64,000 nucleotides of DNA. It comes from Hydrolagus colliei (lineage: Eukaryota). How positions within the stretch are numbered: the first letter of the stretch is position 1; every line of letters starts with the position of its first letter. The stretch is from NCBI GenBank assembly GCA_035084275.1, contig CM068752.1, forward strand, positions 8,122,001-8,186,000, in the 5' to 3' direction. The notes under the pieces are model-generated. The model was given only the letters and a program-made list of their open reading frames with translations. It was not told where the DNA came from and searched no databases. Shown piece by piece: positions 1 through 64,000 of this stretch. The position numbers were made by a program, and so were the translations under genes.

Positions 1-1
1 A

Positions 2-178
2 AGCTCCCAACGCGAAGCTTACAACTTCAGGGTTTCTTTATCTCCAGAACCAACCAATACTGAATTTCTCTTTCTGCAGCCGTGTAATCCAACCCTGCCC
101 TTCAATGATATCAATGTTAACGACAACAAATTGACAAAATCCTTCACAGACTCAATTCGTACAAGTGGTGCGTATTAA
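2..178 (+). CDS. g0: 3' end (cytoplasmic tail) of a clustered protocadherin variable exon, truncated by the window start
   Basis: Frame 2 reads SSQREAYNFRVSLSPEPTNTEFLFLQPCNPTLPFNDINV...GAY*, matching the YxFxLSPESxKS(D/E)FLFLKP tail motif of the downstream genes. Confidence 0.85.
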   Translation, partial: SSQREAYNFRVSLSPEPTNTEFLFLQPCNPTLPFNDINVNDNKLTKSFTDSIRTSGAY

Positions 179-1094
179 TTAATCAATCTATTATGCGGTC
201 AACCCTATTTCTAAGACCATGTGAAGTGAAAATTTAACGTGAAAATTTATAAATATTTAAGTCATTTCTACAAGTTGAATATACATGATCACAATTGACT
301 GCATCTTGAAACGCCGTGTTGTTGGACAGTGCAATGAATCAATTAACATTAACATCGATGTTTTCAGTAGATTTACTGGATCTTAGGCTGGATTCTACGA
401 TTGTCCAAAACGGATATTTTCACGAATGGTTCTAACTTCGCCTGCACCATAGAACTAACAGTTCTTGCAAGAAGATATTACATTTGCTTTCACACTTGAT
501 TGTGGTGGATCTGCTTATTTTCATAATTTATGTTTCTGCCAATATGTTCGTTACACGTGAATTTGCAGATTTGCAAGTATGAATTTGGAATATAATTGCC
601 GAAGAAAATTGTACATTTTCCAAACTTTGTGGGATCCCACTGAAATGTTACAGACTGAAATCTTTGCACTGGAATGTAAACGCACGATGAAACGCAAAAC
701 CGTCAGATAATGTCTGCTGAAACCTGCATCAAAATAAGGAACTCGTTTGCTTTTAGTTGTAAGAAGCTTTCAGCGAATAACATGCGTTACAGACCAGATA
801 TCCTAACTGAGGCAACTCAAATTCATGCGTAATAGTTAAACCCATTCCAGTTAGCCCAATTTTGTAATATATGAATATACTTTAACACCCTTCCATGATT
901 CCTATTCCACAATTATAATGGTTGTGAATCACAAAAGGATACCTTGAGATATTTTAGGCACAAGGATTATTTGCCAGTGTGTTTTTCTAAAGTTAAAATG
1001 GATAATTAGAAAGGAAACGATGGTTTAAAGCCCGAGGGTTGCTCAACAATAAATGGCATGGCTCACATTGGAAACCACGACTTTTGGGAAACAG

Positions 1095-1164
1095 TCTCGC
1101 TTTAAGAAAGCTCAATGTAGTTATTGGCCGACATTCCCTGTGTCGCTGCCCACCAATAAGGAGC
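1095..1164 (+). promoter_or_regulatory. CSE/CGCT-box promoter element of g1
   Basis: TCTCGCTTTAAG..TGTAGTTATTGG..TGTGTCGCTG..CCAATAAGGAGC; the same element precedes every gene. Confidence 0.85.
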
Positions 1165-1420
1165 TGAAACGCGCCCAGGAGATCTATCACCCCTCCCTCT
1201 TCACCAGACGCAGGACAGAATCAAAGAGAAAGCTGAGCAGTGACTGCGTTCGCAGTTTCTGGCCCAGATCAAGAGGAAAAAACACGGTCGTTTAATTCTA
1301 ACACTCAGTTTAAATCCATCAATGTGATATGTTTCAGACAGAATGTGTTGCTGGACTAAAGCACTGAGATAAGACAGAAAGGACGTCTGTATATTTGTGT
1401 TGAGGTTGAATCCAGTACTA

Positions 1421-3856
1421 ATGGCGACTCCAGGGAGAGGCTGGATATTGTCTCAGAAGATCCAACATTTTATTGTTCTGCTCTGTATCTCGCACCTGGT
1501 TTCTGCACAAATTCGCTACTCTATCCCGGAGGAAATGAAGCATCGCTCCGTGGTCGGAAACATCGCCGAGGATTTGGGACTTGAGAAACGGGAGTTGTCT
1601 GCTCGCAAATGTCGCCTTGTCTTCGATAACGGAAAACAGTACCTGGAGGTAAACCCGGAGAATGGGATTTTATTTGTGAATGAAAGAATCGACAGGGAGC
1701 GGCTTTGTGGCGACAGCTCGACTTGTTTCATATCCTTTGAGGTCCTGATAGAAAACCCTTTGGAAATGTATCGCGTGGAGGTAGAGATCCTAGACATCAA
1801 TGACAATTCTCCTAGTTTTCCAGAAGGTGGGTTCGCCTTGCGCGTCGCCGAGAACATTGCGCCGGGAGCGCGCTTCCCTCTCGAGAGCGCGCACGACCCG
1901 GACGTGGGCGCCAACACAGTGAGCACTTACCAGATCAGCGCGAACGATTTCTTTAGCCTGAAAGTGCAGACGAGAAGCGGCGGTATGAAGGTTGTCGAGT
2001 TGTTACTGGAGAAGCCTTTAGACCGGGAAGAGCAGTCTACGATTCAGCTGGTGCTGACGGCTGTTGATGGGGGGAACCCTCAAAGAACCGGCAAAGCCTC
2101 GATCACTATATCGGTATTGGACATCAACGACAATGTGCCAATCTTTGATCATGAGGTTTACAAAGTGAGTTTGAGAGAAAACGCTCCAGTCGGGACCTTT
2201 GTCATCAAGGTTAACGCCGTGGATTCAGACGAAGGAACAAACGCCGAGGTGACATATTCTTTTAGCAACCGTGCCTCGCTACATGTCCGGGAATTGTTCA
2301 GTTTGGATTCCAAATCGGGAGAGATTACAGTCAAAGGCGTGTTGGATTTTGAGAAATCACCCGTGTACGAATTCGATGTACAAGCTGTGGATCAAGGCAG
2401 CCCGCCGATGGCAGGACATTCCAGCGTTCACCTCCGACTGATTGATGTCAATGATAATGCTCCCAAGATACAGCTCACCTCAGTGTCCAGCAGCGTACAG
2501 GAAGATGCTGCTCCAGGCACTGTGATCGCTGTGATCAGTGTAACAGACGCCGATTCGGGACCCAATGCACAGGTTAACTGTCAGCTTCCCACGAATGTTC
2601 CGTTTAAATTGCAGAAGATGCCAGGGAACCAGTTCAAATTAGTTACAAGTGACAGACTGGATCGTGAAAAGCTTTATGCGTATAACATATCCATATTAGC
2701 CTGGGACTCGGGATCTCTCCCTCTTTCGTCAAATAAAACTCTGCTCGTGACAGTGTCTGATATCAATGACAACGCGCCCCGGTTTGACCAGCCCTCATAC
2801 ACCGCATATGTGATGGAGAATAACACTCCGGGTGACTCCATTCTATCAGTTACTGCTTTGGATCCCGATTCAGACCAGAATTCCTACGTCTCCTATTCCA
2901 TCCTGGAGAATCACATAGAGGAAATGATGTCCTTTCCTTTTATCAGTGTTGACTCCAAAAGTGGGAACGTTTACGCGCTGCGATCCTTTGATTACGAGCA
3001 GCTCAAAAACTTTCAGCTCCAAGTCCAGGCGCGGGATTCCGGGTCCCCGCCACTGAGCAGCAGCGCCGCAGTGAATGTGATTATCTTGGATCAAAATGAC
3101 AACGCTCCCGTGGTGGTTTCCCCTGCAACCCGGTACGGATCAGCAACTGTGGATCCGGTGCCTCAGTCGGCACCTGCAGGTTACTTGGTGACCAAGGTAA
3201 TGGCGACTGATGCTGATTCTGGTCAGAACGCACGGCTTTCATATCAACTGCTTAAAGCTACTGATCCCAGTTTGTTCAGCCTGGGGCGCAACTCTGGAGA
3301 GATCAGAGTAATCAGTGGTTTATTGGGCAGAGATGGAACCAAACAAAGTCTCGTCGTCTTGATAAGGGACAATGGACAACCCAGCCTTTCCGCCACTGTG
3401 ACTGTCATTGTTTCAATCATGGCCAACGTTACCAGACACGAGTTTGAACACAGCAACCCTCTCCCACAGTCTGAGACATCCTCTGATTTAAATCTGTACT
3501 TAATCATCACATTTGCCTCAACTTCATTCGTATTTCTTTTGACTATCTTGGTCCTCGTTGCTATTAAATGCCATCAAGATCACAGTGTTGCTGATGGATA
3601 CACGTCCAAATTCTGTTGTTGCAGATGGAGAGATTCACACGAAGCTTACCCTGGGAGATCCGCACAAAGAGAGTCCTTAAATTACGACGGCGTTATGCAA
3701 AGTGCCACCATTCCCGGAAGTTATAGTTACAAGTATTGTCTATCGCCGGAATCAGCCAAAAGCGACTTCCTGTTTCTGAAGGCCTGCAATTCCTCTTTGC
3801 CCCAGAATACGCTCAGGATAACTGACAATAATGCGAGTAAATTAAATTGTTCCTGA
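1421..3856 (+). CDS. g1: clustered protocadherin (group A), 811 aa
   Basis: ATG at 1421 (MATP...; the ORF track starts at an upstream GTG). Signal peptide, QIRYSIPEE EC1 start, six repeats with DRE/DxNDN motifs, TM (NLYLII...), tail SPESAKSDFLFLK. Confidence 0.95.
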   Translation: MATPGRGWILSQKIQHFIVLLCISHLVSAQIRYSIPEEMKHRSVVGNIAEDLGLEKRELSARKCRLVFDNGKQYLEVNPENGILFVNERIDRERLCGDSSTCFISFEVLIENPLEMYRVEVEILDINDNSPSFPEGGFALRVAENIAPGARFPLESAHDPDVGANTVSTYQISANDFFSLKVQTRSGGMKVVELLLEKPLDREEQSTIQLVLTAVDGGNPQRTGKASITISVLDINDNVPIFDHEVYKVSLRENAPVGTFVIKVNAVDSDEGTNAEVTYSFSNRASLHVRELFSLDSKSGEITVKGVLDFEKSPVYEFDVQAVDQGSPPMAGHSSVHLRLIDVNDNAPKIQLTSVSSSVQEDAAPGTVIAVISVTDADSGPNAQVNCQLPTNVPFKLQKMPGNQFKLVTSDRLDREKLYAYNISILAWDSGSLPLSSNKTLLVTVSDINDNAPRFDQPSYTAYVMENNTPGDSILSVTALDPDSDQNSYVSYSILENHIEEMMSFPFISVDSKSGNVYALRSFDYEQLKNFQLQVQARDSGSPPLSSSAAVNVIILDQNDNAPVVVSPATRYGSATVDPVPQSAPAGYLVTKVMATDADSGQNARLSYQLLKATDPSLFSLGRNSGEIRVISGLLGRDGTKQSLVVLIRDNGQPSLSATVTVIVSIMANVTRHEFEHSNPLPQSETSSDLNLYLIITFASTSFVFLLTILVLVAIKCHQDHSVADGYTSKFCCCRWRDSHEAYPGRSAQRESLNYDGVMQSATIPGSYSYKYCLSPESAKSDFLFLKACNSSLPQNTLRITDNNASKLNCS

Positions 3857-5017
3857 AGATAGTGCAGTGAGTAGCAGGCAAGTTTCATCTTGCAGAAGGT
3901 GAGACGTTTCATTTAAAGGATTAAAAAACTTAGTCAATTGCACAGACATATTCAATCAGGGTGGAATTTCACTTTCTGAAGTTAAAATACAGACAAGATT
4001 ATTTGGTGATGAATTCAGAGTTCATGAAGTTGTAAATGCTGATGCTGAGAAATTGGCACTTCTTCAGTTTGGGCCCAGAGTGTTAACATCAAGGCTAAGA
4101 AAAGTACTTCAGTGACTCACCACATTGTATTTGATTGAACTTCAAAATTGTTCCTGAAGTTTGGATCCTCACTTCAATATTACACACGTGTTTAACATTT
4201 AAAACTTCCCGCATCACATTCTTAGACTAATGTCAGAATCCAGGACCAAATCCCGTAGTGCTTCCTCACTGTGCATCTGCGAATTGTCAGTCCTCTGCAT
4301 GAGTGTTTGGTGTCAGCCACCTGTCCACGGTTCATCTGAGGTCATGACTTGCATGGCTGTTATTTCTTCGGACTTCTTTGATATAAGTTCCCTGTTAAAT
4401 AAAAAAAACTAGATAGTTGGTTTTATATTGTTTGTGAGGTCAGTACATTGCACCATAAATGCCCTTTGATATTTAGCGTTTTTTACACAAAGTATCCTCC
4501 AAGATTTGAGATTTGCCCAGAGTTTGGTGATAACACTATATTCAATGATCCCTCAGCCTAGAGGAATGAGTATATTGGAACATAGGGGACATATAGCCAC
4601 TTGAATCTATTCCAGTCTATTAGATCATTGCATTACAATTTACGCCAAAATATGTTTTTCAGTCCTAGCTAATTATCGAATATATTTAGACCTATTTTAT
4701 CTGTTTGCTACCTTACTGTCAATTTAGTTAATATGTTTTGGAACCATTATCTTGCATGTAAATTGCTTCACTTTTGAATAAACTGAAACGTTAACCAAAA
4801 GAACGTCTGATTTTGTATAATCTTTACGTCTTTTTCCACCTCAAATTATGACATAGTAATATTTAGTAACATTCACAATGACAATGGGATAGGTGGCAGA
4901 ACTTTGATGAAAATAACAGATTTTAAAGGCAACTCGATAAATTGTTAAAAAGTAAATGATATGTAAGTGTAAAGGAATTTAACAGGAAATTGCCCCTAAA
5001 TGATATATTTATTTAAT

Positions 5018-5070
5018 AGCCGGTATCGACATAATGGGCTACATGGCTCTCATTTGTGATATGAAATACC
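5018..5070 (+). mobile_element. Possible decayed 3' tail of a CR1-type LINE/SINE
   Basis: GACATAATGGGCTACATGGCTCTCATTTGTG resembles, from memory, the ATGGGCCGAATGGCCTCCTTCTGTG tail of fish/shark CR1-type elements. Degenerate and unverified. Confidence 0.3.
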
Positions 5071-5710
5071 ACAGAACTACGTTGCTAAACTTGCCATGAG
5101 GAATGATAAAAGCAGAATTACGCACGGGAATCAATTAAAACGCCTGGTTTCCAAATTCAGAGAATTGTACGGATGGATTTGAAAGCAGACGATTATAAAT
5201 GAAAGTAAGTTGTTGCTTTTAGCTTCACTATAATGGAATGAGAGCACCGTTGATAAGGTAGTACAAGATTGAATTCACCAATTTTCCCAGAGGTTAAAAT
5301 AATAATAATACTCCTTAGATTTTGTATAGCGCCATTTATGTCTGGAGGACAACCCAAAACTCTTGACACGGCATACTGTAACGGGGAAATAACTATGTAG
5401 GCTTTGGTTGGCAAGTAAAAAAACAATCTTACAGCTTCAAAAATTGAGAAGGTGAACGAATGTAACACACCAAAAACATATAGGAACCGGGAACTAACCA
5501 TAATGGCACTGAAGCAGATGGTTTCTTAAAATAATTATTTAGAAGGACATATCCTGTGTTTTTCATTTATTTTATGCATTCACACGATGGCAATACACAA
5601 TCAAACACGATACAATCAAGCAGAATGCCTTGGTGTCTGCATTATAATGTTTTAGTTGCTCAAAAATAAACAGCTTGGCTCTTGGCGGATATCAACACAT
5701 TCAAAGCGGC

Positions 5711-5780
5711 CTCGCTTTAAGTAAAGCTCAGTGCAGTTATTGGACGAGACTCGTTGTGTCGCTGTCTACCAATAAGGAGC
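5711..5780 (+). promoter_or_regulatory. CSE/CGCT-box promoter element of g2
   Basis: CTCGCTTTAAG..TGCAGTTATTGG..TGTGTCGCTGTCTACCAATAAGGAGC. Confidence 0.85.
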
Positions 5781-6011
5781 GAAAGCATTGCAAGCGATCT
5801 CTCACTCCTCCCTCTTTACCAGATACAGAGCAGAAGAATAGAGAAAGCTGCGCACTGCCTGTGTTTGCTGTGCAGGGCCATTTTCGGAAAGATCCAGGTC
5901 GAGTATTTACATGTCTAGGTATAAATTCCGTGTTTACAGACACAATTTCTTGTCGATCAAACCAATTAACTGAAGAAGAAGTGGTAGCGTTTTCTGTGAT
6001 TCGAATCAACA

Positions 6012-8486
6012 ATGGCGAATCCACGGAGCAGCTGGTTGTTAACGTGGAAGGTCGAGCGTTTCGTCATGTTGCTTTGTGTGGCCGATCTGACAACTGGACA
6101 GATTCGCTACTCTATTCCAGAAGAATTGGAGCTGGGCGCTTTCGTTGGGAATGTGGCTGAAGATTTGGGATTGAAAATTCAGGAGCTGTCTAGGCGGAAA
6201 TGCCGTCTGGTCTCCGACAAAAGAAAGCAGTATCTGGAGGTAAAAATGGAGAACGGAATTTTGTTTGTAAATCAACGGATGGACAGGGAGCAGCTCTGTG
6301 GGCAGGGCTCTGCTTGTTCTCTCTCCTTTGAGGTAATTGTTGAAAACCCTTTGGAAATGTTTCATGTTGACGTGGAGGTACTAGATATTAATGACAATTC
6401 ACCCAGCTTCCCCAGCAGCGTTTTTTCCTTGCAAATCGCTGAGTCAATGGCTCCTGGAGCTCGCTTCCCCCTTGAGAGCGCACAAGACCCGGACAGGGGC
6501 ACAAACGCTGTCAGCACTTACCAGATCAGTGCAAACAACCACTTCAGCCTGAAAGTGCAGACAAGGAGCGGAGGTACTAAAGTTCCCGTGTTAGTCTTGG
6601 AGAAACAATTAGACCGCGAGCAGCAGTCAGTCTTTGAGCTGCTCCTGACTGCCTTTGACGGTGGAAATCCGCAAAGATCCGGCAGCGCTGAAATCACTAT
6701 TACTGTATTGGACAATAATGACAACGCGCCTGCCTTTGATCGCGAATCGTACAGAGCCAATATATTGGAAAACTCGCCCAATGGAACATTGGTGATAAAG
6801 GTAAACGCCGATGATTTGGACGAGGGCACAAATGGTGAAGTGAAATATTCCTTCAGCAAACGTGCCTCTCAACATGTGCGAGAATTATTCAGCTTGGATG
6901 TGAACACTGGAGAGATTCGAGTTATAGGAAAGCTGGATTTTGAAGAGTCAAACGCGTATGAACTTGATATACAAGCTATGGACAACGGCACACCTTCAAT
7001 GGCAGGGCATTCGAGTGTTCTGGTTGCCCTAACCGACGTGAACGATAACGTGCCCAAGGTACAACTAACCTCCGTGTCCAGCACCGTGCGTGAAGACGTT
7101 GTACCAGGGACTGTAATAGCTGTGATCAGTGTAACGGACAAAGATTCCGCAAAAAGCGGTCATGTGAATTGTCAGATTACAAAGAATATTCCATTTGAAC
7201 TCCTAAAATCTTCCGAGAACCAATACAAATTAGTTACCAGCGGCGTACTAGACCGAGAAAAGGTCCGTGTCTATAATATTTGTATATCCGCCTGGGATTC
7301 AGGCTCCCCACCTCTTTCTACCAATAAAACAATCAATGTATTAGTGTCTGATATCAATGACAACGCGCCCCGGTTTGACCAGCCCTCATACACCGCATAT
7401 GTGATGGAGAATAACGCTCCGGGTGACTCCATTCTATCACTTACAGCTTTGGATCCCGATTCAGACCAGAATTCCTACGTCTCCTATTCCATCCTGGAGA
7501 ACCGGATACATTATGTGTCGTCATTTCCATACGTTAGGGTTGACACCAAAAGTGGGAACCTTTACGCGCTGCGATCCTTTGATTACGAGCAGCTGAAAAA
7601 CTTTCAGCTCCAAGTCCAGGCGCGGGATTCCGGGTCCCCGCCACTGAGCAGCAGCTCCGCAGTGAATGTGATTATCTTGGATCAAAATGACAACGCTCCC
7701 GTGGTGGTTTCCCCTGTAACCCGGAACGGATCAGCAACTGTGGATCCGGTGCCTCAGTCGGCACCTGCAGGTTACTTGGTGACCAAGGTAATGGCGACTG
7801 ATGCTGATTCTGGTCAGAACGCACGGCTTTCATATCAACTGCTTAAAGCTACTGATCCCAGTTTGTTCAGCGTGGGGCGCAACTCTGGAGAGATCAGAGT
7901 AATCAGTGGTTTATTGGGCAGAGATGGAACCAAACAAAGTCTCGTCGTCTTGATTAGGGACAATGGACAACCCAGCCTTTCCGCCACTGTGACTGTCATT
8001 GTTTCAATCATGGCCAACGTTACCAGACACGAGTTTGAACATAGCAACCCTCTCCCACAGTCTGAGGATTCCTCTAATTTAAATCTGTACTTAATCATCA
8101 CATTTGCCTCAACTTCGTTCGTATTTCTTTTGACTATCGTGTTCCTCGTTGCTTTTAAATGTCACCAAGATCACAATGTTGCTGATGGGTACACTTCTCC
8201 TTTCTGCTGTTGCAGATGGGTGGATTCAAGAGAATCTTTCGCTCGGAGATCTGTGCCACAAAATTCCCTGAATTACTCTGGGGGTATGGAAGGTGCCCCC
8301 ATTCCCGGTAGCTACAATTACAGATTTTGCCTTTCTCCGGAGGCATCTAAAAGCGACTTCTTGTTCCTGAAACCCTACAATTCCACTTTACACCAGAGTA
8401 CACTCCGGATGTCTGACACACATGTGGCAAAGGACGTGGCCAGGAATTCACAGGAACCTGGTACAGGCAATCGATTTCAGTCATAG
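6012..8486 (+). CDS. g2: clustered protocadherin (group A), 824 aa
   Basis: Intact ORF with SP-6EC-TM-tail; EC5-EC6 nearly identical to g1. Confidence 0.95.
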   Translation: MANPRSSWLLTWKVERFVMLLCVADLTTGQIRYSIPEELELGAFVGNVAEDLGLKIQELSRRKCRLVSDKRKQYLEVKMENGILFVNQRMDREQLCGQGSACSLSFEVIVENPLEMFHVDVEVLDINDNSPSFPSSVFSLQIAESMAPGARFPLESAQDPDRGTNAVSTYQISANNHFSLKVQTRSGGTKVPVLVLEKQLDREQQSVFELLLTAFDGGNPQRSGSAEITITVLDNNDNAPAFDRESYRANILENSPNGTLVIKVNADDLDEGTNGEVKYSFSKRASQHVRELFSLDVNTGEIRVIGKLDFEESNAYELDIQAMDNGTPSMAGHSSVLVALTDVNDNVPKVQLTSVSSTVREDVVPGTVIAVISVTDKDSAKSGHVNCQITKNIPFELLKSSENQYKLVTSGVLDREKVRVYNICISAWDSGSPPLSTNKTINVLVSDINDNAPRFDQPSYTAYVMENNAPGDSILSLTALDPDSDQNSYVSYSILENRIHYVSSFPYVRVDTKSGNLYALRSFDYEQLKNFQLQVQARDSGSPPLSSSSAVNVIILDQNDNAPVVVSPVTRNGSATVDPVPQSAPAGYLVTKVMATDADSGQNARLSYQLLKATDPSLFSVGRNSGEIRVISGLLGRDGTKQSLVVLIRDNGQPSLSATVTVIVSIMANVTRHEFEHSNPLPQSEDSSNLNLYLIITFASTSFVFLLTIVFLVAFKCHQDHNVADGYTSPFCCCRWVDSRESFARRSVPQNSLNYSGGMEGAPIPGSYNYRFCLSPEASKSDFLFLKPYNSTLHQSTLRMSDTHVAKDVARNSQEPGTGNRFQS

Positions 8487-9364
8487 CGTGAGTTTGTACT
8501 TATCGTTCTCTTTAACATAAGTCTAAATTGTTATAATATGAGTTTACTCTCATCGTGTATCTTACTATTATATGAAAGACGCTTTGCATATGTAATTTTG
8601 TTGTTGTCTTTAAGCCATTCCAAAATATTTGGGGATTTTAATAGGATTCTCAACTTGTCAGGCTTCTTCCATCAAACGTAGCCAAGCATCGTAACTGTAG
8701 GTGTACCTGAACTAATTGGTTGACTATTCGATCGCTACCAGCTATCGCTACTTACAAGATATCTGCATTCTATCATGGTGCCTCATTGGGATATTTCCGT
8801 GGACCAGAACTACAACTTCTGGCTGAAAGGAGACTCCATTGGCTCACTGAATTTCCAAGAGTTTTGGTCTACTCAGTTTAGCAATAGATACGAATGGAAT
8901 CAGCGTGATTTCCATATCAATTAGCGTTGTTATTAACACCACAGTAGTTTTGATTACGTGTATTTCAACTTCTATCTTTATTCTTGTTCAAAGGGCAGCG
9001 AGGAGTTTGGATTTTCAACGCAAGACACACCTGCCCGCACACATAGAATTGGACTGCAGCTATGCGGCAAGAACTAGTCACTATGTTCCACTGATGGCTC
9101 TGATAGTAAACCACAACGAGAGGAGAGTGGGCAACATTTTACTGTTGAATCGCATGAATGATTTACCTTAGATACATACAAAGTAAAAATCTCACCTAAG
9201 GACACGGTTTGGCACTGCATGTTTATGAAAAATGTTTCGTAGGCAGTTAGTTGCAGTTATATTTTTCCTGCTGATTTATATGTCCGTAAAGTGTGAATAA
9301 AAATTTAGACGGAAGGGCAATATCTCTTGTAGATTTGTCGGGGTAAGTGCAACGTATTTGTGCG

Positions 9365-9605
9365 GTCACTAAACCAGTCGCTTCGGACACGGATTCTGTC
9401 CAGATCGCAGGTGGTTCCTAGCAGCTGATTGATAGTGTACCCCCCCACCCCAGCCCCTTCCCCCTCCCCCTCCCCAACCCTCTTTATTGTTGGTGTCACT
9501 GGAGAAATCAGAACAGTGGCAAATGTTGTGGACCGAATACAACAAGACACAAGGCGTGGTCATGTTGGTGAAGGACAATGAAAACTCGCCCTGTCCATCA
9601 CTGGC
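9365..9605 (+). pseudogene. Decayed protocadherin EC6 relic
   Basis: Translates to VTKPVASDTDSVQIAGGS*QLIDS...LFIVGVTGEIRT...TQGVVMLVKDNE versus intact VTKVMATDADSGQNARLSYQLLDA...TGEIRT...TQSLVILVKDNG. Contains a stop, frameshifts and a C-rich insertion. Confidence 0.75.
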
Positions 9606-10084
9606 ATAATACATTGCTTCTTGTCACTGAAAATACCTTTGAGTAAATTGATCAATTCAGTGAAGCCATTTGGCCCATTGTAGCAACTTTTAAAAACCCG
9701 TATTAATCTAATAATTAGAATAAACCTTGCAGTTGATATAGTGTCTTTCGTTTTGCGTCATTGAGGCGTCTGAAAGCGCTTCACTTAATATATTGTAAAG
9801 AAGATTGACTGTGTATTTGGTGGGCAAACATGCAACCCATTACGCACAGCAGTATTCCACAAACAGTCGTGGATTTAGTGACCATATGTTTTTGTTTTGG
9901 GGATTATTACCCCCGTGGATAGCAATTAACCAATCGACTAACAACCGTTTTTATTTGTAGATGATTAAAATTAAAATAAGTATCTTATCAAGGTGCACTG
10001 GACCATTATTTCTATCCAAGGGAATTCGGGTTGCACGGCGATCGTCTTTGCGGTTTACGACACGCATCATCACTTTGGAAGTAG

Positions 10085-10155
10085 TCTCGCTTTAAGAAAA
10101 GCACAGTGCAGTTATTGGTCGGGACTCGTTGTGTCGCTGTCCGCCAATAAGGAGC
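10085..10155 (+). promoter_or_regulatory. CSE/CGCT-box promoter element of g3
   Basis: TCTCGCTTTAAG..TGCAGTTATTGG..TGTGTCGCTGTCCGCCAATAAGGAGC. Confidence 0.85.
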
Positions 10156-10403
10156 AGAAATGTTACGAGAGAGATCTATCCACCCCTCCCATTTCGCCAG
10201 ACGCAGAAAAGAATAGAAGGGGAAGGCTGCGCAGTGTCTCCGTCAGCAGTGAATGTGGGACCCCGATCAGGAAACAACTCTGGGTGGGTGCGTATATCAG
10301 TTTAAAATCGAGACCAAGGTATATTTTTGTCGAAGTACTTTGTTCCCGGGACAATCACTGGAGTAACACATTCGGTGTATGGAATTAAATAGAAGAATCA
10401 ACA

Positions 10404-12866
10404 ATGGCGGATTCACGGAGCGGCTGGACATCCACATGCAAGGTCGTGCGTTTTATTTTCCTGCTTTGTATCTCGGACCTGACTTCCGCACAGATTCGCT
10501 ACTCGATTCCCGAGGAGCAGGAGCGCGGCGCCGCCGTTGGGAACATCGCGGAGGATTTGGGATTGAACAGCCCGGAATTGCCTGCTCGGAAATGTCGTCT
10601 CGTCTCTCAAGACGGAAAGCAATACTTCGGGATCAACATGGAGAACGGGATTTTATTTGTGAGTGAAAGAATCGACAGGGAGCAGCTATGTGGAGAGAGC
10701 TCCACCTGTGCCCTTTCCTTTGAGGTAAGAATCGAAAATCCTGCCGAGACACATCGTGTTGAAATAGAGATATCAGACATCAATGATAACCCACCCGCTT
10801 TCCCAAAGAGCGTGTTAGATTTGGAAATCGCCGAGTCAAACGCACCTGGAACGCGCTTCCCTCTCGAGAGCGCGCACGACCCCGACGTGGGGACGAACGC
10901 AGTCAACGATTATCAGCTCAGTTCAAATGAACACTTTGGGCTGAAAGTACAGACGAGAAGCAGCGGCAATAAAATTATCGAGTTGCTCTTAGAGAAGCCA
11001 TTGGATCGCGAACACCAGTCAACTTTTCATCTCATGTTAACTGCCTTTGATGGTGGAAGCCCAAAGAGATCAGGCACAGTTGAAATCACCATCACTATAG
11101 GGGACGCAAATGACAATGCGCCTGTGTTTGAGCACGAGATATACAGAACCGATTTATTGGAAAACGCACCCAAGGGTACTTTGGTGATCAAAGTCAATGC
11201 GGGTGATTCAGATCAAGGCACAAATGCCGAGCTGACATATTCTTTCAGTAAACACGCCTCACGACAAGTGCGACAGTTGTTCAGTGTGGACCCGGACACC
11301 GGCGAGATAAGAGTCCAAGGAGCGCTGGATTTTGAAAAGTCAAATGTTTATGAACTTGATGTGCAAGCGGTGGATCACGGCGCACCCAGGATGGCGGGGC
11401 ATTCCAGTGTTCTGGTCAGACTGACCGATGTGAACGACAACAGCCCCGAGATACAACTGACCTCAGTCTCCAACACGGTTGGGGAAGAGGCTGCCCCGGG
11501 GACAGTGATCGCTGCGATCAGTGTGACTGACCTTGATTCAGGCAAAAACGGGGAGATTCATTGTCAGATTTCCAGAAACGTTCCTTTTCAGCTTCAGATA
11601 TCCCCAGACAACCATTACAAGTTAGTGACAAGCGAGAGACTGGACCGTGAGAAGGTTGACAGATACAACATCAATATATTTGCGTGGGACTCGGGGTCTC
11701 CCCCTCTTTCTACGAACAAAACAATCAACGTATTAGTGTCTGATACCAACGATAACGCGCCCCGGTTTGAACAGCCCTCATACACCGCATATGTGATGGA
11801 GAATAACGCTCCGGGTGACTCCATTCTATCACTTACAGCTTTGGATCCCGATTCAGACCAGAATTCCTACGTCTCCTATTCCAACCTGGAGAATCACATA
11901 CAAGATTTTATGTCATTTCCTTATATCAGTGTTGACTCCAAAAGTGGGAACGTTTACGCGCTGCGATCCTTTGATTACGAGCAGCTCAAAAACTTTCAGT
12001 TCCAAGTCCAGGCGCGGGATTCCGGGTCCCCGCCACTGAGCAGCAGCGCCGCAGTGAATGTGATTATCTTGGATCAAAATGACAACGCTCCCGTGGTGGT
12101 TTCCCCTGCAACCCGGAACGGATCAGCAACTGTGGATCCGGTGCCTCAGTCGGCACCTGCAGGTTACTTGGTGACCAAAGTAATGGCGACTGATGCTGAT
12201 TCTGGTCAGAACGCACGGCTTTCATACCAACTAGTTAAAACTAGTGACTCCGGTCTATTCGCCGTGGGACTGCACTCTGGAGAAATTCGGTTAGTCCGAA
12301 GCATAGTTGACAATGATGCCCCCAATCAAAGTTGTGTCATTATCATTAAAGACAACGGACAACCTCGATTCTCTGCCACAGTGACCATCGGTTTCTCAAT
12401 CGTTGCTAATGTGACCAGAAACGATTTGAAACGCAGCAGCGTCCTGAACAAGACTGAACGTTTCTCTGACCTGAATCTGTATTTGATCATTCTCTTTGGC
12501 ACCACGTCGTTTCTGTTTCTGCTGATTATTATGATGCTGGTTGCCCTAAAATGTCACCAAGACAGTAGCATTGGTCGTGGGTATGATTCAGGCATCTGCT
12601 GTTACAGCAGAAATGAGTCAAGGGATCAGTTTACTCGGAGGTCAACTGCAAGAGAATCCGCGCATTATCCTGGAATGAGAGAAAGTGGCGCTATCCCTGA
12701 CATGTACAATTACAGATTTTCTCTCTCCCCCGAGTCAGCTAAAAGCGACTTTCTGTTTCTCAAAAGCTACAATTCCACCTTACCTCAGAGCGCCCTCAAG
12801 ATCACTGATACCAATGTGGTGAAGGAATTTGACCAGCAATTCAATTCGGCGGTGAAAGGGCAATGA
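10404..12866 (+). CDS. g3: clustered protocadherin (group A), 820 aa
   Basis: Intact ORF with SP-6EC-TM-tail. Confidence 0.95.
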   Translation: MADSRSGWTSTCKVVRFIFLLCISDLTSAQIRYSIPEEQERGAAVGNIAEDLGLNSPELPARKCRLVSQDGKQYFGINMENGILFVSERIDREQLCGESSTCALSFEVRIENPAETHRVEIEISDINDNPPAFPKSVLDLEIAESNAPGTRFPLESAHDPDVGTNAVNDYQLSSNEHFGLKVQTRSSGNKIIELLLEKPLDREHQSTFHLMLTAFDGGSPKRSGTVEITITIGDANDNAPVFEHEIYRTDLLENAPKGTLVIKVNAGDSDQGTNAELTYSFSKHASRQVRQLFSVDPDTGEIRVQGALDFEKSNVYELDVQAVDHGAPRMAGHSSVLVRLTDVNDNSPEIQLTSVSNTVGEEAAPGTVIAAISVTDLDSGKNGEIHCQISRNVPFQLQISPDNHYKLVTSERLDREKVDRYNINIFAWDSGSPPLSTNKTINVLVSDTNDNAPRFEQPSYTAYVMENNAPGDSILSLTALDPDSDQNSYVSYSNLENHIQDFMSFPYISVDSKSGNVYALRSFDYEQLKNFQFQVQARDSGSPPLSSSAAVNVIILDQNDNAPVVVSPATRNGSATVDPVPQSAPAGYLVTKVMATDADSGQNARLSYQLVKTSDSGLFAVGLHSGEIRLVRSIVDNDAPNQSCVIIIKDNGQPRFSATVTIGFSIVANVTRNDLKRSSVLNKTERFSDLNLYLIILFGTTSFLFLLIIMMLVALKCHQDSSIGRGYDSGICCYSRNESRDQFTRRSTARESAHYPGMRESGAIPDMYNYRFSLSPESAKSDFLFLKSYNSTLPQSALKITDTNVVKEFDQQFNSAVKGQ

Positions 12867-14435
12867 CTTCCCTTGAGAAGGTGAGGCATTCAATTTAAAA
12901 TCGGGCTGACCATTGGTGCAGAGAAGCACAGAACTAATGTGACAGATACGGATAGAGCCATGGAGCAAATACATATAGACGTATATATATATGTACAATC
13001 ATTATTGGAAAGTGAATATTATACTTAACAAAGTGAGTATAATACAGAAATATGTTATCTATTTTAAGCGGGCAATTCAATCGACAAGCACTCCAAGGTC
13101 AGATCTAGACAGCAGTTAGCTCGACTTCAGTTTAAATACTTTGAGGTGAACACTTTCAAATTGTGGTTAGAAAATCAGAATATTATATTATTATCTGCAG
13201 GACTGTCCAGGTACCAGACTCGGTGTTTGCTTTCACCACAACATTTTAACTGATTGAGGATTAGAACAACAACAGCAAATTACACTTGTTTACTGCCCTT
13301 CCTGTGGAAAGGTGTCGCTGGGTGCTGGACAATACAATCTAAAGCATTAAGAAATAACAGTGAATTTTGCATTCCTACATTTTCGATATATTCCTGCCAG
13401 CTTGTAGCCACCCTCAATTGTTTGAGCATCAAGTCATCAGTTCCCATCCCAAATTTTATACAACCTATTAAGAAAGAAACTCTAACGTTGTATCTCAAAT
13501 TATATTTAGGTACATTTGCAGGTAGGGTTCTGCCACCAACATTTGGCTAGTGAACATTCACAACACTTTTGCAATAGATAGTTTGCTCATTTCCCCTGGA
13601 CATTTCTTACCCCATTTCCCAACATTTTACTAACAACCTAATTTCCCTCTCTTGCAGGAGAAGAAACCATATCAATCAAGAAAGTGTTCTCGTATCTATC
13701 TGCTCCAGAGGATTTATGTGGACCTTGTGTTTTTTTTCCAATATTCTCTCAACCCTCACGTACCTTCACTGGGTTTGACTTAGTATCTTTACAAAACACA
13801 TTCTGATTTCTTATAGCATGAAGTTTATTGTGTATTGCTGTCCCAAACTCTCTAGAATTACACAAGGGAATGTCAGTATTTCTAACCGAATATTTACCAA
13901 ATAATGCCATTTCAATAAATCAGTTTGTTTTGTTCATATTCGCAGTGTGGATGTCTCTAACTATCTTGATAAACATTAGGCGTAATTCGGGGATACCAGA
14001 GAGTGTTTTGGAGGTACTTCTGAGGTTTAATCAGATAAGAAAGCAGGTGGCTTGCCAGCGGGCACACTGCCTAGTGAGCTTGTTTCTGTTGTCAGATGAG
14101 AGAATCCTACCATTTAGGCCTTCAGCTTTGCAAGGATCACAGGAGTTGAGTGAGAAGCGTTAGGGTGCGTTAATGCCCCCAATCACTACGGTGTGACAAT
14201 AAAGTCATCCAAATCTTAAGATATTTATTTAATTCGAATACAAGGAACTAGTTAGATGGATTCCAACCGCCTATTTATACCAGCAGAAAAGCTGGTAAAG
14301 CTCACCAGAAGCATAACCATGGAGTTTCTGCCATAGTCACACAAAGCGATCAAATGTTTGGAGATATTTTCTTTTGAGCCACAAACAAAGAAGGTTTATT
14401 GGTTCATTGGTAGGTATTATGACTTGCCTGCAATT

Positions 14436-14504
14436 CAGCTTTAAGTAAAGCTCAATGCAGTTATTGGTTGAGGCTCTTCGTGTCGCTGTCTACCAATAAG
14501 GAGC
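14436..14504 (+). promoter_or_regulatory. CSE/CGCT-box promoter element of g4
   Basis: CAGCTTTAAG..TGCAGTTATTGG..CGTGTCGCTGTCTACCAATAAGGAGC. Confidence 0.85.
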
Positions 14505-14770
14505 TTCCACGTTGAAGAGATCTACCCTTTCCCCATCCCCCATCATAAAAAGCAGATCAGACGCGCAGAGAAAGACACAGAGTGCCTGCGTTTGGGAAGA
14601 GTAGCCATGTTCAGAGAGGCAGAACTCGATTTATTTCAATGCTAGTATTTGATATTGATGCATATACGCATTCATCTACCCGCATATTGTTCTCACAAAT
14701 AACTGGGTGTAAGTAAAAAAAACATTTTGTTTAATATAACGGAGCACCTGGAAATTTAAAAACCACAACA

Positions 14771-17176
14771 ATGGCGAGCGCGCTCAGCTGCAGCCAGTCT
14801 CTCGTTTTGCTGCTTGTGCTCTGGGAACTTGTATCCGGCCAAATACACTACTCTGTTCCCGAGGAGACGGAACACGGCGCCTTTGTGGGGAACCTTGTGG
14901 AAGATTTAGGACTAAACGTTCGGGTGTTGGCGGATCGCAAATTCCGCCTGGTCTCCGGTGACAGAAAGCTGTATCTGAAGGTAAATTTTGACAACGGTTT
15001 TTTGTTTGTGAATGAAAGAATCGATAGGGAACAGCTATGTGGGCAAAGCTCTAGCTGCTCGCTTTCCTTTGAAGTCACGGTTGAGACTCCCATGGAATTA
15101 CATCGCGTGGAAGTGGAGATAGTGGACATAAATGATAATTCTCCCGGTTTTCTGAAAGGAGCTACCGACTTGGAGATCAGTGAATTAATTCTTCCGGGAG
15201 CGCGTTTTCCCCTCGAGAGCGCGCACGACCCGGACGTGGGCATCAACACAATCAGCTCTTATCAGATTAGTTCGAACGAATTCTTCGGGCTCAACGTACA
15301 GGCGAGAAATGATGGTACTAAAATTGTCGACTTATTGTTGGAAAAAGCTTTGGATCGGGAGCAACAGCCATCTCTTCAGCTGATCCTGACGGCAATTGAT
15401 GGTGGGAACCCGCACAGATCTGGCACCGCTGAGATTAGTATCACTGTACTGGATGCCAACGATAATGCACCTGTATTCAATCATGAAATCTACAGGGCAA
15501 ACGTTCCAGAAAACGCATCTAAAGGGACGTTAGTAACACAAATTAGTGCCGTCGATTCGGACGCGGGTACAAATGCTGGGATAACATATACCTTCTCCAA
15601 ACATTCCGCCGAAAGGGGGCGCGAGCTTTTCAGATTGGATTCTGAAACTGGTGAGATAATAGTGCAAGGAATTCTGGATTTTGAGGAAGCCAGTGTTTAC
15701 GAAATTTATGTACAAGCGACAGACAACGGCACACCTCCCATGACCGGTCATGCCAAAGCTATTGTCAAACTAATCGACGTGAATGATAACGCCCCTGAGA
15801 TAAAATTAAGTTCAGTCACCAACATGATTCCGGAAGATGCCATACCCGGGACTATGGTGGCTGCTATAACTGTTAGCGATGTAGATTCTGGAGAAAACGG
15901 ACAGGTCCGTTGCCAGATCACTACAAATATTCCATTTAAACTTCACAACATTCCAATCAATCAATACACATTGACTGTGGGTGACAAGTTGGACCGCGAA
16001 AAGCAATCTTCATACAACATCTCCATTCTAGCCTGGGATGGAGGAACCCCACCGCTGTCAGCAAACAGAACTATGTTGGTGACGGTGTCTGATGTGAATG
16101 ACAACGCCCCAGAGTTCACCCAATCTTCCTATAACGTTTACCTGATGGAGAACAATACTCCCGGGGCTTCCATATTTGCAGTGACCGCTTTAGATCCCGA
16201 TGTGGATCTGAATGGGGAAGTCTCCTATTCTGTTGTGGAGAACCAGATCCAAGACGTGTCAGCCACCGCTTATATCAGTATCAGCTCCAACAGCGGGAAC
16301 ATTTATGCGCTGCGCTCCTTTGACTACGAGCAACTGAAGCATTTCCAGATCAAAGTTCAAGCCCAGGATGGCGGGTCTCCCCCAATGAGCAGTGTTGCCC
16401 TCGTGAATGTTATAATCCTGGATCAAAATGACAATGCGCCATTTATTGTTTCACCTGTAACACGGAATAACTCAACAGCGGTTGAGATACCACTGCGGTC
16501 AACATTCCCAGGTTATTTAGTCACTAAGGTGTTGGTCACTGATGCAGATTCTGGTCAGAACGCACGGCTCTCCTATCAGCTGTTGGACGCCACTGATCCC
16601 AGTGTGTTCAGTGTGGGGCTGCTCACTGGGGAGATCAGAATACTGAGAAGGTTGTTGGAGGAAGACGCCCCAACACAAAGTCTGGTCATTTTGGTGAAGG
16701 ACAAAGGACAGCCCAGCCTGTCCAGCACGGCCACTCTTCTCTTCTCACTCCTCTCCAATGTCACTGACATTGTGTCTGAACCAGGTGACCGAACCAACAT
16801 TCGAGAGATTTTTTCGCATTTAAATCTTTATGCAATCGTCGGTTTGGGATCAACATCCGTTTTATTTCTTGTCACTATAATTCTGTTGGTTGCCATCAAG
16901 TGTAAACAAGACAGAAATAGCAGCGAAGGATACAGCTCAACAGTTTGTTGTTGTTTGGGTCAGGGAATTACTGAGGATAATTTGAAACGAAGGCCTGCAC
17001 CACGTCAAGCTGTAAATTATTCTGGAGTTGGAGCTGAACCTTACCATTACAGTATTTGCTTATCGCCAGAGTCATCCAAGAGCGAATTTCTGTACCTAAA
17101 GCCCTACACTGCCACACTGCCCTACAGTGATATCAGTGTTAACAATACAACCGCCAGACACGAATTTAAACAGTAA
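14771..17176 (+). CDS. g4: clustered protocadherin (group B), 801 aa
   Basis: Intact ORF; ends ...VNNTTARHEFKQ* like the other group B genes. Confidence 0.95.
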   Translation: MASALSCSQSLVLLLVLWELVSGQIHYSVPEETEHGAFVGNLVEDLGLNVRVLADRKFRLVSGDRKLYLKVNFDNGFLFVNERIDREQLCGQSSSCSLSFEVTVETPMELHRVEVEIVDINDNSPGFLKGATDLEISELILPGARFPLESAHDPDVGINTISSYQISSNEFFGLNVQARNDGTKIVDLLLEKALDREQQPSLQLILTAIDGGNPHRSGTAEISITVLDANDNAPVFNHEIYRANVPENASKGTLVTQISAVDSDAGTNAGITYTFSKHSAERGRELFRLDSETGEIIVQGILDFEEASVYEIYVQATDNGTPPMTGHAKAIVKLIDVNDNAPEIKLSSVTNMIPEDAIPGTMVAAITVSDVDSGENGQVRCQITTNIPFKLHNIPINQYTLTVGDKLDREKQSSYNISILAWDGGTPPLSANRTMLVTVSDVNDNAPEFTQSSYNVYLMENNTPGASIFAVTALDPDVDLNGEVSYSVVENQIQDVSATAYISISSNSGNIYALRSFDYEQLKHFQIKVQAQDGGSPPMSSVALVNVIILDQNDNAPFIVSPVTRNNSTAVEIPLRSTFPGYLVTKVLVTDADSGQNARLSYQLLDATDPSVFSVGLLTGEIRILRRLLEEDAPTQSLVILVKDKGQPSLSSTATLLFSLLSNVTDIVSEPGDRTNIREIFSHLNLYAIVGLGSTSVLFLVTIILLVAIKCKQDRNSSEGYSSTVCCCLGQGITEDNLKRRPAPRQAVNYSGVGAEPYHYSICLSPESSKSEFLYLKPYTATLPYSDISVNNTTARHEFKQ

Positions 17177-17698
17177 ATTGTTCATGAAAGTGACCGCTGT
17201 TTACTACCGCTAACCAAAAATCATATTCATGGTAACTTGGTGTGAGTTTGGGCGCGCGTAAAGTGCAGCCTAATACTGATACCTGTTTTAGTGGTCGTAA
17301 CATCTTTATTATTCCTACTGTTCGTACAAGTGCTGTGAATAGTATTATAAACCGATATTGATTAGCATTGTAAATGCTTTACATTGAATGTGGATATTGT
17401 TAACCTGATGGAAAGCTGTGTTAACCAGCTTTGTACATGCCACAGTTTACTCGCATGCTATAACTTCGAGGTTGAATACCTGACATGAGATTTCAAAAAT
17501 ACCGAGTAATTGGAGAGCAGTGTGTTCAGGAATATCGATGACTATTAGTAAGTGTTTATATATTGATATAAATCAGCCCTCAAACTTTGCTCTATATTTA
17601 AGTAGTGTTATTACATTTCTCGCTCACATTGTAAAATAAGTAGCAAATTCTGTACGAGAGAAAAACGTTTTTTTGATCATATAATAAATAAATACCAG

Positions 17699-17769
17699 TC
17701 TAGCTTTAAGGACAGTGTAATGTAGTTATTGGTTGGGACTCTTCGTGTCGCTGTATACCAATGAGGAGC
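17699..17769 (+). promoter_or_regulatory. CSE/CGCT-box promoter element of g5
   Basis: TCTAGCTTTAAG..TGTAGTTATTGG..CGTGTCGCTGTATACCAATGAGGAGC. Confidence 0.85.
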
Positions 17770-18005
17770 CGAGACGTTGGCGGCGATCTACCCCCCTCCC
17801 CCACCACAAACGGCTGAAGAGAATCGCAGGGAAACACCACAACAGTGCCTGCGTTTGCGCCGCGGATACATCGTCAGAAAGGCAATTCTAGCGGAGTTCA
17901 ATGCTTCACATTAATATCCGTTTTATATCGCGTGAAAATATATATGTGTAGCTGAAGAAGAAGCTCAAACGCTGTTGGGAACAAAGAAAATCGCAACGAG
18001 GAAGA

Positions 18006-20402
18006 ATGGCGAATGCGCTCAGCTGCGGCCCGTTCTTCATTTTGCTGTTGTTTGTCTCGGACCTGGTATCTGGGCAAATTCACTACTCGATTCCCGAGGA
18101 ACTGGAGCAAGGCGCCTTTGTTGGGAATATTGTCATAGATTTAGGATTAAACGTTGGTAAATTGTCGGCACGCAAGTTCCGGCTGGTGTCTGATGATAGC
18201 CATCAGTATTTGAAAGTAAATTTCGAAAATGGGATTTTATTTGTGAATAAAAGAATCGACAGAGAAGAGCTGTGTGGACAGAGACCGACCTGTTCCCTGT
18301 CCTTTGAAGCAGCGGTTGATAATCCTTTGGAAATGCATCCTATTGAGGTAGAGATTGTGGATATTAATGATAATTCCCCTACATTTCGGAGGAGAGAATT
18401 TTCCTTGCAAGTGAGTGAATTGATTGCGCCAGGAGCGAGCTTCCCTCTCGAGAGCGCGCATGACTCAGATGTGGGTACGAACACAATCAGTTCTTACCAG
18501 ATCAGTCCTAACGATTATTTCGGCCTGAAGGTGCAGACGAGAAACGATGGTAGTAAAATTGTGGAGTTATTGTTAGAGAAGGCTTTGGATCGCGAATTGG
18601 CGTCAAAATTTCAGCTCGTCCTTACAGCCGTTGATGGTGGCAACCCTCAGAGATCTGGCACAGCTGAGATAAGTATTGCAGTTCTAGACATTAATGACAA
18701 TGCACCTGTTTTCGATCATGAGATGTACAGGGCAAATGTACTTGAAAATGCATCGAATGCGACGCTCGTGATTCAAATAAACGCAGTTGATTTAGACGAG
18801 GGCTCAGCTGCTGCAATAAAATATAGCTTTTCCAGTCATTCATCCGAAAGGGGGCGCGAGCATTTCAAGTTGGAATCGGAAACTGGTGAGATAAAAGTTC
18901 GCGGAGTACTGGATTATGAGGCGTCAAATGTTTATGAGCTTTATGTACAAGCCACAGACAATGGTGTTCCTCCCATGGTAGGACATGCCAAAGTGGTCAT
19001 CAAAGTAACAGATGTGAACGACAATACACCAGAGATAAAACTAAGCTCGATAGCACGTGTAGTTCCCGAGGATGCTGCATTGGGAACTGTGGTTGCTTTG
19101 ATAAGTGTATCAGATCGAGATTCTGCAGAAAACGGACAGGTTCGCTGTACTGTACCAATAAACATTCCATTCAAATTTCAAACGTTTCCAAACAACCAGT
19201 ACAAGTTGGTTGTGGGCGAGGCGTTGGATCGAGAGAGAGAATCCTCGTACAACATCTCCATTCTAGCCTGGGATGGAGGAACCCCACCGCTGTCAGCAAA
19301 CAGGACTATGTTGGTGACGGTTTCTGATGTGAATGACAACGCCCCAGAGTTCATCCAATCTTCCTATAACGTTTACCTGATGGAGAACAACACTCCCGGG
19401 GCCTCCATAGCTGCAGTGACCGCTTTAGACCCCGATGTGGACCAGAATGGGGAAGTCTCCTATTCTGTGGTGGAGAACCAGATCCAAGACGTGGCAGGCA
19501 CCGCTTACATCAGTATCAGCTCCAACAGCGGGAACATTTACGCGCTGGGCTCATTTGACTACGAACAACTGAAGCATTTCCAGATCAAGGTTCAAGCCCA
19601 GGATGGCGGGTCTCCCCCAATGAGCAGTGTTGCCCTCGTGAATGTTATAATCCTGGATCAAAATGACAATGCGCCATTTATTGTAACACGGAATAACTCA
19701 ACAGCGGTGGAGATACCACTGCGGTCAACATTCCCAGGTTATTTAGTCACTAAGGTGTTGGGCACTGATGCAGATTCTGGTCAGAACGCACGGCTCTCCT
19801 ATCAGCTGTTGGACGCCACTGATCCCAGTGTGTTCAGTGTGGGGCTGCTCACTGGGGAGATCAGAACACTGAGAAGGTTGTTGGAGGAAGACGCCCCAAC
19901 ACAAAGTCTGGTCATTTTGGTGAAGGACAATGGACAGCCCAGCCTGTCCAGCACGGCCACTCTCCTCTTCTCACTCCTCTCCAATGTCACTGACATTGTA
20001 TCTGAAGCAGGTGACCGAACTAAAATTCGAGAGCATTTTTCGCATCTAAATCTTTATGCAATCGTCGGTTTAGGATCAACGTCCTTTGTATTACTTGCCA
20101 CTATAATACTGTTGGTTGCTATCAAGTGTAAACAAGACAGAAACATCACCGAAGAATACAGCTCAACAGTTTGTTGTTGTTCGGGTCAGGGAATTACTGA
20201 GGATAATTTTAAACGAAGGCCTGCACCACATCAAGCTGTAAATTATTCTGGAGTTGGAGCTGAACCTTACCATTACAGTATTTGCTTATCGCCAGAGTCA
20301 TCGAAGAGTGAATTTCTGTATCTGAAGCCCTACACTGCCACCTTGCCCTACAGTGATGTCGGTGTTAACAACACAACCGCCAGACACGAATTTAAACAGT
20401 AA
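18006..20402 (+). CDS. g5: clustered protocadherin (group B), 798 aa
   Basis: Intact ORF; 3-codon deletion at the EC5/EC6 boundary relative to paralogs. Confidence 0.95.
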   Translation: MANALSCGPFFILLLFVSDLVSGQIHYSIPEELEQGAFVGNIVIDLGLNVGKLSARKFRLVSDDSHQYLKVNFENGILFVNKRIDREELCGQRPTCSLSFEAAVDNPLEMHPIEVEIVDINDNSPTFRRREFSLQVSELIAPGASFPLESAHDSDVGTNTISSYQISPNDYFGLKVQTRNDGSKIVELLLEKALDRELASKFQLVLTAVDGGNPQRSGTAEISIAVLDINDNAPVFDHEMYRANVLENASNATLVIQINAVDLDEGSAAAIKYSFSSHSSERGREHFKLESETGEIKVRGVLDYEASNVYELYVQATDNGVPPMVGHAKVVIKVTDVNDNTPEIKLSSIARVVPEDAALGTVVALISVSDRDSAENGQVRCTVPINIPFKFQTFPNNQYKLVVGEALDRERESSYNISILAWDGGTPPLSANRTMLVTVSDVNDNAPEFIQSSYNVYLMENNTPGASIAAVTALDPDVDQNGEVSYSVVENQIQDVAGTAYISISSNSGNIYALGSFDYEQLKHFQIKVQAQDGGSPPMSSVALVNVIILDQNDNAPFIVTRNNSTAVEIPLRSTFPGYLVTKVLGTDADSGQNARLSYQLLDATDPSVFSVGLLTGEIRTLRRLLEEDAPTQSLVILVKDNGQPSLSSTATLLFSLLSNVTDIVSEAGDRTKIREHFSHLNLYAIVGLGSTSFVLLATIILLVAIKCKQDRNITEEYSSTVCCCSGQGITEDNFKRRPAPHQAVNYSGVGAEPYHYSICLSPESSKSEFLYLKPYTATLPYSDVGVNNTTARHEFKQ

Positions 20403-20908
20403 ATTGTTATTGGAAGTGACCGCTGTTTACTTCCACTAAACGAAAATATTTTTTGTGGTAACTTGGTATAAGTTTGGGCGCGCGTAAAGAGCAGCCTGTT
20501 ACTGATACCTGTTTTGGTGGTCGTATAATCTTTATTATTCCTACTGTGCGGATGAGTGCTGTCAATATTAGTATCAACCGATACTGCTTGGCATTTTCAA
20601 TGCTTTCTGTTGTGTGTGAATTCTGTTAACCTGACTCAAAGCTGTTTTTCGCAAATATTGTATGCTACCGTTTACTCGCGTGTTACAACTTCGAAGTTGA
20701 ATATCTGACATGAGATAGAAAATACGAGTAATGGAAAGCAGCTTGTTTCAGGAATATCGATGACTAATAATAATTGCATATCACTTGGTATAACGCTCAA
20801 ACTTTACTTTTATGCTTAAGTAGTGTTATTACATTCGTATTCACATAGTAAAGTAAATAGGAAATCGTTTGCGTGAGAGATTTGTTTTGCTAACATAATA
20901 AATATCAG

Positions 20909-20979
20909 TCTAGCTTTAACAAAAGTGTAATGTAGTTATTGGTCGGGACTCTTCGTGTCGCTGTGTACCAATGAGGAGC
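20909..20979 (+). promoter_or_regulatory. CSE/CGCT-box promoter element of g6
   Basis: TCTAGCTTTAAC..TGTAGTTATTGG..CGTGTCGCTGTGTACCAATGAGGAGC. Confidence 0.85.
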
Positions 20980-21215
20980 CGAGACGTTGGCGGCGATCTA
21001 CCCCCCTCCCCACCAAAAAAGGCTGAAGAGAATCGCAGCGAAACACCACAACAGTGCCTGCGTTTGCGCCGCCGAGACATCTTCAGAAAGGCAGATCTAG
21101 CGGAGTTCAAGGTTTCACACTAACATCAGTATTTTATCTAGTGGAAGCATACATTTTGTAGTTGGACAAGAAGCTCAAACGCTGTTGAGAACAAAGAAAA
21201 TCGTAACGAGGAAGA

Positions 21216-23621
21216 ATGGCGTATGCGCTCAGCTGCGGGCCGACATTCATTTTGCTGTTGTTTGTCTCGGACCTGATATCTGGGCAAATTCACTATTCGA
21301 TTCCCGAGGAACTGGAGCAAGGCGCCTTTGTTGGGAATATCGTTAGAGATTTGGGGTTAAAGATTGAGAAATTGTCGGCTCGCAAATTCCGGCTGGTGTC
21401 TGATGACAGCCATCAATATCTGAAGGTAAATTTTGCAAATGGGATTCTATTTGTGAATGAAAGAATCGACAGAGAAGAGCTGTGTGGACAGAGCCCGACC
21501 TGTTCCCTTTCCTTTGAAGCAGCGGTTGATAATCCTTTGGAGGTGCATGAAATTGAAGTAGAGATTTTAGACATTAATGATAATATTCCTAGGTTTCCAA
21601 GTGAAAAGATTGCCTTGGAAATTTTTGAGTCAATATTGCCAGGAGCGAGCTTCCCTCTCGAGAGTGCGTATGATCCTGACGTGGGCACGAATACAATCAA
21701 TGCTTACCAGATCAGTTCTAACGATTATTTCGGCCTGAAGGTGCAGACGAGAAGCGATGGTAGTAAAATTGTGGAGTTGTTGTTAGAGAAAGCTTTGGAT
21801 CGTGAACAGGAGTCAGCGATTATTCTTGTCCTGACTGCTTCTGATGGCGGAAATCTCCACAGATCTGGTACTTCTGAGATAAGTATCACTATTCTGGATA
21901 TTAATGACAATGCCCCCGTATTTAATTCAGAAATATACAGGGCAAGTCTGCCAGAAAATGCAGCGAATGGGACACTAGTTATTCGAATCAACGCTGCTGA
22001 TTTAGACGAAGGTACAAATGCTGAGGTAAAATATAGCTTCTCCAAACATTCTGCCGAAAGGGGGCGCCAGGTTTTTCAGTTAAATCCAGAAACTGGTGAC
22101 ATACAGGTTCATGGAGAACTAGACTATGAGGAGTTAAATAGTTATGAACTTTATGTACAAGCAACAAACAAAGGTACACCCCCAATGGTGGCGCAGTCAA
22201 AAGTTATTGTCAACTTAATGGATATCAATGATAATGCTCCTGAAATAAAATTGAGTTCGATGTCACGTGTCGTCTCAGAAGATGCTGCAATCGGAAATGT
22301 GGTGGCTTTGATCAGTGTATCGGATCGTGATTCCGGCGAAAACGGACAAGTTCAATGCAAGGTTCCCAGGAACATCCCGTTCAGACTTGAAAAGTCTCCC
22401 AACAATCAGTACAAGTTGGTTGTGGGCGAGGCGTTGGATCGAGAGAAGGAATCCTCGTACAACATCTCCATTCTAGCCTGGGATGGAGGAACCCCACCGC
22501 TGTCAGCAAACAGAACTATGTTGGTGACGGTTTCTGATGTGAATGACAACGCCCCAGAGTTCACCCAATCTTCCTATAACGTTTACCTGATGGAGAACAA
22601 CACTCCCGGGGCCTCCATAGTTGCAGTGACCGCTTTAGATCCCGATGTGGACCAAAACGGGGAAGTCTCCTATTCTGTTGTGGAGAACCAGATCCAAGAC
22701 GTGTCAGCCACCGCTTACATCAGTATCAGCTCCAACAGCGGGAACATTTACGCGCTGCGATCCTTTGACTACGAACAACTGAAGCATTTCCAGATCAAAG
22801 TTCAAGCCCAGGATGGCGGGTCTCCCCGAATGAGCAGTGTTGCCCTCGTGAATGTTATAATCCTGGATCAAAATGACAATGCGCCATTTATTGTTTCACC
22901 TGTAACACGGAATAACTCAACAGCGGTGGAGATACCACTGCGGTCAACATTCCCAGGTTATTTAGTCACTAAGGTGATGGGCACTGATGCAGATTCTGGT
23001 CAGAACGCACGGCTCTCCTATCAGCTGTTGGACGCCACTGATCCCAGTGTGTTCAGTGTGGGGCTGCTCACTGGGGAGATCAGAACACTGAGAAGGCTGT
23101 TGGAGGAAGACGCCCCAACACAAAGTCTGGTCATTTTGGTGAAGGACAATGGACAGCCCAGCCTGTCCAGCACGGCCACTCTCCTCTTCTCACTCCTCTC
23201 CAATGTCACTGACATTGTGTCTGAACCACGTGACTATTCTTACATTCGAGACAATTTTTCGCATTTAAATCTTTACGCAATTATCGGTTTAGGATCGACG
23301 TCATTTATATTGCTCCTTACCATAGTTCTGTTGGTTGCCATCAAGTGCAAACAGGATAGAAATATCACTGAAGGATACGGTAGCGCAATTTGTTGTTGTT
23401 TGGCTCAGGGAATTTCTGATGATAACTTTAATCGACGGCCTTCACCACATCAAGCTGTAAATTATTCTGGAGTTGGAGCTGAACCTTATCATTACAGTAT
23501 TTGCTTATCGCCGGAGTCATCCAAGAGCGAATTTCTGTATCTGAAGCCCTACACTGCCACCTTGCCCTACAGTGATATCAGTGTTAACAACACAACCGCC
23601 AGACACGAACTTAAACAGTAA
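21216..23621 (+). CDS. g6: clustered protocadherin (group B), 801 aa
   Basis: Intact ORF with SP-6EC-TM-tail. Confidence 0.95.
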   Translation: MAYALSCGPTFILLLFVSDLISGQIHYSIPEELEQGAFVGNIVRDLGLKIEKLSARKFRLVSDDSHQYLKVNFANGILFVNERIDREELCGQSPTCSLSFEAAVDNPLEVHEIEVEILDINDNIPRFPSEKIALEIFESILPGASFPLESAYDPDVGTNTINAYQISSNDYFGLKVQTRSDGSKIVELLLEKALDREQESAIILVLTASDGGNLHRSGTSEISITILDINDNAPVFNSEIYRASLPENAANGTLVIRINAADLDEGTNAEVKYSFSKHSAERGRQVFQLNPETGDIQVHGELDYEELNSYELYVQATNKGTPPMVAQSKVIVNLMDINDNAPEIKLSSMSRVVSEDAAIGNVVALISVSDRDSGENGQVQCKVPRNIPFRLEKSPNNQYKLVVGEALDREKESSYNISILAWDGGTPPLSANRTMLVTVSDVNDNAPEFTQSSYNVYLMENNTPGASIVAVTALDPDVDQNGEVSYSVVENQIQDVSATAYISISSNSGNIYALRSFDYEQLKHFQIKVQAQDGGSPRMSSVALVNVIILDQNDNAPFIVSPVTRNNSTAVEIPLRSTFPGYLVTKVMGTDADSGQNARLSYQLLDATDPSVFSVGLLTGEIRTLRRLLEEDAPTQSLVILVKDNGQPSLSSTATLLFSLLSNVTDIVSEPRDYSYIRDNFSHLNLYAIIGLGSTSFILLLTIVLLVAIKCKQDRNITEGYGSAICCCLAQGISDDNFNRRPSPHQAVNYSGVGAEPYHYSICLSPESSKSEFLYLKPYTATLPYSDISVNNTTARHELKQ

Positions 23622-24158
23622 CTGGGGATTTGAGTGATGGCTGTTTATTTTAGTTCAACAAAACGTTATCGTGACAACTTGGTATGGGTTTTTGGGTATG
23701 CGTAAAACCGACTTAGTGCATGGTTTGTGCGAGTAATTGTTTTTCCTTGCAGTGCGTATGACAGCAGTAAATGTCATTCCAAGCGTAAATTCCTTTGCAT
23801 TTTCAACCATTTCTATGCCTTGTTACTATATTAATGTCCGATAGGGATGTTAGACAACAGTACGAAAGCAACACTTTACTTGCATGGCATCATTTCCTTG
23901 TTGGATGTCTGACAAAGGATAATATATAGTAATTAGTAGACAGCACATGAATATAAGTTCAAGAATATAAATGAGAAATATTGACGATTGATAACTTCAC
24001 ATGTAAGGAGTCAGTGCCAATACTAATCAATGTCTGCTTTGGTTAAATCTTTGTTCTTAAATTATATTAGTTTTGAAAATAATTAGGGACATTTCTATCA
24101 CAGTATGTTTTGACAGTGGATGAGAAAAGTAAGGTTTCGATGATAGAATAAATATCAG

Positions 24159-24229
24159 TCTAGCTTTAAGGACAGTGTAATGTAGTTATTGGTTGGGACT
24201 CTTCGTGTCGCTGTGTACCAATGAGGAGC
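24159..24229 (+). promoter_or_regulatory. CSE/CGCT-box promoter element of g7
   Basis: Same element as g5/g6. Confidence 0.85.
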
Positions 24230-24464
24230 CGAGACTTTGGCGGCGATCTACCCCCATCCCCCACCAAAAAAGGCTGAAGAAAATCGCAGCGAAACACCAC
24301 AACAGTGCCTGCGTTTGCGCCGGCGGAGACATCGTCAGAAAGGCAGATCTAGCGGTGTTCAATGTTTCACATTAATATCAGTATTGTATCGTGGAAATGT
24401 ACATTCTCAGTTGAACAAGAAGCTCAAACGCTGTTGGGAACAAAGAAAATCGCAGCGCAGAAGA

Positions 24465-26870
24465 ATGGCGAATGCGCCCAGCTGCGGCCCGTCCTTCATT
24501 TTGCTGTTGTTTGTCTCGGATCTGGTATCTGGGCAAATTCACTACTCGATTCCCGAGGAACTGGAGCAAGGCGCCTTTGTTGGGAATATCGTTCGAGATT
24601 TGGGTTTAAAGATTGCGAAATTGTCGACTCGCAAGTTCCGGCTGGTGTCTGATGACAGCCATCAGTATCTGAAGGTAAATTTTGAAAATGGGATTTTATT
24701 TGTGAATGAAAGAATCGACAGAGAAGAGCTGTGTGGACAGAGCCCGACCTGTTCCCTTTCCTTTGAAGCAGCGGTTGACAATCCTTTAGAGGTGCATCCT
24801 ATTGAGGTAGAGATTGTGGATGTTAATGATCATTCCCCGAATTTTCTGGAGGAAAAAATAACCTTGCAGATTGGGGAATGGATTTCACCGGGAGCGAGCT
24901 TCCCTCTCGAGAGCGCGTATGATCCTGACGTGGGCGTGAACACAATCAGTACATACCAGATCAGTTCTAACCACTATTTCGATCTGAAGGTGCAGACGAG
25001 AGGCGATGGTAGCAAAATTGTGGAGTTATTGTTGGAGAAGGCGTTGGACCGGGAAAACGAGTCAGTGTTGCAGCTCGTTCTGACGGTTATGGATGGGGGA
25101 AATCCATATCGATCAGGCACAGCTGAGATTAATATCACTGTGCTGGACAATAATGACAACACACCCATATTCGATCATGAAATTTACAGGGCAAGTGTAC
25201 CAGAAAATTCACCGAAGGGTACTTTAGTGACAGAAATCAACGCTGTCGATTTGGACGAGGGCGTTAATGCTGAAGTAAAATATAGCTTTTCTAGCCATTC
25301 ATCCGAAAGGGGGCGGAAGATTTTCCGGCTGGATTCTGAAACTGGTGAAGTAAAGGTTGAAGGAATTCTCGATTTCGAGGAGTCAAATGTTTATGAACTG
25401 TATGTACAGGCGACAGACAATGGTGCGTTTCCACTGACGGGCCATGCTAAAGTTGTTCTTAAAGTGATGGACATAAATGATAACGCTCCTGAGATAAAAT
25501 TACGTTCGATAACACGTGTTGTTCCAGAGGATGTTACTCCCGGGACCGTGGTGGCTGTGATAAGTGTAACTGACCGAGACTCTGACGAAAATGGGAAAGT
25601 TCTGTGCCAGGTTTCTATGAACATCCCATTTAGACTTCAAAAGTCCCCCCAAAACCAATACAAGTTGGTTGTGGGCGAGGCGTTGGATCGAGAGAAAGAA
25701 TCCTCGTACAGCATCTCCATTCTAGCCTGGGATGGAGGAACCCCACCGCTGTCAGCAAACAGAACTATGTTGGTGACGGTTTCTGATGTGAATGACAACG
25801 CCCCAGAGTTCACCCAATCTTCCTATAACATTTACCTGATGGAGAACAACACACCCGGGGCCTCCATATTTGCAGTGACCGCTTTAGACCCCGATGTGGA
25901 CCAGAATGGAAAAGTCTCCTATTCTGTTGTGGAGAACCAGATCCAAGACGTGTCAGCCACCGCTTACATCAGTATCAGCTCCAGCAGCGGGAACATTTAC
26001 ACGCTGCGTTCATTTGACTACGAACAACTGAAGCATTTCCAGATCAAAGTTCAAGCCCAGGATGGCGGGTCTCCCCCAATGAGCAGTGGTTCCCTCGTGA
26101 ATGTTATAATCCTAGATCAAAATGACAATGCGCCATTTATTGTTTCACCTGTAACACGGAATAACTCAACAGCGGTGGAGATACCACTGCGGTCAACATT
26201 CCCAGGTTATTTAGTCACTAAGGTGTTGGGCACTGATGCAGATTCTGGTCAGAACGCACGGCTCTCCTATCAGCTGTTGGACGCCACTGATCCCAGTGTG
26301 TTCAGTGTGGGGCTGCTCACTGGGGAGATCAGAACACTGAGAAGGTTGTTGGAGGAAGACGCCCCAACACAAAGTCTGGTCATTTTGGTGAAGGACAATG
26401 GACAGCCCAGCCTGTCCAGCACGGCCACTCTCCTCTTCTCACTCCTATCAAATGTCACTGACACTGTGTCTGAACCAAGTGACCGAACCAACATTCGGAG
26501 GGACTTTTCGAATCTCAATTTATATTTAATTGTCGGTTTAGGATTAACATCCTTTATATTTCTTGTTACAATAGTTCTGTTGGTTGCCATCAAGTGCAAA
26601 CAGGATAGAAATGTCACTGAAGGATATGGTAGCACAATTTGTTGTTGTTTGGGTCAGGGGATTTCTGAGGATAATTTTAAACGAAGGCCTGCACCACATC
26701 AAGCTGTAAATTATTCTGGAGTTGGAGCTGAACCTTACCATTACAGTATTTGCTTATCTCCAGAATCATCCAAGAGCGAATTTCTGTACCTGAAGCCCTA
26801 CACTGCCACGTTGCCCTACAGTGATGTCAGTGTTAACAACACAACCGCCAGACATGAATTTAAACAGTAA
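24465..26870 (+). CDS. g7: clustered protocadherin (group B), 801 aa
   Basis: Homologous start ATG at 24465 (MANAPSCG); the ORF track extends upstream from a TTG through the promoter/5'UTR. Confidence 0.95.
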   Translation: MANAPSCGPSFILLLFVSDLVSGQIHYSIPEELEQGAFVGNIVRDLGLKIAKLSTRKFRLVSDDSHQYLKVNFENGILFVNERIDREELCGQSPTCSLSFEAAVDNPLEVHPIEVEIVDVNDHSPNFLEEKITLQIGEWISPGASFPLESAYDPDVGVNTISTYQISSNHYFDLKVQTRGDGSKIVELLLEKALDRENESVLQLVLTVMDGGNPYRSGTAEINITVLDNNDNTPIFDHEIYRASVPENSPKGTLVTEINAVDLDEGVNAEVKYSFSSHSSERGRKIFRLDSETGEVKVEGILDFEESNVYELYVQATDNGAFPLTGHAKVVLKVMDINDNAPEIKLRSITRVVPEDVTPGTVVAVISVTDRDSDENGKVLCQVSMNIPFRLQKSPQNQYKLVVGEALDREKESSYSISILAWDGGTPPLSANRTMLVTVSDVNDNAPEFTQSSYNIYLMENNTPGASIFAVTALDPDVDQNGKVSYSVVENQIQDVSATAYISISSSSGNIYTLRSFDYEQLKHFQIKVQAQDGGSPPMSSGSLVNVIILDQNDNAPFIVSPVTRNNSTAVEIPLRSTFPGYLVTKVLGTDADSGQNARLSYQLLDATDPSVFSVGLLTGEIRTLRRLLEEDAPTQSLVILVKDNGQPSLSSTATLLFSLLSNVTDTVSEPSDRTNIRRDFSNLNLYLIVGLGLTSFIFLVTIVLLVAIKCKQDRNVTEGYGSTICCCLGQGISEDNFKRRPAPHQAVNYSGVGAEPYHYSICLSPESSKSEFLYLKPYTATLPYSDVSVNNTTARHEFKQ

Positions 26871-27415
26871 TTGCGGAATGGAAGTTATACTTGTTTGCTC
26901 CTGTTAAACTGAATTTACATTCTTGGTACCTTGATGTCCATTTTTGGCGTGCGTAAAATGCCACCTGATTTCCATATTTGTTTTTATAGTTGTAACAACT
27001 CGGTTGTTCGTACTGGGCGTACGACCTCGGTCAATTTACTTCTTTAAAATTTTTGTGTAGCGTATCAGAAGCGTTTCCATTCTATATCCATCTCCCTTTT
27101 GTGTCTGCCTGGCGCTCGGATATATTCCAAATGCAGCAGTTTTCTCGCGTGCCATCAATTCACGATTGAATATCTGGCATAAGATAGAATGTGCTATGCA
27201 ATGGAGAATAGTTCGATATAGGAATACAAACAAGAAAAAGTAACAGTTAATAACTTTACATCTTGTAGTGTCAATGCTCATAAATGTATTGTTTCTTAAA
27301 TTTGTATTATTAAAGTTATATTCACGTTGTAAAACAATTATGATGAGGAGGACCGCATTACAAATTTTGATAGAACTTAGCAAAAATCAAATTATGGTGA
27401 TACAATAAATATCAG

Positions 27416-27486
27416 TCTAGCTTTAAGGAAAGTGTAATGTAGTTATTGGTTGGGACTCTTCGTGTCGCTGTGTACCAATGAGGAGC
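27416..27486 (+). promoter_or_regulatory. CSE/CGCT-box promoter element of g8
   Basis: Same element as g5-g7. Confidence 0.85.
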
Positions 27487-27725
27487 CGAGACGTTAGCCG
27501 CGATCTACCCCCCTCCCCCACCACAAAAGGCTGAAGAGAATCGCAGCGAAACACCACAACAGTGCCTGCGTTTGCGCCGCGCAGACATTGTCAGAAAGGC
27601 AGATCTAGCGGTGTTCAAGGTTTCACATTAATATCAGTATTTTATCGCTACGAAAATCTACATTTTCCAGTATGAGAAAAACGCTCAAACGCTGTTGGGA
27701 ACAAAGAAATTCGCAACGAGGAAGA

Positions 27726-30131
27726 ATGGCGAATGCGCTCAGCTGCGGGCCGTCCTTCATTTTGCTGTTGTTTGTCTCGGACCTGGTATCTGGGCAAATC
27801 CACTATTCGATTCCCGAGGAACTGGAGCAAGGCGCCTTTGTTGGGAATATCGTTAAAGATTTAGGGTTAAAGATTGAGAAATTGTCGGCTCGCAAGTTCC
27901 GGCTGGTGTCTGATGACAGCCATCAGTATTTGAAGGTAAATTTTGAAAATGGGATTTTATTTGTGAATGAAAGAATCGACAGAGAAGATCTGTGTGGACA
28001 GAGCCCGACCTGTTCCCTTTCCTTTGAAGCGGCGGTTGATAATCCTTTAGAGGTGCATCCTATTGAGGTAGAGATTGTGGATATTAATGATAATTCTCCG
28101 AATTTTCCGAAAGAAGAATTTGCCTTGCAGATTGGGGAATGGATTGCACCGGGAGCGAGCTTCCCTCTCGAGAGCGCGCATGATCCTGACGTTGGAGCGA
28201 ACACAATCGGCACTTACCAGATCAGTTCTAACGATTATTTCGGCATAAAATTGCAAACCAGAGGCGATGGCAGTAAGCGTGCAGAACTGCTGCTGGAGAA
28301 GGTATTGGACCGTGAAGAAAAATCGGAGTTTGAGCTGATCCTGACGGCTATTGACGGTGGAAATCCACACAGATCTGGCACAGCCAAGATAATTATCATA
28401 ATTGCTGACATTAACGATAACGCGCCTATTTTCGATCATGAGATATACAGGGCAACTATTCGAGAAAATGCTTCGAAGGGGTCGTTAGTGATCAAAATCA
28501 AAGCTATCGATTTGGACACAGGTACAAATGCTGAGGTAAAATATACATTTTCCAGTTACTCCTCCGAAAGGGGGCGCGTGATTTTCAAATTAGATTCTGA
28601 CAGTGGAGAGATAAAGGTAGACGGAGATCTCGATTTCGAGGAGGCAAATGTTTATGAGCTTTATGTACAAGCAACAGACAAGGGGATGACTCCATTGGCG
28701 GGCCATGCCAAAGTTAATGTCAAACTAATTGACGTGAATGATAACGCCCCTGAGATCAAATTACGTTCTATTTCACGAGTGGTTCCCGAGGATGTTACAC
28801 ACGGGACTGTGGTGGCTTTGATCAGTGTAATTGACCGCGATTCGGGTGAAAATGGACAAGTTCGTTGCAAGATTCCTACGAACGTGCCGTTCAGACTTGA
28901 AAAATCGCCTAACAACCAGTACAAGTTGGTTGTGGGCGAGGCGTTGGATCGAGAGAGAGAATCCTCGTACAACATCTCCATTCTAGCCTGGGATGGAGCA
29001 ACCCCACCGCTGTCAGCAAACAGAACTATGTTGGTGACGGTTTCTGATGTGAATGACAACGCCCCAGAGTTCACCCAATCTTCCTATAACGTTTACCTGA
29101 TAGAGAACAACACTCCCGGGGCCTCCATATTTGCAGTGACCGCTTTAGACCCCGATGTGGACCAGAATGGAAAAGTCTCCTATTCTGTTGTGGAGAACCA
29201 GATCCAAGACGTGTCAGCCACCGCTTACATCAGTATCAGCTCCAACAGCGGGAATATTTACGCGCTGCGCTCCTTTGACTACGAACAACTGAAGCATTTC
29301 CAGATCAAAGTTCAAGCCCAGGATGGCGGGTCTCCCCGAATGAGCAGTGTTGCCCTCGTGAATGTTATAATCCTGGATCAAAATGACAATGCGCCATTTA
29401 TTGTTTCACCTGTAACACGGAATAACTCAACAGCGGTGGAGATACCACTGCGGTCAACATTCCCAGGTTATTTAGTCACTAAGGTGTTGGGCACTGATGC
29501 AGATTCTGGTCAGAACGCACGGCTCTCCTATCAGCTGTTGGACGCCACTGATCCCAGTGTGTTCAGTGTGGGGCTGCTCACTGGGGAGATCAGAACACTG
29601 AGAAGGTTGTTGGAGGAAGACGCCCCAACACAAAGTCTGGTCATTTTGGTGAAGGACAATGGACAGCCCAGCCTGTCCAGCACGGCCACTCTCCTCTTCT
29701 CACTCCTCTCCAATGTCACTGACATTGTGTCTGAATCAGGTGACCGAACCAACGTTCGAGAGATTTTTTCGCATTTAAATCTTTATGCAATCGTCGGTTT
29801 GGGATCAACTTCCTTTTTATTTCTTGTCACTATAATACTGCTGCTTGGCATCAAGTTTAAACAAAATAGAAACATCTGCGAAGGAGACAGTTCCTCAGTT
29901 TGCTGTTGTTTGGGTCATGGAATTTCTGATGATAACTTTAATCGAAGGCCTGCACCACGTCAAGCTGTAAATTATTCTGGAGTAGGAGCTGAACCTTATC
30001 ATTACAGTATTTGCTTATCGCGAGAGTCATCGAAGAGCGAATTTCTGTACCTGAAGCCCTACACTGCCACGTTACCCTACAGTGATGTCAGTGTAAACAA
30101 CACAACCGCCAGACACGAATTCAAACAATAA
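27726..30131 (+). CDS. g8: clustered protocadherin (group B), 801 aa
   Basis: Homologous ATG at 27726 (MANALSCG); an in-frame upstream ATG also exists at 27672. Confidence 0.95.
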   Translation: MANALSCGPSFILLLFVSDLVSGQIHYSIPEELEQGAFVGNIVKDLGLKIEKLSARKFRLVSDDSHQYLKVNFENGILFVNERIDREDLCGQSPTCSLSFEAAVDNPLEVHPIEVEIVDINDNSPNFPKEEFALQIGEWIAPGASFPLESAHDPDVGANTIGTYQISSNDYFGIKLQTRGDGSKRAELLLEKVLDREEKSEFELILTAIDGGNPHRSGTAKIIIIIADINDNAPIFDHEIYRATIRENASKGSLVIKIKAIDLDTGTNAEVKYTFSSYSSERGRVIFKLDSDSGEIKVDGDLDFEEANVYELYVQATDKGMTPLAGHAKVNVKLIDVNDNAPEIKLRSISRVVPEDVTHGTVVALISVIDRDSGENGQVRCKIPTNVPFRLEKSPNNQYKLVVGEALDRERESSYNISILAWDGATPPLSANRTMLVTVSDVNDNAPEFTQSSYNVYLIENNTPGASIFAVTALDPDVDQNGKVSYSVVENQIQDVSATAYISISSNSGNIYALRSFDYEQLKHFQIKVQAQDGGSPRMSSVALVNVIILDQNDNAPFIVSPVTRNNSTAVEIPLRSTFPGYLVTKVLGTDADSGQNARLSYQLLDATDPSVFSVGLLTGEIRTLRRLLEEDAPTQSLVILVKDNGQPSLSSTATLLFSLLSNVTDIVSESGDRTNVREIFSHLNLYAIVGLGSTSFLFLVTIILLLGIKFKQNRNICEGDSSSVCCCLGHGISDDNFNRRPAPRQAVNYSGVGAEPYHYSICLSRESSKSEFLYLKPYTATLPYSDVSVNNTTARHEFKQ

Positions 30132-30675
30132 TTGGGTGATTGAACAGATGTCTCTTTATTTCTGTTGAAGAACAACGGAGTCGTGGTAACTTGGCATGGG
30201 TTTGGGGCGTGCGTATAGACGCACTTTATACTGATACATGTTGTTATCGTTTAAAATTTCTTTTTATCACCACTGTCTGTACCATTGCGGTGAATTGCAT
30301 TCTAAACATATATTGCTTGACATTTTCATCGCTTTCTATGCTGTGTGACTGTAGTGGCATCTGCGGGATGTTCAGAAATATTGTAAAAGTACAGTTTACT
30401 CGCATGCCATTATTTCCAAGTCGAATGTCTGACAGGCATAACATATACTAAGAATCAGACAACATATTGTTTTCGGATTACCAATGGGAAAAATTGACGC
30501 TTGATAACATCACAAATACGGAGTCAGTATGAATGATCCTAAAAGTCTTATTTGTTTAAAATTGTTTAATTAGATTAGATTCAGATTGTAAATCATTAGG
30601 GCCATCTGTATGAAAGTAAGAATTTTGAGAGTAGAAGAGAAAATAAGGATTGACCATGTAATAAATAAATATCCG

Positions 30676-30746
30676 TCTAGCTTTAAGGACAGTGTAATGT
30701 AGTTATTGGTTGGGACTCTTCGTGTCGCTGTGTACCAATGAGGAGC
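30676..30746 (+). promoter_or_regulatory. CSE/CGCT-box promoter element of g9
   Basis: Same element as g5-g8. Confidence 0.85.
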
Positions 30747-30982
30747 CGAGACGTTGGCGGCGATCTACCCCCCTCCTCCACCACAAAAGGCTGAAGAGAA
30801 TCGCAGCGAAACACCACAACAGTGCCTGCGTTTGCGCCGCCGAGACATCTTCAGAAAGGCAGATCTAGCGGAGTTCAAGGTTTCACATTAACATCAGTAT
30901 TTTATCCAGTGGAAGCATATTTTTCTAGTTGGGTAAAATGCTGCAACGCAGTTGGTAACAAAGAAAATCACAACGAGGAAGA

Positions 30983-33388
30983 ATGGCGAATGCGCTCAGC
31001 TGCGGGCCGTCCTTCATTTTGCTGTTGTTTGTCTCGGACCTGGTATCTGGGCAAATTCACTACTCGATTCCCGAGGAACTGGAGCAAGGCGCCTTTGTTG
31101 GGAATATCGTTAGAGATTTGGGTTTAAAAATTGAGAAATTGTCGGCTCGCAAGTTCCGGCTGGTGTCTGATGACAGCCATCAGTATCTGAAGGTAAATTT
31201 TGAAAATGGGATTTTATTTGTGAATGAAAGAGTCGACAGAGAAGAGCTGTGTGGACAGAGCCCGACCTGTTCCCTTTCCTTTGAAGCATCGGTTGATAAT
31301 CCTTTGGAAATGTATTCTGTTAACGTAGAGATTGTGGATATTAATGATCACTCGCCGAATTTTCTGAAAGAAAAAATTTACTTAGAGATTGGTGAGTCGA
31401 TTGCACCAGGTGCGAGCTTCCCTCTCCAGAGCGCGCATGATGCCGATGTGGGCGTGAACACAATCAGTACTTACCAGATTAGTTCTAACGATTATTTCGG
31501 CTTGAATGTACAGACTACAAGTGATGGTGGTAAAATTGTGGAGCTGTTGTTGGAAAAGGCTTTGGATCGGGAGCAGGAGTCAACGTTTCAGCTTGTCCTA
31601 ATGGCAGTTGATGGTGGCAACCCACATAGGTCTGGCATAGCGGAGATTAGTATTATTGTGCTGGACGCCAATGATAATGCACCTATATTCAACCATGAAA
31701 TATACAAGGCAAGTATACCAGAAAATGCCCCGAAAGGTACCTCAGTAACACAAATCAAAGCTGCTGATTTGGATACAGGTACAAATGCAGAGGTAAAATA
31801 TAGTTTTTCTAGTCACTCTTCCGAAAGGGGGCGTGAGATTTTCCTGCTGGATTCGGAAAGTGGTGAGATAAATGTTAATGGAGATCTGAATTTTGAGGAA
31901 TCAAATGTGTTTGAACTCTATGTACAAGCGACAGACAATGGTGCATTTGCACTGACGGGTCGTGCCAAAGTTGTTATCAAAGTAATTGACGTGAACGATA
32001 ACGCCCCTGAGATAAAACTGAGTTCGACCTCACGTGTGGTCCCAGAAGATGCTGCAATCGGAAATGTAGTGGCTTTGATCAGTGTATCGGATCGTGATTC
32101 CGGCGAAAACGGACAAGTTCATTGCAAGATTCCAAGGAACATCCCATTCAGACTTGAAAAGTCTCCCAACAACCAATACAAGTTGGTTGTGGGCGAGGCG
32201 TTAGATCGAGAGAAAGAATCCTCGTACAACATCTCCATTCTAGCCTGGGATGGAGGAACCCCACCGCTGTCAGCAAACAGAACTATGTTGGTGACGGTTT
32301 CTGATGTGAATGACAACGCCCCAGAGTTCACCCAATCTTCCTATAACATTTACCTGATGGAGAACAACACTCCCGGGGCCTCCATATTTGCAGTGACCGC
32401 TTTAGACCCCGATGTGGACCAGAATGGGGAAGTCTCCTATTCTGTTGTGGAGAACCAGATCCAAGACGTGTCAGCCACCGCTTACATCAGTATCAGCTCC
32501 AACAGCGGGAACATTTACGCGCTGCGCTCCTTTGACTACGAACAACTGAAGCATTTCCAGATCAAAGTTCAAGCCCAGGATGGCGGGTCTCCTCCAAGGA
32601 GCAGTGGTGCCCTCGTGAATGTTATAATCCTGGATCAAAATGACAATGCGCCATTTATTGTTTCACCAGTAACACGGAATAACTCAACAGCGGTGGAGAT
32701 ACCACTGCGGTCAACATTCCCAGGTTATTTAGTCACTAAGGTGTTGGGCACTGATGCAGATTCTGGTCAGAACGCTCGGCTCTCCTATCAGCTGTTGGAC
32801 GCCACTGATCCCAGTGTGTTCAGTGTGGGGCTGCTCACTGGGGAGATCAGAACACTGAGAAGGTTGTTGGAGGAAGACGCCCCAACACAAAGTCTGGTCA
32901 TTTTGGTGAAGGACAATGGACAGCCCAGCATGTCCAGCACGGCCACTCTCCTCTTCTCACTCCTGTCCAATGCCACTGACATTGTGCCTGAAGAAAATGA
33001 CCGATTGAATATTCGGGACGATTTGTCGCATCTAAATCTTTATGCAATCGTCGGTTTGGGATCAACATCCTTTTTATTTCTCGTCACTATAATTCTGTTG
33101 GTTGCTATCAAGTATAAACAGGACAGAAATATCAGCGAAGGATACAGCTCAACAGTTTGTTGTTGTTTGAGTCAGGGAATTTCCGAGCATAACTTTAGTC
33201 GAAGGTCTGCACCACATCAGGCAATAAATTATTCTGGAGTTGGAGCTGAACCTTACCATTACAGTATTTGCTTATCGCCAGAGTCATCGAAGAGCGAATT
33301 TCTGTACCTAAAGCCCTACACTGCCACCTTACCCTACAGTGATGTCAGTGTTAACAATACAACCGCCAGACACGAATTTAAACAGTAA
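30983..33388 (+). CDS. g9: clustered protocadherin (group B), 801 aa
   Basis: Intact ORF with SP-6EC-TM-tail. Confidence 0.95.
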   Translation: MANALSCGPSFILLLFVSDLVSGQIHYSIPEELEQGAFVGNIVRDLGLKIEKLSARKFRLVSDDSHQYLKVNFENGILFVNERVDREELCGQSPTCSLSFEASVDNPLEMYSVNVEIVDINDHSPNFLKEKIYLEIGESIAPGASFPLQSAHDADVGVNTISTYQISSNDYFGLNVQTTSDGGKIVELLLEKALDREQESTFQLVLMAVDGGNPHRSGIAEISIIVLDANDNAPIFNHEIYKASIPENAPKGTSVTQIKAADLDTGTNAEVKYSFSSHSSERGREIFLLDSESGEINVNGDLNFEESNVFELYVQATDNGAFALTGRAKVVIKVIDVNDNAPEIKLSSTSRVVPEDAAIGNVVALISVSDRDSGENGQVHCKIPRNIPFRLEKSPNNQYKLVVGEALDREKESSYNISILAWDGGTPPLSANRTMLVTVSDVNDNAPEFTQSSYNIYLMENNTPGASIFAVTALDPDVDQNGEVSYSVVENQIQDVSATAYISISSNSGNIYALRSFDYEQLKHFQIKVQAQDGGSPPRSSGALVNVIILDQNDNAPFIVSPVTRNNSTAVEIPLRSTFPGYLVTKVLGTDADSGQNARLSYQLLDATDPSVFSVGLLTGEIRTLRRLLEEDAPTQSLVILVKDNGQPSMSSTATLLFSLLSNATDIVPEENDRLNIRDDLSHLNLYAIVGLGSTSFLFLVTIILLVAIKYKQDRNISEGYSSTVCCCLSQGISEHNFSRRSAPHQAINYSGVGAEPYHYSICLSPESSKSEFLYLKPYTATLPYSDVSVNNTTARHEFKQ

Positions 33389-33923
33389 CTTGGTATCGGA
33401 AGTGAAGGCTGTTCATTTCTGTTTAAAAAAACGTAACTCGGTATTTGTTTTGGGCTTGTGTAAAGATGCACCTAATACCTATATAAGATTGTTTTCCAGG
33501 AAAATTTATTTTTAGTCGTACTGCGGTTGCGACTGAGGTAAATTTAATTCGAAACGGATATTGCTTGAAATTTTCAGCGCTTTGTGTGCCGTGTGATTGT
33601 ACTGGTGACAGCGGGATGTTCGAATTTATTGTAAAAGCAACAGTTTATTCGCATGCCACAATTTCAAAGTTGAATGATTGATATGGATAACATATACTAA
33701 GAAGTAAACAGCAAATTGTTTTCCGAGTATAAGTGGGAAAACGTGAAGGTTGATAACATCACATATACAGACTCAGTGTGACTGCTCCTAAAAGTTTTAT
33801 TCGGTTAAAAATGTTTAATTAGATCAGATTTAGGTTCTAACATAATTAGGGACATCTGTATCACAGGATAAGTTTTGACAGTAGATGACAAAAATAAGGT
33901 TTCGATGATACAATAAATATCAG

Positions 33924-33993
33924 TCTAGCTTTAAGCAAAATGTAATGTAGTTATTGGTTGGACTCTTCGTGTCGCTGTATACCAATGAGGAGC
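33924..33993 (+). promoter_or_regulatory. CSE/CGCT-box promoter element of g10 (1-bp shorter spacer)
   Basis: TTATTGGTTGGACTCTTCGTGTCGCTGTATACCAATGAGG; one G is missing relative to paralogs. Confidence 0.85.
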
Positions 33994-34230
33994 CGAGACG
34001 TTGGCGGCGATCTACCCCCCTCCCCCACCACAAAAGGCTGAAGAGAATCGCAGCGAAACACCACAACAGTGCCTGCGTTTGTGCCGCGGAGACATTTTCA
34101 GAAAGGCAGATCTAGCGGTGTTCAAGGTTTCACATTAATATCATTATTGAATCGCTGGAAAACTTACATTTTCTAGTTGGGTAAAATGCTGCAACGCTGT
34201 TGGAAACAAAGAAAATCACAAAGAGGAAGA

Positions 34231-36639
34231 ATGGCGAATGCGCTCAGCTGCGGGCCGTCCTTCATTTTGCTGTTGTTTGTCTCGGATCTGGTATCTGGGC
34301 GAATTCACTACTCGATTCCCGAGGAACTGGAGCAAGGCGCCTTTGTTGGGAATATCGCTAGAGATTTAGGGTTAAAGATTGAGAAATTGTCCACTCGCAA
34401 GTTCCGGTTGGTGTCTGATGACAGCCATCAGTATCTGAAGGTAAATTTTGAAAATGGGATTTTATTTGTGAATGAAAGAATCGACAGAGAAGAGCTGTGT
34501 GGACAGAGCCCGACCTGTTCCCTTGCCTTTGAAGCAGCGGTTGATAATCCTTTGGAGGTGCATCCTATGGAGGTAGAGATTGTGGACATTAATGATCATT
34601 CCCCGAATTTTCTGAAAGAAAAAATTGCTTTGCAGATTTGGGAATCAAGTGCATTAGGAGCGAGCTTCCCTCTCGAGAGCGCACATGATCCTGACGTGGG
34701 CGTGAACACAATCAGTACTTACCAGATCAGCTCTAACAACTATTTCGGTCTGAAGGTACAGACCAGAAGCGATGGTAGTAGTAAAATTGTGGAGTTATTG
34801 TTGGAGAAGGTTTTGGATCGTGAACAGGAGTCAGAGGTTCAGCTGATTCTGACAGCGATTGACGCAGGCAATCCTCAGATGTCTGGCACAGCTATGATTA
34901 GTGTTACTGTGCTGGATGTGAATGATAATGCTCCAACATTTGATCATGAAATATACAGAATAAATATCCCAGAAAATGCACAGAGGCTTACCTTGCTGAC
35001 ACAAATCAAGGCTATCGATTTGGATGAAGGTAGCAATGCTGAAGTAAAATATAGTTTTTCAAGTCATTCTTCCGAAAGGGGGCGCGAGCTTTTCCTGTTA
35101 GATTCGGAAACTGGTGAGATAAGGGTTCAAGGGAATCTCGATTTTGAGGAGGCAAATATTTACGAACTGTATCTGCAAGCCACAGACAAGGGAACGCCCT
35201 CATTGGTGGGCCATGCGAACGTTATTGTCAAATTAATTGACGTGAATGATAACGCCCCTGAGATAAAATTGCGTTCGCTATCACGTGTGCTTCCCGAGGA
35301 TGTTAAACCCGGGACTGTGGTGGCTGTGATCAGTGCAACTGACCGAGATTCCGGTGAAAACGGACAGGTTCAATGCAGAGTTCCTATGAACGTCCCATTT
35401 AGACTTGAAAAGTCTCCCAACAACCAGTACAAGTTGGTTGTGGGCGAGGCGTTGGATCGAGAGAAAGAATCCTCGTATAACATCTCCATTCTAGCCTGGG
35501 ATGGAGGAACTCCACCGCTGTCAGCAAACAGAACTATGTTGGTGACGGTTTCTGATGTGAATGACAACGCCCCAGAGTTCACCCAATCTTCCTATAACGT
35601 TTACCTGTTGGAGAACAACACTCCCGGGGCCTCCATATTTGCAGTGACCGCTTTAGATCCCGATGTGGACCAGAATGGGGAAGTCTCCTATTCTGTTGTG
35701 GAGAAACAGATCCAAGGCATGTCAGCCACCGCTTACATCAGTATCAGCTCCAACAGCGGGAACATTTACGCGCTGCGCTCCTTTGACTACGAACAACTGA
35801 AGCATTTCCAGATCAAGGTTCAATCCCAGGATGGCGGGTCTCCCCCAATGAGCAACGTTGCCCTCGTGAATGTTATAATCCTGGATCAAAATGACAATGC
35901 GCCATTTATTGTTTCACCTGTAACACGGAATAACTCAACAGCGGTGGAAATACCACTGCTGTCAACATTCCCAGGTTATTTAGTCACTAAGGTGTTGGGC
36001 ACTGATGCAGATTCTGGTCAGAACGCACGGCTCTCCTATCAGCTGTTGGACGCCACTGATCCCAGTGTGTTCAGTGTGGGGCTGCTCACTGGGGAGATCA
36101 GAACACTGAGAAGGTTGTTGGAGGAAGACGCCCCAACACAAAGTCTGGTCATTTTGGTGAAGGACAATGGACAGCCCAGCCTGTCCAGCACGGCCACTCT
36201 CCTCTTCTCACTCCTGTCCAATGTCACTGACATTGTGCCTGATCCAAGTAACCATTCTTACATTCGGCACAATTTTTCGGATCTTAACCTTTTTGCAATC
36301 GTCGGTTTGGCATCAACTTCCATTGTATTTCTTGTCACTATAATTCTATTGGTTGTCATCAAGTGTAAACAAGATAGACATATCAGTGAAAGATACAGTT
36401 CCATAGTTTGCTGTTGTTTGGGTAAGGAGATTTCTGTTGATAACTATAATCGAGGGCCTGCATCACATCAAGCCATAAATTACTCTGGAGTTGGAGCTGA
36501 ACCTTACCACTACAGTATTTGCTTATCTCCAGAATCATCGAAGAGCGAATTCCTGTATCTGAAACCATACACCGCCACCTTGCCCTATAATGATGTCAGT
36601 GTTAACAACACAGCTGTCAGACACGAGTTTAAACAGTAA
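34231..36639 (+). CDS. g10: clustered protocadherin (group B), 802 aa
   Basis: Homologous ATG at 34231; one extra Ser in EC2 (DGSSKIV, AGT duplication). Confidence 0.95.
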   Translation: MANALSCGPSFILLLFVSDLVSGRIHYSIPEELEQGAFVGNIARDLGLKIEKLSTRKFRLVSDDSHQYLKVNFENGILFVNERIDREELCGQSPTCSLAFEAAVDNPLEVHPMEVEIVDINDHSPNFLKEKIALQIWESSALGASFPLESAHDPDVGVNTISTYQISSNNYFGLKVQTRSDGSSKIVELLLEKVLDREQESEVQLILTAIDAGNPQMSGTAMISVTVLDVNDNAPTFDHEIYRINIPENAQRLTLLTQIKAIDLDEGSNAEVKYSFSSHSSERGRELFLLDSETGEIRVQGNLDFEEANIYELYLQATDKGTPSLVGHANVIVKLIDVNDNAPEIKLRSLSRVLPEDVKPGTVVAVISATDRDSGENGQVQCRVPMNVPFRLEKSPNNQYKLVVGEALDREKESSYNISILAWDGGTPPLSANRTMLVTVSDVNDNAPEFTQSSYNVYLLENNTPGASIFAVTALDPDVDQNGEVSYSVVEKQIQGMSATAYISISSNSGNIYALRSFDYEQLKHFQIKVQSQDGGSPPMSNVALVNVIILDQNDNAPFIVSPVTRNNSTAVEIPLLSTFPGYLVTKVLGTDADSGQNARLSYQLLDATDPSVFSVGLLTGEIRTLRRLLEEDAPTQSLVILVKDNGQPSLSSTATLLFSLLSNVTDIVPDPSNHSYIRHNFSDLNLFAIVGLASTSIVFLVTIILLVVIKCKQDRHISERYSSIVCCCLGKEISVDNYNRGPASHQAINYSGVGAEPYHYSICLSPESSKSEFLYLKPYTATLPYNDVSVNNTAVRHEFKQ

Positions 36640-37166
36640 TTGTTTCGTGGTATTCATGGATGTATTGTCATGTTAAACATAACTAATATTCAAGGCAACA
36701 TTGTTTTGTTCGTTCCTAATCAGCCTCCTTGTATGCAAATCTGTTTTGTGTTGATAATAATCCCCATTGTTCCCGCTGTGCTTACGACTGCGGCAAATAA
36801 GATACTGATCGGATACTGCTTATTATTTGGAATGTTCTCTACTCTGTGGAATCTCCATTAATGACTAAGGGACGTTGGGAAATATTGTGGCAGAAAAAAT
36901 TGTTTGTATGCCATTATCTCCAAGTTGAATATCTGACATGGAATAAAATATAGCCAGCATTGGACAACAGTTATCTTCCAGGAATAACTAACAGTAATGG
37001 TTCATAACTTCAGGTATAGAGTGTCAAGGCTCATAAAATGGTAAATATTGTGGGAAAATATATGTTGTTAAATCATGCTATAATTGTAGGATAGCTCTGG
37101 CCAGTAGAACCAGAACATACAAAATGCGTGTAGAAAATAAGGTTTCGATTATACAATAAATACCAG

Positions 37167-37237
37167 TCTAGCTTTAAGGAAAGCGTAATGTAGTTATTGG
37201 TTGGGACTCTTCGTGTCGCTGTGTACCAATGAGGAGC
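37167..37237 (+). promoter_or_regulatory. Intact CSE/CGCT-box promoter element of the deleted gene g11
   Basis: TCTAGCTTTAAG..TGTAGTTATTGGTTGGGACTCTTCGTGTCGCTGTGTACCAATGAGGAGC. Confidence 0.85.
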
Positions 37238-37470
37238 AGAGACGTTTGCGGCGATCTACCCCCCTCCCCCACCACAAAAGGCTGAAGAGAATCGCTGCGA
37301 AACACAACAGTGCCTGCGTTTGCGCCGCGGAGACAGCTTCAGAAAGGCAGATCTAGCGGTGTTCAGTGTTTCACGTTAATATCTATAGTAGATCGCGTGA
37401 AAATATATATTTTGTAATTGAAGAAGAAGTTCAACGCTGGTGGTAACAAAGAAAATCACAGCGCAGAAGA

Positions 37471-38443
37471 ATGGCGAATGCGCTCAGCTGCGGGCGGTCC
37501 TTCATTTTGCTGTTGTTTGTCTCGGACCTGGTATCTGGGCAAATCCACTATTCCATTCCCGAGGAACTGGAGCAAGGCGCCTTTGTTGTGAATATCGTTA
37601 GAGATTTGGGGATAAAGATTGAGGAATTGTCGGCTCGCAAGTTCCGGCTGGTGTCTGATGACAGCCGTCAGTATCTGAAGGTAAATTTTGAAAATGGGAT
37701 TTTATTTGTGAATGAAAGAATCGACAGAGAAGAGCTGTGTGGACAGAGCCCGACCTGTTCCCTTTCATTTGAAGCATTGGTTGACAATCCTTTAGAGGTG
37801 CATCCTATTGAAGTAGAGATTGTGGATATTAATGATAATCCGTCAAATTTTCCAAAAGAAAAAATAACGTTGCAGATTGGTGAATGGATTTCACCGGGAG
37901 CGAGCTTCCCTCTGGAGAGCGCGGATGATCCGGACGTGGGCGTGAACACAATCAGTACATATCAGATCAGTTCTAACTGTCCAGAGAGTGGCCTGTCCAG
38001 CACGGCCACTCTCCTTTTCTCACTCCTGTCCAATGTCACTGACATTGTGCCTGAACCAATTGACCGATACAATATTGGGGGCGACTTTTCTAATCTAAAC
38101 ATTTATGTAATTGTCGGATTGGGATCAACTTCCTTTATATTTCTTGTCACTATAACTCTGCTGGTTGCTGTCAAGTGTAACCAAGACAGAAATGTCACTG
38201 AGGGGTACAACTTCACAGTTTGTTGTTGTTTGGGTCAGGGGATTCGTGACGATAACTTTACTCGAAGGCCTGCAGCACACCAACCTATAAATTATACCGG
38301 AGCTGGAGCTGAAATTTACCATTTGCTTTTCCCCAGAGTCATCGAAGAGTGAGTTTGTTTACCTGAAGCCCTACACTGCCACGTTACCGTACAGTGATAT
38401 GAGTGTCAACAACACAACCGCCAGACGTGAATTGAAGCAGTAA
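37471..38443 (+). pseudogene. g11: group B protocadherin with an in-frame ~1.4-kb deletion (EC2-EC6) and an 8-nt tail frameshift; ORF 37471-38352, 293 aa
   Basis: EC2 ...YQISSN joins via CPESG to the end of EC6 (LSSTATLLFSLL). TM is retained. The fossil tail continues out of frame to ...ELKQ* at 38443. Confidence 0.85.
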
Positions 38444-38632
38444 TTCCAAAGAGTGGAAAATTATTTGTGCAGATAGTTGGCATACCTTGAATAATATGAT
38501 TGAAAGATTTATTTGCTTAAGCTGATGCGTACATTTGTGCAGCCTGTCTATAATGCCACTGTGATTTTATTTGATTTCATTTTCTCTGAATACAGAGTTG
38601 GTTCATGAGTTTTGACAGATACTACGTTACCT

Positions 38633-38673
38633 GATGTATCTACCAATGCCTAACAGGCATTGGTAGATACATC
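38633..38673. repeat. Perfect 19-bp inverted repeat with a 3-nt loop
   Basis: GATGTATCTACCAATGCCT-AAC-AGGCATTGGTAGATACATC. Confidence 0.95.
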
Positions 38674-39533
38674 CCGATGGACTGGACTGTCTCCCCGAAA
38701 TTGAATGTAGAAGCAAACTATCGCATACATTCCAAGTACTAATGTGGAGCTTTGAAGATTAGTCTGCGCATTTATAGTATGTTTGGAAAATATCTGGGAA
38801 CTGTAAAATATATCTAATTCAAATTCCAAATGTATCGAAGTCTACACTAATCTAAATATTGAGATACAGTTTGAGGGCATGTATTTCCTAATGGCGATCA
38901 TATAATTACCAATATTTTGTATAAAACCTTTTATACAATCCAAAACATGGTCAAACGAGTCACTGCTTTTAGCACTCCTTTAAATCTGGGAACAACAGAA
39001 ACATATAAATTGCAGAACAATGCACGTCTAGAAACCTCATGTTTACGTAAAATATTTTCAGAAACATTGGTAGTATCAATGGTCGCCAACGAATTATCTG
39101 TGCAATTTGGTTATCTAAATAAAGTAGGCGCACATTTTACATTAGGAATGGTCGTTGCTCATTGTTGTTACATTTTTTTATTGGCTACCATGGCAGAAAC
39201 TTAGCTTGTTGCCCATGCTTATGTTTGATATAAGTGACTTGGAAAGTAGTTTTACGCAGAGCTCATACTCTTCAAATATCAGAAAATAGAGTAATATTGT
39301 TCTTTGTTTTTTCGTCTGTCTGTTCGTGCTCTGAGTAGATGTGAAATGCTTATTTCAGTACCCCTATAAGTTCAGGTTTAATTCACGGTTTACATCTGTT
39401 GTTAGAGCAACTTCGCAATATTTACAAAAAAATATTGAATTACATTTGATGTTTTCATTGATAAATGTTTGGCAATGTTGAGATTTCTAATGTACAAAAC
39501 ATTTTATTTCTGGTGTTTGTTCTTCCGGTTTGA

Positions 39534-39572
39534 ATATATATATATATATAGATATATAGATATATATATATA
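39534..39572. repeat. (TA)n microsatellite, interrupted
   Basis: ATATATATATATATATAGATATATAGATATATATATATA. Confidence 0.9.
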
Positions 39573-39754
39573 TTTATGAATGCATCTCACTGTTTTTTTG
39601 TGCAACTCTAATACTATGCATTATTTATTTGTGTGGTAAAATGTTCATAAATATGTAAAATCAAACTTAATAAAGAGTAAATTATTACAGATTGGCTGTT
39701 AGTATTTTTAGTTCCGGAGTGTAGCAATCGAGTTTCATTCTGGTCGCTCTAGGC

Positions 39755-40054
39755 CAGTTGTTCCCAACCTTTTTCAGTAATATAACCCTTGTTAATTTTC
39801 AACATAATCGTTTACCCCCATCCAACCACATACACGCCTCCCCCTCTTTCCACTTGCATTTCACGACCTAGCCTTTCTTATAACAAAATAACTAGGATAT
39901 ACAAAATGAGGGGAATAATGGTTAAATCTACAATTTGGAAGGCTATAAAACGCTAAATAAGAGAGCTAAATAAATCAATGTACCGCCTCCTGTACCCGCT
40001 GGAATTAATTGTGTATCCCCTGGGGGTACATGTACCCCCGGTTGAGAACCGCTG
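39755..40054. mobile_element. ~300-bp non-autonomous hAT (Charlie-like) DNA transposon/MITE
   Basis: TIRs CAGTTGTTCCCAACC ... GGTTGAGAACCGCTG (reverse complement CAGCGGTTCTCAACC). Imperfect 8-bp TSD CTCTAGGC/GTCTCGGC. Subterminal 18-bp palindrome GGGGGTACATGTACCCCC at 40022-40039. Confidence 0.75.
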
Positions 40055-40118
40055 GTCTCGGCAATGCACATCGCAGTTATTAGGAGAGATTCCTTGTATC
40101 GCTGTCTATAATAAGGTG
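40055..40118 (+). promoter_or_regulatory. Degenerate CSE of pseudogene g12
   Basis: GCAGTTATTAGG...TTGTATCGCTGTCTATAATAAGG: CGCT is kept, but ATTGG and CCAAT are both mutated. Confidence 0.7.
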
Positions 40119-40364
40119 ATGAAACCTGCCGGAGATGTCTCACACTCCCTCATTTTCAGTCGCAGATGAAAATCAGAGAAAGAGAGAGTATGTCTGCTTT
40201 TGCACAATGCTTGAGCGACCCTGTTCAGAATGACCTAAGCCACGTATCCTTCGGTATAAATTCAACATTTTGATACATTATAAACAATTTTTAAAATGTC
40301 GATTTGAAAAGAAATAAAGTGCAATTTTAGCCGTGCACTCGCTTCAAAATCTAATTTTGCAACA

Positions 40365-42362
40365 ATGATGAAAATTATCAGCGACTGGATGTTGTGTTGG
40401 ATGGTCCTGTATTCGGTCTTCTTGCTTTGTGTCCCAGAGCTGACCTGAAGAAGACAAATTCGCTACTCAATTCTCGAAGAACTGGAGTGTGGCGCCTTTG
40501 TTAGGAATGTTGTTGAGGATATGTGAATGGATAACCAGAACTACCAAGAAGGAACTGGAGGTTGGATTTGAGGATATAAATCAGTATTTCGAGGTAAATG
40601 TCAAAACTGGGTGGTTGTTTGTGAATGAAATGGCCGATAGTTCTCTAGGTGTGGCAAACACCTAACTGTTTAATTTAGTTTGAGAGAACGATGGAAAATC
40701 CTTTCGAAATTCAAAGCGTTAATGTGCAGATATTAGATATAAAAGACAATCCTCTGAATTTTCTGGAGCAAGAGCATTTGCATTTCCTTGCAAATCTGAG
40801 CTGATAGGACTGAGAGCAATTTCCTCTGGAGAGCGGGCAAGACTCAGACGAGCGCATGAATGGAATCAACACTTACTGCATAAATTCGAATGTGTACTTC
40901 ATCGTGCAAATCCCAATTGGAACCGGTGGTGCTTAGGTGATCGGATTACGTTACGGAAGTTGTTAGACCGTGAACTATAGATTCAGTCTGATGGAAAACA
41001 CGCCAAGCTGGTGATAAAGCTTAACGCCGACGAAGCCGATGAGGGATCTAATTGTGAGGTTAGTTATTATTTTAGTAATGCTGCCACACAGAAAGTGTGA
41101 GCATAGTTCAGTTCACCATGGACTGGAAAGATTAGTGCTCAAAGTTCATTTGATTTTGAAGAAACGAATGGCTATGAGCTTGACTTGGACGCTGCAGCAC
41201 ACCAGCCATGGCAGGACATTCCAATCGTGTTGATGCCCTAATTGATGTGAACGATATCGCTCCAATTACAAATCTGACTGATGTATCCAGCACTATCTTG
41301 GAGTGCGCTGTACCTGGAATTACGATAACTACAATTATAGTAACAGACACAAATCCTGGGAAGATTAGGCAAGTCTGATGCCAGATACTTATGAATGATC
41401 CGTTTAAACTTTAGTCTTTGTTGGATATTCAATCAAGGTTGGTCACACGTAACATGCTGGACCGTGAAATATCCCGATTTTATAACATTACCGCATTAGC
41501 CTGGGATGCAGACACCCCATCTCTTACCACGAACAAAACTATCCCAGTGCTAGTGTCTGATATCAATGACAAAGCGCCCCGATTTAACCATACCACATAT
41601 GTGATGGAGAACAATTCCTACATCTCTTATGCCATCCTGGAGATTCGGACAAGGACCGTGTCATCATTCCTTAAGTAATATTGACTGAAAAAGTGGGAAC
41701 GTTTACGCGCTGCGATCCTTTGACTATCGGCCGCTGAAAAACATTCAGCTCCAAGTCCAGGCGCGGGATTCCGGGTCCCCGCCACTGAGCAGCAGCGCCG
41801 CAGTGAATGTGATTATCTTGGATCAAAATGATAACGCTCCCGTGGTGGTTTCCCCTGTAACCCGGCCAATGGACAACCAAGCCTCTTCACCAGCGTCACC
41901 ATCGTGTTTGTAATCGTAGCCAATGCTTTCGTGACGACACTGCAACACATTGATCAACTGGGACAGTTTGAGCATTTCTCTGATCTGCATCTGTAATTGA
42001 TTATCACGTTTTCCATTACATCGATTAGATTTCTGGTTACCATAATGGTCCTTGTTGCCATGAAATATCCCCAGGATGTGAAGATTACGCACGGATACAG
42101 CTCTGGATTTTGTTGTTGCAGAAGGGACTTGTTGGCCGGTTTTAATCGGACATCCGCCCCAAAGGATACCCTAACTTATGCCGGAGTGTGAGGGAAAGCA
42201 CTCCCATTCCTGAACTTTCTAACTATAGATGTCCTCTGCACCCTGAAACAACCAAAGGCGAATTTCCATTTGTTGCAGTCATACAGTTCAATTTTGCCAC
42301 AAAATAATGCGAAAATAGTTGGTACTAATGTGGATATCGCAAGTGCTGGTGGGAATATGTAG
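40365..42362 (+). pseudogene. g12: heavily decayed group A protocadherin pseudogene
   Basis: Remnants [63 protein letters not shown] and TM/FCCC, with many stops, frameshifts and deletions. Ends are approximate. Confidence 0.9.
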
Positions 42363-42549
42363 ATGGCGTTCAATGGGCGAATCCTCAAACTTAAATGATT
42401 TAATTGACAAACACACTTTTTTCTCTCTCGCAGAAATGATCCTGTCTTGATCTCGAAAATCTTGGTCTATATATTGTAATCCTTAAGTGCAAGCAATCGC
42501 ACGAATCGTGCAGGATATCGACAGATAAGTCCCCACTTTGGCTTTGTTA

Positions 42550-42885
42550 GCCTTCAACTTGATAACTTTACATCTTACTTCTCTATCTTCGATTGTCCTA
42601 AACTAATGGCTGAGGAGATGCTGATATTTATAGATCCAAACGCACACGATAACAGTTTTTTTTTTGTCAGATGTGGATGGAATATTTCGGCATACAACAC
42701 AATTCATGCTCAAATAGACTAACGATTATCTTACTAGTATGGTTGCATGCTTTATTTATTTAACACAATTGAAAACGATATTGAATGGAGAAGCGTTTTA
42801 TTGTTTGAAGTATGGTTGAGTTTCAGTGGCCAATCGTTGGATTGCAACAACATCCTTCAAGCTGTAAAGTTATCAAGTTGAAGGC
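42550..42885. repeat. 23-bp perfect inverted repeat bounding ~340 bp (possible MITE)
   Basis: GCCTTCAACTTGATAACTTTACA (42550-42572) and TGTAAAGTTATCAAGTTGAAGGC (42863-42885); extends imperfectly on both sides. Confidence 0.7.
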
Positions 42886-43104
42886 GAGCAACAACTATTC
42901 TTTTTAATAGGAAACCACAGAAGGTTAGCAGCAATAAATACATTAGAATTTACTACACATGTTCAAAAAGAATGTTAAAGAATCGATGTTGTTAATTTCC
43001 ATATATGCTTGTCGATGCTTTAATTGGAATGTACCCACATGTGTTTTATTGCTGTGATGTTCGTGTAACAACAACAACAAAATTATACTTTTATAGGTGT
43101 AGTA

Positions 43105-43173
43105 CAGCTTTAAGACCAGTTTAGTGCAATTATTGGTCAAGGCTGCTCGTGTCGCTGTCTGCCAATGAGGAGC
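43105..43173 (+). promoter_or_regulatory. CSE/CGCT-box promoter element of g13
   Basis: CAGCTTTAAG..TGCAATTATTGG..CGTGTCGCTGTCTGCCAATGAGGAGC. Confidence 0.85.
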
Positions 43174-43410
43174 TGGGAGGCTGCGAGAGATCTACCCCCT
43201 TTTCAGCCTCACAAAAGACCGACCATAATCACGGAGGAAAGACAAGCGTTTAAGCCGTTGTGCAGTGTTCCGAACGATTCGAGTCGATTGTTTCCAAGTG
43301 TTGCGATCTCATGTGGGTGTTTATGAATCATTAACAAATGTTCTTTGTGGATTACCAAAATTATTCGGGTGTCTAAGCGTTTTTTTTTGTTGTTTAAAAA
43401 CCCAGTTAAA

Positions 43411-45789
43411 ATGGCGAATGGACTCGGCTGCTGGGCGTCTTTCTTTTTCCTGATAACATTCCCAGGTTTGGTTTCCGCACAAGTTCGGTATTCCATTGTG
43501 GAAGAATTGAAACACGGCGCCTTTGTGGGGAATATTGCAGAAGATTTGGGATTGAAGGTGCAGGACCTGAACACTCGCAAATGCCGGCTGCTCTCCGATA
43601 ACAACAAACAGTATTTGGCCATGAATCTGAATAATGGGATTTTATTTGTTAACGAAAGAATGGACAGAGAACAGCTGTGCGGGCAGAGCTCCTTGTGTTC
43701 CATTGCCTTTGAGGTAAGGATAGAAAACCCTTTGGAAATGTTTGGTTTTGAAGTGGAGGTTTTAGATGTAAACGACAATTCTCCCAGATTCCCGCAGAGC
43801 TCATTCTCCATTCAAGTCGCAGAGTCCATCGCACTCGGAGCGCGCTTCCTTCTCGAGAGGGCGCAAGATCCCGATGTGGGGACTAACACAGTCAGTACCT
43901 ATCTGATCAGTTCAAACGAATATTTCGGCCTGAAAATGCAGACTAGAAGCGATGGGAAAAAAGTGGCCGAGTTGTCCTTAGAGAAACCATTGGATCGAGA
44001 AAGACAGTCCGTTTTAAAACTGGTTCTAACGGCCTTTGACGGTGGGAGTCCAGCTAGATCTGGTACAACTCAGATCATAATCACAATATTGGACATAAAT
44101 GATAATGTACCCGTATTTGACCGTGAAGTTTATAGAGTACGTATGCTGGAAAACTCTCCCAGGGGTAGCTTTGTGACAAAAATTCAAGCAAAGGATTTGG
44201 ATGAAGGAATAAATGCTGAGATAAAATATTCTTTCAGTGGTCATGCCGGACAGGAAGAGCAAGAATTATTTTCGTTGGACCCGAAAACTGGAGATATCAG
44301 GGTTCAAGGAATATTGGATTATGAAAAAGCTAATGTGTTTGAACTTGATGTACAAGCGGTGGACAATGGTGCATTCGCCATGACAGGGCGCTCGAAAGTT
44401 GTTGTCGCTTTAATTGATGTAAACGACAACGCCCCTGGGATCAAATTAACCTCAGTGTCCAGCACAGTGCGTGAGGATGCTGTGCCAGGGACTGTGATAG
44501 CGATGATCAGTGTAACAGACAGGGATATTGGGAAAAATGCAGATGTTCAATGTCAGATCCCCTTGCATCTCCCGTTTAAACTACAGAAATATCCAATTAA
44601 TAAGTATAAGTTAATCACAAATAATAGGATGGACCGTGAAAAAATCGAATTCTACAATATAACTGTAACGGCCTGGGACTCGGGATCTCCCCCACTCTCA
44701 ACAAATAAAACTATCCTGGTAACAGTGTCTGACATCAATGACAACGCGCCCCGCTTTGACCAGCCCTCCTACACCGCATATGTGATGGAGAATAACGCTC
44801 CGGGTGACTCCATTCTATCAGTTACAGCTTTGGATCCTGATTCAGACCAGAATTCCTACATCTCCTATTCTATTCTGGAGAATCACATACAGGAGCTGAT
44901 GTCCTTTCCTTATATCAGTGTTGACACCAAAAGTGGGAACGTTTACGCGCTGCGATCCTTTGATTACGAGCAGCTCAAAAACTTTCAGCTCCAAGTCCAG
45001 GCGCGGGATTCCGGGTCCCCGCCACTGAGCAGCAGCGCCGCAGTGAATGTGATTATCTTGGATCAAAATGACAACGCTCCCGTGGTGGTTTCCCCTGTAA
45101 CCCGGAACGGATCAGCAACTGTGGATCCGGTGCCTCAGTCGGCACCTGCAGGTTACTTGGTGACCAAGGTAATGGCGACTGATGCTGATTCTGGTCAGAA
45201 CGCACGGCTTTCATATCAATTGCGTAAAGCTACCGATCCCAGTCTAATCAACATCGGACTCAAAAGTGGAGACATCAGGTTAATCCGAAGTGTATCTAGC
45301 CACGATGCCACCTCCCAAACTCTCCTTATCTCGGTAACTGACAACGGGCAGCCAAGCCTCTCTGCTACAGTGACTGTCGCATTTTCAATAGTTCCCAATG
45401 TCACAGAAAAGTATTTTGAACGCAGTAATGTTGTGGAAAACTCTAAGAATTTTTCTGATTTGAATCTGTATTTAATTGTCACATTAGGATCAACCTCCTT
45501 GATATTCCTTTTGACCATTATGGTTCTAATTGCCATAAAATGCCACCAAGATAGTGACAATGGAGACGACGGTAATTTCTGCTGTTGCAGAATGAGAGAT
45601 TCAAGGAATAATTTTAGACGGAGATCTGCACCCAAAGAATCTCTGAACTATAGTGGGGTTAGAGACAGTGTCCCTATTCCTAGTTCTTACAATTACAGAT
45701 TCAGTGTTTCTCCAGACTCTGCCAAACCTGATTTTTTATTTCTAAAACACTATGCTCCAACCCTACCCCATAACCCTGAAAATCTCTGA
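43411..45789 (+). CDS. g13: clustered protocadherin (group A), 792 aa
   Basis: ATG at 43411 (MANGLGCW); SP-6EC-TM-tail; tail shortened by an apparent frameshift. Confidence 0.95.
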   Translation: MANGLGCWASFFFLITFPGLVSAQVRYSIVEELKHGAFVGNIAEDLGLKVQDLNTRKCRLLSDNNKQYLAMNLNNGILFVNERMDREQLCGQSSLCSIAFEVRIENPLEMFGFEVEVLDVNDNSPRFPQSSFSIQVAESIALGARFLLERAQDPDVGTNTVSTYLISSNEYFGLKMQTRSDGKKVAELSLEKPLDRERQSVLKLVLTAFDGGSPARSGTTQIIITILDINDNVPVFDREVYRVRMLENSPRGSFVTKIQAKDLDEGINAEIKYSFSGHAGQEEQELFSLDPKTGDIRVQGILDYEKANVFELDVQAVDNGAFAMTGRSKVVVALIDVNDNAPGIKLTSVSSTVREDAVPGTVIAMISVTDRDIGKNADVQCQIPLHLPFKLQKYPINKYKLITNNRMDREKIEFYNITVTAWDSGSPPLSTNKTILVTVSDINDNAPRFDQPSYTAYVMENNAPGDSILSVTALDPDSDQNSYISYSILENHIQELMSFPYISVDTKSGNVYALRSFDYEQLKNFQLQVQARDSGSPPLSSSAAVNVIILDQNDNAPVVVSPVTRNGSATVDPVPQSAPAGYLVTKVMATDADSGQNARLSYQLRKATDPSLINIGLKSGDIRLIRSVSSHDATSQTLLISVTDNGQPSLSATVTVAFSIVPNVTEKYFERSNVVENSKNFSDLNLYLIVTLGSTSLIFLLTIMVLIAIKCHQDSDNGDDGNFCCCRMRDSRNNFRRRSAPKESLNYSGVRDSVPIPSSYNYRFSVSPDSAKPDFLFLKHYAPTLPHNPENL

Positions 45790-46465
45790 TACCAATGCGG
45801 GAAAAGAATTTGCCCAGGAAGCCAATAGATATTGATTCACTGGCAGTAGTGGAATCATTCGGTTTAAGAATCCAACCTCGATTCATATGATAACAGATAG
45901 AAACGTTAGATGTCAGATGGAATTTTTAAAAAAGTTTTGACCATTAACTTATTATCTTGGACAAAACGTTCCAACAAATATAGAACTGTAAAATTCAACA
46001 CATTGGAACATATGCAACACGAAAATCAATATTATGAATACTAAAGCCAACAAGATATGCACTAATATCGGATTCAAATTTATAGTATTGATATTCAAAG
46101 TCAATTTCGTGGATCAATTATGGCAACCGATTTTACGAAATCAGGAAGATACCCTTAATAAGATCTAAAGGGAGGTTGGAAATCTTTGAGTAAAGCACCA
46201 AAATACGAAGAGGAAATTATTACTGGTTGAGGGGCAGGATAGTGCTACAATTTTAACATCACATTTAATGTAGCTGAGGTGGCACTAAGTCCCACCCACC
46301 CCCCGCCACTCCACCCCCACTCCCAACTCTCCCCCCACTCCCCCCACGATTAAAAGTAACACAGTAAGTTTTTTTTTATAACGCCCATTAAACTCTACAT
46401 AGAATTTGAGAATTTTGAGCGTAGTAGAAAATATATCGCATCGTTCGTACGATGTTCGTGCAAGC

Positions 46466-46534
46466 CAGCTTTAAGGGAACGTTAGTGCAGTTATTGGTCG
46501 GGGCTCTTCGTGTCGCTGTGTGCCAATAAGGAGC
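46466..46534 (+). promoter_or_regulatory. CSE/CGCT-box promoter element of g14
   Basis: CAGCTTTAAG..TGCAGTTATTGG..CGTGTCGCTGTGTGCCAATAAGGAGC. Confidence 0.85.
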
Positions 46535-46770
46535 TGAAACGCAGCTCGAGATCTACCCCATTCTCTTCACAAAGGACAGGCCATAAGCAGAGGGAGGGAG
46601 AGAGAGACGAACAGTGCTTGTGTTTGCCTTGTGGATTCATATTCTGAATGACTGAGTGCCAGTGATTTTGGTCCAAGTTGAACGATGTTTGCGTTCATCA
46701 ATACATCGGTTTTGTCTTGAAAAACAAAACATCATTGGTGGAAACTGTTATGGAATTAACTCAGCCAAAG

Positions 46771-49149
46771 ATGGCGAATACACGCAGCATTTGGGCGTCT
46801 TTCGCTTTCCTCATAATGCTCTCAGGTTTAACGGCTGGATACGTTCAGTATTCAATTCCCGAGGAACTGAAACTCGGCGCCTTTGTAGGGAATATCGCTG
46901 AAGATTTGGGATTGAAGATTCGGGAGCTGGCGATTCGAAAATGTCGGCTGGTCTCTCACAATCAAAAACGATATTTGGAGGTGAATTTGGACAATGGGTT
47001 TTTATTTGTGAACGAAATAATCGACAGAGAACAGCTTTGTGGACCCAGCTCGACCTGTTTCCTTTCCTTTGAGGTAACGATGGAAAATCCTTTCCAAGTG
47101 TATGATTTTGAAATCGAAATATTAGACGTAAACGACAATTCTCCGACATTTCCGAAGAACTCATTTTCCATACAGATTGCCGAGTTGGTCGCCCCAGGAG
47201 CCCGTTTTCCTCTCGAGATGGCGCAAGATCCCGATGTGGGGACTAACACAGTCAGTACCTATCTGATCAGTTCAAACGAATATTTCGGCCTGAAAATGCA
47301 GACTAGAAGCGACGGGAAAAAAGTGGCCGAGTTGTCCTTAGAGAAACCATTGGATCGAGAAAGACAGTCCGTTTTAAAACTGTTTCTAACGGCCTTTGAC
47401 GGTGGGAGTCCAGCTAGATCTGGTACAGCTCAGATCGTAATCACAATATTGGACATAAATGATAATGTACCCGTATTTGACCGTGAAGTTTATAGAGTAC
47501 GTATGCTGGAAAACGCTCCCAAGGGTAGCTTTGTGTCAAAAATTCAAGCAAAGGATTTGGACGAAGGAATAAATGCTGAGGTAAAATATTCTTTCAGTGG
47601 TCATGCCGGACAGGAAGAGCAAGAATTATTTACGTTGGACCCGAAAACTGGAGATATCAGGGTTCAAGGAATATTGGATTATGAAAAAGCTAATGTGTTT
47701 GAACTTGATGTACAAGCGGTGGACAATGGTGCATTCGCCATGACAGGGCGCTCGAAAGTTGTTGTCGCTTTAATTGATGTAAACGACAACGCCCCTGGGA
47801 TCAAATTAACCTCAGTGTCCAGCACAGTGCGTGAGGATGCTGTGCCAGGGACTGTGATAGCGATGATCAGTGTAACAGACAGGGATATTGGGAAAAATGC
47901 AGATGTTCAATGTCAGATCCCCTTGCATCTCCCGTTTAAACTACAGAAATATCCAATTAATAAGTATAAGTTAATCACAAATAATAGGATGGACCGTGAA
48001 AAAATCGAATTCTACAATATAACTGTAACGGCCTGGGACTCGGGATCTCCCCCACTCTCAACAAATAAAACTATCCTGGTAACAGTGTCTGACATCAATG
48101 ACAACGCGCCCCGGTTTGACCAGCCCTCCTACACCGCATATGTGATGGAGAATAACGCTCCGGGTGACTCCATTCTATCAGTTACAGCTTTGGATCCTGA
48201 TTCAGACCAGAATTCCTACGTCTCCTATTCTATTCAGGAGAATCACAAACAGGAGCTGATGTCCTTTCCTTATATCAGTGTGGACACCAAAAGTGGGAAC
48301 GTTTACGCGCTGCGATCCTTTGATTACGAGCAGCTCAAAAACTTTCAGCTCCAAGTCCAGGCGCGGGATTCCGGGTCCCCACCACTGAGCAGCAGCGCCG
48401 CAGTGAATGTGATTATCTTGGATCAAAATGACAACGCTCCCGTGGTGGTTTCCCCTGTAACCCGGAACGGATCAGCAACTGTGGATCCGGTGCCTCAGTC
48501 GGCACCTGCAGGTTACTTGGTGACCAAGGTGATGGCGACTGATGTTGATTCTGGTCAGAACGCACGGCTTTCATATCAATTGCGTAAAGCTACCGATCCC
48601 AGTCTAATCAACATCGGACTCAAAAGTGGAGACATCAGGTTAATCCGAAGTGTATCTAGCCACGATGCCACCTCCCAAACTCTCCTTATCTCGGTAACTG
48701 ACAACGGGCAGCCAAGCCTCTCTGCTACAGTGACTGTCGCATTTTCAATAGTTCCCAATGTCACAGAAAAGTATTTTGAACGCAGTAATGTTGTGGAAAA
48801 CTCTAAGAATTTTTCTGATTTGAATCTGTATTTAATTGTCACATTAGGATCAACCTCCTTGATATTCCTTTTGACCATTATGGTTCTAATTGCCATAAAA
48901 TGCCACCAAGATAGTGACAATGGAGACGACGGTAATTTCTGCTGTTGCAGAATGAGAGATTCAGGGAATAATTTTAGACGGAGATCTGCACCCAAAGAAT
49001 CTCTGAACTATAGTGGGGTTAGAGACAGTGTCCCTATTCCTAGTTCTTACAATTACAGATTCAGTGTTTCTCCAGACTCTGCCAAACCTGATTTTTTATT
49101 TCTAAAACACTATGCTCCAACCCTACCCCATAACACTGAAAATCTCTGA
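46771..49149 (+). CDS. g14: chimeric clustered protocadherin (5' from g15, 3' from g13), 792 aa
   Basis: ATG at 46771 (MANTRSIW; in-frame ATG also at 46750). SP/EC1 are identical to g15; the rest is near-identical to g13. Confidence 0.93.
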   Translation: MANTRSIWASFAFLIMLSGLTAGYVQYSIPEELKLGAFVGNIAEDLGLKIRELAIRKCRLVSHNQKRYLEVNLDNGFLFVNEIIDREQLCGPSSTCFLSFEVTMENPFQVYDFEIEILDVNDNSPTFPKNSFSIQIAELVAPGARFPLEMAQDPDVGTNTVSTYLISSNEYFGLKMQTRSDGKKVAELSLEKPLDRERQSVLKLFLTAFDGGSPARSGTAQIVITILDINDNVPVFDREVYRVRMLENAPKGSFVSKIQAKDLDEGINAEVKYSFSGHAGQEEQELFTLDPKTGDIRVQGILDYEKANVFELDVQAVDNGAFAMTGRSKVVVALIDVNDNAPGIKLTSVSSTVREDAVPGTVIAMISVTDRDIGKNADVQCQIPLHLPFKLQKYPINKYKLITNNRMDREKIEFYNITVTAWDSGSPPLSTNKTILVTVSDINDNAPRFDQPSYTAYVMENNAPGDSILSVTALDPDSDQNSYVSYSIQENHKQELMSFPYISVDTKSGNVYALRSFDYEQLKNFQLQVQARDSGSPPLSSSAAVNVIILDQNDNAPVVVSPVTRNGSATVDPVPQSAPAGYLVTKVMATDVDSGQNARLSYQLRKATDPSLINIGLKSGDIRLIRSVSSHDATSQTLLISVTDNGQPSLSATVTVAFSIVPNVTEKYFERSNVVENSKNFSDLNLYLIVTLGSTSLIFLLTIMVLIAIKCHQDSDNGDDGNFCCCRMRDSGNNFRRRSAPKESLNYSGVRDSVPIPSSYNYRFSVSPDSAKPDFLFLKHYAPTLPHNTENL

Positions 49150-49825
49150 TACCAATGCGGGAAAATAATTTGCCCAGGAAGCCAATAGATATTGATTCAC
49201 TGGCAGTAGTGGAATCATTCGGTTTAAGAATCCAACCTCGATTCATATGATAACAGATAGAAACGTTAGATGTCAGATGGAATTTTTTAAAAAGTTTTGA
49301 CCATTAAATTATTATCTTGGACAAAACGTTCCAACAAATATAGAACTGTAAAATTCAACACATTGGAACATATGCAACACGAAAATCAATATTATGAATA
49401 CTAAAGCCAACAAGATATGCACTAATATCGGATTCAAATTTATAGTATTGATATTCAAAGTCAATTTCGTGGATCAATTATGGCAACCAATTTTACGAAA
49501 TCAGGAAGATACCCTTAATAAGATCTAAAGGGAGGTTGGAAATCTTTGAGTAAAGCACCAAAATACGAAGAGGAAATTATTACTGGTTGAGGGGCAGGAT
49601 AGTGCTACAATTTTAACATCACATTTAATGTAGCTGAGGTGGCACTAAGTCCCACCCACCCCCCGCCACTCCACCCCCACTCCCAACTCTCCCCCCACTC
49701 CCCCCACGATTAAAAGTAACACAGTAAGTTTTTTTTTATAACGCCCATTAAACTCTACATAGAATTTGAGAATTTTGAGCGTAGTAGAAAATATATCGCA
49801 TCGTTCGTACGATGTTCGTGCAAGC

Positions 49826-49894
49826 CAGCTTTAAGGGAACGTTAGTGCAGTTATTGGTCGGGGCTCTTCGTGTCGCTGTGTGCCAATAAGGAGC
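49826..49894 (+). promoter_or_regulatory. CSE/CGCT-box promoter element of g15 (identical to that of g14)
   Basis: Copy of 46466-46534 at +3360. Confidence 0.85.
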
Positions 49895-50130
49895 TGAAAC
49901 GCAGCTCGAGATCTACCCCATTCTCTTCACAAAGGACAGGCCATAAGCAGAGGGAGGGAGAGAGAGACGAACAGTGCTTGTGTTTGCCTTGTGGATTCAT
50001 ATTCTGAATGACTGAGTGCCAGTGATTTTGGTCCAAGTTGAACGATGTTTGCGTTCATCAATACATCGGTTTTGTCTTGAAAAACAAAACATCATTGGTG
50101 GAAACTGTTATGGAATTAACTCAGCCAAAG

Positions 50131-52569
50131 ATGGCGAATACACGCAGCATTTGGGCGTCTTTCGCTTTCCTCATAATGCTCTCAGGTTTAACGGCTGGAT
50201 ACGTTCAGTATTCAATTCCCGAGGAACTGAAACTCGGCGCCTTTGTAGGGAATATCGCTGAAGATTTGGGATTGAAGATTCGGGAGCTGGCGATTCGAAA
50301 ATGTCGGCTGGTCTCTCACAATCAAAAACGATATTTGGAGGTGAATTTGGACAATGGGTTTTTATTTGTGAACGAAATAATCGACAGAGAACAGCTTTGT
50401 GGACCCAGCTCGACCTGTTTCCTTTCCTTTGAGGTAACGATGGAAAATCCTTTCCAAGTGTATGATTTTGAAATCGAAATATTAGACGTAAACGACAATT
50501 CTCCGACATTTCCGAAGAACTCATTTTCCATACAGATTGCCGAGTTGGTCGCCCCAGGAGCCCGTTTTCCTCTCGAGATGGCGCAAGATCCCGATGTGGG
50601 GATGAACACAGTAAGCAATTACGAAATAAGCAAAAATGAACACTTCGGCCTAAAACAGCACACAAGAAGCGATGGAAAAAAAGTTGCAGAGTTGTCCTTA
50701 GAGAAGCCTTTAGACCGAGAAAGACAGTCAAGCGTTCAGCTGGTGTTGACAGCCTTTGATGATGGCCGACCGCAGAGATCCGGCACAGCTCAGATCCTCA
50801 TTGATTTACTGGATATAAATGACAACCCACCCGTGTTTGACAGTGAGTTGTACGAAGCCAGTTTGGTAGAAGATGCGTCACTGGGTACTTTAGTGAAAAC
50901 AGTTAAAGCTGGTGATTTAGACGAAGGAACAAATGCCGAGGTAAGATATTCTTTTAGCAATTATGTGCCACAAAAAGAGAGAGAATTGTTCGCTATAGAG
51001 CAAAGCACTGGAGAGATTCGACTTCAAGGGGAACTGGATTTCGAAGAATCCAAGGTTTATGAACTGACTGTGCAAGGTGTTGACAATGGTTCGCCCGCAA
51101 TGACGGGTCATTGCAAGGTTGTTGTCACTTTGATTGATGCGAATGATAACAGTCCTGAGATTAAACTCACCTCAGTGTCCAGTAAAGTGAGCGAGAACGC
51201 TGAGACAGGGACGGTGGTAGCTGTGATCGGTGTGACAGACAGTGATTCCGGTAAAAACGGTGAAGTTCAATGTAGAATTGAGGCGAATATTCCATTTAAG
51301 CTGCAAAAAAGCCGAAAGAATCACTACAAGTTAGTCACAAGCCAAATGTTGGACCGTGAAAAGGTCCAAGTGTATAACATCTCTATTTTAGCCTGGGACT
51401 CTGGATCTCCCCCTCTTTCATCCAATAAATCCCTGCAAGTGACAGTGTCTGATGTGAATGACAACGCGCCCCGGTTTGACCAGCCCTCATACACCGCATA
51501 TGTGATGGAGAATAACGCTCCGGGTGACTCCATTCTCTCAGTTACAGCTTTGGATCCTGATTCAGACCAGAATTCCTACGTCTCCTATACAGTCCTGGAG
51601 AATCACATACAGGAAATTATGTCCTTTCCTTATATCAGTGTTGACACCAAAAGTGGGAACGTTTACGCGCTGCGATCCTTTGATTACGAGCAGCTCAAAA
51701 ACTTTCAGCTCCAAGTCCAGGCGCGGGATTCCGGGTCCCCCCCACTGAGCAGCAGCGCCGCAGTGAATGTGATTATCTTGGATCAAAATGACAACGCTCC
51801 CGTGGTGGTTTCCCCTGTAACCCGGAACGGATCAGCAACTGTGGATCCGGTGCCTCAGTCGGCACCTGCAGGTTACTTGGTGACCAAGGTAATGGCGACT
51901 GATGCTGATTCTGGTCAGAACGCACGGCTTTCATATCAATTGCGTAAAGCTACTGATCCCAGTCTAATCAAAATTGGACTAAAAACTGGAGATGTCAAAT
52001 TAATCCGAAGTGTATCGAGCTACGATTCTACTACACAAACTCTCCTTATCTCGGTAGCTGACAACGGGCAGCCAAGCCTCTCTGCTACAGTGACTGTCGC
52101 ATTTTCAATAGTTGCCCATGTCACAGAAAAATATTTTGAACGCAGTAATGTTGTGGAAAACTCTAAGAATTTTTCTGATTTGAATCTGTACTTAATTTTA
52201 ACTTTGGGCTCAACCTCCTTGATATTTCTTTTGACTATCATGGTACTAATTGCCATCAAATGTCGCCAAGATAGTGACAATGGTGACGACTGTAGTTTAT
52301 ACTGTTGCAGAATGAGAGATTCAGGGAATAGTTTTACGCGGAGATCTGCACCCAAAGAATCACTGAACTATACTGGGGTTAGGGAGAATGTCCCTGTTCC
52401 TGGATCTTACAATTACAGATTCAGTGTTTCTCCAGAATCTGCCAAAACTGATTTTCTCTTCCTAAAAACCCTTGCCCCAACCCTACCCCACAGCACTCTC
52501 AAATTATCGGATGTTGGTGGGGCAAAAGAAATAGGCCAGGAAATAATTACTGGTGGAAATAGGTATTGA
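50131..52569 (+). CDS. g15: clustered protocadherin (group A), 812 aa
   Basis: ATG at 50131; intact SP-6EC-TM-tail. Confidence 0.95.
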   Translation: MANTRSIWASFAFLIMLSGLTAGYVQYSIPEELKLGAFVGNIAEDLGLKIRELAIRKCRLVSHNQKRYLEVNLDNGFLFVNEIIDREQLCGPSSTCFLSFEVTMENPFQVYDFEIEILDVNDNSPTFPKNSFSIQIAELVAPGARFPLEMAQDPDVGMNTVSNYEISKNEHFGLKQHTRSDGKKVAELSLEKPLDRERQSSVQLVLTAFDDGRPQRSGTAQILIDLLDINDNPPVFDSELYEASLVEDASLGTLVKTVKAGDLDEGTNAEVRYSFSNYVPQKERELFAIEQSTGEIRLQGELDFEESKVYELTVQGVDNGSPAMTGHCKVVVTLIDANDNSPEIKLTSVSSKVSENAETGTVVAVIGVTDSDSGKNGEVQCRIEANIPFKLQKSRKNHYKLVTSQMLDREKVQVYNISILAWDSGSPPLSSNKSLQVTVSDVNDNAPRFDQPSYTAYVMENNAPGDSILSVTALDPDSDQNSYVSYTVLENHIQEIMSFPYISVDTKSGNVYALRSFDYEQLKNFQLQVQARDSGSPPLSSSAAVNVIILDQNDNAPVVVSPVTRNGSATVDPVPQSAPAGYLVTKVMATDADSGQNARLSYQLRKATDPSLIKIGLKTGDVKLIRSVSSYDSTTQTLLISVADNGQPSLSATVTVAFSIVAHVTEKYFERSNVVENSKNFSDLNLYLILTLGSTSLIFLLTIMVLIAIKCRQDSDNGDDCSLYCCRMRDSGNSFTRRSAPKESLNYTGVRENVPVPGSYNYRFSVSPESAKTDFLFLKTLAPTLPHSTLKLSDVGGAKEIGQEIITGGNRY

Positions 52570-53964
52570 TTCACAGAGGCTAAAATTCTAAATTCTATCC
52601 AGGTGTAATAAGAGCAGGCCTACATGAACAACCGTTGAAGGGTATATAAATAAAAGCTGAAGGAACTTTTTGAATTTGAGAATTATGGTTTTACCATAAT
52701 TTTAATAATGTTCCCATCGTGTCATAAACAAAGGGAATTCTTTCAGTTTGATTGGATTGCTACATAGATCCAAGTTGAAAAGGTAATATCCTAAGCTATC
52801 CAGTTCCCATATGTTTTAATTGTAAATACACATCTCTGTAAGGTTGAATTCAGTATGAGGCACACATTTAACTACTTAATGATGCATGTATTCCCTTCTT
52901 AGTTGATCAACTAACATAACATTTTTGGTTATTCGCTTGCTTCCCGCTTTCATTTGGTCTGAGTTTGATTTACAATGGCTTAAATTGTGATTATATGAAT
53001 GCATCACAATATGATGTATAAAAGCAATTTATTTCTTGCATACTGTACTTTGAGGATAATCTGTGATAGATTTAGTCGTAGAACATTCCTGTTGTTAGCA
53101 CTAAAATAAACATTATTCATGGACTTTAAGGACATAATTGCATTCTTAATACGACTTAAGTTCGTTGCTATATCTAAATATTTTCACAAATGCACAGCAC
53201 ATTGACATTTTTTATTTGTCTGGATAAGACTTTCTGTTCTGTAATGTGCATTCACATATTATTTAACGTTTCGTCAATAAACGGACAGGTGCTTACCCAC
53301 AATAGTAGTGTATTGTACTTTCTTTCGGATCATAGTTGTAGCTGTCAGAATGAAGTAGTTTCGTTTTCCTTATAAATTAGATACACGTAATATTCTTATC
53401 AGATGCAGTTGATTGCAAAGGTTAGGACATTGTTTTGATTAGCCAAGTCAGCGATTGCAAGTGTGCAATCAATTTCCTTTTTGGTTTGTTTAATTAAAGC
53501 TCATAGTACGGGGAGAGTTTAACAAGAGAAAGTTGCTTGATATATTCTCAAGTGAAACTTGGATTCCTATTTTAATCCCTTTACATGTATCAGCCAGGTT
53601 TTGCTGAATGTTTTTTTTTCAACCGGGTCAGGTGTTGGCTTCACATTTTCTTTTATGATTAACATTTGCATTTCCTAAAGCATAGTAATATTTGGAAACC
53701 ACTTTGTTAAATTTACATTATTCACTGTTAACTGAACAAAACACGATCTGTGACCTCGAATGGATAGGTGCATTCTGTACCAAGTACGAAATTTCCCACC
53801 ATTAAAGTGAAGGAAAATAATGGACCTTGACTACTCCCATGGCTGAACTTATTCCACACTGTGAAACATTCATCAATTCTTAAAAATATACATTGATAAC
53901 GAAACATATGAGATTTATTTTATAGAAGGTAAAGGTAATTAATTGGTTTTGTACGTCCATGTAT

Positions 53965-54035
53965 TCTCGCTTTAAGAAATACTCAGTGCAGTTGTTGGTC
54001 GGGACTCTTTGTGTCGCTGTCTACCAATAAGAAGC
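53965..54035 (+). promoter_or_regulatory. CSE/CGCT-box promoter element of g16
   Basis: TCTCGCTTTAAG..TGCAGTTGTTGG..TGTGTCGCTGTCTACCAATAAGAAGC (ATTGG changed to GTTGG). Confidence 0.85.
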
Positions 54036-54298
54036 TGAGTCGCTGCGAGAGATCTACCCCCATTCCACTTCACGAAAAAAACGCAGAAACAGTCCTGTGA
54101 CTGAGGCAGTCGAATGGTGCCTGTGTTTGCTTTGTGGAGCCATGTTCAGAAAGAAGGAACTGGAAGCTTTGGAATGCTCAGTTTAACATCAACATTACCA
54201 TTTATTTAAAAGCAGGTATTATGGTATGACAATATACCGAATTTGATGGATTCGAGGAAATATAACTATACTTAAAACAAATTTAAACCGAGACGAAA

Positions 54299-56725
54299 AT
54301 GGCAAATGCTTTGAACAAGAGGGCGTATTTCATTCTCTTCTGGTCTCTTTATTCTCTTCTGGTTTCCGATTTGGTTTTCGGACAAATTCGGTACTCGATT
54401 CCCGAGGAATTGGAGCAGGGTGCTTTTGTTGGGAATATCGCTGAAGATTTGGGACTGGCCGTTCAGAGGTTGTCAGCTCGAAAGCTCAGACTGGTTGCGG
54501 ATGATGGAAAGCGCTATCTGGAGGTAAATATGCTGAATGGGATTTTGTATGTGATTGAGAGAATCGACAGAGAAAAGCTTTGTGGACAGAGCTCTACTTG
54601 TTTCCTTTCCTTTGACGCGTCGGTCGAAAACCCTTTGGAAATGTACCGTGTCGAAGTGGAGATATTAGATATAAACGATAATTCACCCAGTTTTCCTAAG
54701 AGTCGCTTTCCCTTGCAAATATTTGAGTTGGTTGCAACGGGAACATCTTTCCCTCTCGAGAGCGCGGAGGATCCGGACGCGGGGACAAACACAATAAACA
54801 CGTACCAGATAAGCCCAAATGAACATTTTGGCCTAAAAATCGAGACGAGAAGTGATGGCGCTAAAACTGCCGAGCTGGTTTTGCAGAAGCCTTTGGATCG
54901 AGAACAGCAGTCAACCTTTCAGCTGACGCTGACGGCCACTGATGGTGGCATCCCGCACAGATCTGGCTCGGCTCAGGTTTTTATCACTGTCCTGGATGCT
55001 AACGACAACGCCCCCGTTTTCAGTCAAAAGATATACAGGGCGAACTTGTTCGAAAATACACCCAAAGATACCTTAGCGATCAGAATACAAGCTGTCGATT
55101 TAGATGAAAGGCAAAACGGTGAGGTGAAGTATTCTTTCAGTGATCGCGCTTCCCCAAAGGTCCGCGAATTATTTAATGTGGATCCAGTTACGGGAGAGGT
55201 TAGAGTTCAAGGAATACTGGATTTTGAAGAAAAAGGTCTTTACGAACTTGATGTACAAGCGGTGGACAATGCACCGCAGACTATGGCAGGATATGCCAAA
55301 GTTCTTGTCGGAATAATTGATGTCAATGATAACGCTCCGGATGTAAAACTAACATCGTTATCTGCCACGGTGCCAGAAGATGCTTTTCCCGGCACTGTAA
55401 TTGCCCTGATCACACTAAGCGATCGTGATTCTGGCAAGAACGGACAAGTTGATTGCCAGCTAGCGAGGAACTTGCCTTTCAAACTTTTAACGTCTTCTAA
55501 ACACCGTTATAAATTGGTTACCAGTGACAAATTGGATCGCGAAACCGTTGCCGCGTACAACGTGTCCATTTTAGCCTGGGACGAAGGCTCTCCCCCTCTT
55601 TCAACAACCAAAGTCATCTCGGTGACGGTTTCCGATGTGAACGACAATGCTCCACAATTTACTCAATCCTCATACAATGTGTACCTGACAGAAAACAACA
55701 CACCGGGTGCTTCTATATTTACCGTGGAGGCTGTGGATCTTGACGTGAACCGGAATGGCGAGGTCTCCTATTTGGTCCTGGAGAGCCATACGCACAACAC
55801 GTCTGCTTACCTTAGCATCAACTCTAAAAGTGGGAACGTTTACTCGCTACGTTCCTTTGACTATGAAAAACTGAAACAATTTCAGATCCAAATTCAAGCA
55901 CAGGATGGTGGGTTTCCCTCGATGAGCAGCATTGCCACGCTGAATGCTATCATTCTAGATCAAAACGATAACGCACCGCTTGTCCTTTCACCTATAACGT
56001 GGAATAATTCAGCAAAAGTGGAGATAGCGCTCGAGTCAACCCATCCGGACTCCATGGTCACAAAGGTAATAGCGTCAGATGCAGATTCAGGTCAGAACGC
56101 AAGGCTTTCCTACAAGCTAATGGACTGCACTGACTCCACTCTCTTCAAAATAGACCCACTCACTGGAGAAATCACAACAACTCGAAGGCTTTCTGATGCT
56201 GATATTGCTGCCCCCCAAAGAGTGGTCCTCTTGGTGAAGGACAATGGCCAACCCAGCCTGTCCAACACCCTCACAATACTCTTTCAGATTCTTGACAACG
56301 GGACTGAACAACGAAATTTCCTTGAACGAAATGTACACCCGGTATCAGTTGGATATTTTTCGCATCTAAATCTTTATTTAATCATTGCTTTGGGAACGAC
56401 ATCCTTGATATTTCTTGTCATAATAACTTGTCTGGTGACCATCAAGTGTAAGCAAGACAGCAGTAACATCCGGGAGTACAACGCCTCGGCTTGTTGCTGT
56501 CTCAAGCCTCAGAGTTCAGACACTGCTGTTTACAAGAGACCCACAGCAAAGGAATATTTAAACTACACTGGGAGTGGGGAGACGCTTCCCATGTCCGATA
56601 AGTATCATTTTAGGGTCGGTTTATCTCCAGAATCGTCCAAGAGTGAATTCCTGTTTCTGAAGCCCTGCAATCCAACTCTACCCCTTGGTGATACCAATGT
56701 TGGTAACGTCGGCAACTACCAATGA
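54299..56725 (+). CDS. g16: clustered protocadherin (divergent singleton), 808 aa
   Basis: Intact ORF; does not share the group A or group B conversion tracts. Confidence 0.95.
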   Translation: MANALNKRAYFILFWSLYSLLVSDLVFGQIRYSIPEELEQGAFVGNIAEDLGLAVQRLSARKLRLVADDGKRYLEVNMLNGILYVIERIDREKLCGQSSTCFLSFDASVENPLEMYRVEVEILDINDNSPSFPKSRFPLQIFELVATGTSFPLESAEDPDAGTNTINTYQISPNEHFGLKIETRSDGAKTAELVLQKPLDREQQSTFQLTLTATDGGIPHRSGSAQVFITVLDANDNAPVFSQKIYRANLFENTPKDTLAIRIQAVDLDERQNGEVKYSFSDRASPKVRELFNVDPVTGEVRVQGILDFEEKGLYELDVQAVDNAPQTMAGYAKVLVGIIDVNDNAPDVKLTSLSATVPEDAFPGTVIALITLSDRDSGKNGQVDCQLARNLPFKLLTSSKHRYKLVTSDKLDRETVAAYNVSILAWDEGSPPLSTTKVISVTVSDVNDNAPQFTQSSYNVYLTENNTPGASIFTVEAVDLDVNRNGEVSYLVLESHTHNTSAYLSINSKSGNVYSLRSFDYEKLKQFQIQIQAQDGGFPSMSSIATLNAIILDQNDNAPLVLSPITWNNSAKVEIALESTHPDSMVTKVIASDADSGQNARLSYKLMDCTDSTLFKIDPLTGEITTTRRLSDADIAAPQRVVLLVKDNGQPSLSNTLTILFQILDNGTEQRNFLERNVHPVSVGYFSHLNLYLIIALGTTSLIFLVIITCLVTIKCKQDSSNIREYNASACCCLKPQSSDTAVYKRPTAKEYLNYTGSGETLPMSDKYHFRVGLSPESSKSEFLFLKPCNPTLPLGDTNVGNVGNYQ

Positions 56726-57288
56726 TATGCAGTGATGTATTTGGATGATGGATTCAAGTAACAGGAATGCATTTGACTGGTGAGCTTCACGTGCATGAAA
56801 AAAGTTGGCATGGTTATATATGCATGGTGATGGGGGAAACATTGTCTCTAAATGTCAGGTTTCATATAGTTCCTGGTTGTACATTTGCTGGTTGTAGAGT
56901 GATAGTTCGATCGATTGTCAATAATAAGAAATATTCTATTAAAAAAAACAAGAAGCAAGATCCTTCCAACTATTTGCTCGTGTTCTAGGCCTATTTAGAT
57001 GTTTTTCCCAAATACCCTGTTTGAACTATGTGATCACCCATCCCCCCAATAAATGGTCATTCATTGCACGACTGTTTGTGGTTCACTGATGGTTGCAAAT
57101 GGGTGCCATCTTTCGCCCACGAAATATAGTCAATTCGCTCTACAGTATTTTCGTAGAAGCGCTTTGAGACGTATCGGAAATGTAATAAAGCGCAATATCA
57201 AAAGCATTAGTTACTGGTATTTTTATTTTAGTTGTGGGCGCTAAATATTGCGCTCATAGTGATTATCCATCTTTCGTGAAGATGCAAC

Positions 57289-57358
57289 CTAGCTTTAAGA
57301 AACGCAGATTGTAATTATTGGATGAGGCTGTTTGTGTCGCTGTCTACCAATAAGGGAG
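57289..57358 (+). promoter_or_regulatory. CSE/CGCT-box promoter element of g17
   Basis: CTAGCTTTAAG..TGTAATTATTGG..TGTGTCGCTGTCTACCAATAAGG. Confidence 0.85.
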
Positions 57359-57622
57359 TGAAACGTCGCTAGAGATCCATGAGTTTTCCTCCTCCCCCAT
57401 CATCCAGCACAAAAGCGCAGAGAGAAGCCCAGTTGTTCCTTTCTTTATGTCTCGCTGCCACGCTCAGAGCCAGGGATTTTTTATTCTCCTTATTGTTTGG
57501 ACCAAATACCATTATTCATAACAAATATATATATATATATATTGGCAGAGTTAGCAAAACCGTTGAAACACAAACGATTTGCGTTCTGATTATTTATTTT
57601 CAAAACGGATTCAGTGTGTAAG

Positions 57623-60070
57623 ATGGCGAACCTACACAGCAGAAGGATATTTAAATGCTGGGCGTTTCGTTGCGTTTTCCTGCTGTGTGTCTCGGGCATG
57701 ACTGTCGGTCAGATTCGCTACGCAATTCCCGAGGAACTGGAGCTCGGAGCCTTTGTGGGGAATATCGCTGAGTATTTGGGAATGGACGATCGGACAATGT
57801 CAGCTCGGGACTTGCGGCTGGTCTTTGAGGACAACACACGCCATTTGAAGGTAAATTTGGACACTGGAAGTTTATGTGTTGATGAACGAATTGACAGAGA
57901 ACAGCTTTGTGCTCAGAGCCCCACCTGCTCCCTTTCGTTTGAGATTACTATCCAAAACCCTTTAGAGATATACAGCGTGGAGATAGAGATATTGGACGTG
58001 AATGACAATTCGCCCAGTTTTCCTAAGAGTGATTTTTTCTTGGAGGTCGGCGAGTCAATCGCTCCGGGTGCTCGATTCCCTCTGGAGAGCGCGTACGATC
58101 CAGATGTGGGTACAAACACGATAAAAAATTACGAGGTCAGTTCAAACGAGTATTTCGGCCTGAATATACAGACTACGAGCGACGGAAATAAAGTTGCCGA
58201 GTTATTGTTGGAGAAATCTTTGGATCGGGAAAGGGAGGCAACCTTTCAGTTAATACTGACAGCAATTGATGGCGGCTTCCCCGAGAAATCAGGCACCGCA
58301 CGGATTATTATCACAGTGTTAGATGCAAATGACAACGCGCCTGCTTTCGATCGTGAACTGTATGAAGTAAAATTACGCGAGAACTCGCCAATGGGTACCC
58401 CAGTGGTCACAGTCAATGCGGGTGATTTAGATGAAGGTGCAAACGCTGAGGTGACATATTCGTTCAGCAATCACGCTTCCAAAAGGGTTCGTGAACTGTT
58501 CAGTTTGGACTCAAAAACGGGAGAAATTAGAGTAAAAGGAACGTTGGATTTTGAAGAAGCAAAAGTTTATGAACTGGCTGTACAAGCCACGGACAACGGT
58601 CCAATCGCCCTGAAGGGCCATTGTAAAGTTTTGGTGGAAATAATCGACCTGAATGATAATCCTCCCGAGATAAAACTGACATCAGCTTTCAGCACTGTGC
58701 CTGAGAACGTGGCGCCGGGGACGGGGATAATTCTCATCGGTGTTTCAGATAGAGATTCTGGAGAAAACGGGCAAGTGGATTGCCGAATTCCCGACACCGT
58801 TCCCTTTACACTCCAATCGTCTTCGGAAAACCAATACAAGTTGGTGACTAGCGGCTCGTTGGATCGGGAAACGACCCCCACGTATAACGTCACAGTTCTG
58901 GCCTGGGACGCAGGGTCTCCGCCTCTTTACGCAAACAAAACCATTTCGGTGTCGGTGTCGGACGTCAATGATAACGCGCCACGGTTTGAACAGCCAACAT
59001 ATACGGTCTACCTGACAGAAAATAACACTCCCGGTGCCTCTGTTTGTTCAGTCACCGCCGTCGACCCCGATTTGGATCAGAATTCTTATGTCACATATAC
59101 TTTGTTGGGTGGTTTGATTCAGGGAGAATCGGCGTCGGCTTATATCAGTGTTAATTCGAACAATGGGGACGTTTACACGCTGCGATCTTTTGATTACGAG
59201 GCACTGAAGAACTTCAACTTCCGGGTTCAAGCCCGCGATGCTGGAGTCCCCCCATTGAGCAGCAGCACAACAATCAACCTGATTATTTTGGATCAAAACG
59301 ATAACGCGCCAACAGTCATCTCACCTTTAATCCGGGATGGATCAGTCGCCGTGGAAACTGTGCCCAGGTCAGCGGGTGTAGGTTATTTGGTCACCAGGGT
59401 GGTGGCGGCTGATGCAGATTCTGGACAAAACTCGAGGTTATCTTACAAGTTGCTGAAAGCTACTGATCCCAGTTTATTCGGTGTGGGGCTGTACTCTGGG
59501 GAAATCAGAACAACTCGCAGCTTTTTAGACCAAGACTTCACGACTCAAAGACTGGTTATAACGATCAGAGACAACGGCCAACCAGTGCTGTCTGCCTCTG
59601 TCACCATTTCCTTTTCCATCGTAGATAATGTTACTGAAAATCACCTCGGCCGAAATGATTTGCAATCAAAGCCCGAATACTTCTCGGATCTAAATCTATA
59701 TTTGATTATCGTCTTAGCATCAACTTCATGCATATTTTTGGTGGCAATTCTTGCCCTTGTTGCTGTCAAATGCTACCAGGACAGAAACGCTGGCTACGAT
59801 TGCAACATTGCGGTGTGCTGCTGGCGCTACAAGAGTTCCAGAAATGTTTCTGATCGTGGACCCGCACCAAACGAATGTCTCAATTACACTGGATACAATC
59901 CTGAAACTTATAATTATCAGGCGTGTATATTTCCAGAATCAGCAAAGAGTGATTTTCTGTTTTTAAGAAGTTACAATTCAACCCTCCCCAAGAGTAATAT
60001 GGAGGTCACTGACCCTAAGGTCGACAAAGGAATTTGTCAGCAAACTAGAGCTGCAGATTATAGACATTGA
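57623..60070 (+). CDS. g17: clustered protocadherin (divergent singleton), 815 aa
   Basis: ATG at 57623 (MANLHSRR); intact SP-6EC-TM-tail. Confidence 0.95.
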   Translation: MANLHSRRIFKCWAFRCVFLLCVSGMTVGQIRYAIPEELELGAFVGNIAEYLGMDDRTMSARDLRLVFEDNTRHLKVNLDTGSLCVDERIDREQLCAQSPTCSLSFEITIQNPLEIYSVEIEILDVNDNSPSFPKSDFFLEVGESIAPGARFPLESAYDPDVGTNTIKNYEVSSNEYFGLNIQTTSDGNKVAELLLEKSLDREREATFQLILTAIDGGFPEKSGTARIIITVLDANDNAPAFDRELYEVKLRENSPMGTPVVTVNAGDLDEGANAEVTYSFSNHASKRVRELFSLDSKTGEIRVKGTLDFEEAKVYELAVQATDNGPIALKGHCKVLVEIIDLNDNPPEIKLTSAFSTVPENVAPGTGIILIGVSDRDSGENGQVDCRIPDTVPFTLQSSSENQYKLVTSGSLDRETTPTYNVTVLAWDAGSPPLYANKTISVSVSDVNDNAPRFEQPTYTVYLTENNTPGASVCSVTAVDPDLDQNSYVTYTLLGGLIQGESASAYISVNSNNGDVYTLRSFDYEALKNFNFRVQARDAGVPPLSSSTTINLIILDQNDNAPTVISPLIRDGSVAVETVPRSAGVGYLVTRVVAADADSGQNSRLSYKLLKATDPSLFGVGLYSGEIRTTRSFLDQDFTTQRLVITIRDNGQPVLSASVTISFSIVDNVTENHLGRNDLQSKPEYFSDLNLYLIIVLASTSCIFLVAILALVAVKCYQDRNAGYDCNIAVCCWRYKSSRNVSDRGPAPNECLNYTGYNPETYNYQACIFPESAKSDFLFLRSYNSTLPKSNMEVTDPKVDKGICQQTRAADYRH

Positions 60071-60553
60071 TTCACTCAGGTGGGTAATTAAATTCCCATA
60101 TTCCAAATTAAGATAAATTAAGTATTTATGTCACTGTTTTATTTCGTAGACTACAAACATATGATACATTTGTGTGCGTATACAGATATTTTCAAACCCA
60201 CCATATGTATCTCAATCTGTAGCAAGTATACAATTGTTAATTGATATTTGGCAAAGCTACTTCAATACAACAATCAAGCTTAAACAAGTTATGATAATCA
60301 CATAGGCTAGAGAATGCAAAATATTCGTATTAAATATATATAAATCACATAGTTCCTCTATATTCTTTGTTTTGGTATAAAGTCGTTACTTGTTTTTCTG
60401 TTAATTGCAGCACAGTTAAGATCATTTACAACCAGAGCACATGTTTCACAAATATGAACAGTTAATTTATACAGATGCAGTAAAATATATTAATACAGTG
60501 GACTTTCCAAAGCAGAAAAGGTTTTATCAAAACTATTGTACAGTGTTTTATGA

Positions 60554-61127
60554 CTGGTCCATGCCTTTGTCACCTCTCCCTGGACTACTCCAATGCCATC
60601 CTCACCGGTCTCACCTCCACCACCATTCACAAATTCCAGCTCATACAAAACTCCACCGCCCGCATTCTCACCCAAACCTAACTTCTCTCCCCAATTACCC
60701 CAGTCCTCGCCAGACTTCACTGTCTCTCTGTCACAGAGGGGATCGATTTCAAGATCCTCACTCTTGTGTTTAAATTTCTGCATTCCTCTGTACTCCCAAC
60801 CTCTCTAATCTCCTCTCTCCTCACAGCAGTCCCCGCTGCCTTTGCTATGCTGGGTCTGGCCTCCTCCTTGTCCCTCGAATCCTCCATACCACCGTCGGTG
60901 GCTGTGCTTTCAGCCACTAAGCCCTGAAAACTCTGGAATTCCCTCCCTCAACCCCTTCAACCCACAGCCTCCTTTTCCATTTTCAGATGACACCTGAACA
61001 CCTTTCTGTTCGACCGCGCCTATGTTCACCTTCCGTTGGGCTCCGCTCTGCCATTGTGAACCGCTCTGATATGTAGTCTGGCGTGGAGGGCGCTATTTAA
61101 ATACAAATTATTGTTGTTTTTGTTGTT
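60554..61127 (+). mobile_element. 5'-truncated, decayed L2-clade LINE (3' end of ORF2 plus tail)
   Basis: Broken translation VHAFVTS..LDYSNAILTGL..KFQLIQNSTARILT..FKILTLVFK..AFS..LWNSLP is typical of the L2 ORF2 C-terminus. Ends in GGCGCTATTTAAATACAAATTATTGTTGTT with a (TTG)n-like tail. Confidence 0.85.
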
Positions 61128-61854
61128 AATTATGGTTGGTTAGAGTGGTAAATATTGATGTTTATATTTTCTTGATAAAGAGGTGAACTTCTGTCTTGGA
61201 AATATTTCCGTCTCCTGTTGGTAGCTACTCCAATCTGAGTCAGAACGATAACACAGTGGAGGTCTCTGTACATTCTTCTTTGTCTCTGTTGTGCTAATTA
61301 TCTGGTAGAGTGTTCATCAAAGGCCTGAAATAAAACACAGAAAACATTTCCTTTGAAATATATCTAACTGCAATCATGAAACATTTTGATAGAAACTATT
61401 AAACAGTAACTGTTCATGTGCAAAACATAATACTACAGCATTGTAGAAAGTATCACGAAAAACAATGCCGTTTAACAGTTAATACACGCTTTTTTCTTTT
61501 CGATTTAGTAAGTATTTTAGCGAGTTCCATTAGGTTTTCACTATGTTTACCTCAAAAGTGGTATGTACAAATTGAAAAGAATAGGCCCGAATATCTCGAC
61601 TCTTCAAAGTACAATATTACTCTAAATTAAACTGAAACGCAACACGTAAGTCTACTAAAGGACTGTAGGGATTGATGGTTTTCTTTCAGGCCGTTGTGAG
61701 AAAGATCCTCAATATGTTATTTGTAGAAACCTAAATTACATTTTAAGATATTAATGCTGATTTTTAGAAACAAAAATGCAACAGTATAAAAGCTGTATTT
61801 TTACGCAAAGGAATATTGGTTTGTAACTGATTTTGAATGAGAATAAAACCAGGC

Positions 61855-61923
61855 CAGCTTTAAATATCACTTGATGCAGTTATTGGGCGTGACTCTCTGT
61901 GTCGCTGTCTACCAATAAGAAGC
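61855..61923 (+). promoter_or_regulatory. CSE/CGCT-box promoter element of g18
   Basis: CAGCTTTAAA..TGCAGTTATTGG..TGTGTCGCTGTCTACCAATAAGAAGC. Confidence 0.85.
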
Positions 61924-62150
61924 TGAAACGTTCCTGGAGATCTATCAGCCCACCCCCATCGCCATAACCCAGGAAAGACTCAGAGAGACAGCCTGCATTT
62001 GCGCATTGGAACCCCGATCGGACGAACAAAGGCCGAGTCTTTGCATTTCTGGATTTACATTCGATATTTCCATTTTAAGAGTCGCATTTTGGCAGTATAA
62101 CGGTCTAGGGTTATATTTCAGAGTATTTATTTTAAACTCGAACGTATGGA

Positions 62151-64000
62151 ATGGCGGAGCCCAGCAGCACCGGGATGTTAAACCGCTTGGCGATGTATTT
62201 TATCGTCCTACTGTATGTCTGGGACATGGTTTCTGGACAGATTCGGTACACGATCCCCGAGGAACTGGAGCACGGCGCCTTTGTGGGGAATATCGCGGAA
62301 GATCTGGGATTAAACCTTCGACAATTATCGGCTCGGGAATTCAGGCTGGTCTCCGAAGATGGGAAACGATACCTAGAGGTAAATCCTGAGAATGGAATTA
62401 TTTTCGTCAGTGAAAGAATCGACAGGGAGCGGCTTTGTGAACAGAGCTCTACTTGTTCCCTTTCTTTCGAAGTAATAATCACAAATCCTTTGGAAGTGCA
62501 CCGTGTCGCTGTCGAGATACTAGACATTAATGATAATTCACCTAGTTTTCCGAAAAGTGAATTTTTCCTGGAACTCGGTGAATTAATCTCGCCAGGAGCT
62601 CGATTCCCTCTTGAGAGCGCGTACGACCCTGACGCAGGCAAAAACGGTATCAGAACGTATCAAATCAGTTCAAATGAATATTTCAATCTGAACTTGCAGG
62701 TCACAAGTGATGGTAATAAAATATCCGAGTTGTTGTTAGAAAAAGCATTGGATCGCGAACGGCAGTCAGAATATCATCTAACCCTGACAGCAATTGACGG
62801 TGGGGTACCAGAGAGATCTGGCACAGCTAAAATTATTATTAAGGTGGTGGACGCCAATGATAACGCACCTCTATTTGATCATGAACTGTACAAAACGAGT
62901 TTACCAGAAAATGCACCTAAAGGTACATTAGTCATCAAAATCAACGCTGCTGATGCAGACGAAGGTACAAATGGCGCAGTTAAATATTTTTTCAGTAATC
63001 ATGCTTCTCAAAGAGTGCGCGAGTTGTTTAGCCTGGAGCCAGAAACAGGCGAGATTAAAGTGAAAGGAGTCCTGGATTTTGAAGAATCAAACGGTTATGA
63101 ACTTGCTGTACAAGCTATGGACAGTGGCGTGCCCGCCATGACCGGACATGCCAAGGTGATTGTGGGAATAGTGGATGTGAATGATAATGCCCCTGAGATA
63201 AAAGTCACCTTATTGTCTAACACGATTCCTGAAAATTCTGAAACCGGAACGCTGATAGCTTTGATCAGTGTCACAGACCGGGATTCGGGTAAAAACGGAG
63301 AGGTTCACTGTCAGATTCCCACCAGCATACCTTTTAAATTACACTCGACTTCCAAGAACCACTACACGTTGGTGAGCAGCGGCATACTGGACCGTGAGGC
63401 TATTTCCATGTACAATATATTAGTATCAGCTTGGGACGGTGGATCGCCGCCTCTTTTGACAAACAAAACAATAATGGTGTCACTTTCTGATGTAAACGAC
63501 AACGCCCCCCGATTTACACAAACCGCATATACTGTTTACGTGACAGAAAACAATGCTCCGGGGGCTGCTATTTTCACAGTTACAGCACTGGATCCTGACT
63601 TGGACCAGAATGGATATGTATCATATTCTGTATTACCAACGCGGGTCAAGGAGATCCCTGTGTCTACTTACATCAGCATCAACTCAAACAAGGGGAATAT
63701 CCACGCGCTACAGTCGTTCGATTACGAGCAGCAAAAGACATTGCAGTTCCAGGTTCAAGCTAAGGATTCTGGAGTTCCTCCTCTTTGGAGCAAATGCACA
63801 GTGAAAGTGATTGTCTTGGATCAAAATGATAATGCCCCAGTGATTGTCTCCCCATTAGCGTGGAATCAGTCAATATCGATTGGGATAAAGTCTCAATCTC
63901 TGTATCCAGGCTACATGGTGACCAAGATAATTGCAACAGATGCCGATTCGGGGCAGAACGCACGGCTTTCTTATCGTCTGGTCAAATCCACCGACTCCAG
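62151..64000 (+). CDS. g18: clustered protocadherin, truncated by the window end (absent from the ORF track)
   Basis: MAEPSSTGMLNRLAMYFIVLLYVWDMVSGQIRYTIPEELEHGAFVGNIAEDLG...; the same frame reads ...ATDADSGQNARLSYRLVKSTDS at the window end (within EC6). Confidence 0.92.
   Translation, partial: MAEPSSTGMLNRLAMYFIVLLYVWDMVSGQIRYTIPEELEHGAFVGNIAEDLGLNLRQLSAREFRLVSEDGKRYLEVNPENGIIFVSERIDRERLCEQSSTCSLSFEVIITNPLEVHRVAVEILDINDNSPSFPKSEFFLELGELISPGARFPLESAYDPDAGKNGIRTYQISSNEYFNLNLQVTSDGNKISELLLEKALDRERQSEYHLTLTAIDGGVPERSGTAKIIIKVVDANDNAPLFDHELYKTSLPENAPKGTLVIKINAADADEGTNGAVKYFFSNHASQRVRELFSLEPETGEIKVKGVLDFEESNGYELAVQAMDSGVPAMTGHAKVIVGIVDVNDNAPEIKVTLLSNTIPENSETGTLIALISVTDRDSGKNGEVHCQIPTSIPFKLHSTSKNHYTLVSSGILDREAISMYNILVSAWDGGSPPLLTNKTIMVSLSDVNDNAPRFTQTAYTVYVTENNAPGAAIFTVTALDPDLDQNGYVSYSVLPTRVKEIPVSTYISINSNKGNIHALQSFDYEQQKTLQFQVQAKDSGVPPLWSKCTVKVIVLDQNDNAPVIVSPLAWNQSISIGIKSQSLYPGYMVTKIIATDADSGQNARLSYRLVKSTDS

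What the first reader, a model, noticed from the sequence alone, without database searches (positions are those of the whole stretch)
14771..38443. Five-zone mosaic in group B: a 'virtual constant region' made by gene conversion instead of splicing
Seen: along each gene, identity among paralogs alternates. Promoter+SP+EC1 are near-identical (g5-g11); EC2 to mid-EC4 are divergent; late EC4-EC6 are near-identical (e.g. 22409-23216); the juxtamembrane/TM region is divergent; and the last ~50 codons are near-identical (NYSGVGAEPYHYSICLSPESSKSEFLYLKPYTATLPYSD.SVNNTTARHEFKQ). Known: cPcdh trans specificity uses EC1:EC4 and EC2:EC3 contacts, and alpha/gamma isoforms obtain a common tail by splicing. 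Inference: here each gene carries its own copy of a common tail kept uniform by conversion and/or selection, while identity is concentrated in EC2/EC3. This is the best candidate for an undescribed design in this window.
Basis: partly seen in the sequence, partly recalled or inferred. Interest (0 to 1): 0.75.

Follow-up and report, generated by a model that had tools for sequence, protein, structure and literature searches.

The report
Gene conversion in chimaera protocadherin array
Eight neighbouring nerve-cell adhesion genes, likely from a chimaera (shark relative), show a known patchwork in which two blocks were likely overwritten by gene conversion and the recognition domains stayed distinct, while the shared tail is likely kept by ordinary selection, so this is not a new design.

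Summary
g4-g11 match elephant shark protocadherin epsilon6-13. Among g5-g10, dS is 0.16 in SP+EC1, 0.83 in EC2 to mid-EC4, 0.05 in late EC4-EC6, 0.37 around the TM and 0.31 in the 53-codon tail. Late EC4-EC6 groups by species (100/99), whereas EC2 to mid-EC4 gives cross-species pairs, so conversion there is well supported. The tail differs: six times the dS of EC4b-EC6, the lowest dN/dS (0.06), no species-diagnostic residue, and 8 of 50 codons replaced plus a frameshift in broken g11, against 7 of 318 in intact genes. It is held mainly by selection on a motif shared with other clustered protocadherins, with some older homogenisation. Mammalian single-exon beta paralogues already carry near-identical EC5-to-tail copies, and EC2/EC3 diversity is published. 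The 5' block excludes g4, and g11 lacks EC3-EC5. Splicing could not be tested. What may be new is the strength of conversion in a lineage reported to have little, and the non-collinear order of the recognition blocks.

The parts
14771..17176 (+). g4, intact 801-aa clustered protocadherin ORF; orthologue of elephant shark epsilon6; shares late EC4-EC6 and tail with the group but not promoter-EC1
18006..20402 (+). g5, intact 798-aa ORF; EC2 to mid-EC4 closest to epsilon12 (support 90/86, not starred)
21216..23621 (+). g6, intact 801-aa ORF; no clear orthologue among epsilon6-13
24465..26870 (+). g7, intact 801-aa ORF; six cadherin repeats, TM, PF16492 at residues 683-777; no clear orthologue
27726..30131 (+). 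g8, intact ORF; EC2 to mid-EC4 pairs with epsilon9 (98/95)
30983..33388 (+). g9, intact 801-aa ORF; EC2 to mid-EC4 pairs with epsilon11 (96/90)
34231..36639 (+). g10, intact ORF; EC2 to mid-EC4 pairs with epsilon8 (99/99); most divergent tail of the intact genes
37471..38443 (+). g11, likely pseudogene: about 1.43 kb in-frame loss from mid-EC2 to the end of EC6, 8-nt deletion in the tail (ORF stops at 38352), decayed tail, promoter-EC1 still like the intact genes
21216..21584 (+). Zone 1 (example g6): signal peptide + EC1, homogenised together with about 300 bp of promoter; dS 0.16
21585..22403 (+). Zone 2 (g6): EC2, EC3, first half of EC4; divergent (dS 0.83), keeps cross-species orthology
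22404..23210 (+). Zone 3 (g6): second half of EC4 to EC6; converted block (dS 0.05, raised GC3, species-diagnostic residues)
23211..23459 (+). Zone 4 (g6): stalk, transmembrane helix and proximal cytoplasmic segment; dS 0.37, dN/dS 0.49
23460..23618 (+). Zone 5 (g6): 53-codon tail; first 30 residues lie in or next to PF16492 and align with beta tails, last about 23 are group-specific; dS 0.31, dN/dS 0.06
20955..20963 (+). CGCT-containing promoter element before g6; the same element lies at 14480, 17745, 24205, 27462, 30722, 33969 and 37213
   Evidence: a CGCT element in elephant shark and mammalian clusters is mentioned in PMC2926608

Best explanation
g4-g11 are a tandem group of protocadherin-epsilon genes, likely single-exon and likely from a chimaera, whose patchwork likely comes from two separate processes: gene conversion in two blocks and ordinary purifying selection on the tail. 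Shown: the zones, the dS and dN values, the species-versus-orthologue split of the trees, and the decay of the tail in broken g11. Inferred: frequent non-allelic conversion overwrites late EC4-EC6 and, less completely, promoter-SP-EC1. Those parts tolerate uniformity because in mammalian studies EC5-EC6 make promiscuous cis dimers and EC1/EC4 give non-selective affinity. EC2 to mid-EC4 escape conversion, were already distinct before the split from elephant shark, and would carry isoform-specific trans recognition. The TM-to-stop region has been exchanged only rarely (dS about 0.3 throughout); within it the last 53 residues stay alike because replacements are removed. Their core is the variable-cytoplasmic-domain motif that in mouse mediates endolysosomal trafficking and cis association (inferred by homology). 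The genes thus work like mammalian Pcdh-beta: every isoform ends in its own copy of a short conserved tail.
For: Zone dS with bootstrap intervals. Silent variation in 22 of 46 tail codons against 22 of 238 in EC4b-EC6 (p=6e-9) and 17 of 28 in TM+juxtamembrane (p=0.34). GC3 0.56-0.61 in EC4b-EC6, 0.37-0.49 in EC2 to mid-EC4, 0.45 in the tail. EC4b-EC6 tree splits by species 100/99 and rejects 4 of 4 orthologue pairs tested (AU p 2e-7 to 0.006); 8 species-diagnostic residues in EC5-EC6, 3 in EC1, 0 in EC2 to mid-EC4, 0 in the tail. EC2 to mid-EC4 tree has 4 starred cross-species pairs and rejects a species clade (p=1.7e-6). g11: 8 of 50 tail codons replaced against 7 of 318 in g5-g10 (p=2e-4), but 6 of 123 against 35 of 738 in SP+EC1 (p=1.0). 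g3 has no paralogue with the same tail, yet differs from its elephant shark counterpart at 4 of the last 67 residues, against 88% identity in EC2-3. g1-g3 and g12-g14 share EC5 at 92-98% but, apart from the g12-g14 trio, tails at only 58-76%. Beta paralogues of 9 mammals: EC1-3 62-68%, EC5-TM 99%, tail core 90% (20 pairs). Literature.
Against: Tail dS (0.31; 0.22 without g10) is well below EC2 to mid-EC4 (0.83; Fisher p=0.006) and below the 3' flank (about 0.47-0.62 after correction), so some homogenisation of the tail did happen. One pair shares 68 exact bases there. Zero diagnostic residues in 53 is weak: about 1.6 are expected at the EC4b-EC6 rate, and a species clade is not rejected for the tail (AU p=0.057). 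g11 is the last gene of the run and might simply be converted less; its replacement-to-silent ratio differs only at p=0.046, and it was left out of the consensus it is compared with. No elephant shark DNA was available, so cross-species tests are protein-only. No transcript data. No paper I could read states that epsilon lacks constant exons.
Confidence: 0.8

Rival explanations
1. The tail is a conversion-maintained module: a third conversion tract copies the last 53 codons between paralogues and so replaces splicing.
For: Tail nucleotide identity 0.92 against 0.82 just upstream; four-fold sites 0.18 [0.09-0.28] against 0.39-0.48 in EC2 to mid-EC4; dS 0.22 without g10; identity drops to about 0.60 right after the stop.
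Against: Tail dS equals that of the divergent TM zone (0.31 against 0.37) and is six times that of EC4b-EC6; GC3 is not raised; none of the 6 of 21 significant pairwise tracts lies in the tail; the g11 tail decays while its 5' block stays alike; no species-diagnostic residue.
Confidence: 0.12
2. The ORFs are variable exons that are spliced at or near their end to constant exons outside the window, so a real constant region exists.
For: 6 of 7 intact genes have GT inside the last codon and stop (CA|GTAA); donor-like sites follow the stops of g1, g3, g15 and g16; the window ends before the cluster does.
Against: That site scores -0.4 to 0.1 where listed, against 5.6-6.7 for the g1, g3 and g16 sites; g8 has no GT there; elephant shark epsilon8 and 9 end in His at that place, and all eight epsilon6-13 records end at the same residue as the window ORFs; an AATAAA lies 495-534 bases after the stop of 7 of 7 intact genes, though it sits at the edge of the next promoter block.
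Confidence: 0.07
3. The near-identical zones come from collapsed or cross-polished assembly of repeats, or from recent whole-gene duplication.
For: Blocks of 0.8 kb at 96-99% identity are prone to mis-assembly.
Against: An independent species shows the same zones with its own fixed residues; the divergent block predates the species split, which excludes recent whole-gene duplication; each copy has private differences.
Confidence: 0.02

Closest known systems
Elephant shark (Callorhinchus milii) protocadherin epsilon6-epsilon13 (UniProt B0YN61-B0YN68)
   Same: Eight genes, about 800 aa, same tail consensus to the last residue, same zone pattern as protein; g16 matches epsilon17 (87% over EC1-3)..
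   Different: Only 5 of 7 intact genes have a matching partner, in another order; g11 is broken. Elephant shark is reported to have little conversion (dS ratio 1.8-2.3, as cited in PMC2764143); here EC2/EC6 is about 32 by a different method.
Mammalian Pcdh-beta subcluster
   Same: No constant exons (PMC2764143); each gene carries a near-identical EC5-EC6 and a conserved tail core homologous to the epsilon tail; conversion reported in EC6 and cytoplasmic domains of human protocadherins (PMC4828864).
   Different: In the beta pairs EC1 is divergent (62%) and the TM region is uniform (99%); in epsilon EC1 and the promoter are homogenised and the TM region is not. Epsilon is described as having no orthologue in bony vertebrates.
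Regional gene conversion in fugu and zebrafish Pcdh2 alpha/gamma groups
   Same: Sharp boundary in EC4/EC5, near-identical 3' ectodomain, raised GC3, EC2/EC3 spared (PMC1852091).
   Different: In fugu the tract runs to the end of the variable exon at over 99%, and the exons are spliced to constant exons; here it stops at the end of EC6.
VCD motif of mouse Pcdh-gamma-A3 (PF16492 region)
   Same: A roughly 26-residue segment of the variable cytoplasmic domain, almost identical among all gamma-A isoforms and recognisable in alpha and beta (PMC4660814); the epsilon tail shows Gly, Tyr-x-Tyr, aliphatic-Cys-Leu, Ser/Lys-rich and aromatic parts in line with beta tails.
   Different: Epsilon adds about 23 group-specific conserved residues; function is untested in any cartilaginous fish; I did not see the paper's alignment figure.

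Membership tests
Clustered protocadherins | Signal peptide, six cadherin repeats, TM and short cytoplasmic part in one ~2.4-kb ORF | tested here: met
   Cadherin_2 + five Cadherin + PF16492 in 4 of 4 proteins scanned; ORFs
Clustered protocadherins | Tandem same-strand array, each gene with its own CGCT-type promoter element | tested here: met
   Element about 260-290 bases before the ATG of 8 of 8 genes g4-g11
Clustered protocadherins | Neuronal stochastic expression and homophilic trans binding | not testable with these tools
   No RNA or binding data
Pcdh-epsilon (group epsilon6-13) | Closest relatives are the named elephant shark epsilon genes | tested here: met
   Top hits epsilon8/epsilon9 at 83-85% over the last 142 residues, next other species at most 56%; 4 starred orthologue pairs
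Pcdh-epsilon (group epsilon6-13) | Position between delta and mu subclusters | not testable with these tools
   No genome held; window lies inside epsilon (g16 = epsilon17)
Beta-like single-exon protocadherins (works like) | No splicing to constant exons | tested here: inconclusive
   No good donor, GT lost in g8, database records end at the same residue; no transcripts
Pcdh-beta subcluster (membership) | Orthology to mammalian/coelacanth beta genes | not tested
   No tree across subclusters built; PMC2764143 says epsilon has no orthologue in bony vertebrates
Regional gene conversion (concerted evolution) | Low dS and raised GC3 in the block; paralogues closer than orthologues: late EC4-EC6 | tested here: met
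   dS 0.05, GC3 0.56-0.61, species split 100/99
Regional gene conversion (concerted evolution) | Same test for promoter-SP-EC1 | tested here: met
   dS 0.16, promoters 92-97%, 3 diagnostic residues, 3 of 3 orthologue pairs among g5-g10 rejected at p 0.009-0.05; the species clade itself is weak (55/31)
Regional gene conversion (concerted evolution) | Same test for the 53-codon tail | tested here: not met
   dS 0.31, GC3 0.45, 0 diagnostic residues, no species clustering (5 label changes, as in shuffles); partial older homogenisation not excluded
Alpha/gamma constant region equivalent | Homology to the constant cytoplasmic domain | tested here: not met
   g7 matches PF16492 and no other cytoplasmic family among its 6 Pfam hits; the tail aligns with variable-exon tails of beta genes

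The most novel reading that the evidence does not exclude
The EC2 to mid-EC4 block behaves as a movable recognition cassette. Held between two homogenised flanks (promoter-EC1 and late EC4-EC6), it is transferred between positions by conversion or unequal crossover, so that old specificities are reassigned to new promoters and new cytoplasmic ends. Hints: cassette order in the window is 6, 12, ?, ?, 9, 11, 8 against 6-13 in elephant shark; the TM zone rejects the g10-epsilon8 and g8-epsilon9 pairings (AU p 0.001 and 0.002); g13 is a fresh g14/g12 hybrid. Block duplication with differential loss explains the order equally well.
Probability: 0.2. Interest if true: 0.5.

Novelty: new member of a known kind. 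Interest (0 to 1): 0.22.

Why it matters
Modestly. It shows that strong regional conversion of clustered protocadherins also operates in cartilaginous fishes, where reviews cite little of it, so the process is probably as old as the cluster. The broken g11 and the two-species comparison separate conversion from selection zone by zone. Because isoforms g5-g10 differ mainly in EC2 to mid-EC4, they are a natural panel for testing whether that block alone sets trans specificity. It is not a new way of making a constant region.

Tried and rejected
No genome is held for the window, so constant exons could not be sought. No RNA holder listed; this says nothing on expression or splicing. The one run listed (X1, contigs, kind not on record, possibly the window's own source) was laid on 20500-40400: pieces over the g6, g7 and g10 ends and the 3' part of g11 fit with 0-4 other letters and no gaps. 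This is not independent support. The two primary papers (Yu 2008 PNAS; Noonan 2004 Genome Res) are not held. The permutation test for pairwise tracts found 6 of 21 pairs at global P<0.05 (SP/EC1, EC4, stalk-TM, juxtamembrane); it has little power in the fully homogenised block, where few sites vary. The whole-ectodomain homologue search was dominated by fused gene models and gave only epsilon17. Two AU tests in the TM zone did not finish. Earlier findings of the scan: nothing. Rejected: recent whole-gene duplication (divergent block is older than the species split), assembly collapse (same pattern in a second species), tail as homologue of the alpha/gamma constant region. No fold or complex prediction was run, as it would not bear on the question.
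Full report
What the window is. The window holds 16 complete or broken same-strand protocadherin ORFs and the start of a seventeenth, each with six cadherin repeats, a TM helix and PF16492 (4 of 4 scanned). The last 142 residues of g7 are 83-85% identical to elephant shark 'protocadherin epsilon8/epsilon9' and at most 56% to other species. Cluster look-up gave epsilon6-13, and g16 matches epsilon17. The source is therefore likely a chimaera other than the elephant shark (inference; orthologous EC2 to mid-EC4 blocks are only 78-81% identical).

Observation. The five zones are there (coordinates in parts). Among g5-g10, Nei-Gojobori dS with codon-bootstrap intervals is 0.16 [0.11-0.23] for SP+EC1, 0.83 [0.71-0.98] for EC2 to mid-EC4, 0.05 [0.03-0.08] for late EC4-EC6, 0.37 [0.27-0.51] for stalk-TM-juxtamembrane and 0.31 [0.20-0.44] for the tail. 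Promoters are 92-97% identical among g5-g11; 3' flanks are 59-82%. g11 was left out of the dS table because it lacks about 1.43 kb and has a frameshift. g4 takes part only in the 3' zones.

Conversion is real in two blocks. With 7 window and 8 elephant shark proteins, late EC4-EC6 splits by species (100/99) and rejects all 4 orthologue pairs tested; 8 residues in EC5-EC6 are nearly fixed in one species and different in the other. EC2 to mid-EC4 does the opposite: g4-epsilon6, g8-epsilon9, g9-epsilon11 and g10-epsilon8 are starred pairs, g5-epsilon12 is weaker, g6 and g7 have no partner, and a species clade is rejected (p=1.7e-6). So the genes are older than the species split, and their 3' ectodomains were overwritten afterwards. 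GC3 is raised in the block, as in fugu. EC1 shows the same process more weakly (3 diagnostic residues; species clade 55/31). A decayed copy at 40.4-42.3 kb still has a 62-residue EC5 stretch 92% identical to g12 amid 35-50% elsewhere, which suggests that conversion ignores function.

The tail is held mainly by selection. Its dS matches the 'divergent' TM zone and is six times that of the converted block; its dN/dS, 0.06 [0.02-0.13], is the lowest of all zones. Silent variation affects 22 of 46 invariant-residue codons, against 22 of 238 in late EC4-EC6. The two species have no diagnostic tail residue, and the tail tree does not cluster by species. In broken g11 the tail has 8 replacements in 50 codons and a frameshift, against 7 in 318 for g5-g10, while its SP+EC1 is as uniform as theirs. 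g3, with no paralogue of like tail, keeps 63 of its last 67 residues across the same species split (alignment). The other conversion group (g1-g3, g12-g14) shares EC5 without sharing tails. Results against this reading: tail dS is below EC2 to mid-EC4 (p=0.006) and below the 3' flank, and falls to 0.22 without g10, so older or rarer exchange across the TM-to-stop region is likely; the lack of diagnostic residues is not significant alone; g11 may be converted less because it ends the run.

Splicing. No transcript could be examined. In g4-g10 the only shared GT lies in the last codon and stop, scores near zero on a recalled donor matrix, and is absent in g8; the best site within 250 bases before to 300 after the stop differs from gene to gene. 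All eight elephant shark records end at the same residue as the window ORFs. An AATAAA lies 495-534 bases after 7 of 7 stops, at the edge of the next promoter block. I recall that the 2008 paper describes epsilon as lacking constant exons, but I could not read it, and none of the passages I read says so. Single-exon structure is likely, not shown.

How it likely works. From mammalian studies, EC5-6/EC6 cis dimers are promiscuous (PMC8901172, passages), EC1/EC4 gives non-selective affinity and EC2/EC3 specificity (PMC5001838, abstract and section 8). Uniformity is therefore tolerated in the converted blocks and not in EC2/EC3 (inference). The tail core aligns with beta tails and fits the described VCD motif, which is almost identical among gamma-A isoforms and needed for endolysosomal trafficking and cytoplasmic association (PMC4660814, parts 1-2 of 4; PMC3216661, passages). 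Its role in epsilon is inferred. The last about 23 residues are specific to this group and of untested function.

Comparison with what is known. Regional conversion sparing EC2/EC3 is described for fugu (PMC1852091, passages and section 7), frog, mouse and zebrafish (PMC4978886, passages) and human, where it concentrates on EC6 and the cytoplasmic domain (PMC4828864, passages). Beta genes lack constant exons (PMC2764143, passages and section 3). I took 23 of the 120 listed beta proteins, those forming same-species sets: 20 pairs in 9 species average 62-68% in EC1-3, 99% in EC5-TM and 90% in the tail core. They were found by tail similarity, so the tail figure is biased upward, and some pairs may be variants of one gene. 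Still, per-gene copies of a common end already exist in mammals. Differences here: EC1 and promoter are homogenised, and the TM zone is not.

Novelty. The design is known. Two points may be unreported: an EC2/EC6 dS ratio near 32 in a cartilaginous fish, against 1.8-2.3 cited for elephant shark (other method, unknown grouping), with elephant shark epsilon7-13 itself showing the signature as protein; and the non-collinear order of the recognition blocks (elephant shark order taken from gene numbers and two fused gene models). Searches found no paper on either, but the two primary papers and their supplements were not readable and may cover the first. PMC2926608 was seen as passages only.

Verdict. 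Observation confirmed; interpretation partly supported; new member of a known kind; interest 0.22.

Noticed in passing
window 43860-47242 and 47220-50602: A 3360-bp tandem duplication (24 mismatches from 43900 to 47242; 46130-47242 identical to its copy) makes g13 a hybrid of g14's promoter-EC1-early EC2 and g12's remainder; recent unequal crossover or assembly error.
   Followed up: partly
window 1421-12866 and 43411-52569: g1-g3 and g12-g14 share EC5 at 92-98% and early EC6 at 94-100% nucleotide identity across the intervening group B, about 30 kb, but not their tails: a second conversion group that goes by sequence, not by neighbourhood.
   Followed up: partly
window 40365-42341, promoter element at 40096: Decayed protocadherin pseudogene in several frames; its EC5 stretch 41680-41865 is 92% identical to g12 as protein, the rest 35-50%.
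   Followed up: partly
window 3899, 12881, 56780, 60080 (after the stops of g1, g3, g15, g16): Donor-like sites 10-55 bases behind the stop codon; those of g1 and g3 are 2 of the 5 best of 3694 GT sites on the plus strand. Possibly vestiges of splicing to lost constant exons, or 3' UTR introns.
   Followed up: no
window 18375-35421: EC2 to mid-EC4 blocks match elephant shark epsilon12, 9, 11, 8 in that order (g5, g8, g9, g10), not collinear with the elephant shark numbering.
   Followed up: partly
window 23211-23264 and equivalents: The 18-codon stalk between EC6 and the TM has dN/dS about 1.4 among paralogues; few sites, not tested for positive selection.
   Followed up: no
window 29970-30128; 19194-19991: g8 has Arg for the otherwise invariant Pro in the tail motif; g5 lacks three residues at the start of EC6.
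   Followed up: no
window 13312: A CGCT-type promoter motif between g3 and g4 with no gene remnant found behind it by tblastn.
   Followed up: no
window 39756-40100: High-copy repeat just before the decayed pseudogene's promoter (summed contig depth about 49000 in run X1).
   Followed up: no

Follow-up and report, generated by a model that had tools for sequence, protein, structure and literature searches.

The window (the whole 64-kb stretch of DNA that was analyzed) holds a same-strand tandem array of single-exon protocadherin genes, which serve neuronal self-recognition, with 15 full open reading frames (ORFs) of ~800 aa each, two disrupted genes at about 37.5 and 40.4 kb, and one gene cut by the window end. 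A CGCT box was found 254 to 289 bp 5' of the ATG in 15 of the 15 full-length ORFs; the corresponding promoter element (CSE) is defined in PMC7811963. The genes g2, g3, g13, g17, and g18 matched Callorhinchus milii epsilon4, 5, 14, 17, and 18 at ~81 to 95% and in the same order, and we infer a holocephalan other than C. milii and place the window in its Pcdh-epsilon subcluster, a type described as cartilaginous-fish-specific (PMC2764143). Exact look-up in the protein collection found 0 of 7 window proteins. The protocadherin Pfam set is present in the three neighboring genes g13, g14, and g15; for g14, it consists of Cadherin_2, five Cadherin domains, and Cadherin_C_2 in a 792-aa ORF of one exon, with a further in-frame ATG at 46750. 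The closest full-length relative of g14 was C. milii protocadherin epsilon14 (81%), with shark proteins at ~60%. Table 1 lists the features of the region.

Table 1 Features of the g13-g15 region (positions within the window)
Feature	Position	Strand	Remarks
g13 CGCT-box core (CSE-like promoter element)	43151..43157	+	260 bp before ATG
g13, putative upstream parent, donor of g14 3' part	43411..45789	+	792 aa; orthologue of C. milii Pcdh-epsilon14
Repeat unit 1: g13 3' part, intergenic DNA, g14 promoter and 5' part	43860..47219	+	3360 bp
Crossover interval, g13 template	43860..43882	+	23 bp identical in g13, g14, g15
2-bp deletion near g13 end	45770..45789	+	same in g14 at ~49135; early stop
1113-bp tract: promoter, signal peptide, EC1, EC2 start	46130..47242	+	zero difference from 49490-50602
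g14 CGCT-box core	46512..46518	+	identical to g15 box at 49872-49878
g14, putative hybrid gene	46771..49149	+	792 aa, intact frame
Coding part of g14 contributed by g15: signal peptide, EC1, EC2 strands A-B	46771..47219	+	mature 1-127
g14 EC domains	EC1 46840-47145, EC2 47146-47472, EC3 47473-47796, EC4 47797-48111	+	
Weak CTCF-like 14-mer at FPLE block, candidate	47211..47224	+	3 mismatches (11/14)
Repeat unit 2: g14 3' part, intergenic DNA, g15 promoter and 5' part	47220..50579	+	3360 bp
Hybrid junction: mature A128-G134, calcium-binding AxDxDxG loop	47220..47242	+	23-bp crossover interval
g13-derived part of g14: remaining EC2, EC3-EC6, TM, tail	47243..49149	+	
g15, putative downstream parent, donor of g14 promoter and 5' part	50131..52569	+	812 aa; ORF intact
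Crossover interval, g15 template	50580..50602	+	g14/g15 identity ends at 50602

Positions 43851-47242 and 47211-50602 form a tandem repeat with a period of 3360 bp, 25 mismatches, and no indels, an overall difference of ~0.7%. Ungapped identity at an offset of 3360 was 97 to 100% per 100-bp bin across 43901-47200 and 63 to 83% in the genic bins outside the repeat (43401-43900 and 47201-48100), and nowhere else in the window does a pair approach ~99% identity over kilobases. The 3360-bp duplication proposed in an earlier, sequence-only reading of this DNA was thus confirmed. The 32-bp block that it placed at 43851, 47211, and 50571 was also found as described; at its sole variable base, g13 has G where g14 and g15 have T, which confines the switch to the 23 identical bases that follow. 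No exact tract shared by g13 and g15 within EC1-EC4 is longer than this interval, and the junction is in homologous register, with the codon frame kept and no insertion or deletion. The idea that the block is a special hotspot was rejected, as a 23-bp tract is unexceptional at 72% identity (P = 0.24) and the block encodes the invariant residues A128, D130, D132, and G134.

The sequence-only reading also had the switch overlap a candidate exonic CTCF motif. The distance from the CGCT box to the CTCF-like block is 697 bp in g14 and g15 and 698 bp in g13, and the mammalian alpha eCBS lies ~700 bp downstream of the promoter CSE (PMC7811963); the 14-mer overlaps the crossover interval by 5 bases, with g14 carrying the g15 version. 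The distance is right, but the match of 11 of 14 to a CTCF consensus is weak, at a level reached 94 times in the window (62 expected), and its register is shifted 2 bp from that of 13 of 18 gene loci. CTCF as a cause of the crossover was dropped, as no evidence supports it.

From the promoter through mature residue 127, g14 and g15 are identical; afterwards, g14 is ~99% identical to g13. At the protein level, g14 and g15 share 100% of the signal peptide, EC1, and EC2 103-127 and then 77% of the remaining EC2, 56% of EC3, and 64% of EC4. The corresponding g14/g13 values are 52% (signal peptide), 68% (EC1), and 64% (EC2 103-127), followed by 96, 95, and 100%, and g13 and g15 are 65% identical to each other in EC1-4. 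The parentage suggested earlier, a g15 front on a g13 back with the g15 promoter, is borne out by these segment identities and by trees. For mature residues 1-127, g14 grouped with g15 (100) and g13 with epsilon14 (100); for 135-424, g13 grouped with g14 (100), with epsilon14 as sister (100).

The outgroup also bears on the direction of the event. Against epsilon14, g13 is 86% identical over the full length (EC1 91%, EC2 start 88%, EC3 87%, and EC4 81%), and g14 is 67 to 68% identical before the junction and 81 to 87% after it. As g13 is a whole-length epsilon14 orthologue, the ancestral order would have been g13-g15, with g14 added later, and g14 appears to be a derived hybrid from an unequal crossover whose direction is fixed by the outgroup. 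The layout and the in-frame junction support the same origin, which the sequence-only reading had proposed. There are three genes between g13 and g17 here and two missing numbers between epsilon14 and epsilon17 in C. milii, a comparison that assumes that the numbering follows gene order. Neither g15 nor g16 had a C. milii orthologue among the proteins recovered by similarity searches and a scan of 319 stored proteins (best 67 to 69%), and the fused C. milii models contained no g15 or g16 segment. The intactness of g15 as a parent is accordingly read from the repeat geometry. The searches turned up no C. milii protein that joins a g15-type front to an epsilon14-like remainder; the g15-type front of g14 is without a retrieved orthologue, and g13 and the g14 back group with epsilon14.

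The 2-bp deletion near the ends of g13 and g14 makes their tails ~16 aa shorter than that of epsilon14, and it predates the duplication. The old tail reading frame (45770-45830 and 49130-49190) is readable to its stop in g13, and an extra stop was gained in g14. No donor-like site was found near the g13 and g14 ends, and these ORFs end where epsilon14 ends. Loss by g13 and g14 of a splice donor to constant exons was dropped as an idea, since the stops of epsilon14 and g15 are at the homologous position; the anole paper gives constant exons for alpha, gamma, delta, mu, and nu only. Elsewhere in the array, strong donor-like sites (AG/GTGAG or AG/GTGGG) lie 10 to 43 bp past the stops of g1, g3, and g17 (3899, 12881, and 60080) and may mark introns in the 3' UTR or what is left of splicing to constant exons.

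Within the repeat, 24 differences separate the copies, all within 43953-46129. By part, they number 4 in the EC2 remainder, 6 in EC3, 0 in EC4, 6 in EC5, 2 in EC6, 2 in TM/tail, and 4 in the 3' flank, with none in 641 bp of promoter or in the 472 bp from the signal peptide to the junction. The scattered differences noted earlier thus exist, but their spread is uneven, the last 1113 bp having none (P = 0.0017). As an argument against an assembly artefact they are weak, as differences between alleles would look no different; better arguments are that no gap is present and that the 23-bp junction is in register.

Such an artefact, in which two haplotypes or a template-switch chimeric read were joined in tandem, is improbable in our judgment. 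A ~0.7% difference with symmetric private changes would also fit alleles, the 1113-bp identical stretch adjoins the junction, and, with 0 of 7 window proteins in the protein collection, there is no independent record. However, the 64000 bases contain 0 non-ACGT letters and no gap lies between the copies, whereas false duplications on the same scaffold are most often gap-separated (PMC9516828). At the join, which is in exact codon register, the paralogues (72% identical) have just 23 bases in common; elsewhere in the array, identical tracts of 100 to 330 bp are resolved. The copies differ by 13 amino acids, where g13 and epsilon14 differ by 92, and this seems in our judgment many for alleles. 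The duplication is probably real DNA, for which the private changes on both copies and the dN/dS given below also count.

The 13 amino-acid differences between g13 and g14 lie past the junction, 6 derived in g13 and 7 in g14; the 92 between g13 and epsilon14 fall over the same 638 codons, so that the g13/g14 distance is one-seventh of that to the outgroup. The dN/dS between g13 and g14 is 0.64 (13 N and 6 S), a value that exceeds 0.2 (one-sided P = 0.013) and does not differ from 1. Copying of these differences from other paralogues was rejected; g14 agrees with g15 or the consensus at several of them, yet the outgroup splits the changes 6:7 and no single donor emerged.

The identical 1113-bp tract calls for an extra event, either conversion or a young inter-allelic origin. 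Under the latter, which we regard as possible though doubtful, a crossover between homologues with differing g13 alleles would have made the g14 back from another g13 allele, and the duplication might still be segregating as a copy-number variant. The lack of any difference across the g15-derived 1113 bp would then need no conversion, and copy-number variants are common in the human PCDH clusters (PMC4151104 and PMC8653519). Against this, g13 alleles 1% apart with a dN/dS of 0.64 would be needed beside an invariant g15 promoter, and the shorter identical tracts in the repeat (481 and 418 bp; residual clustering P = 0.04) suggest that conversion acts here anyway.

Judged by pS, gene conversion is plainly active in this array: the mean is 0.60 to 0.68 in EC1-4 vs 0.10 in EC5 for five paralogues and 0.57 in EC2 vs 0.03 in EC6 for another group of seven genes. 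The resulting ratios between domains of ~7 and ~17 indicate strong concerted evolution; ratios of 1.8 to 2.3 for the elephant shark are cited as "limited conversion" in the anole paper (PMC2764143), a comparison across different methods that serves as a lead only. In EC5, sequences cluster with their own species and not with their orthologues, C. milii epsilon4, 5, and 14 falling together (1421-12866, 43411-52569 for EC5-EC6, and 14771-36639 in the window). Six paralogues share EC1 at 87 to 94% and the start of EC2 at only 52 to 76%, and mosaic genes are routine here. Between g6 and g9 (21216-23621 and 30983-33388), EC4 is 96% and EC2-3 68% identical, with the exchange beginning near the EC3/EC4 border, which looks like an earlier event that joined EC4 to different front halves. 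The gene g4 (14771-17176) has a divergent promoter and EC1-EC4 (~70%) and an EC5-EC6 95 to 97% identical to that of g5-g10. The pseudogene at 37471-38443 retains an intact promoter and EC1, followed by a ~1.4-kb deletion from EC2 to EC6 and a frameshift. The one at 40370-42380 is heavily decayed, yet ~41690-41870 is nearly identical to the g13-type EC5-EC6 junction, which suggests recent conversion into a dead gene.

Exact g13/g15 tracts of at least 20 bp cover 23 of 679 bp within EC1-4 and 656 of 679 bp past EC4, so that a crossover at EC2 would belong to the rarer class. This distribution is also what favors an origin in two steps, in which a crossover in EC5-EC6 duplicated g15 and a long conversion from g13 then overwrote EC2-EC4. 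That sequence of events is very unlikely; it predicts fewer differences in EC2-EC4, and 10 in 869 bp were observed there vs 14 in 1378 bp downstream, with no deficit, and a junction at the same 23 bp would still be required.

The preferred origin is a single unequal crossover. In an ancestral array where g15 came next after g13, the g15 of one chromatid would have paired with the g13 of the other, with the exchange falling inside the 23 bp common to both in the EC2 calcium-binding loop. The product would be g13, hybrid, and g15, with the gain of one 3360-bp unit, as in the anti-Lepore layout. Afterwards, the copies would have gathered ~1% differences under loosened constraint, and gene conversion would have kept some tracts identical, including that from the promoter to EC1.

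For the protein, the sequence-only reading expected an EC1 and an EC4 that had not evolved together. The EC1 of g14 does come from g15 and its EC4 from g13, but the claim was incomplete, as the break falls after EC2 strands A-B. Published EC2:EC3 interface positions include 111-128 (PMC5106212 and PMC8901172), at or before the junction, which makes the EC2:EC3 interface of g14 hybrid as well as EC1:EC4. Among the contacts between EC2 and EC3 are 111:294, 125:253, and 128:257; specificity resides in both interfaces (PMC5106212), with EC2:EC3 weighted more heavily in other work (PMC5001838 and bioRxiv 493106). In the EC2 155-161 loop, the positions checked are the same in g13 and g15. The front face of g14 would thus effectively be that of g15 and its back face that of g13. 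The residue numbering of g14 is colinear with that of mouse alpha7. The model of g14 EC1-4, for which the underlying alignment took in one long teleost protein, has a mean pLDDT of 90.9 and shows a normal predicted monomer fold, with the junction in the loop after strand 122-124 and a Foldseek TM of up to 0.90 to clustered protocadherin EC1-4 structures.

There are 8 amino-acid differences between g13 and g14 in EC2-EC3 and 0 in EC4; in the approximate numbering used, none of the 8 is on the interface positions mapped from the literature. The residues that separate mouse beta6 and beta8 are 41, 117, 125, 369, and 371 (PMC8901172). These map to 40, 116, and 124 here by alignment offset and to ~373 and ~375 as inferred from alignment end points. 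At these five positions, g13 has D, S, L, I, and K; g15 has H, L, P, K, and H; and g14 has H, L, P, I, and K. The mouse beta6 R41N/S117I/L125P mutant has the same layout, with front-half residues of one isoform and EC3-EC4 of another, and the beta6/beta8 double and triple mutants behave intermediately as a class (PMC8901172). The analogy is loose, as beta6 and beta8 are 92% identical and g13 and g15 only 65% in EC1-4. Relative to epsilon14, changes on the g13 lineage (43480-44751) include L124 (P in every other gene examined), I373, and K375; lying at likely interface positions, they hint at a recent drift of g13 specificity.

The g14 gene would be transcribed from a g15-type promoter and probably chosen independently of g15. 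In mouse, the choice between duplicated identical promoters is still stochastic (PMC4151104), so that the promoter shared by g14 and g15 need not mean co-expression. The protein would present the g15 EC1 and EC2 A-B face together with the g13 EC3-EC4 face. In an antiparallel, two-fold trans dimer, g14:g13 would combine one g13:g13 side with one g14:g14 side, and g14:g15 would be roughly half g15:g15 and half g14:g14. With the dimer energy taken as front(a):back(b) + front(b):back(a), that of g14:g13 at the time of origin would be the mean of the two homodimer energies if the terms are additive, a treatment that ignores cooperativity and interdomain angles. On this treatment, g14 would bind both parents if it binds itself and would otherwise be a weak partial binder. 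EC1/EC4 chimeras still aggregate cells (PMC5001838), and engineered chimeras showed no interaction with the parent until further mutated (bioRxiv 493106).

Most likely, then, g14 has no new private code and is a blurred isoform. We put at about even the chance that it is a bridge binding both parents, which presupposes that the g15 front tolerates the g13 back. That it is weak or non-adhesive, mainly diluting parental recognition, is a more tentative proposition. The stronger statement that g14 binds itself, g13, and g15 in trans, breaking strict homophily, and was kept and expressed long enough to diverge by ~1%, is unlikely to hold in full. A new, strictly homophilic specificity seems quite improbable. 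The mouse isoforms tested were all strictly homophilic even at 92% identity (PMC8901172), the engineered chimeras can fail to bind a parent (bioRxiv 493106), and g14 does have the 8 changes in EC2-EC3. These changes miss the mapped interface positions, however, within the approximate numbering; g14 keeps EC1 and EC2 103-127 exactly as in g15 and EC4 exactly as in g13, with no compensatory change there, although a private code would require changes after the event, and the symmetry argument speaks against it. By that argument, a new specificity would be the weakest of the three outcomes that the sequence-only reading had listed. Eventual decay of a copy is plausible because dN/dS is raised in both copies and two neighboring genes are pseudogenes. 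Taken as a whole, an anti-Lepore-type origin with a blurred-isoform g14 is probably the best explanation of the locus.

The origin of new, strictly self-binding isoforms poses a difficulty, in that duplication gives a redundant copy and a crossover in mid-interface gives a mismatched one. With a hybrid beside both intact parents and few later changes, g14 is a natural experiment, and the trio could tell whether such hybrids are dead, cross-reactive, or new. If bridging is true, new isoforms can begin as cross-reactive hybrids and sharpen later. Chimeric duplicates are already known as a type of event, of which g14 is a further case. Literature searches found no natural in-frame hybrid protocadherin, which does not establish its absence from print.

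Compared with C. milii Pcdh-epsilon and epsilon14 (B0YN69, P0002), the locus shares the order of five orthologues, the single-exon six-EC form, and the homologous stop; it differs in the shortened g13/g14 tail, and epsilon15 and epsilon16 were not retrieved. The human PCDHA8-10 and PCDHA7-9 deletion variants (PMC8653519) are likewise copy-number changes in a cluster, with partial exons at the deletion ends, and mouse Pcdh-alpha dup(2-c2) (PMC4151104) is an engineered whole-exon duplication giving identical promoters; unlike for g14, the portions of these reports available describe no in-frame hybrid protein. Engineered mouse chimeras (PMC8901172, PMC5106212, and bioRxiv 493106) have mixed fronts and backs as well, whereas g14 is natural and has parents 65% identical in EC1-4. 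The layout is paralleled by the anti-Lepore HBB/HBD duplication hybrids of the beta-globin cluster (PMC4041002), in which unequal crossover joined the 5' part of the downstream gene to the 3' part of the upstream gene with both parents intact alongside, as here. The gene family is another one, and the g14 junction splits a two-fold self-recognition interface, so that specificity rather than expression level would be affected.
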